From a virus, in IMG/VR virus record IMGVR_UViG_3300034782_000041, positions 74,407 through 138,406 of that record: a stretch of 64,000 bases of DNA, one strand, 5' to 3'. Both the position numbers and the translations under genes were made by a program. The notes under the pieces are model-generated. The model worked only from the letters and a program-made list of their open reading frames with translations. It had not been told where the DNA came from and searched no databases. Below are positions 1-64,000 of the stretch, piece by piece. Positions within the stretch are counted from its first letter, which is position 1. Every line of letters begins with the position of its first letter.

Positions 1-1
1 G

Positions 2-169
2 TCGAACTTCTACAACTTCGCGATCCCAAACGATCCGAAGACCATCCGTTTCGTTGAAGAGACTACGGACAAAGCAGCAGAGCGCGCGATGAAGTCTGGT
101 GCAGGTGACCTGACCTATCCGCGATCCTTCCTGCAATGGCTGACGAAGGCTGAGAAACGCTGCCGGTAG
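2..169 (+). CDS. partial CDS (C-terminal end of unknown protein, enters from window edge)
   Basis: Open frame from position 2 to TAG at 167-169 (…DPKTIRFVEETTDKAAERAMKSGAGDLTYPRSFLQWLTKAEKRCR*); no recognisable domain. Confidence 0.3.
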   Translation, partial: SNFYNFAIPNDPKTIRFVEETTDKAAERAMKSGAGDLTYPRSFLQWLTKAEKRCR

Positions 170-179
170 AGGCTGACGT

Positions 180-473
180 ATGTTGACATTGCAGCAAGCG
201 GGCACGGTTACATCAGCACTCTCGCCGACCCCTACCGCATACACGGCGAACCGTATCGTCGCGCCAGTCATCCCCGAGGACGTGCCACTCCAATGCCGGT
301 ACAACCCTGACGACCAAGCCTGGCATTGTAGCTACGCTCGCTGGTTTCGGCAGCCAGCGACCACTACCATCCTTTTGATGGGTGTGATGGGGCTCGCGAT
401 GGGTTTCCTCATCGCAGCGTTTCCACCAGTCCGCGAGGCCCTCAAGACCGCGAAGTCGGTCAGCCCTGTCTAG
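180..473 (+). CDS. hypothetical small protein with C-terminal hydrophobic helix
   Basis: 97-aa ORF; C-terminal ILLMGVMGLAMGFLIAAF transmembrane-like stretch. Confidence 0.3.
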   Translation: MLTLQQAGTVTSALSPTPTAYTANRIVAPVIPEDVPLQCRYNPDDQAWHCSYARWFRQPATTTILLMGVMGLAMGFLIAAFPPVREALKTAKSVSPV

Positions 474-970
474 CGACGGCGGCGGCCGCTGAGATCCAGC
501 TTGCGTGGGCATGCCTCACGCATTGCATACCTGTAGCAGGGCCACGTGCCCTCGGTATCAAACCCGCCTGGCGTGTGTCGTAGCCGCCTTCCAGGTCGAT
601 CTCCCAGATAGCAATGCGCACGACCCTTCGTTGTCTGCTTCGCCCAGAAGCCTTCAGAAGCCACGGTCCTTGCCGTATCAGATGCGAGCGGTATGCCGTT
701 CTCACAAGCAAGTTGTAGCGCACGTTCGTAGAGCTTCGTTCCGATACCGCATCGGGGCGTCAGCACCTTCGCGTACTCTACGCCCAGGATAGGGCGGCCT
801 TCGAGTTCCTGTGTAGACAGATCCATACTGCCGACAGTACTGCCACCCATGAACGCAGTCAGCTCGTAGTCGCGTCCGCCTTCGTACTCATCTACGAGGT
901 ACGTGCGGATTTCGACGCGACTGCACTTCGGGTAGCTGGGCATTACTTGTTCCTGTCCTCGACGATGCAA
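470..970 (-). CDS. GNAT-family N-acetyltransferase-like protein
   Basis: ILGVEYAKVLTPRCGIGTKLYERALQLACENG resembles GNAT motif A (R-x-x-G-x-G/A), followed by GFWAKQ; likely true start at internal MPSYPK. Confidence 0.4.
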   Translation of the reverse strand: MHRRGQEQVMPSYPKCSRVEIRTYLVDEYEGGRDYELTAFMGGSTVGSMDLSTQELEGRPILGVEYAKVLTPRCGIGTKLYERALQLACENGIPLASDTARTVASEGFWAKQTTKGRAHCYLGDRPGRRLRHTPGGFDTEGTWPCYRYAMREACPRKLDLSGRRRR

Positions 971-1115
971 CTACTTGCAGCTGTCAGATCCTTTGCACCG
1001 TCGCAAACCACGCGGCCCCCTTTGCGAACGGTCCACTTCGAGCCTTGCTTCTCAGCCGTGTACGTGCGGTGCCGCCAGAGGCCCTTACGGACGCGCCGGA
1101 ATTTGAGTCGGTCGC

Positions 1116-1478
1116 TCACAACTCTACGATACCGGAAACGAAGGCAGCTGAGCAGCTCAAAATTGCCAGTTCTGGATTGCCGTCCTCACCCTCGGGAATG
1201 ATGACCGCATCAACACCTTCTTCTTGCAGCTCCTCTAAGGCTTCCTCGTCGTACCTAGTGAGTGTGCTGACCGTAGCGTACTCCGTAAGACGTACAACGA
1301 AAACGATTGGCTCGCCGTCGTCGATAGCGGCCCGACTTTCCGCAAAGTACTGAGCATGCCGAGGTGAGGCCGTTGCCCAAACGAATGCCTCATGAGTAGC
1401 GTAAGCGGGATCGAGAAAGTCTCCAACGGCTAGATCTGCTGCGGTTGATGTCCCATGGTACCAACGCATATACTTCAT
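1116..1478 (-). CDS. hypothetical protein
   Basis: 120-aa minus-strand ORF, protein-like composition, no recognisable motif. Confidence 0.45.
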   Translation of the reverse strand: MKYMRWYHGTSTAADLAVGDFLDPAYATHEAFVWATASPRHAQYFAESRAAIDDGEPIVFVVRLTEYATVSTLTRYDEEALEELQEEGVDAVIIPEGEDGNPELAILSCSAAFVSGIVEL

Positions 1479-1553
1479 GTTACCGGCTTGCGTAGTCGTG
1501 TTGGTGGTGCCGTCTTTTTGACGCTCACCGCGGGTTACGGCCCATGGAATGTA

Positions 1554-1770
1554 TCAGCGTCGCAGCCGACGTGCGCGCTGTGCGTCGTTCTCGACTTGAA
1601 GAATGCCTCTGCGCTTGTAGACACGCTTGCCGACGTCCTTGGTGAGCACACGGCCGATGAAGTCTTCGGTCGGCCACCATTTGCCGAAGGCACAGATCCG
1701 CGCCTTTCCGATGTCGCCTCGGCGCAGTGTGTAGAAGGGATCGCTCGGTCGGCCGCAGCTCTTTCGCATG
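1554..1770 (-). CDS. hypothetical protein
   Basis: Start MRKSCGRP… preceded by GGAGG RBS (plus 1771-1780 reads catgattacctcc). Confidence 0.4.
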
Positions 1771-2353
1771 ATTACCTCCGAAGCCAAGATATCACAGGTT
1801 CCGCAATCACGCGTGTAGCCGTTCAGGCGCTGCACAGCTAATAGCTGCCTCGGCTAGCGACGACGCGGACAGGCGATACGCTTCCACGGCAGCTTGCGGG
1901 TCGCGTAACGTGACGGCATGCCGTTCTGCGGCTCGAACTCGACGTCGGAGCCGAACTCTTTTTCGACCGCGCGCTAGGAGACGCGGTGGCATTCGATCGC
2001 GTCGCGGTGCGTACTAGGCAGCGAACGATCTCGGGTCTTGCGATACCAGCCGTTCTCGTCGAAGGCGAAGCTCACCTCAACCGCCTGGCCCTGATCAACT
2101 GGTGCAACGAGCCATTTCATTCCTAGTCTCCTTCCTCCGATCATGTCTCAACGTACCACGGCGCCACACTCGGGTGCTAACCTCACGTTGTAGCGGCGTG
2201 CTTGTTGAAACTTTTCGAGGCTTTCATGGCGCTCCCTATGCTGCGAGCTTCAGCCAGATCCAGCCGCCGACCTCCCAGCCAAGCCGGATGATGATCGCGG
2301 CGACGAAGTAGCGCGCCGCGGAGTAGGCTTCTGTCTTCGCGTCCGTGCCCATG

Positions 2354-2566
2354 CTAGCAGCCGCGTTTTCGCTTGAGATACTGGTAGTACATGCGCGCTC
2401 GCGAGCCTGGCGCGTTCTTGCTCTTGTGGTAGCGAGCTGCCTTCGCGGCGTCAAGGATCTTGCAGACGTCGTCATTGCGAAGCTGATGGAAGTCTTGTCG
2501 GAAATCGATGCCCTCGGCAATCAACCGGCGTTTGGCATCACAGGCGGTAATCTTTCGCTTCGCCAT
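2354..2566 (-). CDS. hypothetical basic protein
   Basis: 70-aa ORF MAKRKITACDAKRRLIAEG…. Confidence 0.35.
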   Translation of the reverse strand: MAKRKITACDAKRRLIAEGIDFRQDFHQLRNDDVCKILDAAKAARYHKSKNAPGSRARMYYQYLKRKRGC

Positions 2567-2569
2567 CGG

Positions 2570-2968
2570 TTATCTTCTCGGGTTGTGGTCGCAGCGCGCC
2601 TTGCGGATGAGTCTACGCGCGACTTTGCACTTGCCCTCCCAGGCTGCCTTGATGGCTGAGTGCAGTGCATCCACGTTCTCGCAATGCATCGCAGCACTCG
2701 TGCGGTATGCCTTTGCGAGCGCGTCAGCCATGTCGTATTCACGGCTGCAACCCGGCGCTTGCGGGTGACGATGTTGAAAGGCCTCGACCTGCTCCTCCCA
2801 CGGGGACAGGTACTCTTCCTCGTCGTCGTAGTCGTAGTCTTCTTCCCAGGCGCCGACAGTGCCGCCCTTCCGACCACGGACCGCTAGTGCGGTCGCTGTA
2901 CCAGCTCCGATTAGCAACATCGTACCGCCGGCCCACCAGACCCATACGGGAATTTTCGAGATCGACAT
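2570..2968 (-). CDS. hypothetical membrane-anchored protein (N-terminal TM helix, acidic tail)
   Basis: IPVWVWWAGGTMLLIGAGTATALAV hydrophobic segment then DYDYDDEEEY. Confidence 0.45.
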   Translation of the reverse strand: MSISKIPVWVWWAGGTMLLIGAGTATALAVRGRKGGTVGAWEEDYDYDDEEEYLSPWEEQVEAFQHRHPQAPGCSREYDMADALAKAYRTSAAMHCENVDALHSAIKAAWEGKCKVARRLIRKARCDHNPRR

Positions 2969-3022
2969 GGCTTCTACGCTACCATAGGATTGCTAAGTCT
3001 GCGCGAGCCCAGTGTCAGCCGG

Positions 3023-3238
3023 TCACGGGAAGATAGCTTTTTCCAAAGCGAAAAACAGATTTTCCATCGCCATCTTTTCGGACGTAACACGATCCTCACC
3101 CCATCCTTTGCCACAGTAGACGGGCATACCAGGTGCTGCCCGATAGCACATCCGCGTGTAGCACTTGCTGACGCCGTCCTCGGTTTGTTTACCGTTCCGG
3201 CAGAAGGCGTCGAGCTTGAGGTGATTCGTCTTGCGCAT
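3023..3238 (-). CDS. hypothetical Cys-containing small protein
   Basis: 71-aa ORF. Confidence 0.35.
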   Translation of the reverse strand: MRKTNHLKLDAFCRNGKQTEDGVSKCYTRMCYRAAPGMPVYCGKGWGEDRVTSEKMAMENLFFALEKAIFP

Positions 3239-3240
3239 GG

Positions 3241-3642
3241 CTACGCTTGAGCTTTGCGCCTACGGACGAAGTAGATGGTCGCGCCGATGCCTGCTGCTGC
3301 AACGATGGTGATGACGACGGGCCAGAACCACTTGCGTTTGGTCAGGCCTCCACTCTTCTCGACGTCTTCACGCTTCACCGGGCAACCCTTGGAGGAAGTG
3401 AGCTGGCCGTTTGGTGCGACGACGATTGCGCTGACAACTTTGCCGCCGCTGATCTCTTCCCGATCGAATTGGCCCTTCGCATCGGTTTCTTCTTCGTAGC
3501 TCTCCACGGCGTAGTAGAGCTTGTTGTCTTTGATGACCTGCGAGCGGACCTCGTACTTCCCGGTGCCCGTCGTTGGAATGCCCATGTGGGTGATGAAATC
3601 TTGGAGTACCTCAGGTGGGCACGACTCTGACGTAGCTAGCAT
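3241..3642 (-). CDS. hypothetical tail-anchored membrane protein
   Basis: C-terminal WFWPVVITIVAAAGIGATIYFVRRRK TM segment. Confidence 0.5.
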   Translation of the reverse strand: MLATSESCPPEVLQDFITHMGIPTTGTGKYEVRSQVIKDNKLYYAVESYEEETDAKGQFDREEISGGKVVSAIVVAPNGQLTSSKGCPVKREDVEKSGGLTKRKWFWPVVITIVAAAGIGATIYFVRRRKAQA

Positions 3643-3651
3643 GACTCTCTC

Positions 3652-3984
3652 CTATTCAGGCTTTTTTGGTTCGGGAGGCAGCTCCGGGGCGGCTAGCGTT
3701 GGCGCTGGAGCTGAGATAGGGGCCGCGAGTGGCTTGGGTTTGCGCGGACGCGGCGCCCGCGGTTTGCGGCTTAGTTGCCGCACGCCGTTGATGTAGCAAA
3801 CGCCCGTCGCCTCACCCAGCGTTCCAAACCCACGCTCGCCCTTCTTGATGCATACCTGGCGCCCGGTGTTGTCCGGCTTGGAGAGCATCCCCGCCATCTC
3901 CTCGACGATCTTCTTCGGACCGCGCGGAGTGGCCGCGACGCCTGTCTCGTAGACGCCCCAGTACTGGTAGCTCTTTTTCGGCAT
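3652..3984 (-). CDS. hypothetical protein with Pro/Lys-rich tail
   Basis: 110-aa ORF, C-terminal PRAPRPRKPKPLAAP… low complexity. Confidence 0.45.
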   Translation of the reverse strand: MPKKSYQYWGVYETGVAATPRGPKKIVEEMAGMLSKPDNTGRQVCIKKGERGFGTLGEATGVCYINGVRQLSRKPRAPRPRKPKPLAAPISAPAPTLAAPELPPEPKKPE

Positions 3985-4046
3985 GAAACTACCCTATCAT
4001 GATCGCTCACGCGATCAAAATAGGGTTCTGTGCGGGGGTAGACAGT

Positions 4047-4388
4047 CTAGGCGAGTCGATCGCGGGCCTGACTGATGATCCAGTCAGCAAGGACGTTGGA
4101 GTACAGGTCCGAGAACCCGTTTCTGCCGGCCGCGCTCTCCTCGATGAACGCCTCAGCCTCACGCTTGCCTTCCTCGCTCGCGGCCCAGCCAATTTCCATG
4201 CTGGCAGCGGTCTGCTGCGCGACTTGTTGAACGCGCTCAACAACCTCCCTGCGAGCTTCCTCGAACTTCGACAGAGCATTGGCGGCTACGGCGGCGGCTT
4301 CCTGGATTCGAGGATCAGCAGCAGCAAACATGGTCGTGCTCCAGCAGCAAATGATTTGGTTGGCAAAGGCGGGATCAGGAGAGTTCAC
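4047..4388 (-). CDS. hypothetical protein
   Basis: 113-aa ORF. Confidence 0.45.
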   Translation of the reverse strand: MNSPDPAFANQIICCWSTTMFAAADPRIQEAAAVAANALSKFEEARREVVERVQQVAQQTAASMEIGWAASEEGKREAEAFIEESAAGRNGFSDLYSNVLADWIISQARDRLA

Positions 4389-4454
4389 GTCTATGCCATA
4401 ACACAGAGGTGTGACAGCCCCACTAGTGTTGTCTGCGTAGGCAAGCTGCGTGTA

Positions 4455-6809
4455 TCAACAACGCGAGAAGCCGCACAGCGCGCACTTGGCGCAGCCCTCG
4501 GCGTAGTACAGCGCGACCTGGTGGCAATCTGGGCAGATGTCGCCGAAGGCAACGTGTTTGTGGCCGTTGCCGTTACCGTTGCCATTCCCATTCCCGTTGC
4601 CGTTTCCATGGCCATTTCCGTGCCCGTGCCCATTGCCGTGCCCGTTGCCGTGGCTATCCCCCTTAGGTGCCCCTGGAGGCTCTACGACGGCCTCTGCTGG
4701 CGAGGCCTGCGTAGACGCTCGGCGGCTTTCGAGCGCGTCAGCGAGCGAACGGAGGGCCTTGGCGACCCCATCTGGGAGTGACAGGACCCGTTCTTGCCCA
4801 AATCCCACCGAATCCCCCCCGCCGATGCCCGAGAGCTGGTCCGCGATGAGCTGGAGGCGCCGCTCGGGGCTGATCGGGCTGTCCAGCCGGAGCACCAGGG
4901 ATCCCAGCCGGGCAATGGCCTCACAGTCGGCGCTGACTGCTGTGCCAGCACGGCTGACAGCGAGCCAGGTTTCAAACGGCCGGTCGTTGATGTCCAACCC
5001 GACCTTGACGCTGAGCTTGCCTGTGGGCGTCTTGATCATCTCGCCGAGGAGATCATATGTACCCGTCGGGATGGGGTGCAGCTCGGGGCGCTTGCCGGTA
5101 CCAAGCGTCAGGGTTTGATTCGCACGGCACTGATCGCGATAGACCGTGATGCCCTTGCAACCTTCTTCCCAGGCGAGCTTGTAGGCGCGTTCTACGTCAG
5201 CAACGGTCGCGTCTTTGGGCATGTTGATCGTTTTGGACACCGCGCACTCGACGTGCTGCTGAAATGCGGCTTGCATCTGCACATGCGCAGCTGGATCGAT
5301 TTCGTTGGCGACCGCGAAGACACGTTGCCATCGTGTGGGCACGTCGGGATCGTCTCGAACGGTGCCGTTCTCTTTGACGCGTTCCATGAGCGCATCACTG
5401 TAGAAGCCTTCCCGCTTCGCGATCTCGACGAAGTCTGGGTTGACGTCTACCATCTCCATGTCGGCTTGCCTGCGCGTCTGGACGATGGCAAACAACGGCT
5501 CTATGCCGCTAGAACATCCCGCGATGATCGAGATGGATCCGGTTGGCGCAATCGTGGTCACCGTCCCGTTGCGACGGTGTTTGCGCCCCGCCGTGAAGTG
5601 TTTTGAACGCTCGAATGCTGGAAACGGTCCACGAAGCGCTGCTAGCTCCTCGCTGGCTTCGATTGCCTGCGTGTTGATGAACTTCATCACGTTGCCGGCG
5701 AGGTCGCGCGCTTGCTGTGACGCGTAGGGAACACCCATCTTGATCAGGAGGTCCGCCCAGCCCATGACGCCGAGGCCAACACGGCGATTTTCCCGTGTGC
5801 GTTCTGCCAACTGAGGAATCGGGTACTGGTTGACGTCGTGGATGTCATCGAGGAAGCGCACAGCGAGCTGCGTCGTAGCTTCGAGTCGCTTGAAGTCCAA
5901 TTCTCGATTTGCTACGTCGTAGAAGTTGACGAGATTGATCGATCCCAGATCGCAAGCGTCATACGGGTGAAGTGGCTGCTCGCCGCATGGATTTGGGGCT
6001 TCAATCGGATCGTCGGCCGTCGTCAACGGATCGAGTTCATTCACACGATCTAGGAAGAAGAGCCCTGGCTCACCTGTGGCATGTGCGTTGCGAACGACCC
6101 GATCGAAAACCATTCGAGCTGCTAGCTCGCTCACAACCTCATTCGTGCGTGGGTTGACCAGCGCGTACATTGCGTCTGCTGCCAACGCGTCCATGAAGGC
6201 GTTCGTGATCCCGACACTGATGTTGAAGTTCTGTAGCTCGCTCGGATCTTTCTTGCAGTCGATGAAGTCGAGAATATCCGGGTGGTCGCAACGCAAGACG
6301 CTTATGTTCGCCCCGCGCCGAACGCCGCTTTGCTTCACGCACTCCGTAACGTTGTTGTATGCCTTCATGAAGCTGATCGGACCACTCGCAAGTCCGGTAG
6401 TGGATCGCACGAAGTCGTCTTTGGGGCGCAGCCGCGAAAAACTGAACCCCGTCCCAGCGCCCTGTTGGTGGCTCAATGCCATGTCGCGCAGTGTTCCGAA
6501 GATGCTCGGCATCGAGTCCTCGATGGGCAACACGATGCAGGCGGACAGGAGCCCGGCGGACAGTCCCGCATTTACCAAGCAGGGCGTGTTTGGCATGAAA
6601 TCTCGGGCGGCCATCATGCGATAGAAGGAGGGCCACACCGTCTCCGGATCGACGCCGTGATTGCGTTCTGCTCGTGCGACATGCTTGGCTACTGCAACGA
6701 AGCGGTCGCGTGGCGTCTCGATGACTTCCCCTTTCTCGTTCCGCTTCAGATACCGTTTCGCTAGGACACTCTCCCCAATAGTGGTCAGATTCGGTTGCAG
6801 CAGTTCCAC
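4455..6809 (-). CDS. nrdJ: ribonucleoside-triphosphate/diphosphate reductase, class II (adenosylcobalamin-dependent), with C-terminal His/Asn/Gly-rich linker and Cys4 zinc ribbon
   Basis: 784-aa product with class II RNR hallmarks (NTPCLVNAG…, PNPCGEQPL, DACDLGSINL, TIAPTGSISIIAG); C-terminus HGNGHGNGHGHGNG(NG)n then CPDCHQV…CAKCALCG. Confidence 0.93.
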   Translation of the reverse strand: MELLQPNLTTIGESVLAKRYLKRNEKGEVIETPRDRFVAVAKHVARAERNHGVDPETVWPSFYRMMAARDFMPNTPCLVNAGLSAGLLSACIVLPIEDSMPSIFGTLRDMALSHQQGAGTGFSFSRLRPKDDFVRSTTGLASGPISFMKAYNNVTECVKQSGVRRGANISVLRCDHPDILDFIDCKKDPSELQNFNISVGITNAFMDALAADAMYALVNPRTNEVVSELAARMVFDRVVRNAHATGEPGLFFLDRVNELDPLTTADDPIEAPNPCGEQPLHPYDACDLGSINLVNFYDVANRELDFKRLEATTQLAVRFLDDIHDVNQYPIPQLAERTRENRRVGLGVMGWADLLIKMGVPYASQQARDLAGNVMKFINTQAIEASEELAALRGPFPAFERSKHFTAGRKHRRNGTVTTIAPTGSISIIAGCSSGIEPLFAIVQTRRQADMEMVDVNPDFVEIAKREGFYSDALMERVKENGTVRDDPDVPTRWQRVFAVANEIDPAAHVQMQAAFQQHVECAVSKTINMPKDATVADVERAYKLAWEEGCKGITVYRDQCRANQTLTLGTGKRPELHPIPTGTYDLLGEMIKTPTGKLSVKVGLDINDRPFETWLAVSRAGTAVSADCEAIARLGSLVLRLDSPISPERRLQLIADQLSGIGGGDSVGFGQERVLSLPDGVAKALRSLADALESRRASTQASPAEAVVEPPGAPKGDSHGNGHGNGHGHGNGHGNGNGNGNGNGNGNGHKHVAFGDICPDCHQVALYYAEGCAKCALCGFSRC

Positions 6810-7035
6810 GAGTCTCCGTCCTCGGTTGTGTAGGGCTCAAACGTCGGGCGCCTCGGTGCCGCCCCGACGCAGGCCATACTAGCATCGCGGCCTGACAAGA
6901 AACTGTCCGTTGTCATACGCGACGAAGAAATCGCGGCCGCGATCAGCTAACCGCGCGACACGTGGTGGAACCTATTGTTTGTCCGTGAGTGAGGAGAAGA
7001 AACGCAGAAGTCAGGCGTGAAGCCTTGACAACGGT

Positions 7036-7680
7036 CTAGTGACCGCTGCGCCTCACGGCGATAACTGCGATGATCGTTCCGAGGAGTGCAACTCCGCCGA
7101 TGACTCCGGCGATGGCAAGTACTGGAGTCTTCTTGGGCGTGGGTGTCATTGATGTCATCGCAGCTGCTGCTGATTGCGTTGGCGTCGTCGCCTGTGTTGA
7201 TGGCGCAGACGTCGTGGCTTGTGCAGCAGGCGTGGTCATGGGAGAGGCCCCGGACTGTGCCGGTGCAGTCGTTGTCGGGGTGAGTACAGTAGGTGACGGT
7301 TGAGACGTGGAAGGTGTCGCGACGGGGCGAGGCACCAGGAGGGCCTTCAACTGAGTAGTCAACTCAGTTGCAGTCTTGGCTGCGACTTCCTTGCTAAAGG
7401 CTCCCCGAGCTTGCCCGAGCGCACCGGTTGCGGCAGGTACCCGTGCGGCGATCTCCCGGATGAGCGTTACGGTGTTGACACCGATGAGTCCATCGACAGC
7501 GATGGGCGCCAACCCGAAGAGTGCGGCGACCTGGTTGGCAGCCTGTTGCAGATCCTGAAACAGCCTATGCGTGTTCGTGGCCCCATCGACTCCGTAACAG
7601 AGCTTCGCGCCGCATTTGTAGTTCGTGCCCTCGATGAGCACCGCGCCGAGGCCTTGTGAGTTGTGTGCGTAGAAGAGCAT
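7036..7680 (-). CDS. membrane-anchored protein with Thr/Pro/Ala-rich linker and C-terminal TM helix
   Basis: PIAVDGLIGVNTVTLIREIA segment resembles a peptidoglycan-binding domain; long T/P/A/S linker; C-terminal VLAIAGVIGGVALLGTIIAVIAV. Confidence 0.5.
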   Translation of the reverse strand: MLFYAHNSQGLGAVLIEGTNYKCGAKLCYGVDGATNTHRLFQDLQQAANQVAALFGLAPIAVDGLIGVNTVTLIREIAARVPAATGALGQARGAFSKEVAAKTATELTTQLKALLVPRPVATPSTSQPSPTVLTPTTTAPAQSGASPMTTPAAQATTSAPSTQATTPTQSAAAAMTSMTPTPKKTPVLAIAGVIGGVALLGTIIAVIAVRRSGH

Positions 7681-7730
7681 AAAGCCACACTATCACGAGA
7701 TCCTGTCCGCGATCATCTGTTAGACTGCAC

Positions 7731-8015
7731 GTGGTGCCTTACGGCCGAAATAGCGTACGTATTGACCTCGGCGACGGTCACGCGCTCTACGTAGTGCGTG
7801 AAAACGGCAATCAGGAGGTCATCATCGCTATCGTCCAGCCAGTCACCAAGAAGTGGACGGAGCGCCGCAAGCTAAGTTTGACGATTCCACAAGCCATGCG
7901 ACTGTCACGTGCACTCGCCAGCGTCGCGACGCTTGATGAGCCCTTGAAACTGCCTGGCCTGACGGTGATCAACAAACCCAAGCCACCAAGCGATGGTAAT
8001 GGAGATGCTGACTAG
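7731..8015 (+). CDS. hypothetical protein (one of few plus-strand genes)
   Basis: 94-aa ORF after a divergent intergenic gap at 7681-7730. Confidence 0.4.
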   Translation: MVPYGRNSVRIDLGDGHALYVVRENGNQEVIIAIVQPVTKKWTERRKLSLTIPQAMRLSRALASVATLDEPLKLPGLTVINKPKPPSDGNGDAD

Positions 8016-8034
8016 TTTGTGGGCGCCAGCAGGG

Positions 8035-8481
<447 letters not shown>

Positions 8482-8508
8482 GATGGTACTGCATTGACTG
8501 CTCGGCTT

Positions 8509-8856
8509 CTAGCTAGACGTTCGACCTAGCACCTCCCTGAAGACCCACTTTCGGAAGTCGTACTCTTCCTCCCAAAGATTCCGAGCAGCTCTTGCCTGCG
8601 ACCGCCGAAACTGTTTCTTGAAGTCCACACCTATCGAATAGCCGAGTATCCACTCGCCATCCCAGTTGATGGTAGCCCAGGCTGCGCCCTTCTTGCCGTT
8701 CTTGGGCCACCAGGAAGGGCGCCGTGCGGGCTTGACGAGAAGTACGATCTCCCAATTCGGGTTCGGCGCACCACAGCGCACACAAGCAGCACGTTTACAT
8801 CCGTGCTCGGTGAAACGGTGCCGTTTGTAGCTACCGCAAGCCATTGCTACTGCCAC
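8509..8856 (-). CDS. hypothetical Cys/His-containing protein
   Basis: 115-aa ORF. Confidence 0.4.
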   Translation of the reverse strand: MAVAMACGSYKRHRFTEHGCKRAACVRCGAPNPNWEIVLLVKPARRPSWWPKNGKKGAAWATINWDGEWILGYSIGVDFKKQFRRSQARAARNLWEEEYDFRKWVFREVLGRTSS

Positions 8857-9095
8857 TCAGAGGCACACTCGTCACAGAGCTGCATATTGGTTCCGGCGTG
8901 AAGCACTGAGCAGGTGGCAAGCGCGGTCCCGCAGATGATGCACACATCAGCCTTCGCTTCCTCTACGATCTGTTGGGCGACGTCATAGCGGCCTATGTCG
9001 ATTGCTGACCTGAGCGCTTGCTGCACAACAGTCAGATCATATTCGGGAGTGGGTCTGTTTTGTTTCGGGGATCTCACCCAACGTATGTTCATCAT
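8847..9095 (-). CDS. hypothetical zinc-ribbon-like protein
   Basis: CIICGTALATCS…CDEC Cys pairs. Confidence 0.4.
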   Translation of the reverse strand: MMNIRWVRSPKQNRPTPEYDLTVVQQALRSAIDIGRYDVAQQIVEEAKADVCIICGTALATCSVLHAGTNMQLCDECASEWQ

Positions 9096-9708
9096 CGTGC
9101 ACCAGAGCAGATAGGGCGATGTCGCGCGCGATATCCCAGTGTCCTATCTCGCAAGCGGCCAAGCAAGCATAGCCGACGTCAACATCATGTATTTGGCTGC
9201 CTCGACCGTTGGTGAGATCGTTGAGGCGGTACTGAAGGTGGACCTCGGTGAGGTCTTTTTCGGGAATCGTGAGTCGTTGATATAGTTGGTCCGCGATTCG
9301 CGCACCGTAAGCGTCTGGACCTGTTAATAGGTGAGCCCAGAAAACGTCTTTCAGTTCGCTGACCATTTCTACACTTTCAGGTCGGGGACGACTATTTCTC
9401 ATATTGGACAACCGCATAGCGTTATCCGCTGCGCGAGCATGTGCATTGCGGAGGAACTTCATCACAGAACGTATCGTTTTTACATGCCTCGATCGTATGC
9501 CCACGCCGCGCCATCGGCGACTCTTGCTCGGTCTACGCCCGAATCGGTCCAACTTTGCGAGTTCGCGATCTACGAGTTCGTACGCGAAACGCATCACGTA
9601 GTGGGTGTTACGCCACCCCAACCACAACCAGAGGTGAGGCTCGTCGTACGCGGGCACATAGGTCATGCAATACACACTACGCTTTACTTGCCGTAGCTCT
9701 AGCGGCAT
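9037..9708 (-). CDS. hypothetical protein
   Basis: 223-aa ORF. Confidence 0.45.
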   Translation of the reverse strand: MPLELRQVKRSVYCMTYVPAYDEPHLWLWLGWRNTHYVMRFAYELVDRELAKLDRFGRRPSKSRRWRGVGIRSRHVKTIRSVMKFLRNAHARAADNAMRLSNMRNSRPRPESVEMVSELKDVFWAHLLTGPDAYGARIADQLYQRLTIPEKDLTEVHLQYRLNDLTNGRGSQIHDVDVGYACLAACEIGHWDIARDIALSALVHDDEHTLGEIPETKQTHSRI

Positions 9709-10052
9709 CCTTTCATTCCCTCACCGCGAATCGCGAGCAGCTCTTGCAACGCATCGTGAATCGTCGTGAGCGCCATGAACAAATCGGGCACTTCCATCAA
9801 TCAGCTTGTTCATGCTGCGAACCAGATGCCGTTCGACCGCTTCTTGCAGCTCTGCGTCCGAACGTGGCTCTCCTGTCATGTCTTTGAATTCGGGATCAGC
9901 CATCGTTCTTCACCTCAGCTGGATCGGTTGTTTCCGCTAGCTCACCTTCTAGCCATCGTTCGTGGCACGCATTGCAAAGCACGCCGACGCTCGGGACGTC
10001 CGCCCAGTATAGTTCTTTGTTCACCACGATCCGACCATGGCATCGTGCGCAC

Positions 10053-10268
10053 TCAACTGTCTCCATGCTCACCTCGCATGTGCAATTGCGCGGGCCGATA
10101 GCAGATCGCGCAATTCCCTGTTCGTAGTTGCCCGTTGTGCGAATAGCGAATCGCTCGAAAGGAGTGATCGGTTACCGTATCCTCGGAGTGAACGTTCCGA
10201 AGATGGCGCCGCAGTCCGCCCGCCGTCTCGAATCCCGCTCCGCAAATGCAGCACCAGTGCCTATTCAT
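10053..10268 (-). CDS. small C2H2-like zinc-finger protein
   Basis: MNRHWCCICGAGFETAGGLRRHLRNVH (C-x2-C…H-x4-H) plus second CAICY…H; the 5' extension in the ORF track overlaps the next gene and is probably not translated. Confidence 0.4.
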   Translation of the reverse strand: MNRHWCCICGAGFETAGGLRRHLRNVHSEDTVTDHSFRAIRYSHNGQLRTGNCAICYRPAQLHMRGEHGDS

Positions 10269-10566
10269 CGCGCGAATCTGAAACCATCTGGAGTGGTAAT
10301 GACGGTCGGGTCTTTTACTGGGGCACCTGAAAACGCCGGTTGAGTTCCTGTAGCATGGTTTCAGTAGGCAACGACATGAGCCGGTCAAATTCTGGGATTT
10401 CGATTCGGCGGTCGAGGAGATGGCAGAACAGCACGAGATGTGCAGTGCAGAGATCCCACTTGAGCGCGGGCCGGTTGCAGAGCGGAGCGTCACACATTGT
10501 GCTGTTTTCTGTAGGTATCGAGCTGTTTGCGCAGTTGCCGTACTTCGTGTTCTTGCCTCATCGCGC

Positions 10567-11031
10567 TCACGGCGCCTCCTTGTCGGCAGTTTCAGCCAGC
10601 AACGCGCTTGTTTCTTGCTCCAGTTGCGCATCACGATCCTCGGGCACCAGTAACCACTGGTAGAGCATTCCGCGCAATTTGGCGACATGCTTGCGGTAGC
10701 GGTCGCGCTCGGCCTTCGTTCGCAACGTCACCATGAGCTTGTCTTTGCCATCGAGTAAGAGGTAGGAGGCGACGGTCTCAACAACCTTGCGGGCCTGGAG
10801 CCGATACTCATCGCGTTCATGCTCTTGCAGTTCGTCATCGCGAGTGTCCCGAGGGGCGTCGGTCTTCCAGTGTCGCTGCGGCTTGCCGAAGACGTTCTCG
10901 AACTCTTCAGGGCAGATTCCACCAGCATGCCGATAGATGACTTCAGCGATCTGCTCTATCAGGTCTTCATTCGGTGAGGTCACGGGGCTCCTTCCAACGG
11001 TAGTAATAGTAACCTTGGCCTGCGAGAGCAC
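10567..11031 (-). CDS. hypothetical protein
   Basis: 154-aa ORF, acidic/charged, protein-like. Confidence 0.5.
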   Translation of the reverse strand: MLSQAKVTITTVGRSPVTSPNEDLIEQIAEVIYRHAGGICPEEFENVFGKPQRHWKTDAPRDTRDDELQEHERDEYRLQARKVVETVASYLLLDGKDKLMVTLRTKAERDRYRKHVAKLRGMLYQWLLVPEDRDAQLEQETSALLAETADKEAP

Positions 11032-11371
11032 GGCGCGTAACGTTGGTGATCTCCTGGGACCAGTCCTTGTCAGGGTTCTCGTAGATGTCCATCAGGAGGC
11101 GGAACATGCAGGGAGCTGCGGCGGCAAGCTTCGCTCGGGTGTGGGCTGAGACCTCTGGAGGAGTTGACCCGTCGAGGCGTCCCTGTGGATCTGGGATCGC
11201 CCTGAGCCAAAGCCTTCCAACGCCGCCCGCTCGAACCAGGAGCCCACGATTCCACTTCCAGGGGTTGTTAGGGTCCTTCATGTAGTCGGTCACAGGCTGA
11301 TCGAGGCGCCCGCAGACGGCCCATTCCTCTGTGTAGACCATGGGGTCAGTGAAGCTTTCGGGCATCGTCAT
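10967..11371 (-). CDS. hypothetical protein
   Basis: Start MTMPESF at 11371 forms ATGA overlap with the stop of the upstream gene; the ORF-track 5' extension is low-complexity. Confidence 0.45.
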   Translation of the reverse strand: MTMPESFTDPMVYTEEWAVCGRLDQPVTDYMKDPNNPWKWNRGLLVRAGGVGRLWLRAIPDPQGRLDGSTPPEVSAHTRAKLAAAAPCMFRLLMDIYENPDKDWSQEITNVTRRALAGQGYYYYRWKEPRDLTE

Positions 11372-11910
11372 CCCTCTATCCGTCCAGTGGTCGCCGCGGC
11401 ACGTGTTTTCTTTCGCGGCTGCTTCCGTGCCTGCTTCTGCCACGCTTGCCACTGCTTCTTCGGTGCGTTGATGTGTTTTGCGCAGAGGTGGTGAAAACGA
11501 GGTCCCTTGCTTTGTGCGTTGCATCCTGGCTTGATGCAACGACGCGGGCCCCGGCGCGGGCCACGACGTGAGCCTTGCGGTTTCTGCTTCTCTTCGGGCT
11601 TGCACGCACGTGCGTGAATAGAAGCAGCTCGCTGGGTCTTGAATGTCGTGCCGCAGTGAACACACGCCCAACCGTTTGGTGTCTCTACGATGCCTCGTAT
11701 CGAAGTGATGGCTGCTGTGGCATTGACGTCAGTGACTATCTTCTGAGCTTGCTTCGGCGTGATCGGCCCGGCATCTACTTTGACCGTGTAGGCGAGAGCG
11801 TTGACGACTTCGGTGCGTACGAGGTGATGGAGTTGCGGCCGCAAACGTTCGATCAGCTGCTCGACGCGACGATCAACTTCGGCATCCAGTGTTTGCATGA
11901 GCTTCTTCAT
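11368..11910 (-). CDS. hypothetical protein with Cys/His zinc-finger-like segment and basic tail
   Basis: WACVHCGTTF…HARAC and CIKPGCN…HHLCAKH. Confidence 0.5.
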   Translation of the reverse strand: MKKLMQTLDAEVDRRVEQLIERLRPQLHHLVRTEVVNALAYTVKVDAGPITPKQAQKIVTDVNATAAITSIRGIVETPNGWACVHCGTTFKTQRAASIHARACKPEEKQKPQGSRRGPRRGPRRCIKPGCNAQSKGPRFHHLCAKHINAPKKQWQAWQKQARKQPRKKTRAAATTGRIEG

Positions 11911-11925
11911 AGTACTACTTTCTGG

Positions 11926-12495
11926 CTAGGCCGCCTTGCGTTTACGTGCGCGTCCTGTACGCAGTTTGTGCTTGAGCTGCGCGTTCTCCGTCTCCAACGC
12001 GCGAATACGTTCTTTGAGTTTGCGAACCAACTCGATGTGGCTCGGGCGCCGTTTGGCGGGCTCGATCTTGTTGAGCACCAGAGACACGGTCGTTGGGCAC
12101 GGTGGTCGATCCTCTTTCCGCATGATCTTGTCCAGCTCACGCAGCGCACGCGTCCGCTTGCGTTGATTGCTCGTGCGATTGTGGATGCGGACGAGCACCG
12201 CGCGGCCGTAGCGTCGGAAGGCTTTCTCCCCGAAGGTATCCAGCACAGCCAACGTGTTGCGGACCTCTCTGGGGTTCTCGTAGAGACGGTGACGAAGTAT
12301 GTCGTGAAAGCTGTACTCAGCCAGCTCGTCGTACGCAGCCTGCGACGCGTACCGTTTGCGATCCGTCCACGGCGCCATGTCTCGCAGCTGCCGTAGAATG
12401 AGTGCGCGTTCCAACGCGACCGTATCGCGGCGTGTTCGCATGCCGTGCCAGGCACTCTCGATACGAGACCAGGACAGTCCACGTAGTTTGATCAT
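11926..12495 (-). CDS. hypothetical basic DNA-binding-like protein with C-terminal coiled coil
   Basis: ELVRKLKERIRALETENAQLKHKLR coiled-coil; function unknown. Confidence 0.45.
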   Translation of the reverse strand: MIKLRGLSWSRIESAWHGMRTRRDTVALERALILRQLRDMAPWTDRKRYASQAAYDELAEYSFHDILRHRLYENPREVRNTLAVLDTFGEKAFRRYGRAVLVRIHNRTSNQRKRTRALRELDKIMRKEDRPPCPTTVSLVLNKIEPAKRRPSHIELVRKLKERIRALETENAQLKHKLRTGRARKRKAA

Positions 12496-12509
12496 CGTAC
12501 GCTCCTTTC

Positions 12510-13124
12510 TCAGTCTTCGTAGAGAATGCCGCGAAGAAGTTCTAGAGCTTCGCTCTCAGAGGTAATAGCACCCATCGCGATTCCATCGAACACCCAGCGT
12601 GCTTTCTGGATGGCAGTCTGCGCGCGCTTCGGTGCCATCCGCGTGGCAGGGTCTGACTTCGACGTTTGCGCTTTGGGTCCGTTGTTCGTGCGCTTGTAGT
12701 TTTCGCAGGCGTCAGCCGAGTAGAGATAACGCCTCGGGTGGCCGTCCATGTTGACGGTAGGAATGCGCCCCTGCTTAGCAGCCCAGTTCACACCGCCTTT
12801 GGTCAGGCCTGTGATCCGCGCAGCTTCAGCCACGTCAACCCACCGGTCTGTGTCAATGGCACCATTCGATCCAGGCTTGCCGGCGGCACCGTTCGATCCA
12901 GGCTTGCGTGACCTCTTGCGTGGCTTCTTGCGTGGCTTTCGCTGAGCGGCGAACTTCGCAACATCAGCTTTGGAGTAAGCGTTGCGGTTCGGCCCGAGCC
13001 GTTTGCTGCGGATACGCTTTGAGCGCCCCAACTTCGCGATGTAGTCAGGGGTTACGTCGAGCAGCTTTGCAGCATCATGAGCTGACAGCCACGCCGCGGT
13101 GGACTTCACGGGAGGAACTGGCAT
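12510..13124 (-). CDS. putative DNA-binding protein with two helix-turn-helix-like segments
   Basis: AAKLLDVTPDYIAKL and VAEAARITGLTKGGVNWAAKQGRI resemble MerR/excisionase-type HTH; basic linker. Confidence 0.5.
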   Translation of the reverse strand: MPVPPVKSTAAWLSAHDAAKLLDVTPDYIAKLGRSKRIRSKRLGPNRNAYSKADVAKFAAQRKPRKKPRKRSRKPGSNGAAGKPGSNGAIDTDRWVDVAEAARITGLTKGGVNWAAKQGRIPTVNMDGHPRRYLYSADACENYKRTNNGPKAQTSKSDPATRMAPKRAQTAIQKARWVFDGIAMGAITSESEALELLRGILYED

Positions 13125-13300
13125 TCGTTCTCGTCTTTCGGTTTGCTCCCCACGCGTCGAGGAGTTGAGAGCAGTAGTACAGGGACGCGTCCTACCTCGT
13201 TTTTACCTAGAATTGATGCTGCGTGCAAGCTTCACGTCGATGATCGCGGACGCGATTTTAGCGTGCCATACCACCATCGTGAAGTACCCAAAAAAACGCG

Positions 13301-13540
13301 CTATGAATTCGTCGATGCAGGACCAAAAAATCCAGCGATCACATCGGCCAGGCTGCGCAGCTCCTGTTCAGCAAACCTGGCGTCTGCTTCGTCAATGCCA
13401 GAAGGAACAATAGCTACAAGGCGGCGACCGCTCGGTAGCTCAATCGCCATGACACTGTAGGTATCCCGAGGCATGTCGAGCCCGAGTGTTTCCCACCGTG
13501 CCTTCTTCACACGCACCACGATCGGATCGTCGCTGTCCAC
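13301..13540 (-). CDS. hypothetical protein
   Basis: 79-aa ORF immediately upstream (in coordinates) of the repeat array. Confidence 0.4.
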   Translation of the reverse strand: MDSDDPIVVRVKKARWETLGLDMPRDTYSVMAIELPSGRRLVAIVPSGIDEADARFAEQELRSLADVIAGFFGPASTNS

Positions 13541-13583
13541 GTCACTAAACTCCTCTTTCTTGTTTTCTGCCGGACCCGGACAC

Positions 13584-14145
13584 GTCTAGCCATCGAGCCA
13601 GCATTCTGGGACCACCTGGTGTTGATCTACGGCGTCTCGATTGGGTAGCCATCGAGCTAGCATTCCGGGACACCCGTCCTCGCGTTCTCTGTCACAGTTA
13701 TCGCACGCAGTGTAGTCTGGTTCGTTGTTGTAGCCGCACTCGACACATTTCCAAATGAGTCCAGCACGGATCATGGCTGATTCAATTGCATCGGATTCAT
13801 CATCTTCGAGCTAGCATTCCGGGTCGCGACTTTGAGACCGCGCGCCAGGTTGTCGCTCGCGTCTCGATTGGGTAGCCATCGAGCTAGCATTCTGGGTTCG
13901 ATCTCGACGCGTCGAAAGACGAGCTAGGCTGTCTCGATTGGGTAGCCTCGATCCCAAATCCGACGTCTCGATTGAGTAGTCATCGAGCTAGCATTCCGGG
14001 TCTTCGTTGGTTGCGGGGCCGAGGTCTCGATTGAATAGTCATCGAGCTAGCATGGTTGTCGTCGCCCTTGGTGCTCAAGTCTCGATTGAATAGCCATCGA
14101 GCTAGCATGATTGTCGTCGCCCTTGGTGCTCAAGTCTCGATTGAA
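13584..14145 (-). CRISPR. degenerate distal block of CRISPR array (truncated and variant copies of the 36-bp repeat; includes a 55-bp tandem duplication)
   Basis: Full copies at 13634-13669, 13861-13896, 13965-14000; truncated copies at 13584-13610, 13808-13823, 13931-13947, 14024-14053, 14079-14108, 14134-14145; intervening segments 23-37 bp plus one 138-bp segment; units 14024-14078 and 14079-14133 are a tandem duplicate. Confidence 0.55.
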
Positions 14146-14185
14146 AAGGGATGCTCCCCTGACCGACAAGGAAGCATTCAAGCTG

Positions 14186-14518
14186 CTACATGCCAGTCGC
14201 CTCGACGACCTTCTTGATGATCTTTTCGAGTTTGGCGTACTTCTTCGTGAAGGCGGCTTCGTACCCGGAATGGTAGATACCGACGTCCGGCGTCAGGTAC
14301 GCCTGTAGCACGCTTTTGAGTACGATCTCGGTGTTCGGATTGGCGTACTGCAACTCGTAAATAGCCTCCCGAGCCACATTGATCACCACCTCCGCCTTTT
14401 CCCGCTCATATGGTTGTAGGAGGTCTTCCAGAGTCTCGATCAATCGGTCGGCGGCAGACACCAACGTTTCACGGACCTGTGGATCCGTTCTTTTCTTCGG
14501 TCTCGGTTTCATTCCCAT
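14186..14518 (-). CDS. hypothetical 110-aa protein encoded inside the CRISPR array (between the two repeat blocks)
   Basis: ORF with GGAGGA RBS 6 nt upstream of ATG (minus strand …acggaggactgaaATG); flanked on both sides by array repeats. Confidence 0.5.
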   Translation of the reverse strand: MGMKPRPKKRTDPQVRETLVSAADRLIETLEDLLQPYEREKAEVVINVAREAIYELQYANPNTEIVLKSVLQAYLTPDVGIYHSGYEAAFTKKYAKLEKIIKKVVEATGM

Positions 14519-14550
14519 TTCAGTCCTCCGTGTCTACATCCTGGCGTGGC

Positions 14551-14951
14551 GTCTTGATTGAATAGCCATCGAGCTAGCATTCCGGGGGGCCGGCCACGGA
14601 AAAACACCGCTGGCCCCGTTTTGTAGTCTCGATTGGGTAGCCATCGAGCTAGCATTCCGGGTCTGGGGCGCGAACGCCTTCGGGCTCGGCTCGATACGGT
14701 CTCGATTGAGTAGCCATCGAGCTAGCATTCCGGGGAGCACCCCGAGGAGCGAACTGGCTTCCGCTACGCGTCTCGATTGAGTAGCCATCGAGCTAGCATT
14801 TCGGGTGGCAGAAAGCTTTGGCCGCGGCAATTGCACGCGAGCTGTCTCGATTGAGTAGTCATCGAGCTGGCATTCCGGGGCGGCTGCGCCAGTGGTTTGA
14901 AACGCACACCCGACTGTCTCGATTGAGTAGCCATCGAGCTAGCATTCCGGG
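14551..14951 (-). CRISPR. CRISPR array, six 36-bp direct repeats (consensus plus-strand GTCTCGATTGAGTAGCCATCGAGCTAGCATTCCGGG) with five unique 35-39 bp spacers
   Basis: Repeats at 14551, 14626, 14699, 14770, 14844, 14916; spacers 39/37/35/38/36 bp; each repeat contains inverted repeat CTCGAT…ATCGAG (6-bp stem, 9-nt loop); variation among copies is confined to the loop. Confidence 0.8.
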
Positions 14952-16522
14952 GGCACCTCGTTTTTCTTGTGCCGTTTCGCGAACCTGGAGGTCGTTTTTC
15001 GAGCGGTAGGTTTTTTCCATTTGCCGGCTTGGTAGAGGGCCCACATGTTTCGGGTGCTTATGTCGTCGCAGTCTCGTTGCGTACCACACCCCTCGCAACG
15101 AAGCATGCGTTGTCCGTTCACGGGAGTGATTGTGCCACAATCGGGGCAACGCGCACTCGTGTGCTTCGCTTCTACGATCCGCATTCCATCGGCGCCAAAC
15201 ACTTCCCGTAGCACCTCCACTGTTTCTCCTGGTGCCGCATGTTGTCCTTGCCGTTGAGCCTTCTGAGGCAGCCCGTGTTCCTCCTTGATCTTCTTGTGCC
15301 CTGTATTCTTGACGATGACAGCCGCGTATTGACAGCGTAGCTCACGCACCCATTCACGCAGCGCTGCGCGACGTCCGGTTCGGCTACGCCGCCAGCAACC
15401 GCACTCATACCGCCAGAGATGCATTTCGCGTGCAACCCACGCGTCTTGATCCGCGGTGAGTACTCCTAGACTACGTAGTCTTCGTACAGCCTTTTGGCAG
15501 GATTTCGTCTTACCGACTACAGGCCAGCACGCCCGTACTTCGTTGAGGCGCTTGTCACGGTGTGAGTGGATCTTCTCCGCACGGTCAGCGCGTGCCGTCC
15601 AACTGACTGGCATGCGTAGCTCACTCACGTGACCGGCCGCATCACGCGCGTAGCCCAATCGCCAGGAGCCGTCAGGCATCTTGCGCCAGCTGACGTCTAC
15701 CGCAACGACGCCTTCCTCGGCCGCGTCCGTCCTTGGGTCAGCATCCTTGCAAGTGAACGCGACCGACCAAACCTGCTGATCGGCATTGTAACGCCGCCGC
15801 ACATGGACATGTGTGATTTGTCCAGACAGCTCGCGGTGCTTTTCTATGCGGATCGGGGTGCAGAAAATGGGTGTAGCCCCATTGCTGCCGATCCTAATTT
15901 CTACCGTGTGCCGTCCAAGTCCGTTACGTGTACGTCTTCCTGTCCGTGCGTCTGGCGCTTTGTGAGTCTGTACGTACCGATGAGGATCTCTTCCGGGTTG
16001 AATTTGGACGGCCGCGACGTCTCCTTTGCGCCACGACCGGAATTTCACCGGGCGGAGCAGAGACGTGTGTTGCCAGGCTGCCGAGAAGGCCTGTTCGATC
16101 ACGTTGTAGGTTCCCCAGTAGAGTCCTTTCGCCGCCCATGTAGTTCGTAATGGACGAACGTCGAGTAGCGGTATAGCACGGGTAGCTGCCCACACTGCAT
16201 TCCAGTGCGCGCGGCAAGCCGCACACTTACAGTTGTCGTGCTCTGCCGGGTGCGCCTCGCGGTGCTTTTCGCACTCAGCGCAGTCGCAGTCGTACTTCTC
16301 GTGGGGAGGCGACGTCTTCGCCCATGCATCTTGGCACTTCTCGCACTGACATCTACCTCGGTGCGGTGGTGGTGGCGGAGATTCGCCGCCCCATCCGATT
16401 TGGCGCCGCTTGTTCTCCGCTTCAACGAGCGCGTTGTAGTACTGACGGCCTAGCCTCATCTGCCTGAGCAAGTTCGGATCTTGGCTAGGGCGGGCTCCAT
16501 ACTTGTAAACGCGTGCTGGCAT
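14939..16522 (-). CDS. cas12: TnpB/Cas12-family RuvC nuclease-like protein, candidate single-effector of a type V CRISPR-Cas system
   Basis: N-terminus VYKYGARPSQDPNLLRQMRLGRQYYNAL matches the TnpB/Cas12 WED start; GVVAVDVSW (RuvC-I-like); GMRIVEAKHTSARCPDCG…RCEGCGTQRDCDDISTRNM (zinc finger plus RuvC-III RD motif); probable start 16522 with AAGGAG RBS; 3' end overlaps the first array repeat. Confidence 0.8.
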   Translation of the reverse strand: MPARVYKYGARPSQDPNLLRQMRLGRQYYNALVEAENKRRQIGWGGESPPPPPHRGRCQCEKCQDAWAKTSPPHEKYDCDCAECEKHREAHPAEHDNCKCAACRAHWNAVWAATRAIPLLDVRPLRTTWAAKGLYWGTYNVIEQAFSAAWQHTSLLRPVKFRSWRKGDVAAVQIQPGRDPHRYVQTHKAPDARTGRRTRNGLGRHTVEIRIGSNGATPIFCTPIRIEKHRELSGQITHVHVRRRYNADQQVWSVAFTCKDADPRTDAAEEGVVAVDVSWRKMPDGSWRLGYARDAAGHVSELRMPVSWTARADRAEKIHSHRDKRLNEVRACWPVVGKTKSCQKAVRRLRSLGVLTADQDAWVAREMHLWRYECGCWRRSRTGRRAALREWVRELRCQYAAVIVKNTGHKKIKEEHGLPQKAQRQGQHAAPGETVEVLREVFGADGMRIVEAKHTSARCPDCGTITPVNGQRMLRCEGCGTQRDCDDISTRNMWALYQAGKWKKPTARKTTSRFAKRHKKNEVPPEC

Positions 16523-16556
16523 ACATGCTCCTTTGCTTGGCTCCTCGGAGCCCCAT

Positions 16557-16886
16557 TCAACCAACGTTGCAAGCAGCTAGAGCTGCAATGATCTTCTCCG
16601 ACATGCCTTGTAGGCCTTTACCGTATTCGCGGATTCCACGCACCGTGAGTAGAATATCGCGGAGTTGATCCTGGTCATCGCTGACACGCTGAATGAGGTC
16701 AGCTACCAGGTCGAGAAGGCCAGCTTGCTCTTCTGGCGACAGCGGTTGCAGGATGCCCTCACGAAGCTGTGTGGCCACGATACGGGCCATCTCAGGGCGC
16801 ATTGTCGAGAGGGCTGCCGCAGCACCGCCAGGAACCGTGTATTCGTGTGCGGGATCATCTGTCATCAGCGTTTTCCTCCTCCTCAT
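16557..16886 (-). CDS. hypothetical protein
   Basis: 109-aa ORF directly upstream of the cas12-like gene; no Cas1/Cas2 features. Confidence 0.45.
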   Translation of the reverse strand: MRRRKTLMTDDPAHEYTVPGGAAAALSTMRPEMARIVATQLREGILQPLSPEEQAGLLDLVADLIQRVSDDQDQLRDILLTVRGIREYGKGLQGMSEKIIAALAACNVG

Positions 16887-16910
16887 CGATAGCGTCTTCG
16901 CTATCTCTCC

Positions 16911-17735
16911 TCAAGTCAGGTTGGACGTTTCCGACGCTGATTGAACGATCTCCACTGCGTTGGCCTCGCTCAGATCGAATTCGTCCTTGAGCTTCTTGAT
17001 CAAGCCGGCACGGAACAACGCAGTACGTTCGACGTTCGCCTCCCTGTACTTACCGATGACCTGCAACACAGGCGCCCAGTCTTGGATGAGACCGTCCAGC
17101 GCTTGCGTAACACGGTCAGCGGACGCGATTTTGCGCAGCTCGGCAACGTTGTCACAGACATCGTTGATCACGTCAGCGATTTGTTTTGGCGCGTTGGCGT
17201 CGAGTACGCTGTGGACGATGGCAGTACTGGCCAGCTTTCCTATGCTCGGTACCTCGGCGCTGCTCTGCGCAGCTCCTGCACTGTATATGTTGCGGATACG
17301 TTTGAGCCGATCAATACGGGCCGCGAGATCGCTGAGCCCTGTAGAGGCTGCATCTGCGGTACCAGCTTCAGCTTCAGCTTCAGCTTCAGCTTCAGCTTCA
17401 GCTTCAGCTTCAGCTTCATCTGTGTCATCCTCGTCCGTAATCTCACGAACCGCGAGCATCACGTCACCAAAACGAACCGTGTCGCCGACTTTGACGGCTG
17501 CTTTGTTGATCTGCTTCTCGTTGATGAACGTACCTTGCACGCTACCCAGATCGACTAGGTGGACAATGCCTCCAGGCTCGCACTCGAACACCGCGTGCAT
17601 CCGACTGACTGAAGGATGGTTGAGCTTCAACCCCGAGCGTTTCATTTTTCCAATCTTGATCACACTGCCGCGGCAGGTGTGCACCTCACCTTGCGTGCCG
17701 TCACTGTTGATCTCAGCCAATACGATTGCCCTCAT
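16911..17735 (-). CDS. FHA (forkhead-associated) domain protein with (EA)7 repeat
   Basis: N-terminal GSVIKIG…SRMHAVFE…LVDLGSVQGTFINEKQI…GDTVRFG fits the FHA fold; (GCTTCA)n encodes EAEAEAEAEAEAEA. Confidence 0.7.
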   Translation of the reverse strand: MRAIVLAEINSDGTQGEVHTCRGSVIKIGKMKRSGLKLNHPSVSRMHAVFECEPGGIVHLVDLGSVQGTFINEKQINKAAVKVGDTVRFGDVMLAVREITDEDDTDEAEAEAEAEAEAEAEAEAGTADAASTGLSDLAARIDRLKRIRNIYSAGAAQSSAEVPSIGKLASTAIVHSVLDANAPKQIADVINDVCDNVAELRKIASADRVTQALDGLIQDWAPVLQVIGKYREANVERTALFRAGLIKKLKDEFDLSEANAVEIVQSASETSNLT

Positions 17736-18079
17736 GTTCTCTCCTTCTTCACGAATCGATATTCGGTCGGTTGTCCTGATCGGGGGGCCGCCTCGATTAC
17801 TTTTTCACGTAGCCACTCTTCAAGGGCATTTCGCGCACACACCCGAACCTTTGCGTACCACCAAGCGCCTTCACGGTCATCGGGGCCGAGCCGTTGCGCT
17901 ACCGCTAAGGCGACCGAGCGAGCAGTGAATGTGTTAGCAAATCCCCACCTGGAAGCGGCGTGAGCGTCCTCGACAGTTGGTCTCAGCTTGTTGTTGTTCA
18001 TAATGCGCTGCTCCTCGGAGCCTTCGCTATCCATCGAAATCAGTTCAGTTGCGTCCTCTGCGATGTTGTAGCCCCGCAC
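17732..18079 (-). CDS. hypothetical protein
   Basis: 115-aa ORF. Confidence 0.45.
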   Translation of the reverse strand: MRGYNIAEDATELISMDSEGSEEQRIMNNNKLRPTVEDAHAASRWGFANTFTARSVALAVAQRLGPDDREGAWWYAKVRVCARNALEEWLREKVIEAAPRSGQPTEYRFVKKERT

Positions 18080-18701
18080 GGAGTACCGCAGCCCAGCTTC
18101 CGGGCTGCACTGGCGCTTGTACGAGGTCTATCACTTCGATGGGGCCTGCTGCGGACAGCGCAGGAAGCTCAGACCTCGTTGTCAGGACCGGGACCGGTAC
18201 GGGACCTTGCGGAGTGATTGCCTCGGGGCCGCGCGCACAGTTTTGGCACCGGTCATGGATTGCCAGCGGAGCACACATATCGCAGTAGATTGCGTGACCG
18301 ACACGCAGGCCAACCAGTGCGTCGTCGTCGTCGAGCAACGCCGTATCGTGTACATCGTAGACGTCACAGAGCGTGATGTCGTCTTCCGTGCACCACACTA
18401 CGGGACGGCCACAAGCATCACAAGGCAGCTCAGCGCCGAACATGGTGAGCCGACAGTCGTAGCACCAACCGCAGCTGGATAGCAATGCGCGCGCCTCGGC
18501 AAGCGTTGGGACGCTGCCTACGGTGCAGTGATCTTCGCAGCAGACGATCCAGCGGTGTTTGGGTGCTTGTCCCCTCCAGCGGGCTAGTTGTTGGGCATCC
18601 AGCTCGTCGGCGTCGTAGATCGAAACGGTCGTTCCTGTCGTCCTCGATACGCGTCGTTCACGCAGCCCTGGTTCTTCGCTCTCGCCTCGTTTGTAGCGCA
18701 T
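18045..18701 (-). CDS. hypothetical Cys-rich protein
   Basis: 218-aa ORF with multiple CxxC/CxC pairs. Confidence 0.45.
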   Translation of the reverse strand: MRYKRGESEEPGLRERRVSRTTGTTVSIYDADELDAQQLARWRGQAPKHRWIVCCEDHCTVGSVPTLAEARALLSSCGWCYDCRLTMFGAELPCDACGRPVVWCTEDDITLCDVYDVHDTALLDDDDALVGLRVGHAIYCDMCAPLAIHDRCQNCARGPEAITPQGPVPVPVLTTRSELPALSAAGPIEVIDLVQAPVQPGSWAAVLRAGLQHRRGRN

Positions 18702-18796
18702 AGATTTTGCCTCGTCGAGCTGGTAGTTTCTGTGGCCTCCGGCCCGAGTGGACGCCTACTATAGCAGGCGCGTGTGACAGATGCCAACATGGGTTC

Positions 18797-19108
18797 TCAG
18801 ACGCCTTCCACCTTGAATTTGAAGGCCAACGCTCGCACGGTCGTGATGTCGTCCTTGACCATCTTACGGAAAGCGTCGCGGTGGGCGCTGTGTGTTGAGC
18901 CCCAGGGAGATCCCCGAGCGCTGCGACACAACATGCCTGGCGTAGATCCACAATTCGGGCACGCAACGAGCAGCGCGCAAGCCTCGGTGCGCATCCAAAG
19001 CCACTGCCGGCGATTGTTGGGGTTCGTGCAGAACGGTACGAACGCGACCCAATGACTCGGGTGCTCGTCTACATGGAGAAGGTAAGCAGTGGTCGGTGGT
19101 CGGCTCAT
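18797..19108 (-). CDS. hypothetical protein
   Basis: 103-aa ORF with CPNCG motif. Confidence 0.35.
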   Translation of the reverse strand: MSRPPTTAYLLHVDEHPSHWVAFVPFCTNPNNRRQWLWMRTEACALLVACPNCGSTPGMLCRSARGSPWGSTHSAHRDAFRKMVKDDITTVRALAFKFKVEGV

Positions 19109-20426
19109 GGCTTCGGCAGTTGGTTGCGGAGCGCTGCGACGATCTTGGACCAGATGTTCTCGATGGTCGCCACGTGTGATTTCTCGCCGTCACTGCCAGC
19201 ACGGTGGGCGACCTCATGCACGAGGATTTCGAGCGTCAGATCACGGTCTGCGAGGTCCCGCTTTGCGATAGCGAAGCGACCGTCCTTGTATTGACCTTGC
19301 AGGGTCTCAGAGCGGAAGTCCACGACGTCCACATCCGCGAGGGCGCACTCAGTTGCGGCTGCTACCAACTCGATGGCAGCGGTCAGGTGCGCGCGCTCAG
19401 TGGCGTCCAGCTCATGCCACGAGTATTTCCTGACGACCTCTTTTGCCAGCGCAGCCTTCACCGTCTCCACGGATCCGATCTTGTGCGCGACGATTGCGCG
19501 CAGTGATTCGGGCGCGATGACGCCCATTCGACCGAGATGTTCCAGGTCCTGACACTCGCCAAGGTTTTCGCAGGGGACGGCTTTCTCGCCGTGTTGCGCG
19601 ATGAACGCCTCGGCAACGCCGTCGAGGGCAGCGTCCTGCATATACGGGACGCTGTACTGAGTTACGCCATCGAGGTCGCGTGCGCCTGCGGTAAGAAGAT
19701 CGTAGTAGGTACGGAATAGGTCCGGGCGGCGCGCAACAGCCTCTTCCCAGATGTGGCGGTTGTTGCTCCGCTTATCGAAATCTTCCACCATGCGCCGGTC
19801 GCGGTCATAGTCCGCGTTGCGATAGTTGTAGCCGTGAGTCAACGTATCGTCGTGCTGGACGAAGATGCCCTTGATGAACAGATCGCCGCGATAGCGTGAA
19901 GCGAGCAACAGGTCGCCGTAGTCCGTCTCGATGATCTCGTTTGGCCTCGGCCGGGCCAGGAAGAGGAAACGCGAGCGGATGGTCGCCCACTCCGCTTTGT
20001 CCACGCCGCGGATCTCGACGCACACACGGTCGCGGTGCTTGCGTTTGAGGATCTCGAAAACCAGTACGCGGGCGCCATCGAACTTGTTCGACTCCTCGAC
20101 GCGCGGAATCCAGACCTCAGCGCCGGTGCGGATGCGGACCTCGTAGCCTGCACGGACGAGCGCGAGGCAGCCGACAGGCAGGCCCTCGCCCCACTTGCCG
20201 ATCATATCGGCGCGGCTGCGCTTCGAGGTGCGGCCCATCAGGATAGCGCTCTTGTCGAGCGTAGCGCCGTTGTTCTCGACGCGCAGCACGTTGTTTCTCC
20301 AACGCACAACGAGCTTGGCGCCGAATTCGGTCTCGGCGTCTTTGCCGTTCTGGACGATCTCGCGGATGCCTTCGATGGCGCCCCAATGATCGACGTACGG
20401 CTCCTCGATAGTGGTCTCGATCCTCA
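19105..20426 (-). CDS. GHKL/HATPase_c-type ATPase-like protein with C-terminal HExxH motif
   Basis: IEGIREIVQNGKDAE resembles the Bergerat-fold N-box (E-x-x-x-N-x-x-D-A); GKWGEGLPVGCLAL is G-box-like; C-terminal ILVHEVAHRAG; likely start MRIETT at 20426 with GGAGGA RBS. Confidence 0.6.
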
Positions 20427-20442
20427 TTTTGGTCCTCCGTTC

Positions 20443-20454
20443 GCCCCTCGGGGC
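20443..20454 (-). promoter_or_regulatory. GCCCCTCGGGGC start-associated palindromic motif
   Basis: Minus strand reads GCCCCGAGGGGC-gaac-GGAGGA-ccaaa-ATG (GHKL ATPase gene). Confidence 0.5.
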
Positions 20455-20468
20455 CATGCTGACTGACG

Positions 20469-20861
20469 TCAGCGACTCCAATTGATCCGCACTTTGCGTG
20501 CCCGTGCCTCGCGCGCGGCGATTACGGGGCTCACATACTTTTTGCAGCAGGCATCACAACAACCTACTGTTGCCCCGTTCACAGGCCCCCACCAGTCACA
20601 CAAGCGGCGGTCGCAGGGATACCCATTTAGGAGGGTCCCCTGGCTCCCCAGACGCTTCGCAGCCAACAATAGTGCGCGCTGGTGAAGCGCAGATAGACGC
20701 CTCGCAACGAGAGACCGGGGAGAGTGAGAGTGCTTCTTCTTTGTCAGCTCACACGCTAGCCCCTCGGCGCAGCAAAGCGCCATGAAACCAGCAACTATTG
20801 CCCAGACGTCTGTCCAGTAGGTCGTAGCGTCGTCTACGCGTTGTGGTTTGGTGGGGCTCAT
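20469..20861 (-). CDS. hypothetical Cys-rich protein
   Basis: 130-aa ORF. Confidence 0.4.
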   Translation of the reverse strand: MSPTKPQRVDDATTYWTDVWAIVAGFMALCCAEGLACELTKKKHSHSPRSLVARRLSALHQRALLLAAKRLGSQGTLLNGYPCDRRLCDWWGPVNGATVGCCDACCKKYVSPVIAAREARARKVRINWSR

Positions 20862-20891
20862 GGTCTACCTAACGGCTACGAAGCCGTGAAC

Positions 20892-21116
20892 CTAGAGCCC
20901 CAGCTCGGCGCAGACTTCGGGAGCCGGGTTACAGCACGCGCAGTCCGCACAGTGCCGCAGGTAGAGCACCTGCTTGGAGTCGCAGTCCTCGACCACGACG
21001 CAGTAGGTGCCCTGGTGAGTGCGGGCGTAGGCCAGAGCGTCGGCCCAGCTGTCGGTAGTTATGCCGTGCTGGAAGTGGGCGCTCGCGGCCACAGTCTTGA
21101 ATCGCTCAGTCGTCAT
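20892..21116 (-). CDS. hypothetical small Cys-rich protein
   Basis: 74-aa ORF; GCCCCTCGGGGC motif and GGAGA RBS upstream. Confidence 0.4.
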   Translation of the reverse strand: MTTERFKTVAASAHFQHGITTDSWADALAYARTHQGTYCVVVEDCDSKQVLYLRHCADCACCNPAPEVCAELGL

Positions 21117-21134
21117 TGTCTTCTTGTCTCCGTT

Positions 21135-21146
21135 TGCCCCTCGGGG
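21135..21146 (-). promoter_or_regulatory. GCCCCTCGGGGC start-associated palindromic motif
   Basis: Followed on minus strand by aaac-GGAGA…ATG of 20892-21116. Confidence 0.5.
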
Positions 21147-21235
21147 CCGTCCTCATAAAGTCAGACGTGTGGACGTGCCAGATATTCGCAGCTGCGATCA
21201 AAAATAAACCCGTGCTGTTTTGAGTAGTTAGACTG

Positions 21236-21790
21236 TTAGACTGCAAGTAGGTTCATGATCACGTGGTTTGGGGCGTGGCCGATTCGCAGCGCTGCCAGCA
21301 ACGCATCCTGGCGATCTCGGTCCGAGACGGCCAACCGCAGCATTCGTCGGCGCTCGTCGATGGGTGCCGGCTGCTGTGCGATTCGCTCCGCCCATGCCAG
21401 CACCCATTGCTCGGGGCAGCCGACGTAGTGATAGTCAGCCGGATACTCGTCAGGGTCGTCCGGGTACACACCGCGGCTGACCGCATGAGTGCATGCTACG
21501 CGTGCCAACCCGAGCTGTCGCGGTAGCTGCCAGCGAGACTCCTGCCGAACGTAGCCAGCTGCAAGCAGTGTCTCAGCACGTGCCTCGATACGTAGACGCT
21601 CGAACGCGTAATGGAGTACCTTGTCGCCGCGTGCAACATGCTCTTCGAGATGTGTGATCATCTCAGCGGCGGTCGCCGCACAGAAATCATCGAAATCTGC
21701 TACCAGGCCGCAGTTACAACATTCGAGCCTGTTATCAAGCGTGCCGAACACGTACACGTCAGAGTGCGCTCCCCAGCGACAGTAGCTCAT
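21236..21790 (-). CDS. hypothetical protein
   Basis: 184-aa ORF; its start lies in copy 1 of a triplicated 28-bp unit. Confidence 0.5.
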   Translation of the reverse strand: MSYCRWGAHSDVYVFGTLDNRLECCNCGLVADFDDFCAATAAEMITHLEEHVARGDKVLHYAFERLRIEARAETLLAAGYVRQESRWQLPRQLGLARVACTHAVSRGVYPDDPDEYPADYHYVGCPEQWVLAWAERIAQQPAPIDERRRMLRLAVSDRDRQDALLAALRIGHAPNHVIMNLLAV

Positions 21791-21865
21791 CGGCCTTTCC
21801 TGCGCTTCCGTAGCTCATCGGCCTTTCCTGCGCTTCCGTAGCTCATCGGCCTTTCCTGCGCTTCC
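21782..21865. repeat. perfect 3 x 28-bp tandem repeat (GTAGCTCATCGGCCTTTCCTGCGCTTCC) spanning a gene junction
   Basis: Three identical units at 21782-21809, 21810-21837, 21838-21865; each carries RBS-like AGGAAAGG plus an ATGA start/stop overlap. Confidence 0.85.
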
Positions 21866-22127
21866 AGTCCGCGAGCCAGTACTCGACCTCGGCATTGCAG
21901 CGGTACGTCTCCGCCGCGTTATGGTCAAACAACACGCGGCCGGTCGCGTCGTCGTGAATGATAATGCGATTGCCGTAGCGCCCTTTTCCCGGTACGCGCA
22001 GCCGGCCGATCTTGCGGTCAGTGTCGCAGTAACCTTGCACGATCTTGGCTGTGATCCCCGAGCAGTGCTCGTTGATCTCGCGGGCGATGGTTGCCAACCG
22101 TCGGCTCATTCTACACCACACCACCAC
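21843..22127 (-). CDS. hypothetical protein
   Basis: 94-aa ORF ending in copy 3 of the triplicated junction. Confidence 0.4.
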   Translation of the reverse strand: MVVWCRMSRRLATIAREINEHCSGITAKIVQGYCDTDRKIGRLRVPGKGRYGNRIIIHDDATGRVLFDHNAAETYRCNAEVEYWLADWKRRKGR

Positions 22128-22336
22128 TTCGCGGCTGTTTCGATGGCGTCGCCCAGCGTGTCAGCAAAGAGCCGATGTGCAGGCTGTGGATCGTACGGCG
22201 AGACGCGCCAGCGATGACCGTACTTCTTGCCAGCCCGCCGACACGTTCCGACGATCTGACCTGAGTGAAGATGGAGTACCCAAATCGGCGAGTTGTCGCG
22301 CTTGACCGCGTAGCCTTGTTTGTAGACGCGTTTCAT
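22106..22336 (-). CDS. hypothetical protein
   Basis: 76-aa ORF. Confidence 0.4.
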   Translation of the reverse strand: MKRVYKQGYAVKRDNSPIWVLHLHSGQIVGTCRRAGKKYGHRWRVSPYDPQPAHRLFADTLGDAIETAAKWWCGVE

Positions 22337-22572
22337 AGTGCTCTAAACCGTGCAGCTAGCAGGTCGCCGACGCGTTCCAGGAGCCGTTTCACGTCTACGT
22401 ATTCCGGGTCGCCGACGTCCAACATCGAGTACCGTATCATCAAGGCATCCCATACGAGCCCTAGCTCGTCATACGATAGAAGTAGCAGAGTTGCATCGTC
22501 TACTTGCACGGCACATAAGTGCGATTGAAGACCGAGATCGGTATACGCTCGCGCTCGCGCTCGCGCTCGCAT
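22333..22572 (-). CDS. hypothetical protein (downstream frame at a hexamer-repeat junction)
   Basis: 79-aa ORF starting within (GCGCTC)4 at 22545-22570. Confidence 0.35.
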   Translation of the reverse strand: MRARARARAYTDLGLQSHLCAVQVDDATLLLLSYDELGLVWDALMIRYSMLDVGDPEYVDVKRLLERVGDLLAARFRAL

Positions 22573-22856
22573 TCGTGTTCGCTTGTGAGCAAATGGATCT
22601 CCACGTGCGGATCATCGACGAGTAACACTTCCGCCAGCTCACCGGTAACCGTGTTCTCGAACACTGGGTTGAAGTGTCCAACGTCGGAGTAGGGGTGGTG
22701 GGAATAGCCAGAGTAGGGATGGCGGGAATGGTCGGTGGGTCGTACTACTACTACGAACGCTCGGCAGGCGTGCTGAAGTAGGCGAGACGCTTCTCGGTTC
22801 GCCTCTTCCCAGGAGAGCCCAGAGCGGTACACGAAGCTGTTCACGAGCACGTCCAT
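22500..22856 (-). CDS. hypothetical protein (upstream frame at a hexamer-repeat junction)
   Basis: 118-aa ORF; C-terminal ERERERER encoded by the same (GCGCTC)4. Confidence 0.4.
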   Translation of the reverse strand: MDVLVNSFVYRSGLSWEEANREASRLLQHACRAFVVVVRPTDHSRHPYSGYSHHPYSDVGHFNPVFENTVTGELAEVLLVDDPHVEIHLLTSEHECERERERERIPISVFNRTYVPCK

Positions 22857-23319
22857 TGCATCCCCCCTGACGCGGTATTACGCAGCAGATCCGTCGTCGT
22901 CGCCGTTGTCGTCTGCGCAAGCTGCCTTGTCGTTTGCGCGGCGGAGCTTGCGTGCGCCTGTTTTTGCTTTGTGGCGGGTGGTGCGGCGGCTACCGCCGGT
23001 TCCGGTCATTTCGGTTTTGATGCGTGCGCGTGCCATGATCATTTCCTTTAGCAAAGTGAAGAAGAGCGACCAGCGCCGGACTAACGTTTCGGGGAATCGA
23101 ACCCGTCCTCGCCTGTAGGAAACTCACAAGCTACAGGCTCACGAATGACCAATCCGTGGCGTTCCAGGCACCCCGGTGTGGTCAGCACCGTTCCTCCCTT
23201 CCCGCAGCCGCCAGGCGGTTGAACACTACTGGTCGCTCCTCTCCAGAAATCCTCAAAGCCCCTCGGGGCACACAGGTAAAGACGGCTTGACTGCACGTGT
23301 ATTCAAGTCCTTTTGCGAT

Positions 23320-23871
23320 TTACCCCTCGGGGTGGTGGTCAGCGCAGCGGCCCTGACCCATGGCGCACCCTAGCAGATAGAGCGTCTCACCACCAGCATC
23401 TTCGGGATCAGCGCACGCGCCTGCGAGCTGTGCCTCGACTTGATCGTAGAAGTCCCGCGCGTTGACGCTGAAACCACGTCCACTGCGGATCTCGTTGAGC
23501 TGGTAGCTTGCCGCAGGCCCCGCACCGAGCACCTCAACGATGAAGTCAAAAATCGCGTCTGCGATTCTTCGGTTGAGTGTCCAGTACTCGAACACCGTGT
23601 AGCCTCGGTGGCTCCGGGCACGGATCCAGCCTTTCTTCATCGCGGCGACCAGCACTCGCTCGCGGCGGTCCTCAGCGCTCTCACCACGCTTCATCCTGAC
23701 CTGGATTTCGGACAAGCCATACGTTGACGGATCTTCGAGGATCGCGTCCAGGTGCTCGTAGACGGGCTCCCAGCGCCCGCTCCGCGAATGAATCCAGAAG
23801 CCTTCTCCCATCGGCATCTCAGACCTCCTCAAGTCGATTGCGTAGCTCCGCCTCGCCAAACTCTGGCTCAT
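23320..23871 (-). CDS. hypothetical protein
   Basis: 183-aa ORF. Confidence 0.45.
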   Translation of the reverse strand: MSQSLARRSYAIDLRRSEMPMGEGFWIHSRSGRWEPVYEHLDAILEDPSTYGLSEIQVRMKRGESAEDRRERVLVAAMKKGWIRARSHRGYTVFEYWTLNRRIADAIFDFIVEVLGAGPAASYQLNEIRSGRGFSVNARDFYDQVEAQLAGACADPEDAGGETLYLLGCAMGQGRCADHHPEG

Positions 23872-24142
23872 ACCAGTAGAGAAGCAGCGCCTCCCAATTC
23901 AGATCGACAAACTCCAGCGCCCGGCGGAGTGCGGCGCCGCGGATCGTCGCGCTGCCCACGACTTTGGCGTAGTCCTCGTCGTGAGTTGGGATCGCGATAA
24001 TCGTTGCGTGTCCCTCGTGGGGCCTCCCCGGGAACGCCTTGACCCGCGGCGCGTGCCTGGCGCGGTGCTCGACGTCTTTGAGCGCGTGCAGAATGACCGG
24101 GACTCCTGTGTGCTCCGGTCGCAGGTTTGCCATTCCGAACAT
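23819..24142 (-). CDS. DUF4160-like small protein (paralogue 1)
   Basis: MANLRPEHTG…RARHAPRVKAFPG…IRGAALRRALEFVDLNWEAL; paralogous to 24708-25142. Confidence 0.5.
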   Translation of the reverse strand: MFGMANLRPEHTGVPVILHALKDVEHRARHAPRVKAFPGRPHEGHATIIAIPTHDEDYAKVVGSATIRGAALRRALEFVDLNWEALLLYWYEPEFGEAELRNRLEEV

Positions 24143-24184
24143 TGCGTGTCTCCGTGTTTGGCCCGCTGCGCGTCGCCCTTCCGC

Positions 24185-24463
24185 TCACCTACGCCGCCGG
24201 CTCGTAATCGTGCAGTTTCGCAGGAGTCCCTCGATACCCAGCTCATAGCCAAGGTCAGGCCACCGAAGCCCGATTCCGGGCCGAATTACACGCACCCGGC
24301 GGCGTGCACGCTCCGGCGCGAGCTTGATTCCAGGATAAGGGTCGAGTGGGCAGACGGCTGTCGTTCCGTTGTCTAGCGAAATCTCCAACGTCGTGCCAAT
24401 GACCTTAGCGCTGCGGGCGAAAGGCGGCGGCTTGCGTCTACCGAGCTTGCGTTTGGATGGCAT
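24185..24463 (-). CDS. DUF2442-like small protein
   Basis: Start MPSKRKLG at 24463 (GGAG upstream); DUF2442 is the usual partner of DUF4160. Confidence 0.4.
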   Translation of the reverse strand: MPSKRKLGRRKPPPFARSAKVIGTTLEISLDNGTTAVCPLDPYPGIKLAPERARRRVRVIRPGIGLRWPDLGYELGIEGLLRNCTITSRRRR

Positions 24464-24689
24464 TCCATTGCTCCATGAAGAAGGTGTGCAGCTCGGCAAT
24501 CCGCTGGAGAATCCAGCGCAGTTCGCTGCGATTGAACCCCCGGTTCCAACACAGGCTGACGGGATCGAGCCACACTTTCGCAGCCCCATCACCTCGAACG
24601 ACGTGTACGTGCGGAGGTTCACTCCCCTCATTGAAGAACACTTGGAACGAGAAGTTCCGCTCGCGATATACCTGTGGTGAGCCCAGCAT
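24438..24689 (-). CDS. DUF4160 family protein
   Basis: FSFQVFFNEGSEPPHVHVVRGDGAAKVWL matches the DUF4160 signature (…N-E-H-x-P-P-H-x-H-V…). Confidence 0.55.
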   Translation of the reverse strand: MLGSPQVYRERNFSFQVFFNEGSEPPHVHVVRGDGAAKVWLDPVSLCWNRGFNRSELRWILQRIAELHTFFMEQWNAIQTQAR

Positions 24690-24707
24690 CCTCTACCTAC
24701 TTTACCC

Positions 24708-25142
24708 CTATTCGTCCACAGCCATCAGCTCGTCGATCAGCTCGTCGGTGCCCATGTCAGGATCTACCCAGTACTGTGTCAGTGCCTCACGATTCAGCTC
24801 GGCGAACTCCAGAGCCCGTCGCAGCACAGCCTGCGACACTGTGATGCTGCCCAACACGTACGGATCGGCATGGTGAGGGATCGCAATTGTGGTAGCGTCG
24901 CCTGCGCCCGGACTACCCGGGTACACCTTGATCCGCGGGCAGTGTCGGGCTCGCTGATCGAGATTCTGATAGACGTGGACGTATGCGCCTATGCCAGTGA
25001 CACTCGGTCGCAGGTTCGCCATGTCTAGCGTCACCTGCCTTTCCGTTGCGTCCAACCTCATCCCTCCATACGCAAACGCAAGATCCGACACATACGCGCC
25101 ATCTGACGAAGAAACGGTAGGTCGCGTCCCTCCGCCTCGCAC
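24708..25142 (-). CDS. DUF4160-like small protein (paralogue 2)
   Basis: MANLRPSVTG…RARHCPRIKVYPG…LRRALEFAELNREAL. Confidence 0.5.
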   Translation of the reverse strand: MRGGGTRPTVSSSDGAYVSDLAFAYGGMRLDATERQVTLDMANLRPSVTGIGAYVHVYQNLDQRARHCPRIKVYPGSPGAGDATTIAIPHHADPYVLGSITVSQAVLRRALEFAELNREALTQYWVDPDMGTDELIDELMAVDE

Positions 25143-25288
25143 TGCTCGACAAATTGGCGCACAAGCACGAACGTCACACCGCCGTCCTCACCAGAGAACA
25201 CACCGACAAGCTCCGTCAAATCCTCATTCAGTGTCGTCATCGCACGGCTCTTTGCTTGTGACTTGCCAGGTGCGCTCTCGCAGAATCC

Positions 25289-25636
25289 TCATCGTCTCGC
25301 CTTTCGCTTGCGCGGTTTGGCCTCAGCACTCTCTGTACAGGTTGTAGCTGCTCGACCGGCGTCGGTCAGTTCCCAGTAGAGATCCACCCAGTGCACGACC
25401 CGGTGTCCACGTTGTCCATACTGCAACACGTGGCGGCCAGGGTCAGTGCGGACGACCTTGACGAGCCCGCGGCGCTTGAGCGCATTGAGCGTTCGGTGCG
25501 TGATGTCTACGCCGGCCGCGTATGCGGGCGTGCGGTCACTTGCGCGCCCACTGTAGGCCGAGATCACTGGTCCGCGGGCGTTGTTGATCGCGCAGAGCGC
25601 GCGCTTCATAGTGGGTGTGAGTGGTCGCATCAGCAC
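25289..25636 (-). CDS. hypothetical protein
   Basis: 115-aa ORF. Confidence 0.4.
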   Translation of the reverse strand: MLMRPLTPTMKRALCAINNARGPVISAYSGRASDRTPAYAAGVDITHRTLNALKRRGLVKVVRTDPGRHVLQYGQRGHRVVHWVDLYWELTDAGRAATTCTESAEAKPRKRKARR

Positions 25637-25643
25637 TCTCCAT

Positions 25644-26141
25644 CTAGTCGGGGACGATGCCGTGGGTTTGCAGCGTCACGCCGTTGCGCTGGATCTCCAG
25701 GATCACCTCTTCCTGCTTCAGTTGCTCGGCGAGGTCCGCGGCGAGGTCGGCCATCTGCTGCTCGAACTCAGCCTCGGAGAGGTCCTCCATGTTGATGATG
25801 AGAATCTGCGCGCCGTCCTCGACTACGATCCCCTTTCGCGGATCCCGGTGCTGGTAGATGCCCCGCTGCGCGAGGAAGCTTGCGTTGGGCGCCGCGCCTT
25901 GCGCGAGGCGGATCTCCTGGACGATGGGGATCAGATCGTCGATGTCCCAGGTCGGCGTATCCCCGACGCTGAAGCCGACGATGATGCGCGCTGACAGCGT
26001 GCTCCTGCTCGACCAGGCGTAGCCGTCGAGGAAGCCCGCGAGGGCGCCGTCATCAATCTTGTGAATGGGGCCGGCCGGGCGGAAACAGCCACCGTGGGGT
26101 CCTGCCCAGTGATGCGGGCCTGGGTTACATGGAATTCTCAT
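25644..26141 (-). CDS. hypothetical protein
   Basis: 165-aa ORF. Confidence 0.45.
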   Translation of the reverse strand: MRIPCNPGPHHWAGPHGGCFRPAGPIHKIDDGALAGFLDGYAWSSRSTLSARIIVGFSVGDTPTWDIDDLIPIVQEIRLAQGAAPNASFLAQRGIYQHRDPRKGIVVEDGAQILIINMEDLSEAEFEQQMADLAADLAEQLKQEEVILEIQRNGVTLQTHGIVPD

Positions 26142-26380
26142 TTGATCTCCTCAAGCCACGCGTAGTGGAGGTTCATGCGGGCTGGCCGCTCCTCGATAGG
26201 CTCGCCGATCAGAAGCTCCTCAGTACAGACGATGACTCCGTCAGGGCGTCGCCGTTCAGCAATGCATGGATCACCCTCTTTGGTCGTGCGCTTGTAGCGA
26301 CCCTGTCTTAGCTTGATCGCCCAATACCAACGGGGACGTTTACCCACAGGCTGAAACTTGATGCGCACGTACTGTCTCAT
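26138..26380 (-). CDS. hypothetical protein
   Basis: 80-aa ORF. Confidence 0.35.
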   Translation of the reverse strand: MRQYVRIKFQPVGKRPRWYWAIKLRQGRYKRTTKEGDPCIAERRRPDGVIVCTEELLIGEPIEERPARMNLHYAWLEEIK

Positions 26381-26393
26381 CTTCCTTCCCAGT

Positions 26394-27128
26394 CTACTCT
26401 AGATCGAGGGTGAGCTGTCGGGGTAGCGGTAGATGTTCCTCCGCGTAGTTCTTCGCGAATGCTAGCAGCGCCCTCGGCGCGGCAGCTAGCGCTTCTACTG
26501 CCTGGCGGAACTCCGAATCGCGGCCGATCCGTTTTAGGAGCGCACGCTTGTGTTTGTAGGGCACGGACGTGGGCAGTTCGAGGATCGTCCGGGCCAGCGG
26601 CTCGATCCACAATGTACGTTTGCATTCACTCTTGCATGGGATGGTGACGACGTTGTAGTCGAGCGCTGCATCTCGTACGGCAGCGAGCTGTTGGAGGTGA
26701 GACGCTTGTACGAGACCGCGAGCCTCCAACGCATCCTCCTCGCGGAGAGCCTGATGGTACGCGCACACGTCTTGGCCGCTACGAAACGTGTCGCGCGTAC
26801 CATAGCCGTAGGAGGGGTAAGCGTGGTCTTTATGATACTCACCACACGTCTCACACCGTGTCGCGTCGAAGTCGTACACGACAGTAAGCTGAGCCGTTCC
26901 ATAACCACCTATTAGCTGGCACAGCTGTTCCGCGTGGCGCAGTGTGGTGAGCGAGGGTAGGCGGTCGTCGTGGAGAACTTCGACGTGCGCATGGCCTCGT
27001 CGCCATGCGATGGCCATTTGGTAGCTGTAGAAGTATTGACCGTCGGTCGAGTAGCGACCTTTCGCGCTCTTGTACGTGCGCGCCTCGCCTTTGAGAAATT
27101 CCTCTACGGTCCTGGTGAATGGCTGCAT
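26394..27128 (-). CDS. hypothetical protein
   Basis: 244-aa ORF; GCCCCTCGGGGC plus GAGGAGA upstream of ATG. Confidence 0.5.
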   Translation of the reverse strand: MQPFTRTVEEFLKGEARTYKSAKGRYSTDGQYFYSYQMAIAWRRGHAHVEVLHDDRLPSLTTLRHAEQLCQLIGGYGTAQLTVVYDFDATRCETCGEYHKDHAYPSYGYGTRDTFRSGQDVCAYHQALREEDALEARGLVQASHLQQLAAVRDAALDYNVVTIPCKSECKRTLWIEPLARTILELPTSVPYKHKRALLKRIGRDSEFRQAVEALAAAPRALLAFAKNYAEEHLPLPRQLTLDLE

Positions 27129-27141
27129 CGATGTTCTCCTC

Positions 27142-27153
27142 GCCCCTCGGGGC
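27142..27153 (-). promoter_or_regulatory. GCCCCTCGGGGC start-associated palindromic motif
   Basis: Minus strand GCCCCGAGGGGC-GAGGAGA-acatcg-ATG (26394-27128). Confidence 0.5.
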
Positions 27154-27187
27154 CGTCGGTCGTCGGTTCTTGGTCTTGGGCCTTCTC

Positions 27188-27778
27188 TTAGAAGAATAGC
27201 CCGAATTCTAGCGACACGTCCAGGCCCGAGACGGACGAGGACAGGTCCATGTCGGCGTACTCGCCGGACAGTGACATGAAGTTGTACGTGACGCCACCAC
27301 CCACGAGGCCGTGTTTGCCGACTGGAACACGCAGCAGCAGGCCACCACCGACGTCGAATCCAGACATGGTCATGGACTCGCTCTCGTCCACGCCGAGGTT
27401 CTCAACACCAACTGCGAGAATCGGGCCGTAGTAGACTTTGCCGCCGTTGATCAGGTACGCACCGGCAACACGCACACCGAGAGTCGTCTCTGTTGAGGTA
27501 TCGCCGTCGGAGTCTGTGATGTCATGCGATATGAAAGGCGCGACGCCGACATACACGCCGGGTGCCACGAAGTACGCAACCATCGGCGCGACCTCGATCG
27601 AGGTCTTTGTGATCTCTGCCTCCTGACCTGTGGCGTCGAACTCCATCGTGGTCGTCATATGCGACGTGCTGATCGAGCCGCCGACCTCGATGACCCCCTT
27701 CGCGCCGTAATCCGCGGACGCGATTCCTTCCAGACCTGTGATTCCGAGTACGATTGTGATTGCGATTGCGTGTCTCAT
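27188..27778 (-). CDS. outer-membrane beta-barrel protein (signal peptide; alternating Gly/aromatic strands; C-terminal Phe)
   Basis: MRHAIAITIVLGITGLEGIASA signal; beta-strand-like alternation; ends …LEFGLFF (OMP C-terminal signature). Confidence 0.6.
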   Translation of the reverse strand: MRHAIAITIVLGITGLEGIASADYGAKGVIEVGGSISTSHMTTTMEFDATGQEAEITKTSIEVAPMVAYFVAPGVYVGVAPFISHDITDSDGDTSTETTLGVRVAGAYLINGGKVYYGPILAVGVENLGVDESESMTMSGFDVGGGLLLRVPVGKHGLVGGGVTYNFMSLSGEYADMDLSSSVSGLDVSLEFGLFF

Positions 27779-27813
27779 TTCTGCTCCTGTGTTGTAGGTT
27801 ACGGACTAACGGA

Positions 27814-28254
27814 CTAGCTTCCTTGGTAGATGGCGTAAAGCCATCCGTCATCGCGTTTCTCAGTGTAGATCGGGCGCCATCGGACATCGGTGTCCCACGA
27901 CCGGCACCCTAAGTGGCACGGTCCGGGATGATCTCCCGTGCAGCCGCCGCCATGCATTGTTAGGCGCAGCGACGGCAACGTCAGGCCTGCGGGAGCACGG
28001 ATCGCGACGACCGCATAGCTCTCCTCGTCATCGACCTCAGGCTGCCAATTGATGTCCGTGCCACGTGCTCCGCGGCATTCGTAGCTGCCGATGCCGAAAT
28101 CACTCCAACCAACTACGACGCGTGCAGACTCGTAGAGCGCGTCCGTGATGGCGTCAGCGAGCACTTCCTCGGGGAGGTCCGTGCTCCAGAGTGCCTCGAC
28201 GACGCCTATGGCGCGCGAGGAGATCGCTGAGCTGATACGTTGCGCGTTCGTCAT
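27814..28254 (-). CDS. hypothetical protein
   Basis: 146-aa ORF. Confidence 0.45.
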   Translation of the reverse strand: MTNAQRISSAISSRAIGVVEALWSTDLPEEVLADAITDALYESARVVVGWSDFGIGSYECRGARGTDINWQPEVDDEESYAVVAIRAPAGLTLPSLRLTMHGGGCTGDHPGPCHLGCRSWDTDVRWRPIYTEKRDDGWLYAIYQGS

Positions 28255-28261
28255 TGTTGCC

Positions 28262-29155
28262 TCACGGAGCTACAGTAGCAACGTACTGCCAGTCGTTGCG
28301 GCACCCAGGTGGCGTGCCGGGCGGCTGCCCTGCGGGAAAACAAATCGTCCAGCCGATCACACGGGACTCTCCTACGAGCTGTGTGTCCGAGACTTGTTCG
28401 GCTGTGTGTGCAGCAAATCGGATCGTGGATGGAAGCCACGGACACGCGCCATTGGAAAACGGCCGAAGGTACGCTTCCTCGACGTCCCACTCGAACTCCC
28501 ATCCAACAAATAGCTCCGCGTCGAAGTACTTGCTGCTGCTACTACCTGGCTTCGAGAAGACCATATCGATATTCTCGTAACCGTGGTCGATAACGGTCAG
28601 CTCCGTATAGTCACGGAAGTCGAAAATTCCGTTCGCCGGAATCGGGTCTCCCGCGCAGTTGCCAGTGTAAGTCCAGACCACGTCGAAGTGCTCGGGGAGT
28701 GGATTCCAGGGCTCTGGCGGCGGTACGTACGCGTCTGGCAGCGGTACGTACGCGTCTGACGGCGGTACTGCATCTGGAAGCGCAATAGCGTCCGCCGGAG
28801 GAACATACGCATCTGGTGAAGCATATGCATCCGGTGAAGCATACGCATCCGGTGAAGCATACGCATCCGGTAGTGGAGCAGCATCCGGTGGCAGTACTGC
28901 ATCCGGCGGCACGTCGGCATCCGGCGACAACACAGCATCCACTGCTGCGTCTACGATGAATAGTGCGTCTGACAATACGATAGTCGCGTCAACATCCGCG
29001 GTCGCGTCAACATCCGCGTCGTCTGTACTGTCCGCGTCGTCTGTGCCAGCGTCTACAAATGCCGCGTCCACATCCGTAGCAAGTGTGTCCGTACTGCACG
29101 CACAGACAGTGCAAATCGTACTACAGATAGCAAACCGCATATCAAACCTCCGCAT
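28262..29155 (-). CDS. secreted/lipoprotein-like repeat protein with (PDAYAS)n repeats
   Basis: N-terminal hydrophobic signal with Cys cluster; 18-bp repeats at ~28790-28880; Asp/Ala-rich N-region. Confidence 0.5.
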   Translation of the reverse strand: MRRFDMRFAICSTICTVCACSTDTLATDVDAAFVDAGTDDADSTDDADVDATADVDATIVLSDALFIVDAAVDAVLSPDADVPPDAVLPPDAAPLPDAYASPDAYASPDAYASPDAYVPPADAIALPDAVPPSDAYVPLPDAYVPPPEPWNPLPEHFDVVWTYTGNCAGDPIPANGIFDFRDYTELTVIDHGYENIDMVFSKPGSSSSKYFDAELFVGWEFEWDVEEAYLRPFSNGACPWLPSTIRFAAHTAEQVSDTQLVGESRVIGWTICFPAGQPPGTPPGCRNDWQYVATVAP

Positions 29156-29167
29156 CGTTCCGCATCG

Positions 29168-29401
29168 TTAGTCTTTCGGCTTCACTGTAATGAGTACTGA
29201 TTCTTCAGCAAGAGGGCACCAGTCGGGTCGCTGGGAGAATGGCTTGTCCTCTTGGGTCACCTTCTTGTTCTCGTGCTCGAACTTCGGGTGGAGGCAGTAG
29301 AAGGGTTTCGGATGCGTGAACCGCTGCTCGGGAGTGTGGATACGCAGGTAGCTGCACAGACAGTCATCGCAGCAGGTGGTGTAGTCGATGACCGTTTTCA
29401 T
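29168..29401 (-). CDS. hypothetical Cys-rich small protein
   Basis: 77-aa ORF; GCCCCTCGGGGC upstream. Confidence 0.4.
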   Translation of the reverse strand: MKTVIDYTTCCDDCLCSYLRIHTPEQRFTHPKPFYCLHPKFEHENKKVTQEDKPFSQRPDWCPLAEESVLITVKPKD

Positions 29402-29412
29402 AGCTTTCCCAG

Positions 29413-29424
29413 TGCCCCTCGGGG
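29413..29424 (-). promoter_or_regulatory. GCCCCTCGGGGC start-associated palindromic motif
   Basis: Upstream of the ATG of 29168-29401. Confidence 0.5.
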
Positions 29425-29490
29425 CCTTTCGTGTTCGACGCGGTGTGCTGCTGTGTTATTCACCAGCGTAACCCGTTGAATACTTACCGC

Positions 29491-29679
29491 TTAATGGGCT
29501 CGCCCGGAGTGCTCGAATCGCTCAGTCTCCTTGAGGCACGGCAGCTTCTCCAGCTCGGCGTTCCAGAGCCTCACAGCGTCATCGTCGGCGTGTGAGAAGG
29601 GCGGGTTCACAACACGCAGCACCGACCGTTGCACCTTCGCCAGCTCTACGCAGTTCTTGCAGACGCCGCAGCGTTTCAT
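29491..29679 (-). CDS. hypothetical Cys-containing small protein
   Basis: Start MKRCGVCKNC at 29679, ATGA overlap with the upstream stop. Confidence 0.35.
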   Translation of the reverse strand: MKRCGVCKNCVELAKVQRSVLRVVNPPFSHADDDAVRLWNAELEKLPCLKETERFEHSGRAH

Positions 29680-30758
29680 GATTCGTCTTCCTTCGTTGCT
29701 TTGTAGACGCGAGTCCACGCTTCATCGCCGTCAGGACCCCGTAGATAGGGCGCGACGTGGATCAGTTTTCGCAGTTTGCGGCCGGGACCGTGGGGCTGTT
29801 GCTTCCAGTGCCCGCTGACCAACTGTTGCTTTTTCAAGCGCCACCCACTACGGGTACGCGCAGTCAACGCTGCTTCTTTTGCAGCCTCTCGCAACGCGCG
29901 GTCGAGCTTCACAGAGCGTCCGACGATCCATACTGTGGGCCAACCAATCTTGGTTTTCTTCACCTTGCGCTTGTTCAGCTTGGAGGTTGGCGTTCGATGC
30001 TCAGTGCCTCCCGTACTAGTGAACCAGAGCGCGAAGCCACATACGAAGCTGAGGATCGCTTCCATGACTTGCTGCGATTTGCCACCGTTACGCACCTCGA
30101 CCAACTCTGGTGAGTAGCCGTCGCCGTAGGTCTTGAGCAGATCTTTGGCGATGCCGTCGGCCAGGTCTTCTACCCGTTTGTTGATGGCGCAACTAGCAAG
30201 TGTGTGGTCCCCAAAGAACGCCTCGATGTGAAGCCACCGCTCCTCGGGTACGTCATGATCAGGTCCGTAACCTTGTGCTCGCAGGTGGTCGTGCACGAGG
30301 ATGCGTACGGGGCGCTCACGATATGCTGGCAGATCGAGCACCGGTAGATAGCCTGCGGGCACTTCTAGTAGGAACGCCGGAAACGGCCACTCAATGGCGT
30401 CGTAGCCCACGGTCGCGTCCGTGAGCGCGAGCAGTGCAGCAAGGGACTCGCCGACCTGAAACGTCTGGCAGCCGTAGTCTGCCCAACGCTCGTGCGCGTG
30501 GTAGCGCACAGCTGCCTCGCTGACAGCCACGTCCCAACTGTCCATCTCGCTGCCTTTGACAGTGGCGAGCAGCGGGCCGTTCTGGAACCGTTTACCAGCA
30601 TCCAAGATGAGGCGAAGCTTCGCTTGATCCTTGGCGAGATCGTAGAGCCACTCGCGGTGGCTCGCTGACGGTCGCGGACCATGCCGCATGGCACACGCGA
30701 CGAACGAGAGCTTCTGCGCGAAACTTCGGCGGTGCCAATCTGGTGGTAGCTTAGCCAT
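29676..30758 (-). CDS. hypothetical protein
   Basis: ~360-aa product from MAKLPPDW (RBS AGAGGA upstream); the ORF-track 5' extension overlaps the upstream gene. Confidence 0.45.
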   Translation of the reverse strand: MAKLPPDWHRRSFAQKLSFVACAMRHGPRPSASHREWLYDLAKDQAKLRLILDAGKRFQNGPLLATVKGSEMDSWDVAVSEAAVRYHAHERWADYGCQTFQVGESLAALLALTDATVGYDAIEWPFPAFLLEVPAGYLPVLDLPAYRERPVRILVHDHLRAQGYGPDHDVPEERWLHIEAFFGDHTLASCAINKRVEDLADGIAKDLLKTYGDGYSPELVEVRNGGKSQQVMEAILSFVCGFALWFTSTGGTEHRTPTSKLNKRKVKKTKIGWPTVWIVGRSVKLDRALREAAKEAALTARTRSGWRLKKQQLVSGHWKQQPHGPGRKLRKLIHVAPYLRGPDGDEAWTRVYKATKEDES

Positions 30759-30936
30759 GTTTGCCGAAGCGTTCCTCTGCGTCGTCGCGAAGAAACCTGC
30801 CATCGTAGTGCACGACGATGGCCCGGCGGTCGGGGGAGATGGTGGACCTGTACCAATTGGCCAAACGCCGACTACGGAACACCGTGTGGGTAGCAAGGTG
30901 GTACGCGCCGTCGTTTATACAGATCACAAGAAACAT
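30751..30936 (-). CDS. hypothetical small protein
   Basis: 61-aa ORF. Confidence 0.35.
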   Translation of the reverse strand: MFLVICINDGAYHLATHTVFRSRRLANWYRSTISPDRRAIVVHYDGRFLRDDAEERFGKHG

Positions 30937-31157
30937 TAGCTGAGTCCTGCTTCAGTCATCATGCGATCGTAGAGTTCGTCCATCGCTTCCACCGGGACCG
31001 TCTCGCTTGCCTGGCTACGGCACACTTGGAAAGCCCTGGCGGCGATGAGGGCTTCCTGTACCGGCCGGCCGAGGTAGCTCCAACCGTTACCCACCTGCTT
31101 GCGCACGTCTCCCACGAACATCTTGACCTGCTGCTTGTCCCAGTAGTTCTCGCTCAT
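30936..31157 (-). CDS. hypothetical small protein
   Basis: 73-aa ORF. Confidence 0.4.
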   Translation of the reverse strand: MSENYWDKQQVKMFVGDVRKQVGNGWSYLGRPVQEALIAARAFQVCRSQASETVPVEAMDELYDRMMTEAGLS

Positions 31158-31336
31158 CGATTAGGCTCCCTAGCGTTGCGCCCACCTAGTGAGCTGTCGA
31201 AGCCGGTTGCGTACTGCGAGCAGTCGCGCAAGAGTCTCCAGGTCATCGTCCGCGGCCACAGAAAGCAGCGCGATTAGCGCGTTCGCTTCGTGAATATCGA
31301 GGTCCAATGCTACGGATTTCATCGTTGATCCTTTTT

Positions 31337-31348
31337 GCCCCTCGGGGC
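31337..31348 (-). promoter_or_regulatory. GCCCCTCGGGGC motif inside repeated ~55-bp upstream block (copy 1)
   Basis: Block catcgttgatcctttt-g-cccctcggggccgttcgatcacttcggtggacagtt. Confidence 0.5.
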
Positions 31349-31377
31349 CGTTCGATCACTTCGGTGGACAGTTTGTA

Positions 31378-31599
31378 CTACTCCTCGTGGCAGAAGTCGT
31401 AGAGGACAGCCGAGCTATCTGATTTGGTGAGCGGCTCAACGTCGAGGTCTTCACGCTCCAGCTTGCAGTTCGGGTCGTTTGGATCGGGCGCGCTGCGTGC
31501 CAGCGCAACCGCTTCAGCGGGCGACGCTGCGTACACGATAGCAACGCCTGGTAGGTGCGGCGTGCGGTAGGTGACGACGTACAGGATGTTATGTTTCAT
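31378..31599 (-). CDS. hypothetical small protein
   Basis: 73-aa ORF preceded by a conserved ~55-bp upstream block containing GCCCCTCGGGGC. Confidence 0.4.
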   Translation of the reverse strand: MKHNILYVVTYRTPHLPGVAIVYAASPAEAVALARSAPDPNDPNCKLEREDLDVEPLTKSDSSAVLYDFCHEE

Positions 31600-31613
31600 C
31601 GTTGATCCTTTTC

Positions 31614-31625
31614 ACCCCTCGGGGC
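31614..31625 (-). promoter_or_regulatory. ACCCCTCGGGGC motif inside repeated ~55-bp upstream block (copy 2)
   Basis: Near-identical copy of the 31318-31375 block. Confidence 0.5.
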
Positions 31626-31632
31626 CGTTCGA

Positions 31633-31872
31633 TCACTTCGGTGGACAGTTATCTGCTACTTCGCGGTCACGCTTCTCTTTGTACGCGTCGATCAGCGTCT
31701 GGGATTTGGTCAGGTAGTCTACTTGTGTGAGCGTCCACTCACGGATCGCGAGTGTCACAACGAGACGCACCTGTAGCTCGTCACTCACGGACACGTTCTT
31801 GAGCACGTCATGCAGGAGGGTATCGAGTGCTTTGTGCACACGTACTTTGAGCTTGGTTGTGGCGTCGTTCAT
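31633..31872 (-). CDS. hypothetical small protein
   Basis: 79-aa ORF preceded by the second copy of the ~55-bp upstream block. Confidence 0.4.
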   Translation of the reverse strand: MNDATTKLKVRVHKALDTLLHDVLKNVSVSDELQVRLVVTLAIREWTLTQVDYLTKSQTLIDAYKEKRDREVADNCPPK

Positions 31873-32033
31873 AGCAGTTGGGCTCGCAGAAACTCGATCA
31901 GGTACTCCGCGTAGCGCTTGTCAAACGTGTGGCCCTCGAACACCAGGGTATCGCCCTTGGTGGCCTCCACGAGCTTGGCGAAGCGCTCCAGCTTTGTGTG
32001 GGTCCAGTTGATGGTGGGGATTTGCTGTTTCAT
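31869..32033 (-). CDS. hypothetical 54-aa protein (below the ORF-track length cutoff)
   Basis: MKQQIPTINWTHTKLERFAKLVEATKGDTLVFEGHTFDKRYAEYLIEFLRAQLL; ATGA overlap at both ends fills the gap between neighbouring genes. Confidence 0.3.
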   Translation of the reverse strand: MKQQIPTINWTHTKLERFAKLVEATKGDTLVFEGHTFDKRYAEYLIEFLRAQLL

Positions 32034-33196
32034 CGCGCATCCTTTAGTTTGCCGAGCGTGACGAAGAGCTGTACGACGGCTGAGGCTTCTCGATCAGCTG
32101 CACGCTTGTGGGTCTTCAACCGCTCATAGAGACAATCCGCTGCGCGGCAACCGTATGCGTCAACAGTGTCACGTATCAGGGCGGCCAGTTGATCGAGGAT
32201 GATGAATGGGCCCTCGACGCGCGTGTAGTAGCCACGGCCGGCACGGCCCCGCTTCCCGTTGTCGTAGGCCTCGCGCAGCTCGGGGAAGCGCTGACGCCAT
32301 TCACGGGCTGTGTCGTCGAGTCCGAGGGGAGCTTCGATGGGCGACGGGATCGTGAAGGTCACGCGGCCCGGCGTGGTCTCCTTGGCACGCGACTTCGACG
32401 GCGCGGCCTTGATGCGTGTCTCGGTCAGACCGAAGTCAGCAAACACGCCGTCGGCGACAGCCCGGTTGTAGCGTCGGCTCAGCTCGGCGTCGATGTGTGG
32501 TGCTGTTGCTCGGCTACCGCCGCTTTCGCGCTGGTTGCGCTCGCGGGCCGCAGCGCGGATGCCTCCCATGTACTGCTCGCCGAGCAGCTCAGCGCTGGCC
32601 TCGAACAGGACGCCGTAGAAGCGCGACCCGTGCGGCTTGCGCTTGCTGCTTTCCAGGTCGTAGTTGAAATAGGTCTTGCGCTCGTAGCGCTCGAAGTGAG
32701 CGATGTGTGCCAGCTCGTGGACCAGCGTCTCGATGGCGCCACCGACGTCGCTGCCGGCAGTCATCGTGATGCGGCCGCTGAGGTAGTGCGCATGTCCTGG
32801 ACTGAAGGAGCGCGTCTTCGAGTGGCGCAGCTCTAGCTTCGCGTGCTTGACCTCTTTGCGCCAGCACTTGAGCCGCTTCGCGTGCTCGAAGATCAAGTGG
32901 AGCGCGTTTGGCCACTCGCGCATCCTCGCGGCCTCGCGCTCCTGCTGCTTCTGCGCCTTGGTCTTCCGAGCTGCGGTCTTCGCAGCGCGCTTGCGTTCCA
33001 GAGCCGGCGCCACGCGCTCGACCAGGCGACCGCTCGCCTCAGAGCAGGGAAGGCAGTAGCGCACGATGGAATCCTTGGGTGGACGAGTCGAGCCGAGCAC
33101 ACCCGGGTGCTCGCCGTTCGGGCACTCCCACCGCACTCGTTTTGTCTTTGGCTTCATGCGAGATCCTCCGCACGGTTCCAGCGGCTCTTCAGCCAC
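32030..33196 (-). CDS. SprT-like zinc metalloprotease-domain protein
   Basis: …GAIETLVHELAHIAHFERY HExxH in SprT-like context; N-terminal CxxC zinc-ribbon-like CLPC; basic linker. Confidence 0.55.
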   Translation of the reverse strand: MAEEPLEPCGGSRMKPKTKRVRWECPNGEHPGVLGSTRPPKDSIVRYCLPCSEASGRLVERVAPALERKRAAKTAARKTKAQKQQEREAARMREWPNALHLIFEHAKRLKCWRKEVKHAKLELRHSKTRSFSPGHAHYLSGRITMTAGSDVGGAIETLVHELAHIAHFERYERKTYFNYDLESSKRKPHGSRFYGVLFEASAELLGEQYMGGIRAAARERNQRESGGSRATAPHIDAELSRRYNRAVADGVFADFGLTETRIKAAPSKSRAKETTPGRVTFTIPSPIEAPLGLDDTAREWRQRFPELREAYDNGKRGRAGRGYYTRVEGPFIILDQLAALIRDTVDAYGCRAADCLYERLKTHKRAADREASAVVQLFVTLGKLKDAR

Positions 33197-33405
33197 TGCT
33201 GACCGAGCGGCGTGAGGGTAGCCACGTACCCGTTGCCTTTACGGCGTACGTGCACCAGGCCACGGTCTCGGAGGCTCTCAGCCGTCCGGTGCCAGGCGCT
33301 ACAGCGCCGCCCAGCGTCCCGCTGTCCGTCCGCCGGAGGTACGCTTGTCGAGCACGCCTCCAGCACTAACAGGAATCTCTCTTGCGGCTTGCTGAGCTTC
33401 ATCAT
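33154..33405 (-). CDS. hypothetical small protein, possible regulator
   Basis: 83-aa ORF divergent from the RHH gene. Confidence 0.4.
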   Translation of the reverse strand: MMKLSKPQERFLLVLEACSTSVPPADGQRDAGRRCSAWHRTAESLRDRGLVHVRRKGNGYVATLTPLGQQWLKSRWNRAEDLA

Positions 33406-33546
33406 CCTATCCCATTCGACCCCTCGGGGTCCGTAGTGGCGCTCTTAGCGCCTCCACAACTTGGACGCTGGCACCCTCCGAATCTTCAAGAAAATCGCAT
33501 CCGCGATCAATTTTACATAACCCTTGAACATTGCTAGCATATTTTC

Positions 33547-33804
33547 ATGGCGTCACACCACATCAACGTGCTTCTTGACGACGAGCTACACACGTACCTG
33601 GTACAGCATGCGCAGACCCGCGGCATATCCCTGTCTGCTGCGCTCCGCGATCTACTACGCCACGGTCTCGGCATCGTCGCGTCAGGCGAGGACGCAGGAT
33701 GGCGAGAGGGCTACACCGCGGCGTGGGCAGCGGTTCGCCGCGCTGCGCTGGACGCCGTTGAGCAAGTCTCACCCGTCTATCCTGACGATACATTTCACTC
33801 GTAA
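33547..33804 (+). CDS. ribbon-helix-helix (CopG/Arc-like) DNA-binding protein, apparently leaderless
   Basis: INVLLDDELHTYLVQHAQTRGISLSAALRDLL beta-strand plus two helices; ATG directly after a promoter-like TTGAAC…TAGCAT with no SD; paralogue at 62471. Confidence 0.6.
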   Translation: MASHHINVLLDDELHTYLVQHAQTRGISLSAALRDLLRHGLGIVASGEDAGWREGYTAAWAAVRRAALDAVEQVSPVYPDDTFHS

Positions 33805-34898
33805 TCAGCTCGACGCGGCGGCCAAGTTTTTGGCTGCGTGTCATTTGATGCGGCGGCGTTTGCTTCGCCATTCGATGGCTCGACAAGATCGCGAAGCACT
33901 TCGCCGGGTGCTTGTGCTGGCAGTTTGCTCGCTTTGTCGTAGCGCTCTGTTGTCGCCTTTGAGGCATGTAGCATCGCCGCCTGACGATCTTCGATTGAGA
34001 CGCCACGCTGACCTGTAATCGTCGCGAACGAACGCCGAATCGCATGAGGTGTTGCGCGTGTCAGGTCGAGCCCTGCGCGTTCCGCTGATCGCTTCACGGC
34101 GTTCCTGACTGTCGTGGGGCCAACGGCCACGTCGGCGCCTTCGCGTCGCGGGAATATTGGCCCTGCGTCGATACGATTGGCTTGGCACCATTCCGCCAGC
34201 TCGTGCGACAACCAAACTGGAAGTGGCACGATGGCATCCTTGCCACCTTTCGCGTGCACTTGCGCAGCGAAGCCACCAGGGGTGTCGAGGAGCGCATCAC
34301 GACGAAGGCGTGCGATCTCCGCTCGACGCCAACCCGTACCTGCTAGCGTGGCGCAGATAACCCAATCGCGACGTTCTACCCACGGCGCGGTTGACGGCGG
34401 CCGTATTAGGAGACGGCGCATTTCGTCTTCTGCGAGCCAGGGCGTCTTCGGCTCGTGATCCACTTTGATGTTTCGGACCTCGCGCGCGGGGTTTGCGTCT
34501 AGCACCCCAGGCACCTCCGAGAACGCAACTACCAGCGCGGCGTAGGTCGAACGGATCACGGCCAGTGCGCGTGAGCGCGTCGTCTTCGCCCTGCCAGCGT
34601 CCTGCATGCTCACGAGATAGCGCAGAACGTGCAGGGGCAGCGCGTGCAGTGGATGGACCCCTTCGGCGGAGAGCCAAGCCACCCAGCGGCGCCAGTCGTC
34701 ACGGTAGCCGCGTACGCTCTCTGGGGAGTCCAGGGTGCGCCGGAACGCCAGGAGTGCCTCCTCTAGGCGGTCTTGCAGATCGGGGCTCAGAGCAGCGTCT
34801 GAGGGCCTAATTTGCCAGGGTGGGCGCGGGATCAGGTCGGTTCCCTCGGACATGATCTGAGAGCTTGCCCGACAACCGGTATTATCGTCAACTGGCAA
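33795..34898 (-). CDS. int: tyrosine recombinase / phage integrase
   Basis: C-terminal catalytic motifs …RATPHAIRRSFAT… and …LHASKATTERYDK (R…HxxR…Y); N-terminal SAM-like core-binding region. Confidence 0.85.
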   Translation of the reverse strand: MPVDDNTGCRASSQIMSEGTDLIPRPPWQIRPSDAALSPDLQDRLEEALLAFRRTLDSPESVRGYRDDWRRWVAWLSAEGVHPLHALPLHVLRYLVSMQDAGRAKTTRSRALAVIRSTYAALVVAFSEVPGVLDANPAREVRNIKVDHEPKTPWLAEDEMRRLLIRPPSTAPWVERRDWVICATLAGTGWRRAEIARLRRDALLDTPGGFAAQVHAKGGKDAIVPLPVWLSHELAEWCQANRIDAGPIFPRREGADVAVGPTTVRNAVKRSAERAGLDLTRATPHAIRRSFATITGQRGVSIEDRQAAMLHASKATTERYDKASKLPAQAPGEVLRDLVEPSNGEANAAASNDTQPKTWPPRRADYE

Positions 34899-34950
34899 AT
34901 TTACCTATAATATCTTAATATTATCAAGTACTTAGCGCATATCTCGCTCT
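34885..34950. promoter_or_regulatory. AT-rich segment upstream of int with inverted repeat ATAATAT-CTTA-ATATTAT; candidate attP core and/or int promoter
   Basis: ~65 bp mostly A/T (by eye) in an otherwise GC-rich genome, immediately 5' of the integrase start. Confidence 0.35.
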
Positions 34951-35026
34951 GGGCGCCTCAAGGGCTCAGATCTGGCTGGATCTGACCCCGAGCCCAGCCA
35001 CCAGGCCTCAAATCCGGTGCTGACGC

Positions 35027-35959
35027 CTATGCTCCGGTAGATCGCCGTTTTCGCTGGTCATTTACCCACATCTCGACCAGATTTTGCGCGAACTCGCGCC
35101 GGCCTATCGAGATCGCGGCCGCGGCTGCGTCCCGGACGTCCTGCGAGACGCGTTCTCCGCGGCTCCACCGGTCGGTCAGGACAGTGGCCACCAGCTGCGC
35201 CCGGCGTGCGTCGGACACGCCAGAGGCTGTTGCAGCGGCCTCGACGGCGGTCGCATAGCGGCTTGCTTGATTCGTGTGACGCCTACCGTGGATCTTAACT
35301 TGCGTGAGGACATGTACTGCGGCTGCGCTGACAGCACAGGAGAATGCACTTTGCCTACCCGGCTCTGCGATTTTGGTCAAGGCATGGCGCCACTCTACTG
35401 CCTGCACGAACTGTCCGCGAGCGGCTACACGAATCCAACAATGGAGGTCGTAGCCAGGCTCCTGCGCGTCCTGTGGCCAAACTTCAGCAGCCAACAACGC
35501 CGTGTAGCGACGCAGATCTTTGTTGGTCTGCAACGCTGCATGAGTCGCTCCGCCATCCTCCTCACTACCGTCGTATAAATGCGTCGCGCTCCAGCAACCG
35601 TCATGCAAATGCAGCGCGTCCCAACGTATCAGCTCCTGGTCCTGCGGCTGATGGTGCACATGCGGAAAACACGTGTGGCAGAGCGGGTACTCAAGGCCGC
35701 AGCCGAACGGGCAACGCCAGACGATACGTGCGAGTGTGTCGTCATCGATGTCAGCGTCCATCGTCCGGTTACCACAGAACGGGCAACTCCGGCGGAATGT
35801 GTTGGACGCAGCCTTCGTTCGAGCACGCTTCTCATCACGCGTAGGATAGCGCCGTTTTCCGCGGCCCCACGTCTCAGGCGGTCCTTCAGGGCACGCCACT
35901 CGCCACCTCCCTCGCCACGTTCGCCACTTAGCCATCAACGTAGAAGTGTAGGTCCTCAC
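35027..35959 (-). CDS. hypothetical protein with zinc-ribbon-like Cys clusters
   Basis: CPFCGN…CPFGC…CHTC. Confidence 0.45.
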   Translation of the reverse strand: MRTYTSTLMAKWRTWRGRWRVACPEGPPETWGRGKRRYPTRDEKRARTKAASNTFRRSCPFCGNRTMDADIDDDTLARIVWRCPFGCGLEYPLCHTCFPHVHHQPQDQELIRWDALHLHDGCWSATHLYDGSEEDGGATHAALQTNKDLRRYTALLAAEVWPQDAQEPGYDLHCWIRVAARGQFVQAVEWRHALTKIAEPGRQSAFSCAVSAAAVHVLTQVKIHGRRHTNQASRYATAVEAAATASGVSDARRAQLVATVLTDRWSRGERVSQDVRDAAAAAISIGRREFAQNLVEMWVNDQRKRRSTGA

Positions 35960-36527
35960 TCAGCTCGTGTTGCGGCCGCACAGCGAGGAATAGCCCGACA
36001 GCTTCTAGCCAACCATCGTCGTCCGGGCCTCGGTGAACCTCAGGCAAGAAGTAGTGCGCCATCGCGTCGAGAGCTGCTTCCAACTTCGTGATGCGCTTCT
36101 CATGAAAAAGCACCAAAGCGTTGGCTTCGGCAGCTGCCTCTTCCAATCGCCGACAGTCGTCGTTCAACCCACAGTCAGGTGCGCTTCTGCTACCTGGCCG
36201 ATTCCTTTCGCCACCGACTGGTTGATCCCTTTCGCCACCGGCAGGGGAGCCATGCATCTGCACCAAGGCCTCCTCCACGCTTTCTCTTCCCCAGTCGCCC
36301 GACCGCCACCACTCGACGGCCTGCAACAACGGCTGAAGCCGCTTGTGCCATGCCTCAATTTCTATTCGGCAGGTGTCGAGAACGGTCACGTATGCGGCCA
36401 GCAACTCTGCTGCCGTGTGCAGTCCTTCGCGTATGCACACATCGCGCATCTCGCGCACTCCGTAAGAGCACGCGAGTACCTCACCCGGTTCCTTCCGATA
36501 CAGATAGTCGAAGCTGCCTCCACTCAT
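35928..36527 (-). CDS. hypothetical protein
   Basis: 199-aa ORF. Confidence 0.45.
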   Translation of the reverse strand: MSGGSFDYLYRKEPGEVLACSYGVREMRDVCIREGLHTAAELLAAYVTVLDTCRIEIEAWHKRLQPLLQAVEWWRSGDWGRESVEEALVQMHGSPAGGERDQPVGGERNRPGSRSAPDCGLNDDCRRLEEAAAEANALVLFHEKRITKLEAALDAMAHYFLPEVHRGPDDDGWLEAVGLFLAVRPQHELSEDLHFYVDG

Positions 36528-36711
36528 GTCATGAACTCCCTATGTAGGTTACTCGTACAGCCCTTTGCCTTTGATCAGTCGATGGAGGAGAGAGGCTCCG
36601 GCTGTCGAGACCAGGAAGGCCCCGACCCCCGACAGGAAGCCGCTAACCAGGGCAACCTGGATCGATACGAACCAGACCCCAAAGGTGATGAGGCGGTTCT
36701 TCTCCACCATG

Positions 36712-37254
36712 TCACTGATCCCTTTGAATGATTCTTGCTACCGGCAGAACACTGTAGTGAGGATGACGGATACGCCACCAAAGTTGGCGCAGCCACATAC
36801 GCCACCAGAGTCGGCGCAGCCACGTTCTCTGCGGTGCTTGCTTCGTACCCACTTCCGGGTGGTAGGCAATCCTGGTGGCCACTGTCTGGTAATGCTCAGC
36901 TAGCTCCTCCTCTGTCGGTTCTCGCCAACCTATAAGTAGCCAACCCGGATCGCTGCGCGTGAATGGGTTCCTGTAGTTGAGGACATCAACGCGAACAAGT
37001 GGCGCAGCGTTGTCCGCAACCTCAATCAGTTCCGCTTTGCTGTCTCGTTCCACCGGAGGATAAAAACCGGGAGCCACGATGAACAGCTTCTCTCTGCGCT
37101 CGCCGATCTGACGCCGACGTGTCGGGCCACTGTCTTCGATGAGTTTACGCATGACTTCACGTACCGCGTGCGGCGCGGCTTCAACGCCTTCCTCGCTGAT
37201 CCAATCGGGCATTATCGACGACGCCTCCGTCGGGGCTTGTGATCCTCTTCCCAC
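36712..37254 (-). CDS. hypothetical protein
   Basis: 180-aa ORF. Confidence 0.45.
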   Translation of the reverse strand: MGRGSQAPTEASSIMPDWISEEGVEAAPHAVREVMRKLIEDSGPTRRRQIGERREKLFIVAPGFYPPVERDSKAELIEVADNAAPLVRVDVLNYRNPFTRSDPGWLLIGWREPTEEELAEHYQTVATRIAYHPEVGTKQAPQRTWLRRLWWRMWLRQLWWRIRHPHYSVLPVARIIQRDQ

Positions 37255-37469
37255 ACGTCGTGCCAGTCGCCGAGTGCTGCATGTTGTTGGGGGCGTTCCG
37301 TTGAGTGTTGTGCTGCGTTCCGTCGTGCCTTGCGTTGGTCACGGCATGGTTTACACCGCTTTGGTGGTGTGAAACCGCGTTCGGCGAAAAACTGCTGTTC
37401 GCCAGCAGTGAACAGGAAGGCCTTCTTGCAATCCGCACAGACGATCTCTACATCCTCATACTCAGCCAT
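37212..37469 (-). CDS. small zinc-ribbon protein (CxxC…FxFTAGEQ.F…PKRCxxCR type)
   Basis: EIVCADCKKAFLFTAGEQQFFAERGFTPPKRCKPCR matches the widespread probable zinc-ribbon family. Confidence 0.5.
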   Translation of the reverse strand: MAEYEDVEIVCADCKKAFLFTAGEQQFFAERGFTPPKRCKPCRDQRKARRNAAQHSTERPQQHAALGDWHDVWEEDHKPRRRRRR

Positions 37470-37542
37470 TTCTCTCCTTCAACTTTCCATTTCGCAGTCA
37501 CTGGGCAACTCACAGGAGTTGTCGAGTCATCACGGGATCAGC

Positions 37543-38118
37543 TCATCGCACCGGCCCCATCTGTGCCAGCTCAGCAGTGGTTATCTGTTCCAGCTCATCA
37601 GCGGTTTCGCGCGACCAGTCGATGGAGTCGGAGCCCCAGTTTGCAACCACAGTACGGTGATCGGCACGGACCGTTAGCACGGCCTTGAGGATCAGATTGA
37701 TAGTGATCAGCGTAGTCCACTTCCACGGTAGTGTAGTCACCCGGTATACCAGCGGGACGGTTTCGTCGTCGGCAAGGTACTTTGGGGGTTCCAACACGTC
37801 ATTCGGCTGCGCACCCAACGCAATGACAACGGCTGAGATCGCATCAAGGCTATCAGGCGTCGCGTACAACGCTTCAGGTGAGTAGCCTTGCTTTTCTAGG
37901 TAGGCAATAGTTCGACGCGCTAACCGTTTTGCCTCGGCACGGATATCCCGAGCCCAGCTGCCAGGCCGGAAGGCGCTATGCGATTTCGCGTTGGCCGTCA
38001 TCGTCAAGGCTTCCCAAGCGATATACGCCGCGATAAGTTTGCGTGGACGTGTCATCGACGGATCGAAGCCAAGCTTCTCAGCAGCGAGCTGCACCAGCTT
38101 TGTAGTCTCGTTAGACAT
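37543..38118 (-). CDS. hypothetical protein
   Basis: 191-aa ORF. Confidence 0.45.
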   Translation of the reverse strand: MSNETTKLVQLAAEKLGFDPSMTRPRKLIAAYIAWEALTMTANAKSHSAFRPGSWARDIRAEAKRLARRTIAYLEKQGYSPEALYATPDSLDAISAVVIALGAQPNDVLEPPKYLADDETVPLVYRVTTLPWKWTTLITINLILKAVLTVRADHRTVVANWGSDSIDWSRETADELEQITTAELAQMGPVR

Positions 38119-38321
38119 TACGCTGCGCCGCGCTGGCTCTTCGGCACGTAGGGCTGCATCACGCAGCCGTCCGGGAAGTGCTCCTCGAACTGGCAGCTAC
38201 CGCACTTCGGACACTTCTCGACGTGCTGTTCCCAGTAGAGTTCACCGCGATCCGTACTTCGCGCTCGCCACTTGTGGTTGCAGTCCCAGCAACAGTAGCG
38301 GCTTGTCAGCTTCTTGGTCAT
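38118..38321 (-). CDS. small zinc-ribbon protein
   Basis: CCWDCNHKW…CPKCGSC. Confidence 0.4.
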   Translation of the reverse strand: MTKKLTSRYCCWDCNHKWRARSTDRGELYWEQHVEKCPKCGSCQFEEHFPDGCVMQPYVPKSQRGAA

Positions 38322-38922
38322 CTCTTCGGGATCAAGACGTTGGAGGCACCAGACCGGGTCACGCGGTTGGTTGCGTAGTCTACTACCACCGGTCCCGGGT
38401 AGACCGTAACCTTGGTCTCGACATAGACGGGTTCGAGCTGGCCAGACTCACCGAGGCAGAGTACCCAGGTTGCGGCCGTGTTCTTCGAGGCGAAGATGCC
38501 GTTGGGTTCTGGCTGTTCGATGGACGTAAGTGCGCCACTACCATTCTCCTCGCCTTCGTCGTCGATGTCAGTGGCAACCAGCGGATTGGTCAAGCTCGTG
38601 TCGTAGGGAATACCATAACCGTAGGACGGGCAATCGCCCTCAACCATACCGTAGTCTGAGCGCCAGACCGAGTGAGTGTTGGCCTTCTGGTTGCGTACCT
38701 TGTACAGCTCGATCACGAGCTGACGTTCCAACGACCAGTTGAAAACAGGGATGGGCTGCGCTTTGGCGTACTGCGCCTGTTGTCGCGCGACCACTTTTGT
38801 GTCTTCAGACGATGCTGTGTCATCACCACATCCGCCCTCGTCCTCACAACCGCCATCGCTCTTGCAGCCGAAGAGCACCAGCACGGCCAACGCAGCTATC
38901 CAGTCCTGTCGCATCATCCTCA
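38318..38922 (-). CDS. lipoprotein (possible o-spanin-like)
   Basis: Start MRMMRQDW at 38922 with GAGGAGA RBS; signal IAALAVLVLFGC lipobox then Cys cluster GGCEDEGGCGDD. Confidence 0.5.
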
Positions 38923-38933
38923 TCGTCTTCTCC

Positions 38934-39239
38934 TCAGTTCTGTTGAGCCCTCGCAGTGCGAAGGCGAATTCGAGTTGCCCGCGCCTGAGCTTCCAGGTTG
39001 GCGCGGGTTGTCGTATCCAGCTCGGGGTTTTCGAGCTGGGCGTTGATCTCAGCAAGCACCGCCTCGTCATTCGCGATCTGCGCCTTCAAGCCCTCTGAGC
39101 GCTGATAGCTCTCCTCGAAGACCTTCCGCTCGATACGCGTCTCACCCCAAAGCCCGAAGTACCGCGTGCCCAAACCGATGGCAGTCAACAGAACAGCAAT
39201 GACGCCGACTGTAATGATAGCTTTGATTCCGTGAAGCAT
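38934..39239 (-). CDS. single-pass membrane protein with coiled coil (possible i-spanin-like)
   Basis: Start MLHGIK at 39239 with AGGAGA RBS; N-terminal TM AIITVGVIAVLLTAIGL then coiled-coil region; lies immediately upstream of the lipoprotein gene. Confidence 0.4.
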   Translation of the reverse strand: MLHGIKAIITVGVIAVLLTAIGLGTRYFGLWGETRIERKVFEESYQRSEGLKAQIANDEAVLAEINAQLENPELDTTTRANLEAQARATRIRLRTARAQQN

Positions 39240-39468
39240 TGTTGTCTCCTTGAGCCGTAAGACAGGGCCCATGTTCAGTCGAATACCTCGTAGCTTCGCC
39301 GCATCCCGCATCGAGAGCACCTCCAGATGACGTACTCCGCGTGCTCTTCTTTGGATTCTGGTGGATAGTCATGATCGCAATCGTTGCGGCCACCCGAACT
39401 GCGGCCAGTCATAGGATGACAGTAGTCGGGGAGTTCAATTTTACGGCCTAGTCCCTGCCAGTCTCTGG

Positions 39469-40140
39469 TCATTCCTTACTCGCCTCTTCGGCTTGATCGA
39501 TTTGCTCACAGAGTAACTTTGTGGACGCTTTGGGATCACCGGTTGCGGCAGCCGCTGCGAGCGCGTCCTGCAAGTCAGCGTCAGTAAGCGCACGGCGCAT
39601 GAGTGCGCGCTTCCACTTCGTCGGCATTACTTCCTGCACGAATGCTTGGAGTGTTTGGCTGCCGTGCCATATCCTCGCGAGCGCGTTTTTCTGCATCTCA
39701 GCCGCTTTGATATCAGCTCTACACGCCGCAATATGCCGTGCAAGAATTCCGGGCAAAGCGCGCCAGAGCAAGATGAGTTCGTGCGCATTGCCACAGTGGA
39801 CCGCGCCCGTAAGGCCTTCTATATGTGCTCTCTCGTTGGGGTCGGTAGCATAGATTAGACGAGTCTTCCCACCGTACCCAGACGCGTCGCATGTGGCGTG
39901 GCCCCGAATTCCATCCTTCGAGCACTTGACGATCGCTTGGAGTACGACCTCTAGCGCGTCCTTCGCACGGAGAAATTCTAGTTCTACTTCATGCTCCCGC
40001 TTTGTCACCTTGCGAGAAACTTCCAACGCTTCATCGCAAAGGCAGAGCACATCAAAGTCCAAGTCGTGGCCTGCCCCCTCGTCTGCGCCCCAATCCCAAG
40101 TGTTATCACTGGCCATTTCTACCACTATGTGAGACTGCAT
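39469..40140 (-). CDS. hypothetical protein, tandem paralogue A
   Basis: Shares …LWRALPGILARHIAAC…KRALMRRALTDADLQDALAAAAATGDP… with the neighbour (…VWLALPIILDEHIAAC…KRALVKRVFEDAEMQAALGAAISTEDP…). Confidence 0.5.
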   Translation of the reverse strand: MQSHIVVEMASDNTWDWGADEGAGHDLDFDVLCLCDEALEVSRKVTKREHEVELEFLRAKDALEVVLQAIVKCSKDGIRGHATCDASGYGGKTRLIYATDPNERAHIEGLTGAVHCGNAHELILLWRALPGILARHIAACRADIKAAEMQKNALARIWHGSQTLQAFVQEVMPTKWKRALMRRALTDADLQDALAAAAATGDPKASTKLLCEQIDQAEEASKE

Positions 40141-40748
40141 TCTTGCGTCTCTCGCTCGAAGTCGCTGGCAGCGCCGTCGCCGCTGTCGTCCACCTGATCA
40201 TGCATCAGTTTCGCAATCGCATGCGGGTCTTCCGTGCTTATTGCAGCACCGAGTGCGGCCTGCATTTCAGCGTCCTCGAATACGCGCTTGACCAAGGCGC
40301 GCTTGCGTGTCAGCGGTGCGGCTACTTGCAGTAGCGCGCTAACGGCTTCGATACCGTTACTCAACGCATTCGCATTGTCGCATTGAGCAGCAGCCGCAGC
40401 AGAAGCAAACTCACAAGCTGCAATGTGTTCATCAAGTATGATGGGAAGCGCAAGCCAAACCGCCTGCAAATGACTCATCTGTGCGCAGCCTTTCAACTCT
40501 CCTGTATTGGCTACAATTTGCAGGTCCTGGTTGTGCTCGTCGGGGTAGATCACCAAAACACCTCCGACACGTGTAGCCGACGTTCCACGGATGCCTCCTG
40601 CTGCGCCTGCAATGCTACGCAACAGTTGCTCCAACACGGCTTTAGCGCGTACGAAAGCTGCGTGGCGGGCTCTTTCGAGCATTACTGCCTGACGGCCGGC
40701 CGTGAGTGTTTGTTCAATCTTCGCGATGTCGATCGCGGGAATGTCCAT
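40125..40748 (-). CDS. hypothetical protein, tandem paralogue B
   Basis: See paralogue A. Confidence 0.5.
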   Translation of the reverse strand: MDIPAIDIAKIEQTLTAGRQAVMLERARHAAFVRAKAVLEQLLRSIAGAAGGIRGTSATRVGGVLVIYPDEHNQDLQIVANTGELKGCAQMSHLQAVWLALPIILDEHIAACEFASAAAAAQCDNANALSNGIEAVSALLQVAAPLTRKRALVKRVFEDAEMQAALGAAISTEDPHAIAKLMHDQVDDSGDGAASDFERETQECSLT

Positions 40749-41142
40749 GTCGAAATCCTATTACATTGGCCTGACGGTGCTCAGATTGTCTGGTAGCCAA
40801 CTGAGCACGCTGGTAGTCGGGATCGAATTGGCAGCGTAGCCGATCAATTTCACTTTGTAGCCGCTGCATCAACTCAGGTGGTACGCCGGGCGGCGCGTCA
40901 CGCTCCATTGCCTCCAACTTGCGTAGGTGCCGTCGTGCCCTTTGACGCTCCACGAAGTACGTCCACTGGACTTCGAGCCACAGACGTCCGGTCCACCAGG
41001 GCATCGTGAACACAGCCCACCAACTCGTCGGTGTAAGCCCGCGACCATCACGCTGACCCGCGCCGACCCAATACGACCAACACCACAGAATGAGTGCGTA
41101 CCAGAAAATCGCGGCTGCGATTATGACGACACAGACTACCAC
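40714..41142 (-). CDS. hypothetical membrane protein (start uncertain, possibly GTG)
   Basis: Hydrophobic VVVCVVIIAAAIFWYALILWCWSYWV region; the ORF-track 5' extension overlaps the upstream gene. Confidence 0.3.
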   Translation of the reverse strand: MVVCVVIIAAAIFWYALILWCWSYWVGAGQRDGRGLTPTSWWAVFTMPWWTGRLWLEVQWTYFVERQRARRHLRKLEAMERDAPPGVPPELMQRLQSEIDRLRCQFDPDYQRAQLATRQSEHRQANVIGFRHGHSRDRHRED

Positions 41143-41915
41143 CGCGGGCTCTTGGGCGGCTTGCGTGTACGCTGACGAATAGCACGCAGTGCTGCGTTGT
41201 GCATATCCTGGACGAAGCTGAGCGCGCGCTTGTCGCCGTTTTCTAGCAGCTCCAAAAGTCTCGTTGCTGTCACGCTGTGCGCTGCGTTCGCGAGTCCGAA
41301 CCGTTCTTCTGGATCGCCGCGCCGTAGATAGTTGCGCAGCGCCGCAGTCACCATCGCGCAGCCGCGCTCTTCGACGACAGGTTGTGCTTCCGCTGGATAG
41401 TAGGAAGCCGTACGCACGTAGAACGATCCACGCTCGTAGTTGCCCTCCAAAATCAGCTTGACATGCTGACCACACAACGCGTGCTCAACAGCGTCTGTGT
41501 TGTCCGCTTCGTCGCTGAAACCTGCGGGGAACATGAGGAGAAGTGCACGCTCGCCAGCTTCGTTGACACGGGTCAGGTCGCGGAACGTAAGCCCTTTGGG
41601 AAGCACAACCAACCCGTAGGGGAGCTTTTTTTGCTGCGCTGCCCGACGCTCCCCGATCTCCAGCCCTGCGGGCAGAATCGCGCGGACGTCATCGAGCGCC
41701 TGTTTGGTCATGACAGGATCCCATCGCTCGTTGCCCAATGCATCGTGTCCAGTCAGCCGTTCAACAACGGTCGTACCTTCTGCGTCCTCGACGAGTCTGA
41801 GAGCTTCGCCGCGAAGTTCTCCGGTCCAGACAACACTACTCTTGTTGGTGACGGTTTCTATACTCACGTCGCGCATGATACACCCTGGCTGTGACAAGCT
41901 GTGGGGCAGGTTCAT
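41136..41915 (-). CDS. hypothetical protein
   Basis: 259-aa ORF. Confidence 0.5.
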   Translation of the reverse strand: MNLPHSLSQPGCIMRDVSIETVTNKSSVVWTGELRGEALRLVEDAEGTTVVERLTGHDALGNERWDPVMTKQALDDVRAILPAGLEIGERRAAQQKKLPYGLVVLPKGLTFRDLTRVNEAGERALLLMFPAGFSDEADNTDAVEHALCGQHVKLILEGNYERGSFYVRTASYYPAEAQPVVEERGCAMVTAALRNYLRRGDPEERFGLANAAHSVTATRLLELLENGDKRALSFVQDMHNAALRAIRQRTRKPPKSPRW

Positions 41916-41933
41916 CGAGGTGCTTCTCCTCGA

Positions 41934-42233
41934 TCAATCACCGTTTTCGGTCTCCTCTTCTGTGAAGACCTCTCGATGCAGACGAATCTCCGTCCGCGTC
42001 TTTTTCGCGACGAGGGACCCGACTGTATGCTCACCCATCTTGAGGATTACGACGAACGCCTCCTCATCCGTCTTCGTCATCACAGCAGCCGGGATGTAGA
42101 CGACGGATACAGGTAGGTCAACCACAAACAGGCGCTCCATCGAGATGCTACTCGGCCTCATCATCGAGGGTGCGCCGTATCTGGGGTTGTGAAGAAGTGC
42201 AGCAACGCGAGTGAACCGTCGAAGGCTCGACAC
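41934..42233 (-). CDS. hypothetical protein
   Basis: 99-aa ORF. Confidence 0.4.
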   Translation of the reverse strand: MSSLRRFTRVAALLHNPRYGAPSMMRPSSISMERLFVVDLPVSVVYIPAAVMTKTDEEAFVVILKMGEHTVGSLVAKKTRTEIRLHREVFTEEETENGD

Positions 42234-42434
42234 AGTTTTTCGTGTTGCAGCGAGTAACCTTTGTGGAGTCTGCGTTCGTGCTCCAACTGGTTTTTCAGTT
42301 GGGTGACCTCTCCGTTTAGCCGGGAAACCTCACTTATCAGGTTGGCTTTCTCAGTTGCCAGGCTCGTGATCTGTTTGCGTAGATCGGCGTTTGTCGGTCC
42401 TGCCATAGTGTTTCGCTTTCCGCCCTGCTAACTG

Positions 42435-42716
42435 TCAGAGTCCTAACTTGTTGCGGATGTCGTTCTTGGTGTCCTCGATGCCCTTGTTGTAGTACCGCTC
42501 CCTCACGCGACGGATGAGGCAGTGCGCGACTCGCTGCAAGAAGTCCATATCGCCTGTGTCACCGGCCGCGCGGATCTCGTAGACGTAATCCTCAACGGTG
42601 TGGTAGGAGTGAGGCTCAACGTTGTCGCCGAACATCGAGCTGCGGCCGAACACACGTAGGCCGATGGCCTCCTTCGAGTAATGGTCAGAGGTGTTCACAG
42701 GCGTTCTTTTGGCCAC
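42435..42716 (-). CDS. hypothetical protein
   Basis: 93-aa ORF. Confidence 0.4.
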   Translation of the reverse strand: MAKRTPVNTSDHYSKEAIGLRVFGRSSMFGDNVEPHSYHTVEDYVYEIRAAGDTGDMDFLQRVAHCLIRRVRERYYNKGIEDTKNDIRNKLGL

Positions 42717-42889
42717 ACTGCCCGTACGCCTTGGCGTTCGAGGTGCTCTAGGATGCGTGGCTCGATGCTTGAATAGTCGATCGTCAGCAACGCGGAATCA
42801 CAAAACGCTTCACGGAACGCTTCACGGATCTTATGGCCCAGCTCCGTACGGACCGGAATGTTGTGCAACGGTATTCGGCGACGGCCCAT
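42695..42889 (-). CDS. hypothetical small protein
   Basis: Start at internal MGRRRIPL abuts the neighbouring gene without long overlap. Confidence 0.35.
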   Translation of the reverse strand: MGRRRIPLHNIPVRTELGHKIREAFREAFCDSALLTIDYSSIEPRILEHLERQGVRAVWPKERL

Positions 42890-42890
42890 C

Positions 42891-43232
42891 TCAAACACCC
42901 AAGCGGTCGATGACCCAGTCCATGAGGACGTCGAATCCACCCTCGACGTACTCACTCGATGGCGCGTCCCAGCCAACCAAGGTCGAGCACCAGCCCTTGA
43001 CGAGATGGTAGGCGTACAGCCTGTCAGTGTGGCTGTAGCCCTCGAATGCTTCAGTGAGCGGGACCGCGAAGTTGTCCACGCGGTGCAGGAAGATCTTCAC
43101 GCGGCTCTGAAGCGGTGTGTTGTCCTTGGTCCGCTCGTGGATCTGCTGGAGCGTCTCAGCGAGCGGGGGATTCTCACGACGCTCGATATGATCGGCGAGC
43201 CATTTGGCTACATCTTCTTTTGTGTACTGCAT
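42891..43232 (-). CDS. hypothetical protein
   Basis: Start MQYTKEDVAKW at 43232 (TCAT overlap with the upstream stop); the ORF-track N-terminal 124 aa is low-complexity. Confidence 0.45.
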   Translation of the reverse strand: MQYTKEDVAKWLADHIERRENPPLAETLQQIHERTKDNTPLQSRVKIFLHRVDNFAVPLTEAFEGYSHTDRLYAYHLVKGWCSTLVGWDAPSSEYVEGGFDVLMDWVIDRLGV

Positions 43233-43233
43233 T

Positions 43234-44157
43234 TCACTTCTCACTCTTGTGCAGGATTTGGTTGACAGCGCGCCGGACTGCAACTGACACGGTCTCAGCA
43301 GGCTCATCTTCGTAGTAGGTGACGCGTACTCCGGGGTCCTGGTAAATGACCGCGCCGTCGATGTCGTAGATTTCGCCGTCCCACAAAACGTCGCCTGGGA
43401 ACGAACGCAGGAACCGCTCGCCGCCGGGAATTTGGAGGTAGATGTGTAGCGCGAGCATCTCCTCCGCGGCTGGGATATCCCAATCGTGGGTGCAGACCGA
43501 CCGCGAGTCATCCACGTCGTAGAGTACGGTACGTCGCAGGGCCAACTCGTCGTTCGCATGACGGCTCGTGATGAGGTAGCGATGTCCTGTCGTCTGGCCG
43601 ACACTGAGGAAGCGTTGGTAGCGCCGGAAGTCTTCGAGCTGGCCCGCGTCGAGGAACGCGGTCAACACGCGGCGGGCCTGAATTTCAGCGTTCTCGAAGT
43701 CAGGAAATGGACAACCACGCGTCGGTGCGGCAATGCTGGTCGCAGCCTCCGGTTTCCTCGCCGGGATGATCTTGTCTGGTGTTACCGGCTCGCGGTACGG
43801 ACCGCTATTGGCCTCGTCCTTGGGTGACTCGTCCTCGAAGTCTGCGGTGCGAATCTCTTCGATGGTGCCGTCGGAGAACTTGACCGCAGAGATGACCTTA
43901 CGCTCCGGTTTCAGGAAACGTGCAATGACGCCGGCAACCTTGTCGATGGGTGCTCCCACCATCGTCGTGCCCGTCCAGTCCAGCCTCTCCGTCGCAGCAA
44001 GCCAACCCTTCTTCGTAGCTGTCTTCCGCAGCCGGTCCAGCGCTGCCATTTCCTGGACGCTCAGATTCTCTGCGATCACCTTGCAGCTCTCCGGGCCCGT
44101 CGGCTCCACTCGGATGTCCCCGTAGAAGCTCGGGATGTACCACACCGGAATGTGCAT
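43234..44157 (-). CDS. hypothetical protein
   Basis: 307-aa ORF with strong AAGGAGA RBS before ATG at 44157. Confidence 0.5.
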   Translation of the reverse strand: MHIPVWYIPSFYGDIRVEPTGPESCKVIAENLSVQEMAALDRLRKTATKKGWLAATERLDWTGTTMVGAPIDKVAGVIARFLKPERKVISAVKFSDGTIEEIRTADFEDESPKDEANSGPYREPVTPDKIIPARKPEAATSIAAPTRGCPFPDFENAEIQARRVLTAFLDAGQLEDFRRYQRFLSVGQTTGHRYLITSRHANDELALRRTVLYDVDDSRSVCTHDWDIPAAEEMLALHIYLQIPGGERFLRSFPGDVLWDGEIYDIDGAVIYQDPGVRVTYYEDEPAETVSVAVRRAVNQILHKSEK

Positions 44158-44593
44158 GACTGTTCTCCTTCTGTAGATCGGCTGTTAGCTTGGCGATCCG
44201 CTCGTCAATAACTGAGATGTCTTGATCAGCCTCTTCCATCAGTGCACGCAGGTCGAAGAGCTTACGTAGCCGCGTCTCCTGCTCACGCTCCATGTAGAGG
44301 CGGATGACCGGATGAAACGCACCAACGACTTCACGGATTACGTCAGCCTGGTTTGTTGTGTGGTCACCACCACCAAGCACGTAGTTGGCGCCGTCTTCAG
44401 CGTAGTGAACCACACCAGCCTCGTAGTCAATTGCCATTTCGCCGACGCGCATTGCGGTTTGCTGATGCAGCGCATGCGCGAGCTTGGCAATGCGCGTGAT
44501 GCGCTCGAATCGCAGTCGATCAGGGCTGTCGAGCAGGTCGCGAATGATCTCAGCGTAGCCGTCGAGGATGTTGTCAATCAGCTCAGTTTTCAT
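43898..44593 (-). CDS. hypothetical protein (3' end uncertain; frame overlaps downstream gene by ~260 nt)
   Basis: N-terminal ~150 aa protein-like (MKTELIDNILDGYAEIIRDLL…); C-terminal tail low-complexity. Confidence 0.4.
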   Translation of the reverse strand: MKTELIDNILDGYAEIIRDLLDSPDRLRFERITRIAKLAHALHQQTAMRVGEMAIDYEAGVVHYAEDGANYVLGGGDHTTNQADVIREVVGAFHPVIRLYMEREQETRLRKLFDLRALMEEADQDISVIDERIAKLTADLQKENSHAHSGVVHPELLRGHPSGADGPGELQGDRRESERPGNGSAGPAAEDSYEEGLACCDGEAGLDGHDDGGSTHRQGCRRHCTFPETGA

Positions 44594-44792
44594 CTGGCTT
44601 GTCCTGAGTAAACACCTCGATGCCGAGTGCTTCGAGCGCGTTCACGAGCCGGGTGTGTGCACCTATGCCAGAGAGCTGCTCACAGGCTTCTCGCCAGTTC
44701 TCAGCCGGCACGAGGTAGGGAATCTGGGTTTCGTCGTCGCCATCCAGCTCGAATAGCAGCAGCTTGTTGGGCATGTCGTTCTCCTTGGTGGT

Positions 44793-45041
44793 TTATATTT
44801 TCTCTACCCGCTTTTGCCGGTAGTGGCAGATACGCGTGGTGTCAGGTTTTCTTAGCCTAGCTATGTTGACCGCGTGCTGTTTAGCGCGCTCGTAGCTGCC
44901 AGTAAAATGACCACCGACATAGCCAGTAAGGCAATCCAGACCGTTGAATGTGGGACCTGGATGCCACTTGCCGCTACTATCTTGAACTTCTACTGTGTAG
45001 ATGTTTTGTCTCATCGCTAGCCCACGATCGACTTCAGCCAT
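44793..45041 (-). CDS. hypothetical small protein
   Basis: Start at internal MAEVDRG. Confidence 0.35.
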   Translation of the reverse strand: MAEVDRGLAMRQNIYTVEVQDSSGKWHPGPTFNGLDCLTGYVGGHFTGSYERAKQHAVNIARLRKPDTTRICHYRQKRVEKI

Positions 45042-45339
45042 TGAATTCCTGATCCCTGAGGAACTTGCGTTCCATGTAGATGTCACAAGCTGCATGCAGC
45101 GCCTGACGGAATTCGCTGTCGTGCACTGCGCGTCGTAACGCACGGCGAAAAACTCCTGGTAGGTAATCGCCGTGACGGTGACGGCGCAAACGTCGCCAGA
45201 CATCGTCTGCCCAGGGTGCCACGAGGTGAACTACACGTGTTTGATCCTCTGACAAGACCTTCTTCGTGCGAACGCCGTGACGGTGCAGAAAACGAGCTGT
45301 GGCTTTGTCGATCTCGCGCCAGTCACGGGTAGGTCTCAT
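45034..45339 (-). CDS. hypothetical protein
   Basis: 101-aa ORF. Confidence 0.4.
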   Translation of the reverse strand: MRPTRDWREIDKATARFLHRHGVRTKKVLSEDQTRVVHLVAPWADDVWRRLRRHRHGDYLPGVFRRALRRAVHDSEFRQALHAACDIYMERKFLRDQEFNG

Positions 45340-45359
45340 CGCTGGCCGTCTCCTGCCGT

Positions 45360-45623
45360 CTACGGTTGGCTCCGCAATCTGGTGTGGATGGCACGAAGTT
45401 CCGCTTCCGTGCGCGGGCGGTTTTTTCTAATCTCCTCACGGCACTTGCACCGCCATTCCATGCCATGCTCGCTCAGCCAGCGCATAGGACACGCCGAGAT
45501 CTCCGAGTCATTTTGCCTTACCCATGTCCCGCAACACTCGCAGTAGCCCCGAAGATTATCGTCCATGGGGTGGATACGAAGAACGTAATCACCGTCCGAC
45601 ATATTCGGCGTGCTCAGTCTCAC
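45360..45623 (-). CDS. hypothetical Cys-rich small protein
   Basis: CECCGTW…CPMRW…CKC. Confidence 0.4.
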   Translation of the reverse strand: MRLSTPNMSDGDYVLRIHPMDDNLRGYCECCGTWVRQNDSEISACPMRWLSEHGMEWRCKCREEIRKNRPRTEAELRAIHTRLRSQP

Positions 45624-46012
45624 CGTGCCTCCAAGACGTCAAGAATGTTGCGAGCCAGCTCACCATCAGCACTGAACGGATCGTGCTCGCGCGCAAGCTG
45701 TTCGATACGCAAAAGCGCCTCTGCGAGACGTAACGTTTGGCCAGCCGGATCCCACTCTTTGTTTTCGACAACGCGGTGAACAACGCCGAGTAGCGATTGA
45801 CAGTAGTGATCGGTCAGGCAGTCGTTCCACGTCTCGCCACAGTGCGGGCAGGTCTTATGCTGATTGAGAAGCAGCTCGTAGTACGTATCGCGATTCCAAC
45901 CACACACACTGCATTTGGACTCACCGAGTCCAAACACGTGGTAGTTGTGGCCATGACATGGCGGGATCGCGGACCTGACCAGAACGCGTTCCTGTCTCGG
46001 CTTGCTACCCAT
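45620..46012 (-). CDS. hypothetical zinc-ribbon protein
   Basis: CSVCGW…CPHCGETW. Confidence 0.45.
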   Translation of the reverse strand: MGSKPRQERVLVRSAIPPCHGHNYHVFGLGESKCSVCGWNRDTYYELLLNQHKTCPHCGETWNDCLTDHYCQSLLGVVHRVVENKEWDPAGQTLRLAEALLRIEQLAREHDPFSADGELARNILDVLEAR

Positions 46013-46275
46013 TACTTCTCCACCCGCGCTTCAGGAACAACATCGCGTAGGTCGTGACACACACGACACTCACGCAGCGCCAAATAGGCACGCTTGAGCC
46101 GCAACCCGTCTTTGTTGAGCGCCGTATCGGGTTCGAGCGCCAGGTAGTTCAGGTTCGGTCGATAGATCGCTTCGAGCGCGTCGAGAAACTCGCGCACGAC
46201 CGGGCTCTGAATTACTGGCAACCCATCGACGTTTGTCGCAGCTGTGTTGCGTTCCATTATCGCACCGCTGACCAC
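46012..46275 (-). CDS. hypothetical protein
   Basis: 87-aa ORF. Confidence 0.4.
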   Translation of the reverse strand: MVSGAIMERNTAATNVDGLPVIQSPVVREFLDALEAIYRPNLNYLALEPDTALNKDGLRLKRAYLALRECRVCHDLRDVVPEARVEK

Positions 46276-46469
46276 GGAATGCGCGCGCTACACTCCGTGA
46301 TCTCTACAGTAGCTGCGCGAGGAACGGCTTGCAGAATCACACACACTGTTGTCAGTGCGCAGTCCTTGCAGGCGGATGGCTTCTTCCTTCCACAACAGAT
46401 GTGTTCACCCTTAGCGTCATCCCACGTATCGCCGCAAACGGCACACTTGCAAAACGCTGTCATCGCCAC
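46257..46469 (-). CDS. hypothetical zinc-ribbon protein
   Basis: CKCAVCGDTW…CCGRK…CKDC. Confidence 0.4.
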   Translation of the reverse strand: MAMTAFCKCAVCGDTWDDAKGEHICCGRKKPSACKDCALTTVCVILQAVPRAATVEITECSARIPWSAVR

Positions 46470-46487
46470 ATTGTCTCCTTGTTGTAG

Positions 46488-47384
46488 TCAGTAGCCCCTT
46501 TGTGGTTCTCCGTCGAGAAACCAGTGAGCAGTGCCAGGACGTATCTCCGGCCAGTGAGCCGCTTCGTATCTGTCAAGTGAGGGCACATCGACGGGCGGGT
46601 GAAAAACTGGATCGCACACAGACGGTCTACTCGACAGTATCTCGGCTGTAGCGCACGCCAAGTCGCCTTGCGGGTCAGCGCGGATGCCCGCGATCGACTT
46701 TTCGATGCGACGAAGAGCTGCCTTTTGAAGCTCAGGGTCTGGGAGGGCTGGCGCACTGTCAATCGCTGCCTGAATCTTCGTTTTGTCTGTTGAGATGATA
46801 CGACACCGGCGCGCCTTGCCACGCCACATCACTTTGAGGACCCCAGCATCTTCCAGTGCAGCACGGTGCCGCGCGACCGTCAGCTCGACCGTCAGCTCGA
46901 CGCCCATAATCTCGCGGATTCTCCGTACCGCTTCACTAAAGGACGTCCACGCGCCAATTCGTGGACGACGCGGAGGGCGTGGCGTAGGGTCAGGAACCGG
47001 GCGAACCGGACGATAGTAAAGAATACCGTCCTCGATATGTGTGTTGTGAAACGCGGCCGTTAGATTCAGCCCCGACTTAGGCCATTGATTGAGGTTGTAG
47101 ATCTGCGATCGAGTCGCCGCGACAGCGAATACAGTCTTCCAGTCACGAGCGTCTGCGGCTGCGGCGATCTTATCGACCGCTTCCCTGTCATAGATTACCC
47201 CCGACGTGCGTAGCTCCATAATGTTCGGCGGCTTGCGGCACTCTATACAGAACCAGTGATCCCGTGGGAGTTGGCTCTTGGATGCGCTGTGAATGAACAC
47301 GACGGCGTCGGGTGGTATGTCGATACGGCGAATCACTGTAGCTCCGTCACGGCATGTTCGCTGCTCACGCCTCCTCCAACTCAA
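46488..47384 (-). CDS. hypothetical protein (contains 12-bp tandem duplication encoding VELTVELTV)
   Basis: 298-aa ORF; alternative start MELRTSG at 47219. Confidence 0.45.
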   Translation of the reverse strand: MSWRRREQRTCRDGATVIRRIDIPPDAVVFIHSASKSQLPRDHWFCIECRKPPNIMELRTSGVIYDREAVDKIAAAADARDWKTVFAVAATRSQIYNLNQWPKSGLNLTAAFHNTHIEDGILYYRPVRPVPDPTPRPPRRPRIGAWTSFSEAVRRIREIMGVELTVELTVARHRAALEDAGVLKVMWRGKARRCRIISTDKTKIQAAIDSAPALPDPELQKAALRRIEKSIAGIRADPQGDLACATAEILSSRPSVCDPVFHPPVDVPSLDRYEAAHWPEIRPGTAHWFLDGEPQRGY

Positions 47385-47522
47385 GGGAGGCGTAAGGCGC
47401 TCCCATCGTCCCTACGGATGCGCAACTTCGCTTCCGGTCCCGCCTTCGACGTGATCGCAAGCGAGCCCACAAGACATACGGAGGGGATCTCCTAGGTCCA
47501 TGCTTTCGACTCTTGAACCCCA

Positions 47523-47846
47523 TCACTTCCTCCGAACACCTTTGCCAGTCGCCATCCGACAGCCTGTCTGCTTGTTGCACTTGAAAAAGTTGCCATGACC
47601 GTGGGCGCACTCGATGGCGATTGGATCCGGTGAACGGCTAGCCGAGGCTTCCTGCTTCTTGAAGAAGACGGTGCAGGACACGTAACCATCGTCATCACTG
47701 TCTGACGACTGACACTCCACGTCGCTGAACTCACCAGCGTAGTGTTTCTGAGCCCATTCTCGGGCATGGCCAGGAGCATCTCCACTGCCCATCTTGCAAG
47801 ACATCACCAGGGTGAACGTAATCACCCAAAACGCTAGCTTCTTCAT
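47523..47846 (-). CDS. lipoprotein
   Basis: MKKLAFWVITFTLVMSC signal peptide with lipobox. Confidence 0.5.
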   Translation of the reverse strand: MKKLAFWVITFTLVMSCKMGSGDAPGHAREWAQKHYAGEFSDVECQSSDSDDDGYVSCTVFFKKQEASASRSPDPIAIECAHGHGNFFKCNKQTGCRMATGKGVRRK

Positions 47847-47867
47847 TTTCTCCGTCCTTTCCGCCTT

Positions 47868-48572
47868 CTAATCTTTTCTCTGCGCTGAGGCGCGAGCCTT
47901 GAACATGCGCTCACGAACCTGGTCGAGGTTGGTACCGTCGTAGATAACCAGGTTCGGATGCTTGACGTCGGCGTTCCACGGTTGCTTGATCGCGACGACC
48001 AGTCCACGCGGTCGCACTTCGAGCCAGGGCAGGAAGTACGCCGGCCAGTCATCGACGAGCACCTTGCCGTAGACCAGTGACTTTTTCTGCCCGATGGTGA
48101 TGTGTAGATCGGGCGTGTGCTCTTGGCACCACTCTACCTTCTCCATCCACGCGGCCGCGTTGGTGGGCCCCTTGGTCAGCGCGTGGTTCTCGAAGCTCAG
48201 CTCGCGAGCGACTTCCAGGACGTCGAAGCCACGTTTGACAGGTTGAAGGTTGCGCCAGAACCCCGGCTGGGCCTTGATGAGCTTTCGCCGCGCGCTCATC
48301 CACGGTGTAGTAGCGTGCCACCAGGAATCCTTCAGCTCGCCGCTTCTGAGTACTGCAACCTCGGCCTCCGAGCACAAACGCTGCATCTGTTGACCCATCG
48401 CTGCATCGTAGTCCGCGAGCGTGCCGTCGAGATCGAACAAACAAACTGCATCATGCGGTGTTGGATCGGGCTTCCTGATGCTGTGCGGTGGATGATTGAG
48501 ATCCACTCTCCACTCTCTATCAGGCATCACTCTCTCTCTCCAATTCGCGGATGCGCTTCTTGGCCTTCTCAC
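47868..48572 (-). CDS. HAD-superfamily 5'(3')-deoxyribonucleotidase-like hydrolase
   Basis: CLFDLDGTLADYD (DxDGT motif I) and …GKVLVDDW (motif IV-like). Confidence 0.6.
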   Translation of the reverse strand: MRRPRSASANWRERVMPDREWRVDLNHPPHSIRKPDPTPHDAVCLFDLDGTLADYDAAMGQQMQRLCSEAEVAVLRSGELKDSWWHATTPWMSARRKLIKAQPGFWRNLQPVKRGFDVLEVARELSFENHALTKGPTNAAAWMEKVEWCQEHTPDLHITIGQKKSLVYGKVLVDDWPAYFLPWLEVRPRGLVVAIKQPWNADVKHPNLVIYDGTNLDQVRERMFKARASAQRKD

Positions 48573-48816
48573 CCTGATCTGCCACAGCCTGAAGGCGCCT
48601 GATTTCCTCGCGGCGATGCTGCTCCTTTTGACTGCGCGCCTCCGCTTCTACCTTCTTGGCCGCTTGCTTCACCCACACCTCGACCTTGCGAACTCCGTAC
48701 TGCTGAGTGAGCCGCAGGATAGTGTGCTTGGGGGCTTCCTCAGGAGCCTCACGTTCGCGGGGTTCGCCCATACCTAGATCGCGGTACTGCGTTCGGAAGT
48801 CGTCTCCTCCACTCAT
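48520..48816 (-). CDS. hypothetical charged protein
   Basis: 98-aa ORF, Glu/Lys/Arg-rich. Confidence 0.4.
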   Translation of the reverse strand: MSGGDDFRTQYRDLGMGEPREREAPEEAPKHTILRLTQQYGVRKVEVWVKQAAKKVEAEARSQKEQHRREEIRRLQAVADQGEKAKKRIRELERESDA

Positions 48817-49004
48817 GGCCGTTCCTTTCTACCAGTCCTCGATGCGCAAGTAGACGCGACGCAATCCGTCTTCCACGGCTTCGACCTTCAGCACTGGACT
48901 ATCAGCTACTTTGCCAGAGTAGCTAATGCACGTAGTCCACACAGTCATGTCTTCAGCCGCGTTTTCGAGTGCTTTGATTAGCTCTTTTACCGTCATCGGG
49001 TTCA

Positions 49005-49397
49005 TTACGTTTCTTCCCTCAAGCAATCATGCAAACGGTCGCACTCGGCGAGCCATCGATCCTCCTCATCGCCAGTAACTGCGTTGGCGTAATGTAGCTC
49101 GGCTATCGCGATGGCTCGTTCCAGCTTGAGCTTTCTGTTCTCGGCCCGCAGCTGATCGCGCTCGACCAGTAGCTTGTGCCCGCAGTTCGCGCACACAGAT
49201 GTCCGACAGCGTTCGTCCTTTCCGGGAACGGCACACAGGTAGCACGGCAGATCGGCATAGGCCTGGATTTCGTCGAGTTCTGCACGCGCTAGCTCGATGT
49301 CACGTTCGTTGCAGCAGCAAATCTGTTGATCCGGGTGCGAGGGCGTTCCGAATCGATGGAATTCGTCGAGCAACGCAGCTAGTGCCGTAGTTTTCAT
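49005..49397 (-). CDS. hypothetical Cys-rich protein
   Basis: 130-aa ORF with several Cys pairs. Confidence 0.45.
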   Translation of the reverse strand: MKTTALAALLDEFHRFGTPSHPDQQICCCNERDIELARAELDEIQAYADLPCYLCAVPGKDERCRTSVCANCGHKLLVERDQLRAENRKLKLERAIAIAELHYANAVTGDEEDRWLAECDRLHDCLREET

Positions 49398-49602
49398 TTT
49401 GTGTCTCTCGCGCTCTACGACCTCGGTCTTCTGTAGCGCGCCCTAGGGTTATACTGATCTAGGCGCCGCACCACAACCACTATTGTCCCTGTGGATAACC
49501 TGTGTACTGCTCTAATCTCGCTCAGGGAGTGGCTTCTTCTCGCTCCTCCTCGATCCTAAGCGTCCTCTCCAACTCCTCGACGCGGGCGCGAAGCCGCCTC
49601 AC

Positions 49603-49650
49603 GTAACGGTGGCTTCCGCCAGCTTGGTAACGGTGGCTTCCGCCAGCTTC
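49603..49650. repeat. 2 x 23/24-bp direct tandem repeat (GTAACGGTGGCTTCCGCCAGCTT) in a ~260-bp apparently non-coding region
   Basis: Region 49398-49656 has no ORF of 60 aa or more on either strand; the repeat copies are adjacent. Confidence 0.6.
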
Positions 49651-49855
49651 TTCACATCAGTCATCGGCTACCTCGGCGGTGGGCAGTGCGCGAATCCATG
49701 CTGCTGCTGATCGTGCGTCGTCGAGCATGCGTTGGGTAATGCCAAAGTCGAGCAATTCGTCGCGGCTGACAGCACAATCGAGACCGTCAACGACCAACGG
49801 GTGAAGCAGCATTTTGAGCCCGCGCCTCACCTTGGAGGTCATCGTGACCGTGATT

Positions 49856-50248
49856 TTACGCGGCGCGCTCATCGGCTATTGATAGGATGTTGTCGATGTC
49901 CGCCCCAAGTGCGGCTTGCCTGCGCTCGGTGGTAGACATCTTCTCCAGGTCCTCCTTCTCGAAAGGGCCGGACGGAAAGTGCCTTCGGGCACGCTCCAGC
50001 GTCGCAAGCAACAAGGCTTCCCAGTTTCGATCTGACATGCGTGCGTCTTCCATTATGTCTCCTCTTGCCACGCAGAAACTCACCACTTCCCCCCGAGGTT
50101 CCGTCGTCGAAAGCCAACGGGCGACGAACTCTTCGAGTTCTCGTACACGCTGTTCCAGTGAGGGGATGCGCATCGACGCTACGCGTCGGCGCATTTCTTT
50201 ACGGACACGTTGGTCTTCCGGGTCATTGACCATCACATACCTCCCCAC
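49856..50248 (-). CDS. hypothetical protein
   Basis: 130-aa ORF. Confidence 0.4.
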   Translation of the reverse strand: MGRYVMVNDPEDQRVRKEMRRRVASMRIPSLEQRVRELEEFVARWLSTTEPRGEVVSFCVARGDIMEDARMSDRNWEALLLATLERARRHFPSGPFEKEDLEKMSTTERRQAALGADIDNILSIADERAA

Positions 50249-50284
50249 TGCGTGCTTGTCTCCGACCGTGACACAGCCCAGTGA

Positions 50285-50530
50285 TCAGTCCACCTCGTAC
50301 TCGGTCACGACTTTCTTGGCATGCGGTACGACCACTTTACCCTTGATGATGACGAGCTTGCTGCCCCAGTAGTTGGGATCTGACTTCTCCGGCATTTCGG
50401 TGCAAATCTCTACACGCCCGTAGTAGTCCGGGTCCGATACCCGCTCCAACAACTCCTCTTTCGATACCTCCTCGGTGTGGAAGCCATCTTCGCTGCTGTG
50501 GAGAATGAAGTAAGCCATCAGTGTTTCCAA
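50285..50530 (-). CDS. hypothetical protein
   Basis: 81-aa ORF. Confidence 0.4.
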   Translation of the reverse strand: METLMAYFILHSSEDGFHTEEVSKEELLERVSDPDYYGRVEICTEMPEKSDPNYWGSKLVIIKGKVVVPHAKKVVTEYEVD

Positions 50531-50549
50531 CCTTTCACGTGGGAGCGAA

Positions 50550-50702
50550 TCATCGTAGTAGCTCTTCGTTGCTTTGATGAACTACCTGCGGGACCTTCTT
50601 CGACACGGGCTTCTGTTGCGGTTTCTTCTGACGAAGCACGTTGAAGGCCGCGACTGCGAAGGCAACACCAAGCGTTGCGAGAGCGATAATGACCTCGATC
50701 AT
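50550..50702 (-). CDS. hypothetical 50-aa single-TM protein (below the ORF-track cutoff)
   Basis: MIEVIIALATLGVAFAVAAFNVLRQKKPQQKPV…; GGAGAA RBS 7 nt upstream. Confidence 0.3.
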   Translation of the reverse strand: MIEVIIALATLGVAFAVAAFNVLRQKKPQQKPVSKKVPQVVHQSNEELLR

Positions 50703-51097
50703 TTCGGAGTTCTCCTACCGAAATTCCCCTCCGACCCGTCCGTTTTCCAGGAGGGTGCGTAGTAAGGGCGTCTTGGATCTGGGAGAACTTGGCAACGCAC
50801 AGGGCAGCCCTCCGTCAAGTACCCAGGGAAGTCGTCGAAGAACATATCGATCTCCAACTCCTTCAAGAGCACCGCTTTGCACAGTTCACCATGCTCTGTG
50901 TAGTTGGCGTTGTGGACCATACGTGAAGGGATGAAACTGAACCCGTTCTTGCTCAACATGTCCAATGAGTGGACTTTGTCGTGCATGTCAGTGATGACGT
51001 GAACCTCGTGACCAGCTACCAGCAGGGCCAGCATCAATTCGTAGAAAACGTCAGGGTACTTGGAAATGACCCCTCCGATATCGAAAGCGAACTTCAT
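50699..51097 (-). CDS. hypothetical protein
   Basis: Start MKFAFDIGGV…; function unknown. Confidence 0.4.
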   Translation of the reverse strand: MKFAFDIGGVISKYPDVFYELMLALLVAGHEVHVITDMHDKVHSLDMLSKNGFSFIPSRMVHNANYTEHGELCKAVLLKELEIDMFFDDFPGYLTEGCPVRCQVLPDPRRPYYAPSWKTDGSEGNFGRRTPK

Positions 51098-51128
51098 ACG
51101 ATTCTTCCTTGATCGGCCGGAGTGCCAG

Positions 51129-51998
51129 TCAGTCATCCTTCGCGCAACGAAATCCGACGTCGTTGCTGGCTACGCCGGGCTCACGTGACGTGCGTGCCGC
51201 AGTCCGTAGATACGGAGAGGAGGAGGTCGCCGAGCCGCCGCGCACGACGCGCTCTGTACCGGTCACGGGGCCCTTCGGATCGGCATCCGGGGATTCTTCG
51301 TAGTAGGTCGCTGAGTACCAATCGTGGACCCACTCAGCGGCATTCCCCGCCATGTCGTACGCGCCGTACGGACTCACACCATCTGGGTACTGACCGACAG
51401 CGACAGCGTGATCTACCGGCGATTGACAGGAGGTGTAGTTGGCGAAGTCACAGCTGATTGCCCCTGAATCCCAAGGATAGCGTCGTGCGTCTGTTCCTCT
51501 CGCTGCCTTCTCCCACTCTGCTTCTGTGGGTAAACGTTTACCGCGCCATTCACAGTATGTCTGCGCTTGCGCCCACGTAACGCCCCGGACTGGATTCTCT
51601 GGCCCATCCGAGATCAACGGTATCGCACAAACACTGGCCGCTGCACACTCTCCATACGCGGCCTCGGTGACTTCAGTAGCATCGATCAGAAAATCCCCCA
51701 GTGTGACCTCGTGTATAGGCAACTCGTTCGGGTCCGCACACGGGTCGCTGGTGACGTTGCAGCCCATCCAGAAAACGCCTGCGGGAACAGCCACCATGGC
51801 AGTCAGGTCCGCAGCATCTGCCACGGTGCTGTCGATGTTGTCTGCATCTGCCGGCGAACTGTCCACGGCGGGAAGTGCGTCCGCTTCGATCGTTGCGTCG
51901 GCGTGTCGTGCATCCACAGGGTCAGCATCATAATTCGTTGATACTGTTCCACAGGCCGAGGTCGCTACCAATACCAATCCAAAGGTTCGATGACTCAT
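51129..51998 (-). CDS. secreted formylglycine-generating-enzyme (FGE/SUMF1)-domain protein
   Basis: Signal MSHRTFGLVLVATSACG; …VTWAQAQTYCEWRGKRLPTEAEWEKAARG…YDMAGNAAEWV…RVVRGGSA match the FGE-sulfatase fold signature. Confidence 0.65.
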   Translation of the reverse strand: MSHRTFGLVLVATSACGTVSTNYDADPVDARHADATIEADALPAVDSSPADADNIDSTVADAADLTAMVAVPAGVFWMGCNVTSDPCADPNELPIHEVTLGDFLIDATEVTEAAYGECAAASVCAIPLISDGPENPVRGVTWAQAQTYCEWRGKRLPTEAEWEKAARGTDARRYPWDSGAISCDFANYTSCQSPVDHAVAVGQYPDGVSPYGAYDMAGNAAEWVHDWYSATYYEESPDADPKGPVTGTERVVRGGSATSSSPYLRTAARTSREPGVASNDVGFRCAKDD

Positions 51999-52070
51999 CT
52001 TGTGCTCCTTTGTTCCCATAGCCCACAAGCAGTCACAGTGCCTGCCTGTGGGTCATACCACTCTACACGG

Positions 52071-52406
52071 TCAGTCTTCAGAAGGTAGAAACTTGTTCAG
52101 CTCGTCGGTGATCTCTTGCTTCGGCAGTAGGCCTACGAGATGCGCGACCACTTCCTTTTTGCGGAAGATCAACAACGTTGGGACTGCCTGGATTCTGTAG
52201 CGGTCAGTGATCTTCTCGCACTGATCCACATCGACAGCTGCGACCTGGGCTCGCCCTTCGTACTCGCGCGCCAGCTTCTCGATGATGGGTTTGATCTGCT
52301 TGCACGGACCACACCATCGCGCAGTGAAGTCCACGAGTGTGGGCAGCTCTGAATCGAGGAAGGCGTCGAACGTGTCGTCGGTCAGGTTGGTTATCTGTTT
52401 ACTCAT
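52071..52406 (-). CDS. trxA: thioredoxin
   Basis: 111 aa with WCGPCK active site and thioredoxin fold layout. Confidence 0.85.
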   Translation of the reverse strand: MSKQITNLTDDTFDAFLDSELPTLVDFTARWCGPCKQIKPIIEKLAREYEGRAQVAAVDVDQCEKITDRYRIQAVPTLLIFRKKEVVAHLVGLLPKQEITDELNKFLPSED

Positions 52407-52468
52407 AGCTACCCTCTCAAAAAAAAGTTTAGCGGTCCGTTGATCATGCGCTAGCCGCAGGAATTCGG

Positions 52469-53176
52469 CTATGCTTCCAGTTCGGCCTCAGTTTGCGCGA
52501 ACAGCTTATCGATATCGAGCCGCGCTTTTGTCTCAGCCCACAATTTCACACGCTCCCTGATGTAGTCACGGGCGGTGCGGTCGTAGGCATCCCGGATTTC
52601 CGCCCGGGCCTTCACAGCGATCCGTTCGGTAAGGTCTGAGAAGTCTATTGTAGCAAGTGCCTTATCCACTACGGGTGCGGCAACCTTCTCGATGCGCGCC
52701 CGGATCGCCATCATGACAGTGTTGTTCCGATTGCAGCTCTCCAACCGGACACGGTTGAAGCCATCGTCCTGGATACCGAGCACCAAATCGATGATAGCTG
52801 AGAGGCGATTTTTGACGCAGCCCATGACCGTCGCGTCGATAGCACCATCGCTCAGCAACTTCGAGGCAACCAGCACTGCTCGGTCGTTGAGCATCTGTAC
52901 AAGTTGGCCCACGCTTACGGACGGGACCAGCTTGGGCAACTCCGGCTCCAGTTTCTGGCCGTGAGGATTTCGCCTCTCCGGGATGGGATTAAAGTGCGCG
53001 TAGGCAAGCGTCACGATGGCTTGCGAGTCCTTGGTCATCACCGCGGCCGCTACAGCGTCTCGGAAGTCAGGATCGCCATCTATCCGCGAGAGCACGCGCA
53101 ACGCAACGTCCGCGTGTTCAATGCCCGCTTCGAGCACAGCACGTTTCAGGTCTTCGTGTGCGATGTCCTCTCTCAT
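52469..53176 (-). CDS. hypothetical protein
   Basis: 235-aa ORF. Confidence 0.5.
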   Translation of the reverse strand: MREDIAHEDLKRAVLEAGIEHADVALRVLSRIDGDPDFRDAVAAAVMTKDSQAIVTLAYAHFNPIPERRNPHGQKLEPELPKLVPSVSVGQLVQMLNDRAVLVASKLLSDGAIDATVMGCVKNRLSAIIDLVLGIQDDGFNRVRLESCNRNNTVMMAIRARIEKVAAPVVDKALATIDFSDLTERIAVKARAEIRDAYDRTARDYIRERVKLWAETKARLDIDKLFAQTEAELEA

Positions 53177-53180
53177 CAGG

Positions 53181-53849
53181 CTATTCCTCGATGTTTTTCT
53201 CCTCGTGGCCTTCGAGCATCGCGCGGGCCTCGGGGTGGTTCAGTGCGTGAAGGCCGGTCTTGTTGATCGCGTTCTGGATGAACGCCTCGACCTCAGCTTT
53301 TGCGGCTGCAACCACCTTGTCGGTCGCCCGCTGAAACTGCGTAACCGCGAACGGCATGTCGGCCACGATGGCCTGGTGAAGGAGTTGGACCGCCTTCTCG
53401 ACCTCTTCGCAGGTCTTCTTCGAGCTACGTTTGAGGGCCTTCGCGACAACGTCAGTCAGCTTCTTGTAGCGGTCGCTGATCTCCTGGGTGTACTCCTCGA
53501 AACCGTTGTGGACGCGCTCGACCTCCGTCTCGTCATCGGGAGGATCCTCGATACGGTCCGTACCGCGCACGAACCGAATCGTGCACGGCACGCCGTTGCC
53601 GTAGTTCAGTGACGTGAGCATCTCAGCAAACTGAACTGCTGACATCTCGACCTCGATGTACTGGTCAGTCGAGTGGTACCACTCCTTGCTCAGATCGAAG
53701 TGGACCTCGCCCTCGCTGATCGTCAGCCGAACGGTCGCATGGTGGTCTTTGATCGAGCTGCCGAACAGCCGGCCACTACGCCCGTTACAGCGAGCGCACG
53801 AGATCATTCCGTAGGACGGATGCGCGCGGTTGTTGCTTGGTTTCTTCAT
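53181..53849 (-). CDS. hypothetical protein with N-terminal Cys pair
   Basis: 222-aa ORF. Confidence 0.5.
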   Translation of the reverse strand: MKKPSNNRAHPSYGMISCARCNGRSGRLFGSSIKDHHATVRLTISEGEVHFDLSKEWYHSTDQYIEVEMSAVQFAEMLTSLNYGNGVPCTIRFVRGTDRIEDPPDDETEVERVHNGFEEYTQEISDRYKKLTDVVAKALKRSSKKTCEEVEKAVQLLHQAIVADMPFAVTQFQRATDKVVAAAKAEVEAFIQNAINKTGLHALNHPEARAMLEGHEEKNIEE

Positions 53850-53851
53850 AC

Positions 53852-54841
53852 TTAGAACCTGGATTTATTCTTCGGCGCGATTGCAATCGCTATCGCGTAA
53901 GCTGCGTCCATCAGCTCATCTAAGGGTTCGAGCAAGAAATCCACGCCGCTGACAGCACGGTCGAGCCACAGCTTGCGTAAGCCTGTCGTTACGTGATCGA
54001 GACCAACCTCGCTAGTGCGAAGTAGCGGCTGGGGTACACGTCGAAGTAGCGGCTGCAACTCGTTCAGCACCCCCCATTGATGAAAATCCTCGGGGACGTT
54101 TCGCGCGCCGTTGAGTTTCATCCCAGTGAAGTCGGAGTACGCACCAACCGACAGGCGTGAAAGAAAGTCGAAGTCTACGTTGGAGAGGTCTGCATTCGCG
54201 AAGATTGCATTCCCCAGTACTGTGTGGTGCAGCTTGGCGCCACACAGTGAGGCGCCGGTGAAGTCTGCTTCCTTGATTACTGCATGACTCAGGTCTGCGT
54301 TGTCCAAGCACGCACCGGAGAAATCGACTTCGTTCAGCTCCGCGTAACGCAGATCCGCATACTCAAACGACGTGAAGGCGAAACGTGACTTATGCGTGAA
54401 TTTCGCCTTGCGTAGCTTGGCCTTGTCGAATATTGCACCGAACGCGTTGCAGTTAATGAATGTTGCACCACGTAGATCCGCGCTGCTGAAGTCGGTGTCA
54501 GGGAGATTCGTCGTACCCAACTCAGCGGCCTGCATTTTCGCGCTGACGAAAAGCGCGCTGTCGAGATTTGCGTTGTCTAGATTCACGGCACTAAGATTCG
54601 CACCTGCGAAGTCGCACGCGGCCAAGTTTGAGTGTCGTAAGTCGAGTCCCGCTAGCTCGAAGCCAGCGTAGTTACGTCGCTGGAAATTGGCTTGTTGTAG
54701 ATGAACCCGTGCCAAAGCTGCCCAAGACTGACGTGGTGTCAGGTTCTCGAACGTGAGTTTACGTCCATCGACAAGCACGACTTCGGGGTCGTTGGAGTCT
54801 ACGTCACCGGAGTCCGCAGCCAGCTTTGGTGAATCAGTCAT
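53852..54841 (-). CDS. pentapeptide-repeat protein
   Basis: ~35 consecutive A(D/N)LxX pentapeptides (…ANLSAVNLDNANLDSALF…ADLRGATF…ADLRYAELNEVDFSGACLDNADLSHAV…). Confidence 0.75.
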   Translation of the reverse strand: MTDSPKLAADSGDVDSNDPEVVLVDGRKLTFENLTPRQSWAALARVHLQQANFQRRNYAGFELAGLDLRHSNLAACDFAGANLSAVNLDNANLDSALFVSAKMQAAELGTTNLPDTDFSSADLRGATFINCNAFGAIFDKAKLRKAKFTHKSRFAFTSFEYADLRYAELNEVDFSGACLDNADLSHAVIKEADFTGASLCGAKLHHTVLGNAIFANADLSNVDFDFLSRLSVGAYSDFTGMKLNGARNVPEDFHQWGVLNELQPLLRRVPQPLLRTSEVGLDHVTTGLRKLWLDRAVSGVDFLLEPLDELMDAAYAIAIAIAPKNKSRF

Positions 54842-55206
54842 TCCTCGGTAGTACCATGCGAGACTGACAAAAGCGGTTCGGGGGCCAACTCATCGTAGGC
54901 TTGCATCGTTAGCTGCTGTGCTTTGGCCATGGCGACGATAGCCCATCCCGCGCATAACATCTCCTCATCACACAGCTGCTGATAGATCGTGGCGATGTTC
55001 GCGTTACTGGTATTCAACGTCTCCGCTTGCGCTACTTGAGCTGCTAGCTGCATACGCTTTTCGTTCGCAGTAGACCACTTCTGAAGTGCATCCAGCGCTT
55101 CTGCGTGTGCTACCCGTGCCTTCTCACGTGTATCATTCATGGGTGCCGCCAGTGAGAAGTCGCATCGCGTTGATGGCCAGCTCACGAATGCCCGCGTACC
55201 GCTCAC
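54838..55206 (-). CDS. hypothetical protein
   Basis: 122-aa ORF. Confidence 0.4.
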   Translation of the reverse strand: MSGTRAFVSWPSTRCDFSLAAPMNDTREKARVAHAEALDALQKWSTANEKRMQLAAQVAQAETLNTSNANIATIYQQLCDEEMLCAGWAIVAMAKAQQLTMQAYDELAPEPLLSVSHGTTEE

Positions 55207-55741
55207 GGGCCTTGGTCGCGTAGGTAACCGTCCGAGGGCCTACGTCGATCAGCGTCTTGAGGAAGTCGGCCAGGTCTTCGATGACGAAGTCGTCGTCTAC
55301 CGCATCACGTACTTCGAGGTCGAACATGTCACCATGTTCGTCAGTGCGGCAAGCTGCGACCCGAAGTATCCCTTGAGGAGACAGGAAGAGCGCTTCGCTC
55401 ATCGCGTTTTCTCGGTCAGGCCATTTCACGCGGGCGTCTGACTGACCTCGGATACGGGCCCCGTAGAGAGGATCTCGGCTGTGCCCGAGGTTCTTCAGTC
55501 CACGCAACGTGTTGCCGTCGAGCTTTTCTTGCAGTGCTCGTTCAAGAGCGCGTATCGCTCGGATGACATCATCAGCGCTGTCTTGTGAGTGCTCAGCGCT
55601 GCGTGTCGCTGCCGCGATCTCGTCCAAAAGCTCCTCAAGAGTGATCTGTTTGTTCATCGGCTCTCCCCGAGATTTGTAGGCGTTAGTCAACGCCCAGAGG
55701 TTTTGTGTGTGCGCGGCCATCATACTAGATTCCTTTGACAT
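55133..55741 (-). CDS. hypothetical protein
   Basis: 202-aa ORF. Confidence 0.45.
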   Translation of the reverse strand: MSKESSMMAAHTQNLWALTNAYKSRGEPMNKQITLEELLDEIAAATRSAEHSQDSADDVIRAIRALERALQEKLDGNTLRGLKNLGHSRDPLYGARIRGQSDARVKWPDRENAMSEALFLSPQGILRVAACRTDEHGDMFDLEVRDAVDDDFVIEDLADFLKTLIDVGPRTVTYATKARERYAGIRELAINAMRLLTGGTHE

Positions 55742-55747
55742 GTCGAT

Positions 55748-56068
55748 TTACGTAATGACTCGTCGCCGAATCACTTCTTGTTTGATTGGTTCGCTGGCCT
55801 GTGCAGCACCTACGAGGGCATCACACGCCAGGTCCGCATCTACGCCGGCAACCTTTGCGTAGTCTTCGACGATGTAGCGTAGCAGGCTTCGATAAGCCTG
55901 GCGCCGCTGTTCCGGTGATACGTTGTCTGGACAAGCAGTGAACGCCGCGAGAACAGCATCACGGACGTCTTTGGCTGTGACGTCATCGACAGCCTCAGCG
56001 ATCTCGTAGAAGATCGTTGGCCAGTCGTTGTCATTCCAGTTCAGCGCGTCGAAGTCTTTCTCGAACAT
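55748..56068 (-). CDS. hypothetical protein
   Basis: 106-aa ORF. Confidence 0.4.
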   Translation of the reverse strand: MFEKDFDALNWNDNDWPTIFYEIAEAVDDVTAKDVRDAVLAAFTACPDNVSPEQRRQAYRSLLRYIVEDYAKVAGVDADLACDALVGAAQASEPIKQEVIRRRVIT

Positions 56069-56077
56069 GTCAACCTC

Positions 56078-57370
56078 TCAACGGTTGTTTTCGTATTCTT
56101 CCAGGCTGCGTTTCTTCAACGTCTTTTCTACGGCAGCCTTCGCGTGGCCACTGAAGCGTACGACCCAAGCAGCGCCATCAACACCCAGGGCGTCCAAGCG
56201 CTCGATGACAGCGTCGTTGAAGTTCTGTTGCACTGTGAGCGCCCCACGACCGGTCTGCGGAACGTATACTGGAGAGCGCGCGAGGACATACCCATAGTCA
56301 GTCAACCACGCTTGCCAGATCGCAAGCTCGAAACTGCGTTCAAGCTGCGCCACGTCCGGCATCGGACGAGTAGTCATAGGTGCGCCGTCAAACTGCAAAT
56401 GCGTTTGAATGACGACCGCGGGATCGAAGTCCGCGAGCATTCGATGCGCTCGAACCGAACGCCGCCAACTGTCGATGACCTCCTGCACGAACTGCATTTG
56501 ACCGTGCAGCTGACCGGACATGTGCATATACCACTGGAAGGGCTCTGCGGGACCCCCTTCTAGCGACGGCGGCTCACTACCAAGATCGCCCGCGCCTTTC
56601 TTGATGCTGAACTTCACCAGGTCCTTCATGCTGTCCGCGAACGCCACGCGGCCAATCTCTTTGCTGCCACCTTTGAGGAGACTTCCAACCGTGCTACCGC
56701 CAGCACCGGCTAGCAGTGTGAGCGCGGCAAGCAGCAGCGTTTCCGCCAGAGAGTCATCAGGCGGCGTCTCCAACACAGTCTCGAATTGCTTGTACGCCTT
56801 GAAATACGCTGCGCCCTCGGCGGTCAGAATTTCAGCCATGCGATGGAACGCCAGCATAGCGTGTTCTGAGGCGACATGGCATTGATCCTCGAACTGAGCT
56901 AGGTCCATCGTGCAGCTGGCCATGAACTCGTACTCGGTGTCTTCGTCGGTGCCGCTGAACGCAAGCACGGCTTTTGGGGTAACCGTGCCCAGCTTTCCTG
57001 TGGCGCGCAACGCGAAGTGGTACGTGTCACGCGTTCCCTCCCAGGGAGCCATGTGCTCGATGGATTCGAGTACGGGACTCGCACCGACAACGTAAGGCGT
57101 CACGTACATATCACGCCAGTCAGGGCTATCGAGTTGCAGTGTGACGTCCACGAGGTCCCCCTCGCGAAGATTCGAGATGTCTTTGGGCTCGCCGTCCCAG
57201 GATTGCGCTCGAACGGTTGCTTGCGCGATCTCAGGTCGCGGCAGCATTGGTGGTGGAACGTTGCCGTAACGCGCCTGCACGCGCGTACGCTTGCCGGGTG
57301 ATCCGCCACCACGTTGCGGTGTCGCATGGGGTAGTGCCCCTGGCGCGCGGCGGTCTCGTTCGCGGCTCAT
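56078..57370 (-). CDS. hypothetical protein
   Basis: 430-aa ORF. Confidence 0.5.
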   Translation of the reverse strand: MSRERDRRAPGALPHATPQRGGGSPGKRTRVQARYGNVPPPMLPRPEIAQATVRAQSWDGEPKDISNLREGDLVDVTLQLDSPDWRDMYVTPYVVGASPVLESIEHMAPWEGTRDTYHFALRATGKLGTVTPKAVLAFSGTDEDTEYEFMASCTMDLAQFEDQCHVASEHAMLAFHRMAEILTAEGAAYFKAYKQFETVLETPPDDSLAETLLLAALTLLAGAGGSTVGSLLKGGSKEIGRVAFADSMKDLVKFSIKKGAGDLGSEPPSLEGGPAEPFQWYMHMSGQLHGQMQFVQEVIDSWRRSVRAHRMLADFDPAVVIQTHLQFDGAPMTTRPMPDVAQLERSFELAIWQAWLTDYGYVLARSPVYVPQTGRGALTVQQNFNDAVIERLDALGVDGAAWVVRFSGHAKAAVEKTLKKRSLEEYENNR

Positions 57371-57741
57371 GGTGTGCTCCCGTCCACGGCTTGTTGTCTT
57401 GTAGCCAGTTCGGCGAAGTCACAGTTCTGTGTGTGAAACGCGGCCACTTTGAGCGCACGCAGGAGTATCTCGACCTCGTCCGGGTCGTGCTGTTTGCACA
57501 CCCTCTCCACGTCTCCCTTCAAGTCCATCAGCAGGAACTGCACCCCTAGCAGCTGACGCCACGCCAACTCATAGACAGCGTTCGCGTCAGCGCGTTCATG
57601 TGCCTCACTACGCAGCTTCTGTTGGAGCTGGACGTTTTGTTGATACACGAGGACCACCCCGACCGCGCTTACTGATGCGATGGCAATTGTGGTAGCCAAC
57701 GCAGCGATTACCAACTTGCGATCAGTCATGCACGCCTCCAA
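57367..57741 (-). CDS. hypothetical membrane protein
   Basis: N-terminal TM LVIAALATTIAIASVSAVGVVLV. Confidence 0.4.
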   Translation of the reverse strand: MEACMTDRKLVIAALATTIAIASVSAVGVVLVYQQNVQLQQKLRSEAHERADANAVYELAWRQLLGVQFLLMDLKGDVERVCKQHDPDEVEILLRALKVAAFHTQNCDFAELATRQQAVDGSTP

Positions 57742-58451
57742 TGCAGCTTCCGTTGACCGTCTGGCTGCGTACGGATCACAGCGTTCGCAGCTCGCACCGA
57801 GAATCCGCGACTTTGTCGTACGGCTACGACCTCGATTGCGTTCGGCTGTTCGGCGTCCAACACGTCGAGGACAAAAACCCCGTCGATGTTCGCCAAGCCT
57901 CTATCGAAGACCTGGAACAGCCAATCACGGCGGACACAGACTCGTAGGTGGCTGTTCGTGCCTGACCACGTATGCTTGGCGTGCCAGACCTTTTCACTGC
58001 CCCCTTCCGCGCTCACGGTCGGGCCTACAGTCACGTCTATGGCGTGTTCACCGCCGACCCAGCTACTCTGCGCTCGCCTGTACTCCGCGCGGTGTTGGAG
58101 AACATACATCGCAGCAGCGCGTGTTCGACCAACCAACCGTTCGTGGAGAGTCCGCGGTGCGGGCATATACGCGATAGCTTGCCGATCCAGAGCACGCTGA
58201 AACGCCTGCTGACACGGTTGGCGCAATGGGTCAGGCAGCCGACGATAATCTCCTACACGCCAGGCAGCAGCTACCTCACCGCAACGAACCAGGTTGCTAC
58301 CAATCGTTCTGGCAGCCTTCGCTGCGTCGATCAGGGTAGCTACAGACTCCTCGTGATCACACAACGTCAACCGACCAGATTTCTGCAACCGAATGTAGTG
58401 CACCTTGTGCTGGCATCGAACACGGACTTCAACTTCCTCAAATGGCTTCAT
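57726..58451 (-). CDS. hypothetical protein
   Basis: 241-aa ORF; CCCCTCGGGG motif 9 nt upstream of ATG. Confidence 0.45.
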   Translation of the reverse strand: MKPFEEVEVRVRCQHKVHYIRLQKSGRLTLCDHEESVATLIDAAKAARTIGSNLVRCGEVAAAWRVGDYRRLPDPLRQPCQQAFQRALDRQAIAYMPAPRTLHERLVGRTRAAAMYVLQHRAEYRRAQSSWVGGEHAIDVTVGPTVSAEGGSEKVWHAKHTWSGTNSHLRVCVRRDWLFQVFDRGLANIDGVFVLDVLDAEQPNAIEVVAVRQSRGFSVRAANAVIRTQPDGQRKLHWRRA

Positions 58452-58473
58452 GGCACGCTCCCCTCGGGGACGA

Positions 58474-59373
58474 CTAACCTTTCATCGCATCTTGCAACGC
58501 GGCGGCAACCTCATCAGGGCTTACCAGATCGGTGCCGATACTGCCCTCCTCAAACCATGTGATAGCGTTCTCGAACGGTTCGAGATCGACGCGTGCACCT
58601 GCTTCAGCAGGCTCCATACCATCTTTCTCGATGGCTTCGATGATCTCAGCTCGGACATGCGGCACGTGCTGCAACGCGATCTTCACGGCTTCTCCGGCGG
58701 TCCCGACTGCAAGGCGGTCTAGGTTCTTGCAACGTAGCAACGGCGCGTGTAGCGCGTTCTGTTGAATCACCTTGCCGTCGTCATCGAGGACGCGTTTGAC
58801 TTGCCCTGTACGAAACGCTGCAATCACGTCCGAAAGCACGTCACAAATCGTACGCGCTATCTCAGCCGCGACAAGCGGTGTCGCCACATCGATCTTTCCG
58901 GCGATGATCCCGATATGGGCGCGGCGTGCCGAACCTACAGCCTTTGCTGCGGCATTGAGCACACGTTCCTCGCGTTGTAGCTCGGCGATCTCCTTTTCCA
59001 GAGCTTTGAGTGAGACGTCGTCCGCGTACCACCAGTTGAATGCGCTGTGTGCACAGTGCTTTTTGAAAGCGTAGTCCGCCTTCTTTTTCAGCGCGTCGAG
59101 CGCGGCCGCGATCTCGACATGATCCACGGTCTTGACTGTATGCAGCGAGATCTGCACACCCTGGTTCTCGTTGATTCTCAGCTCCTCACCGTACTCGCGG
59201 TCGTAACTGATTCCGCCAGTCACTTTGCTCGTCGAGACCACGAGATACCCGGGCTGGATCTTGATCGGTGGCGCGCCCCGCGAAGGTGCGCGCTCTACGT
59301 GTTGTAGCTTCTTGGCCTTGTTGGCTTTGCCTGCTTTGTTGCCCTTCTTGTTGGTGCGTGCTTTGTAACCCAT
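58474..59373 (-). CDS. hypothetical protein with Lys-rich N-terminus
   Basis: 299-aa ORF; CCCCTCGGGG motif 10 nt upstream of ATG. Confidence 0.5.
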   Translation of the reverse strand: MGYKARTNKKGNKAGKANKAKKLQHVERAPSRGAPPIKIQPGYLVVSTSKVTGGISYDREYGEELRINENQGVQISLHTVKTVDHVEIAAALDALKKKADYAFKKHCAHSAFNWWYADDVSLKALEKEIAELQREERVLNAAAKAVGSARRAHIGIIAGKIDVATPLVAAEIARTICDVLSDVIAAFRTGQVKRVLDDDGKVIQQNALHAPLLRCKNLDRLAVGTAGEAVKIALQHVPHVRAEIIEAIEKDGMEPAEAGARVDLEPFENAITWFEEGSIGTDLVSPDEVAAALQDAMKG

Positions 59374-59397
59374 GTCTATTCTCCCCTCGGGGACGTT

Positions 59398-60630
59398 TCA
59401 GATTTCTATCTCGATGACATCAGCGAACTCAGGAATTTCTTTTCTGCTCGCGTAACCGATCAAGGCGACGGTCAGCTTACGGCAGTTGCGCGGCCGTTCA
59501 GGCCACGTCTCACACGGCATACCGTCTGTCAGATGGATCGCGTAGTCGAACTTCTTGCTGGCGCTCTCGATGGCCGCGTACGCAGGCGTGTATAGCGTTC
59601 CGCCGCGACCGATCAGAGTCTTGGCGAGAGCAGCTCGTCGTGTGCCGGGACGGATCCAGTCGGCGAAGTGCACCTCCGCGTCGTGTGTGACCAGAAATAT
59701 GGCCACACCCGTCGCACGGCTGATTGCTTCCACCTCGCTGAGTGCTTGTTCGAGGTCTTCGTCAGAGACAGAACCGCTGGTGTCTACCGCCACAGCGACG
59801 AGTGCCTTGGACGTGATTCCACCTGGGAGAATGAAGTCGCCCGCGAACGACCGCCGGTTGCGTCGCTGCCAACTAACGTCGTCGTTGCCGCGTTCAGCGA
59901 TTGCACGTGCACATGCGTTGCGTAGCACCGCAGTCCACGCCACTTTGGATGGTGGAACGCGGAGCACGCGTGCAAGCAGATCTCCAGAGCAGTCGCCTGC
60001 CGAGCGCGCGTTCTGCTCAGCGCTGTGAGCAAGCTGCCGCCAGGTCCGTGCTGACTCAGCTGTGGAGGGAAACGCCGCGCCGTCTTCTGGTGCTTCACCC
60101 TCGGCGCCATCGTCATCACCATCGCCATCACCACCCTGAGGTGGAAGCACGCCACAACCACCGGTTGCTCCGGGCATCTTGCCCAGCGAGGCTTGACCGT
60201 CATCGCCTGGCTGTTCTTCCTCGACCTCGTAGAGTTCTTCTGTTGTGTACTCGTTATGCGCCGGGTCGGTGGGAAGTAACCCCATGGGCGGCATTTCCAG
60301 CCCTATTTGCACGAGACCGAAGTTGATTGCGCGATCCGCGGCACGATTCCAGCGGAACGGCTTGCGGTTCATTCGCCGCCCAAAGTGAAACAGCAGCAGA
60401 TGCATGATCTCGTGCGCCAGAACGAAGGTAAGCTGCTTGTCCGAGAGCTGATCGCAGAAACTCGGATTGAGGTACACGCATCCACGTACGTCAGCACAAG
60501 CAGTCTGGATGTGGATGGACACACGCAGGTAGATCTTCGCACCGGGTAGAGCAAAGAATGGGTGTCGCCAACCAAGGCCCAACAAAAGCCCTCGGGCACG
60601 CTGGATGAGCTGTCTGGTCGCTGATGTCAT
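59398..60630 (-). CDS. putative metallopeptidase (HExxH) plus VWA-like domain protein (DUF2201-type partner of MoxR ATPases)
   Basis: N-terminal …LTFVLAHEIMHLLLFHF…; acidic Gly/Asp linker; C-terminal LVAVAVDTSGSVSDEDL VWA/MIDAS-like. Confidence 0.7.
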   Translation of the reverse strand: MTSATRQLIQRARGLLLGLGWRHPFFALPGAKIYLRVSIHIQTACADVRGCVYLNPSFCDQLSDKQLTFVLAHEIMHLLLFHFGRRMNRKPFRWNRAADRAINFGLVQIGLEMPPMGLLPTDPAHNEYTTEELYEVEEEQPGDDGQASLGKMPGATGGCGVLPPQGGDGDGDDDGAEGEAPEDGAAFPSTAESARTWRQLAHSAEQNARSAGDCSGDLLARVLRVPPSKVAWTAVLRNACARAIAERGNDDVSWQRRNRRSFAGDFILPGGITSKALVAVAVDTSGSVSDEDLEQALSEVEAISRATGVAIFLVTHDAEVHFADWIRPGTRRAALAKTLIGRGGTLYTPAYAAIESASKKFDYAIHLTDGMPCETWPERPRNCRKLTVALIGYASRKEIPEFADVIEIEI

Positions 60631-61727
60631 GCTGCCCCACGCTGCACTCTTGCCAGCAGTTGGATTTGGGCTTTGCGCCCGACGGTGGCGAACTTAGAGG
60701 CCTGCGGCACCTTGTTCATTAGGAACCGTCCGCAGGCAGCTCCAATCTCTTTCCGCAGCCGGCCCGCGTAGGTCCACGCGGCCCAGACATCGGTCTGCGC
60801 GACTCGGGCCAGGAGACCCAGGGCAGCGATCTGCTGATCGAGCGATTCGGGCAGCCGTGCCTTGGTTGGGTTGGCCGCGATCTCATCGATGGATGGCAGG
60901 TGCAGACGGAGCTTGCGAATTGCCAGGTACGCGCCAGCAGCGGACGGTCCTACGGCACCTGTCAGGAGCGCGTAGCCAACGTCATCCTCTTTACCGCCAT
61001 GCGCTGCCAGGCAGGAGAGGCCGATCTCCCAGCCGCGAGGGGATGCCCACGGCTCGCCCTGATCAACGCTTGCACGCGGCGGATCATAAACGAGCAGATC
61101 AGTAGCGTGGGAAAGCGTCGCGGCGAAGTCAGCGAACTCCGCAACGCATGCGGCCTGGAAGGCGTCCTCGTCGAGCACTACGGGAGAAGCGTGAACCGCC
61201 TCACCGTTGAAGTAGGACTGCACTTCCGCGAATGAGGGCTGATAGCGAAGCAGCACGATCCGGTTGATGAATGCCGCCGACAGCTCGATGCCGCCCGGTG
61301 CCTGTTCCGGCGGGTTGCACGCGAGTACTACGGGGCTGCCCGGGTGCAACGGCGTGCCGCCTGCGTTGCGTTCCATCGCAACACGTAGCATCGGGCCCTC
61401 GACCGATTTCGGCATCGCGGTCGCCTCGTCGATGAATAAGACACCCGCAGCGTCCACGACGGCCCGAATCTCGGGAAACAGCTCGCGCAGCACCCGACCC
61501 GACTGTAGATCGCGGTATGGCAGCCCCGCGACGTCTGTCGGGTCCATGTTGGACGCGATCAGATCGTGGCAAGGCAACCCAATGGCGGCCGCAGCATCAC
61601 GCACGAGGGCCGTTTTGCCAACGCCTGGCGAACCTAGCAGCAGTGCGGTTCGCCTCGCGCGAAGGGCAGCGGCCACCGCGGCGGCTGCTTGTGTGTAGTT
61701 CAACACGGGAATGAGATACTTGGACAA
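60627..61727 (-). CDS. MoxR-like AAA+ ATPase
   Basis: LLLGSPGVGKT Walker A; VLFIDEA Walker B; TTG start 6 nt after a GGAGGA RBS that follows GCCCCTCGGGGC. Confidence 0.8.
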   Translation of the reverse strand: MSKYLIPVLNYTQAAAAVAAALRARRTALLLGSPGVGKTALVRDAAAAIGLPCHDLIASNMDPTDVAGLPYRDLQSGRVLRELFPEIRAVVDAAGVLFIDEATAMPKSVEGPMLRVAMERNAGGTPLHPGSPVVLACNPPEQAPGGIELSAAFINRIVLLRYQPSFAEVQSYFNGEAVHASPVVLDEDAFQAACVAEFADFAATLSHATDLLVYDPPRASVDQGEPWASPRGWEIGLSCLAAHGGKEDDVGYALLTGAVGPSAAGAYLAIRKLRLHLPSIDEIAANPTKARLPESLDQQIAALGLLARVAQTDVWAAWTYAGRLRKEIGAACGRFLMNKVPQASKFATVGRKAQIQLLARVQRGAA

Positions 61728-61739
61728 GTTTCCTCCATC

Positions 61740-61751
61740 GCCCCTCGGGGC
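61740..61751 (-). promoter_or_regulatory. GCCCCTCGGGGC start-associated palindromic motif
   Basis: Minus strand GCCCCGAGGGGC-gat-GGAGGA-aac-TTG (MoxR gene). Confidence 0.5.
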
Positions 61752-61757
61752 CGCTTG

Positions 61758-61964
61758 TTATCGCACACTGCTCTGACGCTCGAAAATCTCCAGTGCAGCC
61801 GCCTCATCAGCCAGCTCGGCGATGCGCCGGCTCGCGATAGCCTCGACGTAGAAGTCGCCTGGGCCGCTCCGGCCGTCCTTGGGGCGCCGATTGCGGTCAC
61901 GCAGCCAGGCGAAGAAGTGCCTTGCGCAGTGCCAGCAGGTGCTATCGCAGTGTTGCCGTGGCAT
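61758..61964 (-). CDS. hypothetical small protein
   Basis: 68-aa ORF. Confidence 0.3.
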   Translation of the reverse strand: MPRQHCDSTCWHCARHFFAWLRDRNRRPKDGRSGPGDFYVEAIASRRIAELADEAAALEIFERQSSVR

Positions 61965-62146
61965 CGTTTATTATCTTCTTCAGCACCAAACTCTCACGAG
62001 TTCGAGGTTGACCCGTTCGAGCATGGATCTGATTGCCTGTAGCTCCTCTTGGTCGTTGTGACCGAGTTCGTCCTCTGCGGTGTTCTCGATGTACTGAGTG
62101 AGGGCCGTGGACAGTGCCTCCAGCTCGATCCTGTTCCTGGTCTTCA

Positions 62147-62356
62147 TCACTTGTCCTCTTCATCGTCGAGCGCAAGGGAGTCGAGCGCCGCCTTGTTCAG
62201 GTCGTGCGCGGTCTTGTGGACCCACTGGTGCTTCCGGCAGAAACCGTTGGCGACAGCCCTACGCCGACACTGCCTGCCTCCCGTAAACGTTGCGCAGCAA
62301 CGCTGTACGCCCTGCGCCTTCAGCTCCTTCCAGGTCTTCGGCTCGGCTTTGCTCAT
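62147..62356 (-). CDS. hypothetical small Cys/His protein
   Basis: 69-aa ORF; GCCCCTCGGGGC then GAGGAG RBS upstream. Confidence 0.4.
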   Translation of the reverse strand: MSKAEPKTWKELKAQGVQRCCATFTGGRQCRRRAVANGFCRKHQWVHKTAHDLNKAALDSLALDDEEDK

Positions 62357-62371
62357 CTGCCACTCCTCGTC

Positions 62372-62383
62372 GCCCCTCGGGGC
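62372..62383 (-). promoter_or_regulatory. GCCCCTCGGGGC start-associated palindromic motif
   Basis: Minus strand GCCCCGAGGGGC-gac-GAGGAG-tggcag-ATG (62147-62356). Confidence 0.5.
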
Positions 62384-62470
62384 CTCACGTTGTAAGACAC
62401 TCTACGAGGCCTGGATATTCAACACAACGCCATGCTGCAAAGTGCCTGTAATTACTGTATGATAGCGCGA

Positions 62471-62722
62471 ATGTCCGCAGTGAAGGTCCATGTCGTACTC
62501 GACGAAGAGCTGGCCGCGCTGGTCCGCGAGGATGCCCGGCTCCGCGGGATCGGCGCGTCAGCGGCCGTCAGGGACGCGCTGAGGGCCTATTACCAGGTCG
62601 CCGACGTCGGGGACCGGGCCTGGCGAGAGGCCTACACGGCGGCGTGTGAGCACCTCCGCGGGCATTTCCGGGCGGCGTTAGCACTGCTGCCCAGACAGCC
62701 CCCACCGGACTTTGGCCGTTGA
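62471..62722 (+). CDS. ribbon-helix-helix DNA-binding protein (paralogue of 33547-33804), apparently leaderless
   Basis: VHVVLDEELAALVREDARLRGIGASAAVRDAL; TATGAT -10-like hexamer 7 nt upstream of ATG, no SD. Confidence 0.55.
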   Translation: MSAVKVHVVLDEELAALVREDARLRGIGASAAVRDALRAYYQVADVGDRAWREAYTAACEHLRGHFRAALALLPRQPPPDFGR

Positions 62723-63513
62723 GGCGCCGACCCCAAATATCGTGCGTCTGTCCTACCACCGCGTCACGCTGGTGGTGCCTGCCGCTGGCCATCGAGTGCT
62801 GGCAACGCCAGACCTACGCTGACTCTGAGCTGGTAGTGGTGGTAGACGGTCCTCTACTGATCCCACGAGATCCAACGCGTCCTGACGGCGAGCAAGAACA
62901 CGTCTCCAACCTGATCCCTTTCGATGCCAACGGCCGGGTCCGATACCTCTGTTTGGAAGGCACTCGAACGCTCGGCGAGAAATACAACGCGTGCATTGAA
63001 GCGGCACGCTCCGAGTGGGTAGCACTCTGGGCTGACGACGACTGGCATGCACCGACGCGCCTCGAAGCGACCGCCGCGTTGATTACGGACGACGTTGACG
63101 TTGTCGGTGATTGGACCTTCCTGTTGCACATCCTGAGCGACAAGGAACGCTTCACGGGCCAATACCAGCTTCGCTGTGTCACCGATCCGCCCTCCTACTT
63201 GATATCGGGTACGATGTGCTTTCGACGAAAGCTCGGCCTGATGATCGGCTTCCCCGCGAAAGCTCGCGGCAGCGACGACCTATTTGTCTACAAGCTTCTT
63301 ACGCAATACGGTGCGCGGCTTGCGCGGCTTCGTCAGCCGCCGTATCTCTACGTGGCCTTTGCCCACGGACAAAACGTCTCGAATCGAATCTGTAGTCGGG
63401 ACGCTGAACGTGATCCTGTGTGGCGACAGTGGGACGGAGATCTCAGTGAGCTGATGGGTGACGACCTCGCGAAGTACGAAGCCGCCTACTTGCTTCGTGG
63501 TGATGTGGGCTAA
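62719..63513 (+). CDS. GT-A fold (family 2-like) glycosyltransferase
   Basis: …LVVVVDGP…GEKYNACIEAARSEWVALWADDDWH… (DxD-containing GT2-like core). Confidence 0.55.
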   Translation: MRRRPQISCVCPTTASRWWCLPLAIECWQRQTYADSELVVVVDGPLLIPRDPTRPDGEQEHVSNLIPFDANGRVRYLCLEGTRTLGEKYNACIEAARSEWVALWADDDWHAPTRLEATAALITDDVDVVGDWTFLLHILSDKERFTGQYQLRCVTDPPSYLISGTMCFRRKLGLMIGFPAKARGSDDLFVYKLLTQYGARLARLRQPPYLYVAFAHGQNVSNRICSRDAERDPVWRQWDGDLSELMGDDLAKYEAAYLLRGDVG

Positions 63514-63776
63514 GAACCGCTGCGGATCTTGGAGACCAGCCGCGGTGTGAACGGGCGGTTTATTGGGTCGTGAAGGTCACGCCGTTTGGGAAGCACGAAA
63601 TCGAGCTTTCCGCGAGCGCACGACACGTTGAAGTAGACCTCCTTGCCGATGCCGATCGCCCACTGGCGAGCACGTCCCACTTTGTGTAGCTTGCATTGAC
63701 GACGCGCTTCCGCCATTAACTCTTTGTTCGTGTAGAAGTCTCCGTAGCGCAATGTGCGTGTTCTAGCCATCGTCAC
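63510..63776 (-). CDS. hypothetical protein
   Basis: 88-aa ORF. Confidence 0.4.
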   Translation of the reverse strand: MTMARTRTLRYGDFYTNKELMAEARRQCKLHKVGRARQWAIGIGKEVYFNVSCARGKLDFVLPKRRDLHDPINRPFTPRLVSKIRSGS

Positions 63777-64000
63777 TTTCTTCGACGTGAGAACATCGGT
63801 ACCTTGCGAGTCTGGTTGTAGGGCGCTCGACAGATACCGGCGTAGAAGTTGATTGTCTCCCAGGCAGCGTTTGAGGCGCTATTTGCCTGCCTGAACGTCT
63901 CTGAATGCCGCGCGCGAAGTTGCCGATCCTCAACGGCACTCAGCTCCGCTTGTGCACGCTCAGCATAACTAAACGCTCGGCTGGCGATACGAATACCGCC

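Follow-up and report, generated by a model that had tools for sequence, protein, structure and literature searches.

The gene at positions 14939-16522 of the window (the whole 64-kb stretch of DNA that was analysed) encodes a full-length relative of Cas12m, the effector of type V-M CRISPR systems, formerly V-U1. The RuvC triad of the protein is D-K-D, with a lysine in place of the RuvC-II glutamate. The product is probably, with a likelihood of about 0.7, the effector of a small type V-M-like system that has no adaptation genes and is carried by a phage-like mobile element and that would bind and silence DNA under RNA guidance without cutting it.

14939-16522, minus strand: gene of the compact Cas12m-like effector, 527 amino acids from ATG in the translated reading frame, triad D276-K405-D486
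16528-16533, minus strand: ribosome-binding site AAGGAG, read from the sequence, 5 nt before the ATG at 16522
15086-15148, minus strand: TNB zinc ribbon inserted in the RuvC domain, ligands C459, C462, C476 and C479

The N-termini of 36 homologues agree with the ATG start at 16522. A profile of these homologues searched against the PDB matched the Cas12m entry 23vw (E-value 1.7e-43), Cas12m2 (8.2e-25) and GoCas12m (3.4e-17). The AF2 model of the 527-residue protein has a pLDDT of 86.7, and its first Foldseek match is Cas12m2 (E-value 8.7e-22, TM 0.60), followed by GoCas12m; these two proteins make up the top four matches (E-values from 9e-22 to 3e-18, TM about 0.6), and TnpB and Cas12f rank lower. 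A BLASTP alignment with MsCas12m (WP_013159911) extends over residues 4-493 at 26% identity (E-value 5e-24), and the PADLOC model Cas12u1 matches at 1.1e-35. A sequence-only reading of this DNA had proposed a Cas12-type effector and had named structure prediction with fold comparison as the check. Both the comparison and the other matches bear the proposal out, but the precise family is Cas12m and not the Cas12k or Cas12c to which the protein had been likened.

The protein resembles the characterized Cas12m proteins (MmCas12m/Cas12m2, 8HHL, 8HHM and 8HIO; GoCas12m, 8PM4; MsCas12m; PmCas12m) in sequence and fold over its full length. It shares with them the bilobed WED-REC-RuvC architecture and the TNB zinc ribbon inserted in RuvC. 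The ribbon is detected by the Pfam family Cas12f1-like_TNB (E-value 6.9e-06), and all four of its cysteines are invariant among the homologues.

CRISPR arrays and the guide RNA

Two arrays of related repeats lie downstream of the gene.

14551-14951, minus strand: CRISPR array 1, six 36-nt repeats CCCGGAATGCTAGCTCGATGGCTACTCAATCGAGAC and five spacers of 35-39 nt
13587-14148, minus strand: array 2, degenerate, with rearranged full and truncated copies of the array 1 repeat and short (17-26 nt), duplicated spacers

The stop codon of cas12, TAG at 14939-14941, is formed by positions 11-13 of the first repeat of array 1, so that the gene runs into the array without a gap, as its mRNA presumably does. 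The stop codon lies within repeat 1 in the window locus and in seven of eight clade loci, an overlap that distinguishes them from the described Cas12m loci. In nearly all related loci, the gene is followed downstream by arrays that repeat every 72 nt or so. The repeat folds into a pseudoknot with helices at columns 9-11/20-22 and 14-19/29-34, and compensatory changes occur at eight of the nine pairs. Pairing is satisfied in 98% of cases; a shift of the 3' partners by 1-3 columns lowers it to 31-39%. Covariation scores 0.82, and shuffles give 0.21. The paired positions are those of the PmCas12m crRNA. The locus thus has the 36-nt repeat and the same two-helix pseudoknot handle as Cas12m, and the repeat sequence is MsCas12m-like. 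Two further features are common to the locus and Cas12m. One is the probable lack of a tracrRNA, as no anti-repeat that would be its sign was found in the window. The other is the lack of adaptation genes: there is no Cas1, Cas2 or Cas4 among the 76 ORFs of the window. A scan for promoters and terminators around the locus performed no better than shuffles, and the Rfam and tRNA scans of the window returned nothing.

In the proposed pathway, the cas12 mRNA and the array would be transcribed together, and the pre-crRNA would be cut into guides, each comprised of the pseudoknotted repeat-derived 5' handle and then the spacer. The guide is expected to work without a tracrRNA. The protein loaded with it would find complementary double-stranded DNA, bind to it and form an R-loop, and this would interfere with the target by keeping it from being transcribed or replicated. 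Such targets are probably rival mobile elements or host genes.

The spacers were searched for in several collections. They do not match the window itself; neither array has a match in GenBank phages, and the only match in plasmids (36 nt, 89% identity, E-value 0.03) is treated as chance. The 22-nt seeds of the five array 1 spacers do not occur in IMG/VR, and 274 spacers of related loci gave only shared-array matches within the set of these loci. A protospacer, and with it a PAM and a target, was found for none of the spacers. Spacer 2 of array 1 (14806-14843) is also present in the related locus L019, whose effector is only 62% identical to that of the window; this spacer has no match elsewhere in IMG/VR or in the 185,579 species genomes of GTDB.

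The retention of this one spacer despite the divergence of the effectors is an argument for a different role of the same RNA-guided binding, that of a fixed regulator, in which a few inherited guides repress host or phage genes in the manner of TldR. The lack of adaptation genes in the window and the degenerate state of array 2 and of the distal part of the L019 array would agree with such a role, and nuclease-dead guided repressors carried by phages are discussed in the literature. The related loci, however, contain 6-21 spacers that are mostly unique, of regular length and different between relatives, which is typical of array turnover. A host or phage gene under regulation is also not indicated by the spacers, none of which matches the window, nor by the shared spacer, which is absent from the species genomes. 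A fixed regulator is, on balance, unlikely, if worth keeping in mind.

The RuvC pocket

15686-15706, minus strand: RuvC-I motif VAVDVSW, residues 273-279, with the invariant D276 (codon 15695-15697)
15299-15325, minus strand: RuvC-II segment AAVIVKNTG, residues 400-408, with K405 (codon AAG, 15308-15310) where the catalytic glutamate is expected
15047-15073, minus strand: RuvC-III segment D484-C-D486-D-I-S489-T490-R-N492, with RDCDD at residues 483-487 and D486 as the catalytic equivalent

The aspartate of VAVDVSW, which had been named as the RuvC-I residue from the sequence, is D276; it aligns with H317 of Cas12m2 in the profile alignment and with D274 of MsCas12m in the BLASTP alignment. RuvC-III had been correctly recognized as well, but the catalytic aspartate corresponds to D486, which lies opposite D579 of Cas12m2 in the profile alignment and opposite an aspartate of MsCas12m in the BLASTP alignment. 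D484, the aspartate of the 'RD' pair, is invariant too but is not this residue. The suspected absence of the RuvC-II glutamate is confirmed by four independent alignments, in which K405 falls on the acidic residue of 23vw ('VLEE', from profile alignments), of Cas12m2 (D485), of GoCas12m and of MsCas12m ('ALIVEDFNL', from BLASTP). K405 closes the strand 401-406 of the AF2 model, the position expected for beta-4. The residue at this position is lysine in 43 of 44 clade members and glutamate in all 115 D-E-D relatives.

At sequence level the triad is non-canonical, which the protein shares with Cas12m, a family that experiments have shown to bind double-stranded DNA but not to cleave it. The D-K-D combination itself is different: the Cas12m triads described so far are HEK/HQK, HDD, DED/NED, DND and NDD, and D-K-D is absent from the published clade lists, among them that of Wu et al. 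2022 as cited in Omura 2023. The RuvC-III helix, which usually reads D-x-N-A-A in Cas12m, is D-x-[VI]-S-T here, with S489 and T490 invariant in the clade and both replaced by alanine in the D-E-D relatives. The invariant changes specific to the clade cluster in the RuvC pocket, where K405, K410, K413, R485, S489 and T490 are present and the conserved RuvC-III asparagine and the Ala-Ala pair are lost. D276, K405, D484 and D486 are essentially invariant across sequences that are 35-76% identical, and this strict invariance indicates selection on the pocket. An invariant pocket seems to fit the binding of a strand, yet some residual chemistry would also fit. At least three further Cas12m-like lineages acquired lysine in place of the glutamate independently. 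The lysine thus recurs, and it is accompanied by concerted changes elsewhere in the pocket, which speaks for a site that was put to a new use and not merely lost.

Double-stranded DNA is bound but not cleaved by Cas12m orthologues, whether their triad is D-E-D, H-D-D or N-D-D (Bigelyte 2024; Omura 2023), and the non-cleaving proteins still interfere with plasmids and phage (Bigelyte 2024). The H-D-D protein Cas12m2 does not cleave because it has lost metal B, and its pocket holds the non-target strand (Omura 2023). Cleavage is not proposed for the D-K-D protein because lysine has taken the place of the RuvC-II glutamate, the ligand of the second catalytic metal; one metal could still be bound by D276 and D486. 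The pocket is rebuilt as a cationic, hydroxyl-lined site and, like its H-D-D counterpart in Cas12m2, would clamp the displaced strand. With this precedent and the D-K-D triad, the nuclease-attenuated binder suggested by the sequence-only reading is the best-supported interpretation of the predicted site.

A pocket that is still catalytic is improbable. In that case the lysine would do part of the work of the second metal, and with one metal and the lysine the protein would nick the displaced strand, cleave single-stranded DNA or RNA or process its own pre-crRNA. The conservation of D276, K405, D484 and D486 does exceed what simple decay predicts, the independent acquisitions of lysine suggest that this residue is favoured and not just tolerated, and many rearranged TnpB/Cas12 sites have been argued to stay active (Altae-Tran 2023). 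Nevertheless, Cas12m with an intact D-E-D triad is already unable to cleave double-stranded DNA (Bigelyte 2024), the inactivity of H-D-D Cas12m2 is put down to its loss of metal B, and pre-crRNA processing in Cas12m is independent of RuvC (Omura 2023). The loss of the RuvC-III asparagine and alanines is accompanied by no gain of an acidic residue: a compensating acidic residue specific to the clade was sought across the whole protein and none was found. The same result leaves the other suggestion of the earlier reading, that of a non-canonical catalytic residue, without support.

The N-terminal module at the REC2 position

16202-16363, minus strand: Pro-rich loop and Cys/His module with three H..C-x-C-x2-C units, residues 54-107, at the position of the REC2 insertion
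16202-16231, minus strand: conserved knuckle C98-K-C100-A-A-C103-R-A-H106-W107, the only Cys unit kept throughout the clade

The three cysteine motifs noticed from the sequence are real: CQCEKCQ at residues 58-64, CDCAECEKH at 79-87 and CKCAACRAH at 98-106. They occupy residues 58-106 counted from the ATG and not about 70-125 as first given; the earlier numbers match a count from the TTG at 16564, 14 codons further upstream. This segment holds nine of the 22 cysteines of the protein. Three C-x-C-x2-C motifs were obtained in none of 20,000 shuffles of the protein, in which the maximum was two. A zinc-finger module is plausible, but only the third motif is conserved in the family. The first two are found only in the 527-residue protein and its close relative P0002, are poorly conserved and belong to a part of the model with low confidence (pLDDT 55-69 for residues 51-100). 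A recent tandem duplication as the origin of the units was considered and is not supported because the three have no similarity to each other at the DNA level.

Nearly every one of the roughly 43 clade members has the third unit, in the pattern PPH-x(n)-[C-x]-C-x2-C-x2-H-W. C100 and C103 are at least 90% conserved, and a histidine of the H54 type, C98, C100, C103 and H106 are conserved in most members; P0020 is a member without the knuckle. In P0016, which has a single unit, the equivalent region is predicted at a pLDDT of 89-93. The knuckle probably binds zinc.

The solved Cas12m chains have a long coiled-coil insertion between family profile positions of about 45 and 63, as the profile alignments with the PDB show, and the D-E-D relatives retain the coiled coil. 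No such coiled coil is found in the clade, where only PP..PPH..CxCxxC lies between these positions. A Pro-rich loop closed by a small His/Cys knuckle, of which the window protein has three copies, takes the place of the REC2 coiled coil. In Cas12m, the coiled coil contacts the PAM-distal heteroduplex and is considered important for holding it (Omura 2023). Its absence suggests that the strength of target binding may differ from that of the characterized Cas12m proteins. The region of REC1/REC2 that forms the Arg-rich non-target-strand pocket of Cas12m2 (R111, R112 and R126) is largely replaced in the D-K-D clade, which may lack this pocket as well. A bolder proposal, which is improbable, combines both ends of the protein: D-K-D would be a new kind of RuvC-fold active site, working with one metal and the lysine in a guide-dependent activity other than the cleavage of double-stranded DNA, such as nicking of the displaced strand or RNA cutting, and an expandable array of knuckles would replace REC2 functionally, possibly by dimerization.

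The D-K-D clade and related systems

The compact clade comprises about 44 metagenomic and viral sequences of 472-531 amino acids, 70-120 residues shorter than the other Cas12m proteins, and 18 related loci were found in IMG/VR. The clade is monophyletic in a neighbour-joining tree once midpoint rooting, which misroots it, and three outlying D-K-D sequences, which confound the test, have been dealt with. The peptide patterns particular to the clade do not occur in 185,579 species genomes, and a tblastn search with the 527-residue protein found no match in GenBank phages. Unlike other Cas12m, the clade is found only in viral and metagenomic sequence and is apparently restricted to mobile elements. 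The window carries phage-type genes. No structural phage gene is recognized in its 64 kb, and the element is therefore not proven to be a phage; the carrier is best described as a phage-like mobile element. The ORFs that neighbour the gene are not conserved beside it in related loci.

Type V-M would gain in this way a distinct, monophyletic and apparently mobile-element-restricted clade with a D-K-D triad. As the clade lacks the REC2 coiled coil, the importance proposed for REC2 in Cas12m becomes directly testable. With 472-531 residues and a guide consisting of crRNA only, its members would rank among the smallest natural nuclease-free Cas12 DNA binders, a size that matters in practice where delivery capacity limits base and epigenome editors.

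The closest parallel in setting is MvCas12m of myxophage MV-1 (bioRxiv 10.64898/2026.09.14.751636), a phage-encoded Cas12m which lies beside a CRISPR array and likewise lacks cas1, cas2, cas4 and a tracrRNA. MvCas12m is larger (610 amino acids) and has the triad D305-E463-D555, whereas the protein described here has the middle lysine and is devoid of the coiled coil. Un1Cas12f1 (Cas14a) is also a small Cas12 with an N-terminal zinc-binding module, putative in the present protein, in addition to the TNB ribbon. The resemblance to the Cas12f zinc finger seen in the sequence-only reading is not backed by homology, however, as the matches to Cas12f are confined to the C-terminal TNB/RuvC part; moreover, Cas12f is an active, dimeric D-E-D nuclease that uses a tracrRNA. 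TldR, Cas12c and Cas12k are RNA-guided proteins of the RuvC fold that bind target DNA and do not cleave it, as is predicted here, but they are separate lineages: TldR has a single omega-type guide instead of a CRISPR array and Cas12k works with Tn7 proteins. Cas12c retains an active RuvC site, which is used for RNA processing.

TnpB of the IS200/IS605 type differs in having TnpA or IS ends and a single omega-RNA. The notion that the gene is a transposon nuclease of this type, or a decaying pseudogene with incidental repeats, is prompted by Pfam and NCBIfam, in which nothing but the TNB zinc ribbon of the TnpB/Cas12f type is recognized (12.3 bits for guided_TnpB, where the cut-off is 100), and by single-sequence PDB matches to Cas12f and TnpB with weak E-values. 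It can safely be set aside: over its full length the protein matches Cas12m far better than TnpB in both profile and fold, multi-spacer arrays with a covarying Cas12m-type repeat come after the gene in nearly every relative, the approximately 44 reading frames are intact and diverged and have many invariant residues, and there is no transposase next to the gene.

The protein ends in an extension that is a further difference from Cas12m.

14963-15010, minus strand: basic C-terminal tail PTARKTTSRFAKRHKK, conserved, predicted to be disordered and not present in the solved Cas12m chains

The alignments of the family profile with PDB entries end ahead of this tail, and from residue 511 onwards the AF2 model has a pLDDT of less than 50. 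Two residues of the tail, R508 and K509, are invariant in the alignment of homologues. Outside the clade, this tail is found in only one sequence, the sister sequence P0046.

The effector and its family

14939-16522, minus strand: effector ORF, 527 codons counted from the ATG
Residues 58-64 (CQCEKCQ), 79-87 (CDCAECEKH) and 98-106 (CKCAACRAH): Cys motifs
Residues 273-279 (VAVDVSW), 400-408 (AAVIVKNTG) and 483-487 (RDCDD): RuvC-type motifs

The effector ATG has a ribosome-binding site, AAGGAG, 5 nt upstream. This start is favoured over an upstream TTG at 16564 because all homologues in the family alignment begin at the equivalent N-terminal motif, M-x-x-[RK]-V-Y-K-Y-G. The motifs listed by the sequence-only reading (three Cys pairs, VAVDVSW, AAVIVKNTG and RD) are all found in the translated ORF, and none of 20,000 shuffled versions of the sequence had three C-x-C-x2-C motifs.

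When the protein was searched as a single sequence, the Pfam match (Cas12f1-like_TNB) and the weak Cas12f/TnpB matches in the PDB were confined to the C-terminal zinc ribbon. A family profile was built from the alignment of its 36 close homologues in a large protein database (35-76% identity, all metagenomic). This profile matches, over nearly the full length, 23vw, 'CRISPR-associated DNA-binding protein Cas12m' (1.7e-43), Cas12m2 (8HHL, 8.2e-25) and GoCas12m (8PM4, 3.4e-17); TnpB and Cas12f rank far below. PADLOC labels the protein Cas12u1 (1.1e-35). AlphaFold2 gives a confident model (mean pLDDT 86.7), whose top Foldseek matches in the PDB are GoCas12m and three states of Cas12m2 (E 9e-22 to 3e-18, TM ~0.6). 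The sole plasmid-database match, the pMESIL02 protein of Allomeiothermus silvanus, is MsCas12m (Bigelyte et al. 2024), 26% identical end to end (E 5e-24). The family profile, PADLOC, Foldseek and the MsCas12m alignment thus bear out the original call of a Cas12-like effector and specify it as Cas12m.

The RuvC site and the compact D-K-D clade

In family-profile alignments, D276, K405 and D486 align with the Cas12m2 RuvC residues H317, D485 and D579 (Omura 2023), respectively. In MsCas12m, the partner of D276 is D274, which Bigelyte 2024 mutated; K405 pairs with the Glu of ALIVEDFNL, and DCDDISTRNM with YDQDENAARNL. The sequence-only reading had seen no RuvC-II Glu and proposed locating the triad by structure prediction. 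The AlphaFold2 model places D276 within strand 272-281, K405 at the end of strand 401-406 and D486 at the start of helix 485-498, which is the canonical RuvC topology. The two alignments and this topology therefore show that the RuvC-II Glu has been replaced by Lys, not moved elsewhere in the protein.

When 1.84 billion representative proteins were searched exhaustively with the profile, 1,597 relatives came up at E <= 1e-30. Triads were counted in the best 150 of these together with the viral homologues, aligned to the family profile: 115 are D-E-D, 46 are D-K-D, and N-D-D, N-E-D and H-D-D are fewer. A neighbour-joining tree groups 43 D-K-D sequences and one D-S-D sequence into one compact clade (472-531 aa). 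Its sister, homologue P0046, retains the RuvC-II Glu and has its RuvC-III motif offset by one residue; beyond it lie D-E-D proteins of ~585 aa. Three other D-K-D homologues (P0056, P0129 and P0134) fall elsewhere in the tree and retain the usual W-D-Q-D-x-N-A motif, so the change from E to K arose more than once. These three are Cas12m-like and longer than the clade members, with a canonical RuvC-III motif. The Cas12m triads known to Omura 2023 are HEK/HQK, HDD, DED/NED and DED/DND/NED, and the searchable literature yielded no description of a D-K-D triad.

Of the 44 clade sequences, 43 have K405, and every one has D276, D484 and D486. The conserved differences between the clade and its D-E-D relatives are concentrated around the active site, both on the RuvC-II side (E405K, F407S/T, L409H, R410K, K413) and on the RuvC-III side (Q485R, N488V/I, A489S, A490T). 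The same comparison revealed no clade-specific acidic residue anywhere in the protein. Judged from the sequences, the pocket is now more cationic and several hallmark catalytic-site residues are gone, a pattern that points to conversion rather than random decay.

The Cys/His module and the predicted activity

Only the third Cys unit is conserved in the family alignment, with C100 and C103 each in at least 90% of sequences; the family consensus of the knuckle is PP-x-PPH-x(2-20)-[C-x]-C-x2-C-x2-H-W. Among 43 members, 23 have one Cys unit, five have two, and the window protein and homologue P0002 alone have three. The remaining 13 lack the full C-x-C-x2-C motif, most of them keeping the C-x2-C-x2-H core; P0020 is without the core, and P0035, one of the 13, is truncated before the module region. 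No DNA-level similarity was found among the three units of the window protein. The module follows the long N-terminal helix and precedes the next helix, at exactly the site that the long coiled-coil (REC2) insertion occupies in solved Cas12m proteins and in D-E-D relatives. The triplicated region has a pLDDT of 55-69 in the AlphaFold2 model; the single-unit region of homologue P0016 is modeled at 89-93. The most economical reading is a small putative zinc knuckle that caps a truncated helical hairpin. Of the zinc-finger module proposed earlier, the Cys motifs may form such a knuckle, conserved in the third unit alone, and the N-terminal ZF of Cas12f is at most an analogue. What is new is a compact Cas12m-type clade on mobile elements, in which the D-K-D pocket is fixed and a His/Cys knuckle replaces REC2; it is of moderate value for CRISPR evolution.

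H-D-D Cas12m2 lacks the second metal, leaves the DNA uncut and holds the non-target strand in its pocket (Omura 2023). D-E-D, H-D-D and N-D-D orthologues bind dsDNA in a PAM-dependent manner without cleavage and nonetheless block plasmids and phage, and the RuvC site is dispensable for pre-crRNA processing (Bigelyte 2024). PmCas12m (N-D-D) likewise binds dsDNA without cleaving it. In the window protein, metal A could stay on D276 and D486, the ammonium group of K405 might take the place of metal B, and the resulting pocket would bind the phosphate but not hydrolyze it. The protein is most probably an RNA-guided DNA binder that silences instead of cutting. The sequence-only observation is borne out, and its interpretation was partly right, the Cas12f likeness apart: a Cas12 effector without the RuvC-II Glu and a probable non-cutting binder. 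The protein is of moderate interest as a predicted, very small natural nuclease-free Cas12.

Arrays, spacers and the host element

14551-14951, minus strand: array 1, directly downstream of the effector; six 36-nt repeats, five spacers of 35-39 nt
14186-14518, minus strand: ORF between the arrays, 110 codons, with its own GGAGG site
13587-14148, minus strand: array 2, degenerate; truncated repeats, short or duplicated spacers
13586-13774, minus strand: putative ORF in array 2, 62 codons, its 3' third encoded by repeat sequence

Nearly all related loci (IMG/VR and metagenomes) have a downstream array with a period of ~72 nt. The effector stop codon forms positions 11-13 of the repeat. Of 8 other clade loci, 7 likewise have it within repeat 1, whereas in most D-E-D relatives 8-205 nt separate gene and array. 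In the related locus L002, the effector gene has repeat copies on both sides (3499-4500 and 6470-6722) and is thus flanked by arrays.

The repeats of 22 loci support two pseudoknot-forming helices (columns 9-11/20-22 and 14-19/29-34); L008, L016 and L049, where helix 1 is out of register, were omitted from the alignment. The helices are 98% paired, against 31-39% with the 3' partners slid by 1-3 columns; compensatory changes occur in 8 of 9 pairs, and the covariation score is 0.82 versus 0.21 in shuffles. The pairs reported for the PmCas12m crRNA occupy identical positions. No anti-repeat was found, and no Cas1, Cas2 or Cas4 turned up among the 76 window ORFs.

The spacer searches gave no protospacer in the window, GenBank phages, plasmids, IMG/VR, GTDB genomes or the collected related loci. 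The spacer at 14806-14843, second in array 1, is also the thirteenth in locus L019 (2796-2831), with a small indel between the copies. L019 has the same repeat, an effector 62% identical to the window protein, and otherwise different spacers; spacers have therefore been both inherited and turned over.

Array 2 is a scramble of full, 5'-truncated and 3'-half repeats with spacers of 17-26 nt, including a tandemly duplicated 55-nt unit in which the spacer TTGAGCACCAAGGGCGACGACAA is joined to a repeat remnant of 30 nt; decay of this kind also marks the distal portion of the L019 array. The 62-codon ORF, which may be a genuine gene with repeats on either side or an artefact, weakly matches a RanBP2-type zinc ribbon in Pfam, below threshold (E 6e-06; 25.8 bits, cut-off 27). 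The 110-codon ORF matches nothing in Pfam and lacks a counterpart among the related loci; a 'guide' formed by the sequence past the final repeat of array 1 would span its ribosome-binding site and start codon.

4455-6809: ribonucleotide reductase
16911-17735, minus strand: FHA-domain protein, two genes upstream of the effector
33795-34898: integrase
59398-60630: HNH endonuclease
60627-61727: ATPase

Besides these genes, the window has an excisionase-type regulator and members of several PHROG families without assigned function, and many phages carry distant homologues of one window protein. Genes for capsid, portal, terminase or tail were not recognized anywhere in the 64 kb, and there were no matches to tRNAs or Rfam families. 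Clade relatives lie on IMG/VR contigs (4 close, 14 more distant); a scan with the clade's own peptide patterns found no member in 185,579 species-representative genomes. The genes neighboring the effector differ between loci, so the mobile unit is the effector gene plus its array.

Predicted viral contigs 43-245 kb long carry many D-E-D Cas12m-like genes with arrays (IMG/VR loci L005-L018), and phage Cas12m-like effectors therefore appear common, in contrast to a 2026 preprint that calls its myxophage Cas12m the first phage example (bioRxiv 10.64898/2026.09.14.751636). Nearly all window ORFs are on the minus strand, and one without other identity matches PADLOC 'mad1' (6e-09). The FHA-domain protein contains a Glu-Ala repeat run encoded by a GCTTCA tandem repeat at 17347-17424.

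What the first reader, a model, noticed from the sequence alone, without database searches (positions are those of the whole stretch)
20443..62383. Genome-wide 12-nt palindromic motif GCCCCTCGGGGC positioned immediately upstream of the RBS or start of at least 12 minus-strand genes
Exact or near-exact copies occur at 20443, 21135, 23258, 23322, 27142, 29413, 31337, 31615, 33420, 58460, 59383, 61740 and 62372. In the transcribed (minus) orientation they read GCCCCGAGGGGC. This is followed after 3-4 nt by a GGAGG-type SD and then the start codon, or, in two cases (58460 and 59383), the motif's own GAGGGG supplies the SD. This resembles the start-associated sequences described in some mycobacteriophage clusters. 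It could be a binding site for a phage translational or transcriptional regulator, an RNA-processing hairpin (4-5 bp stem with CUCG/CGAG tetraloop) or a translational enhancer. It is too short and lacks a U-tract, so it is not an intrinsic terminator.
Basis: seen in the sequence. Interest (0 to 1): 0.7.

Follow-up and report, generated by a model that had tools for sequence, protein, structure and literature searches.

The report
Conserved RNA hairpin beside phage start sites
A 12-base hairpin-forming sequence sits just upstream of the ribosome-binding site of about one gene in six in this uncultivated large phage and its relatives. It is conserved with compensating base changes, so it is very probably a functional mRNA signal controlling expression of a gene subset, though its partner and exact role are unknown.

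Summary
The core CCCCGAGGGG (minus-strand reading) occurs 13 times, always in one orientation, where shuffles expect none. Thirteen of the 15 copies lie 8-20 nt upstream of a convincing start codon.

Five related metagenomic phages were compared; one sits on a 244-kb contig. Their DUF2201 proteins are only 51-70% identical, yet the same core sits at orthologous intergenic spots while the flanks diverge. The outer stem pair covaries (G-C, U-A, A-U, G-U), the third pair switches C-G to U-A, and the CGAG loop never changes.

One copy lies about 17 nt downstream of a textbook extended -10 promoter. The motif is therefore in the 5' UTR and is neither a promoter nor a terminator.

Best reading: a strand-specific RNA hairpin next to the Shine-Dalgarno sequence, acting as a shared post-transcriptional operator. 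The trans-acting factor is unidentified.

The closest analogue is the start-associated sequences of Cluster K mycobacteriophages, whose function is also unknown. This motif is not a member of that family. I rate it a new variant of a known kind, of moderate interest.

Seen in passing: a compact Cas12-like gene with a CRISPR array, and a second conserved palindrome, GATCGC-N4-GCGATC, at promoter-like regions.

The parts
62372..62383 (-). Hairpin GCCCCGAGGGGC. It is 16 nt from the core to the ATG of a 69-aa Arg-rich, DUF5763-like ORF (62147-62356), the first gene after a divergent promoter region.
   Evidence: Orthologous copies are in L124 8156 and L126 4495. A conserved TTG-17-TAnnnT block lies upstream.
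61740..61751 (-). Hairpin GCCCCGAGGGGC. It is 13 nt from the core to the TTG start of the MoxR-type AAA ATPase gene (60627-61727), with a GGAGG box in between.
   Evidence: It is conserved at the orthologous site in L124, L128 and L209, and occurs as the compensatory variant GCUCCGAGGAGC in L126.
59382..59393 (-). Hairpin UCCCCGAGGGGA fused to the SD (GGGGAG gives GGAG, 7 nt from the ATG) of a 299-aa gene (58474-59373). It lies 4 nt after the stop codon of the DUF2201 gene.
   Evidence: The U-A closing pair is conserved at the orthologous site in L124, L128, L209 and L126/L318, although the stop-to-hairpin distance varies from 0 to 48 nt.
58459..58470 (-). Hairpin UCCCCGAGGGGA fused to the SD, 8 nt from the core to the ATG of a 241-aa gene (57726-58451).
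   Evidence: There is an orthologous copy in L124 12005, and L128 3935 holds a copy at the corresponding junction.
33419..33430 (-). Hairpin ACCCCGAGGGGU, 14 nt upstream of the ATG of an 83-aa ORF (33154-33405). It lies about 75 nt downstream of a GATCGC-N4-GCGAT palindrome.
31614..31625 (-). Hairpin GCCCCGAGGGGU with a G-U closing pair, which pairs only in the mRNA sense. It is 15 nt upstream of the ATG of a 73-aa ORF (31378-31599) and is part of a 57-nt duplicated cassette (31594-31650).
31337..31348 (-). Hairpin GCCCCGAGGGGC, 15 nt upstream of the ATG of a 50-aa ORF (31170-31322). This is the second copy of the 57-nt cassette (31317-31373), in front of an unrelated ORF.
29414..29425 (-). 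Hairpin GCCCCGAGGGGC, 13 nt upstream of the ATG of a 77-aa ORF (29168-29401), at the 3' end of an 89-nt gap.
27142..27153 (-). Hairpin GCCCCGAGGGGC followed directly by GAGGAG and, 14 nt from the core, the ATG of a 244-aa gene (26394-27128).
23322..23333 (-). Hairpin ACCCCGAGGGGU overlapping the last codons (P-E-G) and abutting the stop codon of the 183-aa gene 23320-23871. There is no convincing gene start after it.
23258..23269 (-). Hairpin GCCCCGAGGGGC, 64 nt downstream of the previous copy, in a stretch of about 460 nt (22857-23320) with poor coding potential.
21136..21147 (-). Hairpin GCCCCGAGGGGC, 20 nt upstream of the ATG of a 74-aa ORF (20892-21116). It lies about 45 nt downstream of a GATCGCAGCTGCGA palindrome.
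20443..20454 (-). Hairpin GCCCCGAGGGGC, then GGAGG, with 16 nt from the core to the ATG of a 440-aa gene (19105-20427, phrog_6077).
18010..18021 (-). Variant hairpin GCUCCGAGGAGC (third pair C-G changed to U-A), 9 nt upstream of the ATG of an 89-aa ORF (17732-18001).
16540..16551 (-). Variant hairpin (G)GCUCCGAGGAGC(C) with a 5-bp stem, 18 nt upstream of the ATG of the 527-aa TnpB/Cas12-like gene (14939-16522).

Best explanation
The motif is a cis-acting RNA element. It is a 4-bp hairpin (N-C-Y-C / G-R-G-N') closed by an invariant CGAG tetraloop. It is transcribed as part of the 5' UTR or intercistronic spacer and always lies next to, or is fused with, the Shine-Dalgarno sequence of the downstream gene.

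It most likely works as a shared post-transcriptional operator. A trans-acting factor would read the invariant loop on a stem of fixed geometry at the entrance of the ribosome-binding site, and so tune translation initiation for roughly 15% of the genes as one group. mRNA fate could follow as a consequence. The factor could be a phage- or host-encoded RNA-binding protein, or the 30S subunit itself.

In the U-A class of sites the 3' arm is itself the SD (GGGGAG), so the hairpin occludes the SD and would need to be opened.

Shown here: existence, orientation, position, deep conservation, base-pair covariation, and location downstream of a promoter.

Inferred: that the RNA rather than the DNA is the active form, that the step affected is translation, and that a specific factor exists.
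For: 1. Strand specificity. 13/13 core copies and 2/2 variants have the sense orientation of the downstream gene. In L124 the one reversed copy precedes the one reversed gene.

2. Position. 30 of 31 copies in six genomes are followed by the start of an ORF of at least 40 aa at 3-26 nt. The hairpin stays close to the SD whether the upstream stop codon is 0 or more than 100 nt away.

3. Deep conservation. The core is an island of identity in intergenic DNA that is otherwise about 50% identical and variable in length. This holds across phages whose DUF2201 proteins are 51-70% identical.

4. Covariation.
- The outer pair is G-C 18, U-A 8, A-U 2, G-U 1 among 29 distinct rows, and 30 of 30 sites are paired.
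- The third pair changes C-G to U-A three times, once at the orthologous MoxR site of L126.
- 100% of cells are paired, and 0 of 500 shuffles reach the observed score.
- No TIR-associated copy has a one-sided change. The single-mismatch copies all lie inside coding regions.
- U-A occurs where the 3' A is mostly part of a GGAG SD, so the 5' base follows the 3' base.

5. The loop is specific. CGAG is the only recurring loop among CCC-N4-GGG words (13 of 21).

6. It is transcribed. In L124 the copy lies about 17 nt downstream of the start predicted from an extended -10 promoter, TGGTATAAT. Promoter-proximal orthologues share a TTG-17-TAnnnT block 20-25 nt upstream.

7. Energetics. The RNA hairpin has a free energy of -4.4 to -7.7 kcal/mol and appears in every MFE fold. 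The DNA form has only -1.4 to -2.4 kcal/mol.

8. The neighbouring RHH repressor-like gene is also conserved in L210, which lacks the motif. That gene more plausibly pairs with the separate GATCGC-N4-GCGATC palindrome.
Against: - There are no expression data, so whether the RNA or the DNA is the active form rests on inference.
- No candidate RNA-binding protein was found. The genes downstream of the motif and most window genes have no informative family. The Arg-rich 69-aa protein is not conserved in relatives.
- The hairpin is short and is not thermodynamically exceptional in its context (z-scores about 0).
- The third-pair count was made on copies that I selected for complementarity at that pair. 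Only the outer pair is an unbiased test.
- Many copies may share ancestry, for example the duplicated 57-nt cassette, so the cells counted are not independent events.
- The conserved loop-plus-3'-arm GAGGGG could be constrained simply because it resembles an SD.
- Two copies (23322, 23258) are not next to a clear start.
Confidence: 0.45

Rival explanations
1. RNA processing or stability element. The hairpin would mark or protect mRNA ends. It could be a recognition site for an endoribonuclease that cuts polycistronic RNA just 5' of each ribosome-binding site, as T7 RNase III sites and the T4 RegB regulon do. Or it could be a protective 5' or 3' hairpin, like the T4 intercistronic C(UUCG)G hairpins.
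For: The RNA-level evidence is the same as for the best explanation. The motif sits in intercistronic spacers of co-directional genes. Promoter-proximal copies would lie only about 8-17 nt from the predicted 5' end. The loop and 3' arm contain GAGG, and T4 RegB targets GGAG in translation initiation regions, where secondary structure modulates cleavage (PMC3014915).
Against: A pure 3'-end protector should track the upstream stop codon. Here the distance to the stop varies from 0 to over 100 nt while the distance to the SD and start is held. Generic stabilising hairpins do not need an invariant loop. No nuclease candidate was found.
Confidence: 0.15
2. DNA operator. The 12-bp near-palindrome would bind a dimeric phage repressor and block RNA polymerase at many points. 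That would resemble the stoperators of mycobacteriophage L5, in a possibly temperate phage.
For: The sequence is a near-perfect palindrome in short intergenic regions. A tyrosine integrase, an RHH protein and an HTH_17/excisionase-like protein are encoded in the window. Copies downstream of promoters could act as roadblocks.
Against: The non-palindromic centre GA is in the same orientation in 31 of 31 sites. Changes occur only as complementary double changes, and both versions coexist in one genome; a fixed protein specificity does not predict this. One site has G..T, which pairs only as RNA in the mRNA sense. The position is held relative to the SD and not merely somewhere in the gap. The RHH gene persists in a relative without the motif, and a different palindrome is the better operator candidate.
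Confidence: 0.12
3. Loading site for a transcription elongation or antitermination factor. It would be read either as a nascent RNA hairpin (like lambda N with boxB) or as a hairpin in the non-template DNA strand of the transcription bubble (like ops with RfaH).
For: It is strand-specific, with an invariant loop on a covarying short stem and a location in leaders downstream of promoters. It has a GCCC/GGGC stem like boxB (from my own knowledge of lambda nut sites). The first motif-preceded gene encodes a small arginine-rich protein.
Against: There are up to three copies in series within about 3.3 kb of one gene string (61740, 59382, 58459), which would be redundant for a processive factor. There is no conserved boxA-like flank. 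Close spacing to the SD and start is not required by this model. The Arg-rich protein is absent from relatives that keep the motif.
Confidence: 0.1
4. Mobile regulatory cassette or recombination scar. The repeat would spread with short ribosome-binding-site cassettes, like the PeSL cassettes of T4-type phages, and would persist mainly because it mediates or records gene shuffling.
For: A 57-nt cassette (25 nt + hairpin + SD + ATGAAA) is duplicated in front of two unrelated small ORFs. Copies cluster among small ORFs of unknown function.
Against: Orthologous copies are kept at the same junctions over 51-100% protein identity while the flanks decay. Substitutions within the motif are compensatory. 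That is purifying selection on the structure, not neutral persistence.
Confidence: 0.07
5. Promoter for a phage-specific RNA polymerase, for example an N4-like hairpin promoter or a short T7-like promoter.
For: It is a repeated oriented motif just upstream of genes. Distant homologues of the neighbouring MoxR/DUF2201 pair occur in N4-like phages, whose virion RNA polymerase reads hairpin promoters (and my own knowledge).
Against: There is no RNA polymerase gene in 64 kb. In some sites the motif is only 3-9 nt from the start codon and supplies the SD, so it must be in the RNA. One copy lies downstream of a canonical extended -10 promoter. Nothing is conserved beyond the 12 nt. The DNA hairpin is very weak.
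Confidence: 0.04

Closest known systems
Start-associated sequences (SAS) of Cluster K mycobacteriophages (Pope et al. 2011, PMC3203893)
   Same: Both are short (12-13 nt) repeats present in about 10-20 copies. Both occur in one orientation only, immediately upstream of start codons, and are restricted to non-structural parts of the genome. Both are conserved across subgroups in front of unrelated genes, contain an SD-like core and have symmetric G/C outer parts. Function is unknown in both cases, and still untested for SAS in 2025 (PMC12699233).
   Different: The sequence is unrelated: GGGATAGGAGCCC is absent here. SAS occupies the RBS position 3-7 bp from the start. This motif mostly lies 5' of a separate SD, at a median of about 14-15 nt from the start. 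SAS has G-arm then C-arm with a 7-nt centre and no reported covariation. This motif has C-arm then G-arm, a tetraloop and clear covariation. The phage lineage differs: large uncultivated phages, host unknown.
Translational-operator hairpins bound by phage proteins (MS2/PP7 coat protein with the replicase operator; Mu Com with mom mRNA)
   Same: Each is a small hairpin with a sequence-specific loop and a stem that tolerates compensatory changes, placed at or next to the SD or start so that protein binding controls initiation. This comparison is from my own knowledge.
   Different: Those are single sites per genome. Here there are at least 15 sites forming a regulon. The loop sequence and stem differ, and no binding protein has been identified.
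T4 RegA and RegB post-transcriptional regulons (PMC3014915)
   Same: One factor acts on the translation initiation regions of about 30 or more mRNAs of a temporal class. RegB targets an SD-like GGAG.
   Different: RegA and RegB sites are unstructured and A/U- or A-rich, and structure protects against RegB. This motif is a G+C-rich hairpin.
Stoperators of mycobacteriophage L5 and Cluster A
   Same: Many copies of a 13-bp site in short intergenic regions, in one orientation relative to transcription. This comparison is from my own knowledge, and the contrast is mentioned in PMC3203893.
   Different: Stoperators are asymmetric DNA sites for the repressor and show no base-pair covariation. They are not tied to the SD.
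Lambda-type boxB (nut) hairpins and T4 intercistronic C(UUCG)G hairpins
   Same: These are short G+C stems (boxB is GCCCU/AGGGC) with a defined loop, in leaders or between cistrons of phage mRNAs. This comparison is from my own knowledge.
   Different: boxB has a GNRA-like pentaloop, an associated boxA and only 1-2 copies per genome. T4 UUCG hairpins are not tied to the next gene's SD. The CGAG loop is not a known extra-stable tetraloop.

Membership tests
Cluster K mycobacteriophage SAS | Matches the consensus 5'-GGGATAGGAGCCC with at most 2 mismatches, in many copies. | tested here: not met
   One search found one 2-mismatch hit, inside the RNR gene, where 0.91 is expected by chance.
Cluster K mycobacteriophage SAS | Located 3-7 bp upstream of the start codon, in the RBS position. 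| tested here: inconclusive
   The motif is always upstream and close (3-26 nt). Only the U-A class (about one third of sites) occupies the RBS position. The rest lie 1-5 nt 5' of a separate SD.
Cluster K mycobacteriophage SAS | One orientation relative to the downstream gene. | tested here: met
Cluster K mycobacteriophage SAS | Carried by Cluster K Mycobacterium phages. | tested here: not met
   There is no nucleotide match to any INPHARED phage. Protein relatives are distant and come from phages of Gram-negative hosts or metagenomes.
Intrinsic (Rho-independent) terminator | G+C-rich stem of at least 5 pairs followed by a U-tract. | tested here: not met
   The stem is 4 bp (5 at two sites). 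The tails are purine-rich. None of the sites appears in the terminator scan of 20.0-35.5 kb.
L5-type stoperator / dimeric-repressor DNA operator | Sequence read as duplex DNA by a repressor, so no requirement for intra-strand complementarity. | tested here: not met
   Variation is exclusively complementary, with 100% paired cells and 0 of 500 shuffles reaching the observed score. Both variants coexist in one genome.
L5-type stoperator / dimeric-repressor DNA operator | A cognate repressor that binds the site. | not testable with these tools
   The RHH gene does not co-vary with presence of the motif. Binding would need an EMSA.
Lambda-type nut site | boxB hairpin with a GNRA-like pentaloop, plus a conserved boxA a few nt upstream. 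| tested here: not met
   The loop is the tetraloop CGAG. The flanks beyond +/-1 nt are not conserved.
Sigma70-type or phage-RNAP promoter | Transcription starts downstream of the element, which is therefore not part of the mRNA leader. | tested here: inconclusive
   There are no RNA data. In some sites the motif supplies the SD 3-9 nt from the ATG. One copy lies downstream of an extended -10 promoter. Both points argue against a promoter.
Any Rfam family | Score at or above the gathering threshold. | tested here: not met
   One search gave 0 matches in the whole window.
PeSL-type mobile regulatory cassette (T4-type phages) | Repeated promoter + stem-loop cassettes flanking shuffled small ORFs. 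| tested here: inconclusive
   There is one duplicated 57-nt cassette before unrelated ORFs. Most copies share only the 12-mer and have no associated promoter.

The most novel reading that the evidence does not exclude
A clade of large uncultivated phages may use a private translation-initiation code. A dedicated phage factor, either an RNA-binding protein or a phage-modified 30S subunit, would recognise a CGAG-tetraloop hairpin docked against the Shine-Dalgarno helix. It would switch about 15% of the genes on or off as one regulon. That would be the first hairpin-type 'start-associated' regulon and a new RNA-protein recognition pair.
Probability: 0.25. Interest if true: 0.75.

Novelty: new variant of a known kind. 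Interest (0 to 1): 0.55.

Why it matters
Repeated start-associated motifs in phages have been known since 2011, but their function is still unresolved. This example comes with something the mycobacteriophage SAS lacks: clear base-pair covariation and an invariant loop. That points to an RNA structure read by a specific factor and gives clean mutational predictions (break the stem, restore the stem, change the loop).

If confirmed, it would define a compact, portable 12-nt control element for a whole gene set in large phages. These phages also carry a miniature CRISPR-Cas system. It would also provide a handle for finding the regulator by phylogenetic profiling.

If the hairpin acts only in cis, as SD occlusion or insulation, it is still a neat case of a standardised ribosome-binding-site module in a natural genome.

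Tried and rejected
- Megablast of 14 kb against INPHARED phages gave no match.
- Protein searches against phages gave only distant hits.
- A single-protein search of IMG/VR found nothing.
- IMG/VR scans for the 14-mer and for motif+GGAG returned more than 115 unrelated contigs, mostly with single and probably chance hits. Only 29 of 115 were followed by a plausible start. None shares proteins with the window, and a few hits are parts of longer terminator stems. These scans were not informative about the clade.
- Alignment-based scans gave only relatives at 41% identity or less, except L318. IMG/VR, JGI metagenomes and GTDB genomes were scanned. The IMG/VR relatives checked lack the motif, and no host genome or prophage was found.
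- Rfam and tRNA scans were empty.
- A literature search for the sequence found only unrelated primers.
- The thermodynamic z-scores of the regions are unremarkable.
- Translational coupling was rejected as a general explanation, because the stop-to-hairpin distance varies from 0 to over 100 nt.
- The RHH protein was rejected as the partner, because it is conserved in L210, which lacks the motif.
- The 69-aa Arg-rich protein was rejected as the partner, because it is not conserved.
- CsrA/RsmA-type recognition was rejected, because there is no GGA in the loop.
- Any link to the CRISPR repeat was rejected, because the sequences are unrelated.

Full report
**What the window is.** Nearly all genes are on the minus strand. 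The recognisable ones are:
- a class I/II-type ribonucleotide reductase
- a tyrosine integrase
- a MoxR-type AAA ATPase next to a DUF2201 VWA/metallopeptidase
- a thioredoxin
- an NT5C nucleotidase
- pentapeptide-repeat, FHA and FGE-sulfatase-like proteins
- RHH and HTH_17 regulators
- a 527-aa TnpB/Cas12-like protein

No structural gene beyond a weak small-terminase-family match, and no RNA polymerase gene, is recognisable in the 64 kb. There is no nucleotide match to any deposited phage. Identical genes occur on metagenomic contigs (Logan SRR11713591 and others; a JGI contig of at least 150 kb). A relative lies on a 243,706-bp groundwater contig. The window is therefore the accessory or early part of a large uncultivated phage of unknown host. 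No relative closer than 30% identity was found in GTDB genomes.

**The observation.** GCCCCTCGGGGC occurs 8 times where shuffles give 0.00. The 10-nt core CCCCTCGGGG occurs 13 times on the plus strand and never on the minus strand. On the coding (minus) strand it reads CCCCGAGGGG.

Scanning for any stem around a CGAG loop revealed two further copies with a compensatory variant, GCUCCGAGGAGC, at 16540-16551 and 18010-18021. Both lie just upstream of start codons.

Thirteen of the 15 copies are followed within 8-20 nt of the core by the start of a convincing ORF, usually after a GGAGG, AGGAG or GGAG box. In the U...A class (58459, 59382) the 3' arm plus the next G forms the GGAG box itself, 6-7 nt from the ATG.

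Two copies are exceptions. The copy at 23322 encodes the last three residues of the upstream gene and abuts its stop codon. The copy at 23258 lies 64 nt further on, in a stretch with poor coding statistics.

The copies are confined to 16.5-33.4 kb and 58.4-62.4 kb. They are absent from 0-16 kb, from 34-58 kb, and from the oppositely oriented module beyond the left end of the window (L480/L481).

**Comparative evidence.** I searched with the DUF2201 protein and fetched the DNA around homologues.
- In relatives with 68-70% (L124, L128), 56% (L126/L127/L318) and 51% (L209, L398) protein identity and 53-65% G+C, the exact core recurs, always in the sense of the downstream gene.
- It recurs at orthologous junctions: before the MoxR gene, between DUF2201 and the next gene, and before the gene after that.
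- Alignments of these junctions show the 12-mer as an island of identity. The surrounding spacers are otherwise about 50% identical and differ in length by up to about 48 nt.
- The distance from the upstream stop codon varies from 0 to over 100 nt, whereas the hairpin always sits close to the SD and start.
- In L124 the only reversed copy precedes the only reversed gene.
- Relatives at 50% identity or less (L399, L210 and 80 IMG/VR loci) lack the motif at these junctions.

The motif is thus an innovation of one sub-clade.

**Structure.** I compiled 30 copies from five genomes; a 31st, from L398, was found later. The two innermost stem pairs and the four loop bases never vary.
- The outermost pair is G-C 18, U-A 9, A-U 2 and G-U 1. 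This pair was not used to select the copies.
- The next positions outward are mostly G-G or G-A and do not pair.
- The third pair is C-G, except for three U-A sites. One of these is the L126 orthologue of the MoxR site, which is C-G in four other genomes.
- The formal count gives 100% paired cells, 13 cells changed on both sides, 0 of 500 shuffles reaching the score, and collapse of pairing when the partner is slid.

One caveat applies. I kept only copies complementary at the third pair. The two excluded copies (L124 4445, L209 8350) lie inside coding regions and are not at gene starts.

U-A occurs where the 3' A is mostly part of a GGAG SD, so the 5' base follows the 3' base. CGAG is the only recurring loop among CCC-N4-GGG words (13 of 21). 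An invariant loop on a covarying stem is the usual signature of a hairpin read by a specific partner.

**RNA or DNA?** Several lines favour RNA.
- The asymmetric centre is in one orientation in 31 of 31 sites.
- The single wobble is G-U in the mRNA sense.
- Complementary double changes coexist with the main form in the same genome, which a duplex-reading protein of fixed specificity does not explain.
- The RNA hairpin is moderately stable (-4.4 to -7.7 kcal/mol) and appears in every MFE fold. The DNA form is marginal (-1.4 to -2.4 kcal/mol).
- In L124 a copy lies about 17 nt downstream of the start predicted from an extended -10 promoter, TGGTATAAT.
- Four orthologous promoter-proximal copies share a TTG-17-TAnnnT block ending about 20-25 nt upstream.
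- Some copies are 3-9 nt from the ATG and provide the only SD, so they must be in the mRNA.

The motif is not a terminator: it has a 4-bp stem and a purine-rich tail, and it is absent from the terminator scan.

**Mechanism.** The architecture is a small hairpin with a specific loop abutting or overlapping the SD, repeated before about 15% of genes of unrelated function. This is the architecture of a translational operator, multiplied into a regulon. I therefore favour a post-transcriptional operator read by an unidentified factor (confidence 0.45). In the U-A class, SD occlusion would be part of the mechanism.

I could not identify the factor. The neighbouring RHH gene is also present in L210, which lacks the motif. 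It more plausibly pairs with a different, more widely conserved palindrome. The Arg-rich 69-aa protein encoded after the first copy is not conserved.

The rivals are:
- an RNA processing or stability signal (0.15)
- a DNA operator of the stoperator type (0.12)
- a loading site for an elongation or antitermination factor (0.10)
- a mobile RBS cassette without its own function (0.07)
- a phage-polymerase promoter (0.04)

The duplicated 57-nt cassette before two unrelated ORFs shows that such modules can spread by recombination. That does not explain the purifying selection and the compensatory changes.

**Comparison with known systems.** The closest analogue is the start-associated sequence of Cluster K mycobacteriophages. 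That is a 13-bp repeat in 11-19 copies, in one orientation, 3-7 bp from starts, only in the non-structural half and containing an SD core. Its function was unknown in 2011 and was still untested in 2025.

This motif works like that class by position, but it is not a member. The SAS consensus is absent, the sequence and lineage differ, and it mostly lies 5' of the SD. Unlike SAS, it shows hairpin covariation.

T4 RegA and RegB regulons act on many translation initiation regions, but on unstructured sites. boxB, the MS2/PP7 operators and Mu Com are single-site hairpins. No Rfam family matches, and the sequence is not described in the searchable literature.

**Verdict.** This is a real, conserved, structured start-associated RNA motif and a new variant of a known but unexplained kind. 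Interest is moderate (0.55). The evidence for function is strong, the mechanism is open, and the host is unknown, but the predictions are simple to test in reporters.

Noticed in passing
window 13634-14951 (- strand) and 14939-16522 (- strand): There is a CRISPR-like array directly downstream of a 527-aa TnpB/Cas12-like gene. It has six regular units of a 36-nt repeat, CCCGGAATGCTAGCTCGATGGCTACTCAATCGAGAC, with 35-39-nt spacers. Then comes a 110-aa ORF, followed by irregular or degenerate repeats that include a 55-nt tandem duplication. The protein matches Cas12f and CasPhi structures only weakly, at the zinc-ribbon/TNB domain (E about 0.02-0.7). No spacer matched any fetched locus. This is probably a phage-encoded compact type V system.
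   Followed up: partly
window (- strand reading) 33506, 21197, 13255, 6942, 4014 (weaker copies at 41120, 23564); L120 997 and 5314; L124 3446/3467, 8004/8025, 16567; L209 751, 4991, 7089; L128 7815; L210 about 7940; L481 upstream of 8128 and 8578: A second conserved intergenic element is the palindrome GATCGC-N4-GCGATC. It is often embedded in TTGATCGC....GCGATCaTTGAtt...GTATATCCTGGCA, lies in the long intergenic regions, and looks like an operator overlapping a sigma70-type promoter. It is more widely conserved than the hairpin and co-occurs with the RHH gene, which makes that gene a candidate repressor.
   Followed up: partly
window 31317-31373 and 31594-31650 (- strand): A 57-nt cassette consists of 26 nt, the hairpin, AAAAGGA, a spacer and ATGAAA. 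It is duplicated almost exactly in front of two unrelated small ORFs (50 and 73 aa). In one copy it supplies the last codons and the stop of the upstream gene.
   Followed up: yes
window 22857-23320: A stretch of about 460 nt without a convincing ORF begins with two hairpin copies 64 nt apart (23322, 23258). It could be a non-coding RNA, a long leader or a decoy carrying two copies of the operator. This remains unexplained.
   Followed up: partly
L120 about 5360-5385; L124 about 3515-3535; L209 about 800-815: After an orthologous promoter-like block there is a 5'-UTR hairpin of the opposite polarity (GGGGGC-loop-GCCUCC, G-arm first). It is conserved in three genomes with a G-U change and is a different element from the finding.
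   Followed up: no
window 21782-21865: A perfect 28-nt tandem repeat (3.0 copies; GGAAGCGCAGGAAAGGCCGATGAGCTAC on the - strand) lies at or just upstream of the start of the 184-aa ORF (21236-21790). Other short in-frame hexamer repeats occur at 8118-8301 and 17363-17418, and 18-nt repeats at 28804-28940.
   Followed up: no
window 33795-34898 (- strand) and 34880-34930: A tyrosine integrase gene sits in the middle of this large-phage region. It is preceded by an unusually A+T-rich stretch, TTGATAATATTAAGATATTATAGGTAAATTT, which is promoter-like and possibly an attP arm. About 390 nt of non-coding DNA follows the gene. This hints at a temperate lifestyle.
   Followed up: no
L129 and L135 (IMG/VR relatives at 38-41% DUF2201 identity): These loci hold highly repeated words (GCGAACCTC 36 times; GTAGCAATGGCAG and CAGCGCATCGC about 21 times). 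They are probably CRISPR or other arrays near the MoxR/DUF2201 genes.
   Followed up: no
L212 7602 and 11223; L234 948; L217 2549 (unrelated IMG/VR contigs): A few phage contigs with no detectable protein similarity to this window also carry (G/U)CCCCGAGGGG(C/A) followed by an SD and a start codon. These are isolated cases that may be chance or convergent.
   Followed up: partly

What the first reader, a model, noticed from the sequence alone, without database searches (positions are those of the whole stretch)
53852..54841. 329-aa pentapeptide-repeat protein: candidate DNA mimic or anti-restriction factor
The protein is nearly all tandem A(D/N)LxX pentapeptides, which form a right-handed quadrilateral beta-helix that mimics B-DNA (as in Qnr and MfpA). 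On phages such proteins can inhibit restriction enzymes, topoisomerases or other DNA-binding defences. It lies among accessory genes near thioredoxin.
Basis: partly seen in the sequence, partly recalled or inferred. Interest (0 to 1): 0.55.

Follow-up and report, generated by a model that had tools for sequence, protein, structure and literature searches.

The report
Phage pentapeptide-repeat protein, function unproven
The gene encodes a real pentapeptide-repeat beta-helix protein with a unique helical tail, carried by a large uncultured phage-like element. Nothing in the sequence shows that it mimics DNA or blocks restriction enzymes, so it is an ordinary member of a common fold whose target is unknown.

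Summary
The ORF is real: window 53852-54841, minus strand, 329 aa. It passes Pfam Pentapeptide (E 3e-29). AlphaFold2 predicts a ten-coil right-handed quadrilateral beta-helix over residues ~45-245 (pLDDT 93-98), and this matches every solved pentapeptide-repeat protein.

Only 63% of the protein is repeats. There is also an acidic N-terminal tail, a conserved N-cap, and an ~80-residue helical C-terminal domain. The C-terminal domain is the best-conserved part. It has no fold match and only three relatives among 1.84 billion representative proteins.

The protein fails every curated Qnr, MfpA, HetL and PipB model by a wide margin and has no Qnr-type loops. Its net charge (-3 per 100 aa) is typical of any pentapeptide-repeat protein.

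It sits in a tightly packed one-strand gene array of a novel phage-like element of at least 150 kb. Its start overlaps the stop of an orphan 100-aa gene. Between two related elements, these two genes are the most diverged of the syntenic block (53% and 49%, against 62-90% for the neighbours).

Best reading: a cytoplasmic, non-enzymatic binding protein acting on a host factor, possibly as an anti-defence or DNA-shape mimic. The DNA-mimic and anti-restriction claim is plausible but has no specific support. Interest is low.

The parts
53852..54841 (-). Complete ORF of the 329-aa pentapeptide-repeat protein (stop TAA at 53852-53854, ATG at 54839-54841)
54716..54841 (-). Residues 1-42. An acidic, low-confidence N-terminal tail (res 1-20, net charge about -4) is followed by a conserved N-cap ('DGRKLTFE..W..LAR', two short strands and helix 36-44).
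   Evidence: pLDDT 44-79 and DSSP; charge; 67% identity to P0002 over res 21-47; alignment
54098..54715 (-). Residues 43-248. [quoted passage not shown]
   Evidence: Pfam; register; AF2 pLDDT 93-98; Foldseek PDB matches
53855..54097 (-). Residues 249-329. This is an orphan helical C-terminal domain (helices 251-267, 272-275, 281-298, 307-321) with invariant L.KLW.D...SG.D...EP...DAA.A.A.AI and a terminal SR(F/Y). I infer that it is a dimerisation or partner-docking module.
   Evidence: alignments; only 3 hits in 1.84e9 representatives; profile search; AF2; no PDB fold match (E >= 6)
54838..55140 (-). Upstream orphan 100-aa gene. Its TGA stop overlaps the ATG of the pentapeptide-repeat gene (ATGA), so the two are probably translationally coupled. 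The overlap is conserved in the related locus L007.
   Evidence: sequence; gene calls; 49% identity to the L007 ortholog; no other homolog
53181..53849 (-). Downstream 222-aa gene, which starts 2 nt after the pentapeptide-repeat gene's stop codon. It belongs to phrog_6452 (function unknown), a family found in 98 mostly large phages, and is listed as context only.

Best explanation
The gene encodes a soluble cytoplasmic protein with no enzymatic domain. A ten-coil pentapeptide-repeat beta-helix, about 50 A long and roughly as wide as duplex DNA, serves as a rigid binding surface. A family-specific helical C-terminal domain probably mediates self-association or docks a partner.

The gene is expressed from a long co-directional array of non-structural genes in a large phage-like element, and is probably translationally coupled to a small orphan protein upstream.

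Most likely it binds and neutralises or redirects a host protein during infection, that is, it acts in host takeover or anti-defence by stoichiometric binding rather than catalysis. A DNA-shape-mimic mode, occupying the DNA-binding groove of a topoisomerase, nuclease or defence sensor, is one sub-case.

Shown: the ORF, the repeats, the predicted fold, the domain layout, the rarity, the synteny and the faster divergence. Inferred: the cytoplasmic location, binding as the mode of action, the host target, and dimerisation through the C-terminal domain.
For: Fold:
- AF2 model has pLDDT 93-98 across the helix and pTM 0.76.
- Foldseek hits to all solved pentapeptide-repeat proteins at E 1e-12 to 1e-6.

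No catalytic or other domain:
- Pfam, NCBIfam, PHROGs and PADLOC give only repeat matches.

Cytoplasmic:
- No hydrophobic segment (maximum Kyte-Doolittle 19-residue mean 1.19) and an acidic N-terminus.

Differentiated rather than low-complexity repeats:
- Only 19 of 41 pentads carry a D/N at i-1.
- One face is preferentially conserved. Face-3 outward residues are 21/30 identical to the ortholog P0002, against 34/93 on the other faces (Fisher p = 0.0016).

C-terminal domain:
- The last helices are 72% identical to P0002, against 47-56% in the coils, with 23 invariant positions across four family members.

Host-interface signature:
- In the syntenic block shared with L007, the pentapeptide-repeat protein (53%) and its coupled 100-aa partner (49%) are the two most diverged genes. 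The nine other shared genes are 62-90% identical, median 73%.

Operon packing:
- ATGA overlap upstream and a 2-nt gap downstream.

Precedent:
- Vibrio phage 24 gp60, a pentapeptide-repeat protein, counteracts the RexAB-like Sucellos system. Deleting it raises resistance and escaper phages carry mutations in it (bioRxiv 10.1101/2024.07.02.601686).
- Qnr, MfpA, AlbG and McbG show that the fold can act by binding a DNA enzyme (PMC10886550, PMC8145042).
Against: - There is no direct functional evidence of any kind, and no target is identified.
- The family has only four known sequences, one of them a fragment, so conservation statistics are thin. The face-3 signal is not seen with the distant member P0122 (6/30), where the repeat alignment may be out of register.
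- Faster divergence could simply reflect relaxed constraint on a repeat protein.
- The C-terminal domain model has only moderate confidence (pLDDT 64-75 in the full model, 67 alone).
- Dimerisation could not be modelled.
- No virion gene was found, so the phage identity of the element rests on indirect evidence.
Confidence: 0.55

Rival explanations
1. It is a Qnr/MfpA-like topoisomerase-interacting protein. A dimeric beta-helix rod would mimic a DNA T-segment, bind host (or phage) gyrase or topoisomerase IV, and either protect it from poisons (toxins such as CcdB/ParE-type, microcin- or albicidin-like compounds) or modulate supercoiling for phage replication.
For: - The only mechanistically solved bacterial pentapeptide-repeat proteins work this way (PMC10886550; PMC8145042).
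- The model superposes on MfpA and QnrB1, with TM up to 0.74 normalised to the target.
- The coil number is similar (about 10, against 8-9).
- There is a helix directly after the last coil, as in the Qnr/MfpA dimerisation cap.
- Charge density (-1.9 to -3.0 per 100 aa) is similar to MfpA (-2.7) and QnrB1 (-2.8) (comparator sequences verified).
- The N-terminal tail is acidic.
- Other phage pentapeptide-repeat proteins are annotated this way by homology.
Against: - It fails every curated Qnr/MfpA model by a very large margin: 25-45 bits against cut-offs of 240-500.
- It is more similar to generic cyanobacterial and designed pentapeptide-repeat proteins than to MfpA or Qnr.
- It has no Qnr loops A or B; there is only a one-residue bulge.
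- The C-terminus is an ~80-residue multi-helix domain rather than the 11-12-residue helix plus strand of the known dimers. A head-to-head dimer would therefore not form a continuous DNA-like rod.
- The charge is no different from the pentapeptide-repeat background (median -1.4, IQR -2.9 to 0).
- No topoisomerase or poison gene was seen nearby.
Confidence: 0.17
2. It is an anti-restriction DNA mimic in the manner of Ocr or ArdA. The protein would occupy the DNA-binding groove of type I/II restriction-modification enzymes, or of BREX, and block cleavage of incoming phage DNA.
For: - It has the rod-shaped fold with roughly the diameter of DNA.
- It lies among non-structural accessory genes.
- It diverges faster than its neighbours, as counter-defence genes often do.
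- There is a general precedent for a phage pentapeptide-repeat protein acting in anti-defence.
Against: - Net charge is only -10 over 329 aa (-3 per 100 aa). From my own knowledge, dedicated anti-restriction mimics such as Ocr and ArdA are several-fold more acidic and display regular carboxylate arrays. This was not computed here.
- The pentapeptide-repeat 'mimics' McbG and QnrB did not inhibit BREX, and the same paper reports EcoKI inhibition only for ArdA and ArdB (PMC7261183).
- A literature search for pentapeptide repeat plus antirestriction found no experimental case in the held library.
- The one documented phage case targets a RexAB-like abortive-infection system, not restriction-modification.
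Confidence: 0.08
3. It has a non-defence scaffold or regulatory role. The beta-helix would be an adaptor that binds another phage protein, for example the coupled 100-aa product or the neighbouring conserved proteins, in replication, assembly or regulation, with no host target.
For: - Its start overlaps the stop of the upstream orphan gene, and that pairing is conserved in L007.
- The known pentapeptide-repeat proteins HetL, PipB2 and NleL/SopA are protein-protein adaptors (families listed).
- The C-terminal domain and one helix face are conserved, which suggests a fixed partner.
Against: - A fixed intra-phage partner would predict conservation similar to the neighbours, yet this pair is the most diverged of the block.
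- The distant family member P0122 does not have the same downstream neighbours. Its upstream partner could not be checked because that contig is cut there.
Confidence: 0.2

Closest known systems
MfpA / Qnr / AlbG / McbG (topoisomerase-protecting pentapeptide-repeat proteins)
   Same: - Right-handed quadrilateral beta-helix of about 8-10 coils.
- Cytoplasmic and mildly acidic.
- A helix follows the last coil.
- Carried on a mobile element, as Qnr and McbG are.
- Structural matches at E 1e-8 to 1e-6.
   Different: - Sequence scores lie far below all curated family cut-offs.
- No loops A or B.
- Residues 1-42 form an N-terminal tail and cap.
- The C-terminus is an ~80-residue orphan multi-helix domain rather than a single 11-12-residue dimerisation helix.
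- No associated poison, immunity or Mfp conservon genes nearby.
Vibrio phage 24 gp60 (pentapeptide-repeat protein counteracting the RexAB-like Sucellos system; bioRxiv 10.1101/2024.07.02.601686)
   Same: A phage-encoded pentapeptide-repeat protein in a non-structural region. It is the only experimentally supported role for a phage pentapeptide-repeat protein that I found, and that role is anti-defence.
   Different: I could not obtain the sequence, so no homology beyond the repeat fold can be claimed. The host and the defence system are different, and that mechanism is also unknown.
Generic uncharacterised phage pentapeptide-repeat proteins (for example Caulobacter phage RW gp016, Rheinheimera 'Barba' phages, Listeria P100-like CKA15_017, Staphylococcus phage Twort ORF044; PHROGs 15350, 923, 31265)
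   Same: - The same fold and the same placement among hypothetical early or accessory genes.
- 173 phage records carry a match.
   Different: - Similarity is confined to the repeats. RW gp016 is a near-perfect low-complexity ADLSG repeat array that aligns in many registers.
- None shares the N-cap or the C-terminal domain: no phage record covers 80% or more of the query.
HetL / cyanobacterial Rfr proteins and designed 'beta1' solenoids
   Same: These are the best sequence and structure matches to the repeat region: NCBIfam HetL 94 bits; PDB 4yei, 4yc5 and 3du1 at E 1e-21 to 1e-18.
   Different: The HetL model cut-off is 260 bits, so this is not an ortholog. Those proteins lack the C-terminal domain, and they act in heterocyst regulation or are synthetic, so they say nothing about function here.

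Membership tests
Pentapeptide-repeat protein superfamily (Pfam PF00805 / clan Pentapeptide) | At least eight contiguous A(D/N)LXX-type pentapeptides that score above the Pfam gathering threshold | tested here: met
   PF00805 scores 100.6 bits against a cut-off of 20.2. PF13599 scores 74.3 against 38. There are 41 contiguous pentads.
Pentapeptide-repeat protein superfamily (Pfam PF00805 / clan Pentapeptide) | [quoted passage not shown] | tested here: met
   This is a prediction only. AF2 gives pLDDT 93-98 over residues 45-245, with a 20-residue strand periodicity (21 across the bulge). Foldseek probability is 1.00 to all solved pentapeptide-repeat proteins.
Qnr family (NCBIfam NF033086 and allele-group models) | Sequence score above the curated family cut-off | tested here: not met
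   The Qnr model scores 42.2 bits against a cut-off of 240. QnrA, B, C, D, E, S and VC score 27-45 bits against cut-offs of 425-500.
Qnr family (NCBIfam NF033086 and allele-group models) | Loops A (about 8 aa) and B (about 12 aa) projecting from the helix; loop B is required for gyrase protection | tested here: not met
   The pentad register is uninterrupted apart from one extra residue near R153. The loop definitions come from PMC8145042.
MfpA (NCBIfam NF000349) | Sequence score above the curated cut-off | tested here: not met
   42.5 bits against a cut-off of 360.
MfpA/Qnr/AlbG functional class (DNA T-segment mimics) | Head-to-head homodimer through a short C-terminal strand-helix-strand, giving a continuous rod of about 100 A | not testable with these tools
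   Only monomer prediction was available. The C-terminus here is an ~80-residue multi-helix domain, which differs from the known dimerisation module.
MfpA/Qnr/AlbG functional class (DNA T-segment mimics) | DNA-like electronegative surface | tested here: inconclusive
   Net charge is -1.9 per 100 aa for the repeat domain and -3.0 for the whole protein, against -2.7 for MfpA and -2.8 for QnrB1. The background of 118 unrelated pentapeptide-repeat hits has median -1.4 and IQR -2.9 to 0. By face, the net outward charges are +2, -3, -4 and -4. This measure does not discriminate.
MfpA/Qnr/AlbG functional class (DNA T-segment mimics) | Binds the gyrase GyrB ATPase domain and protects against or relieves topoisomerase poisons | not testable with these tools
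   This requires biochemistry or MIC assays.
Ocr/ArdA-type anti-restriction DNA mimics | Very high density of surface carboxylates arranged like DNA phosphates, and inhibition of type I R-M | tested here: not met
   Only the composition was tested: 42 acidic against 32 basic residues in 329 aa. There is no Pfam, PHROG or PADLOC similarity to Ocr, ArdA or Arn families. The inhibition phenotype cannot be tested here.
HetL (NCBIfam NF047416) | Sequence score above the curated cut-off | tested here: not met
   94.3 bits against a cut-off of 260.
PipB/PipB2, SopA/NleL type III effectors | Score above the cut-off, plus the effector-specific N- and C-terminal domains (secretion signal, HECT domain) | tested here: not met
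   24-56 bits against cut-offs of 274-500. The matches are confined to the repeats.

The most novel reading that the evidence does not exclude
This would be a new class of phage counter-defence protein. The pentapeptide-repeat beta-helix would act as a duplex-DNA decoy for a host DNA-sensing immune protein or nuclease. The orphan C-terminal helical domain, with the co-translated 100-aa partner, would supply oligomerisation or a second activity. That would make pentapeptide-repeat proteins a general phage solution for DNA mimicry, distinct from Ocr, ArdA and Arn.
Probability: 0.2. Interest if true: 0.55.

Novelty: new member of a known kind. Interest (0 to 1): 0.22.

Why it matters
Pentapeptide-repeat proteins are annotated in many phage genomes: 173 phage records match this one. 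Almost none has a tested function. The only experimental hint I found is an anti-defence role for one Vibrio phage protein.

If this protein were shown to bind a host DNA enzyme or immune sensor, it would add a data point towards a general role for the fold in phage-host conflict. It would also assign a function to an orphan C-terminal domain.

As it stands, it is a routine annotation ("pentapeptide repeat-containing protein") with an unusual tail. It opens no long-standing question and is not surprising to a specialist.

Tried and rejected
1. **More family members.** I looked for more members to strengthen the conservation analysis. An exhaustive phmmer search with the C-terminal domain gave three hits. 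A profile search gave one. Pattern scans of IMG/VR, of GTDB species genomes and of JGI metagenomes gave none confirmed. The family stays at four sequences.
2. **Fold of the C-terminal domain.** A separate AF2 model reached only pLDDT 67, and Foldseek against PDB gave nothing better than E = 6. No assignment was possible.
3. **Conserved gene neighbourhood with other phages.** The downstream phrog_6452 gene occurs in 98 phage records, but in Mesorhizobium phage Cp1R7A-A1 it is not next to a pentapeptide-repeat gene. The Caulobacter phage RW pentapeptide-repeat gene sits among unrelated hypothetical genes, and its similarity is repeat-only.
4. **Defence or anti-defence models.** PADLOC gave nothing for this protein or its neighbours. 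A weak NCBIfam HalA match (17.6 bits against a cut-off of 250) was dismissed.
5. **Charge as a test of DNA mimicry.** It is not discriminating.
6. **Apparent strain variation in neighbouring gene calls between contigs.** I rejected this. All contigs are 99.99-100% identical to the window, so the differences come from the gene callers.
7. **Promoter and terminator scan.** Counts were no higher than in shuffled sequence, so it was uninformative.
8. **tRNA and Rfam scans of the window.** No hits.
9. **The upstream 100-aa partner.** It has no homolog other than itself and the L007 ortholog.
10. **Megablast of 19 kb against known phages.** No match.

Full report
**1. The observation**

The ORF listed in the finding exists at exactly 53852-54841, but on the minus strand. 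The plus-strand reading is interrupted by many stops. It encodes 329 aa.

The same 329-aa product was called independently on nine metagenome contigs from JGI samples 3300034988, 3300035146 and 3300035136 and several SRA runs. These contigs are 99.99-100% identical to the window.

The ATG overlaps the TGA of the upstream gene (GAGGAATGA). The next gene starts 2 nt after the TAA stop codon.

The pentapeptide signal is unambiguous:
- Pfam PF00805 gives E 3.1e-29, PF13599 8e-21 and PF13576 4e-9.
- In register there are 41 pentads from residue 43 to 248, broken only by one extra residue near R153.
- Of the 41, 36 have a hydrophobic centre, 33 a small i-2 residue and 19 a D/N at i-1.

The phrase "nearly all" is an overstatement. 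The repeats cover 63% of the protein.

**2. Anatomy**

AlphaFold2 was run on a 59-sequence alignment and gave mean pLDDT 83.9 and pTM 0.76. The model has four parts:
- A disordered acidic tail, residues 1-20.
- A beta-helix with strict 20-residue periodicity and pLDDT 93-98, spanning residues ~45-245 (about ten coils).
- A helical C-terminal region, with helices 251-267, 272-275, 281-298 and 307-321 at pLDDT 64-75.

Foldseek against the PDB returns every solved pentapeptide-repeat protein with probability 1.00. These include the designed beta1 solenoids, HetL, Np275/276, MfpA, QnrB1, AlbG, EfsQnr, AhQnr, the Clostridium PENT protein, Rfr23/32 and NleL.

There is no signal peptide or membrane segment: the maximum 19-residue hydropathy is 1.19. 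A cytoplasmic location is inferred from this.

**3. The non-repeat parts are what define the family**

Full-length searching of 5.8 billion clusters found one true full-length ortholog, P0002 (53% identity, 325 aa). The hundreds of other hits align only to the repeats, covering 45-75% of the query.

An exhaustive phmmer search of 1.84 billion representatives with residues 240-329 found only three proteins:
- a truncated copy of the query itself;
- a 90-aa fragment, P0121 (56% identity);
- P0122 (327 aa, same architecture, 33% identity).

A profile search added nothing. Pattern scans of IMG/VR, of 185,579 species genomes and of JGI metagenomes gave no confirmed relative.

In the four-way alignment, all 23 invariant columns fall in residues 243-328, where the fragment P0121 also aligns. 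They form L.KLW.D...SG.D...EP...DAA.A.A.AI...SR.

Identity to P0002 varies by region:

| Region | Identity to P0002 |
|---|---|
| Last helices | 72% |
| N-cap | 67% |
| Coils | 47-56% |
| N-terminal tail | 25% |

The isolated C-terminal domain modelled at pLDDT 67 and has no structural neighbour in the PDB (best E = 6).

**4. Genomic context**

Most predicted genes in the 64-kb window lie on the minus strand and most are orphans. The recognisable ones are:
- a class II ribonucleotide reductase (4455-6809);
- a TnpB/Cas12f-like protein (14939-16564);
- an FHA protein (16911-17735);
- a tyrosine integrase (33795-34898);
- two NT5C-like nucleotidases;
- an FGE-sulfatase-domain protein (51129-52028);
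- thioredoxin (52071-52406);
- a MoxR-like AAA ATPase with a DUF2201 metallopeptidase/VWA protein (59398-61727).

Just outside the window lie a DUF5131/phrog_2045 protein, glycosyl- and sulfotransferases and a DNA-polymerase exonuclease subunit.

The gene immediately downstream of the pentapeptide-repeat gene belongs to phrog_6452 (E 9e-48). Its homologs occur in 98 phage records. The best matches are 130-350-kb phages, including alphaproteobacterial ones (Mesorhizobium, Erythrobacter, Sphingobium, Brevundimonas).

The longest contig carrying the upstream partner gene is at least 150 kb. Megablast against 50,697 phage genomes finds nothing.

I conclude that this is very probably a novel large tailed phage. 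No virion gene was seen, so this remains an inference.

**5. Comparative signal**

The related contig L007, which carries P0002, is syntenic from the AAA/DUF2201 pair to thioredoxin and NT5C. Pairwise protein identities across the block are:

| Genes | Identity |
|---|---|
| Nine neighbours | 62-90% (median 73%) |
| Pentapeptide-repeat protein | 53% |
| Its overlapping 100-aa upstream partner | 49% |

The ATGA-type overlap is conserved in L007 (8408-8713 and 8710-9687).

Within the helix, outward-facing residues of one face (face 3; small and mostly uncharged in coils 5-9) are 70% identical to P0002. The other faces are 23-47% identical (Fisher p = 0.0016). The pattern is not seen with the distant P0122, so I treat it as weak.

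Faster divergence of a coupled gene pair inside a conserved block fits a protein at the phage-host interface, but it does not prove one.

**6. Testing the DNA-mimic and anti-restriction interpretation**

*Membership.* All curated Qnr, MfpA, HetL, PipB/PipB2 and SopA models are missed by very large margins. For example, Qnr scores 42 bits against a cut-off of 240, and MfpA 42.5 against 360. The best sequence and structure matches are generic cyanobacterial or designed repeats, not the topoisomerase group.

*Loops.* There are none. The Qnr family needs loop B, although MfpA has none.

*Dimer module.* The known gyrase-binding proteins use a strand-helix-strand of about 12-20 residues to form a continuous head-to-head rod. 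Here the C-terminus is a larger, unrelated helical domain. I could not model oligomers.

*Charge.* I verified my MfpA and QnrB1 sequences against PDB entries 2bm4 and 2xtw and compared charge densities:

| Protein | Net charge per 100 aa |
|---|---|
| This protein, whole | -3.0 |
| This protein, repeat domain | -1.9 |
| MfpA | -2.7 |
| QnrB1 | -2.8 |
| 118 unrelated pentapeptide-repeat hits | median -1.4 (IQR -2.9 to 0) |

The measure is compatible with mimicry but does not discriminate. It is far from the extreme acidity that, to my knowledge, characterises Ocr and ArdA.

*Literature.* McbG and QnrB did not inhibit BREX, and that paper reports EcoKI inhibition only for ArdA and ArdB (PMC7261183). 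Searches for pentapeptide repeat with antirestriction, DNA mimic or phage found no experimentally characterised phage pentapeptide-repeat DNA mimic. Phage pentapeptide-repeat proteins are usually mentioned only as homology annotations.

One relevant precedent does exist. Vibrio phage 24 gene 24_60 encodes a pentapeptide-repeat protein. Escape mutants against the RexAB-like Sucellos system map to it, and deleting it greatly increases Sucellos protection (bioRxiv 10.1101/2024.07.02.601686). An anti-defence role is therefore plausible for the fold, but not specifically anti-restriction.

**7. Verdict**

The object is a genuine pentapeptide-repeat beta-helix protein and a new, very rare member of a very common superfamily. 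It is distinguished by a conserved N-cap and an orphan C-terminal helical domain.

My best explanation (confidence 0.55) is a cytoplasmic, non-catalytic binding protein that acts on a host factor during infection. The C-terminal domain would serve self-association or partner docking, possibly together with the coupled 100-aa protein.

My subjective confidences for the narrower readings are:
- gyrase-type T-segment mimic, 0.17;
- Ocr/ArdA-like anti-restriction, 0.08;
- purely intra-phage adaptor, 0.20.

These are not mutually exclusive. The first two are sub-cases of the best explanation, which is why the four numbers add up to 1.00 by coincidence rather than as a partition.

Nothing here would surprise a specialist, and no mechanism is demonstrated, so interest is low (0.22).

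Noticed in passing
window 14939-16564 (-): A 541-aa ORF matches the Cas12f1-like TNB domain (PF07282, 26.5 bits against a cut-off of 26.3) and transposase PHROGs 506 and 12300. It looks like a TnpB/Cas12f-like RNA-guided nuclease inside the phage-like element. No guide RNA was searched for specifically, and Rfam found nothing in the window.
   Followed up: partly
window 51129-52028 (-): A 299-aa protein has a strong FGE-sulfatase (formylglycine-generating-enzyme-like) domain (E 9e-51). Its hydrophobic, lipoprotein-like N-terminus (…FGLVLVATSACGT…) is unusual cargo for a phage. A sulfotransferase (PF13469) and two glycosyltransferases lie just beyond the right end of the window (L009 6508-7338, 2365-3024, 10264-10941).
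   Followed up: no
window 53181-53849 (-): The 222-aa gene directly downstream of the pentapeptide-repeat gene belongs to phrog_6452 (E 9e-48, unknown function). It is the most conserved gene of the syntenic block (90% identity to L007). Its homologs occur in 98 phage records, mostly 130-350-kb phages of Proteobacteria and Microbacterium. It is a widespread large-phage core protein of unknown role.
   Followed up: partly
window 59398-61727 (-): A MoxR-like AAA+ ATPase (366 aa) is paired with a DUF2201_N/DUF2201 putative metallopeptidase plus VWA protein (410 aa). The two overlap by 4 nt and are 75% and 71% identical in the related locus L007. This conserved two-gene module of unknown function lies upstream in the same gene array.
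   Followed up: no
window 33795-34898 (-): A tyrosine integrase (phrog_216 and phrog_1, E 1e-27) is present in an element of at least 150 kb. However, no relative of the pentapeptide-repeat protein was found in 185,579 species genomes, so the lifestyle (temperate or not) is unresolved.
   Followed up: no
window 4455-6809 (-): A 784-aa ribonucleotide reductase has its best phage match in the gene annotated as vitamin B12-dependent nrdZ of Microcystis phage MaAM05 (45% identity). Together with thioredoxin (52071-52406) and two NT5C-like deoxynucleotidases (47868-48572 and the 212-aa gene seen in L001), it forms a dispersed nucleotide-metabolism set.
   Followed up: partly
window 16911-17735 (-): A 274-aa protein with an N-terminal FHA (phosphothreonine-binding) domain (E 3.5e-15) lies within the array of orphan genes.
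   Followed up: no
L009 3097-6195 (+), about 4-7 kb beyond the right end of the window: A 1032-aa ORF has no Pfam or PHROG match at all. It is the largest gene seen in the element and is completely uncharacterised.
   Followed up: partly
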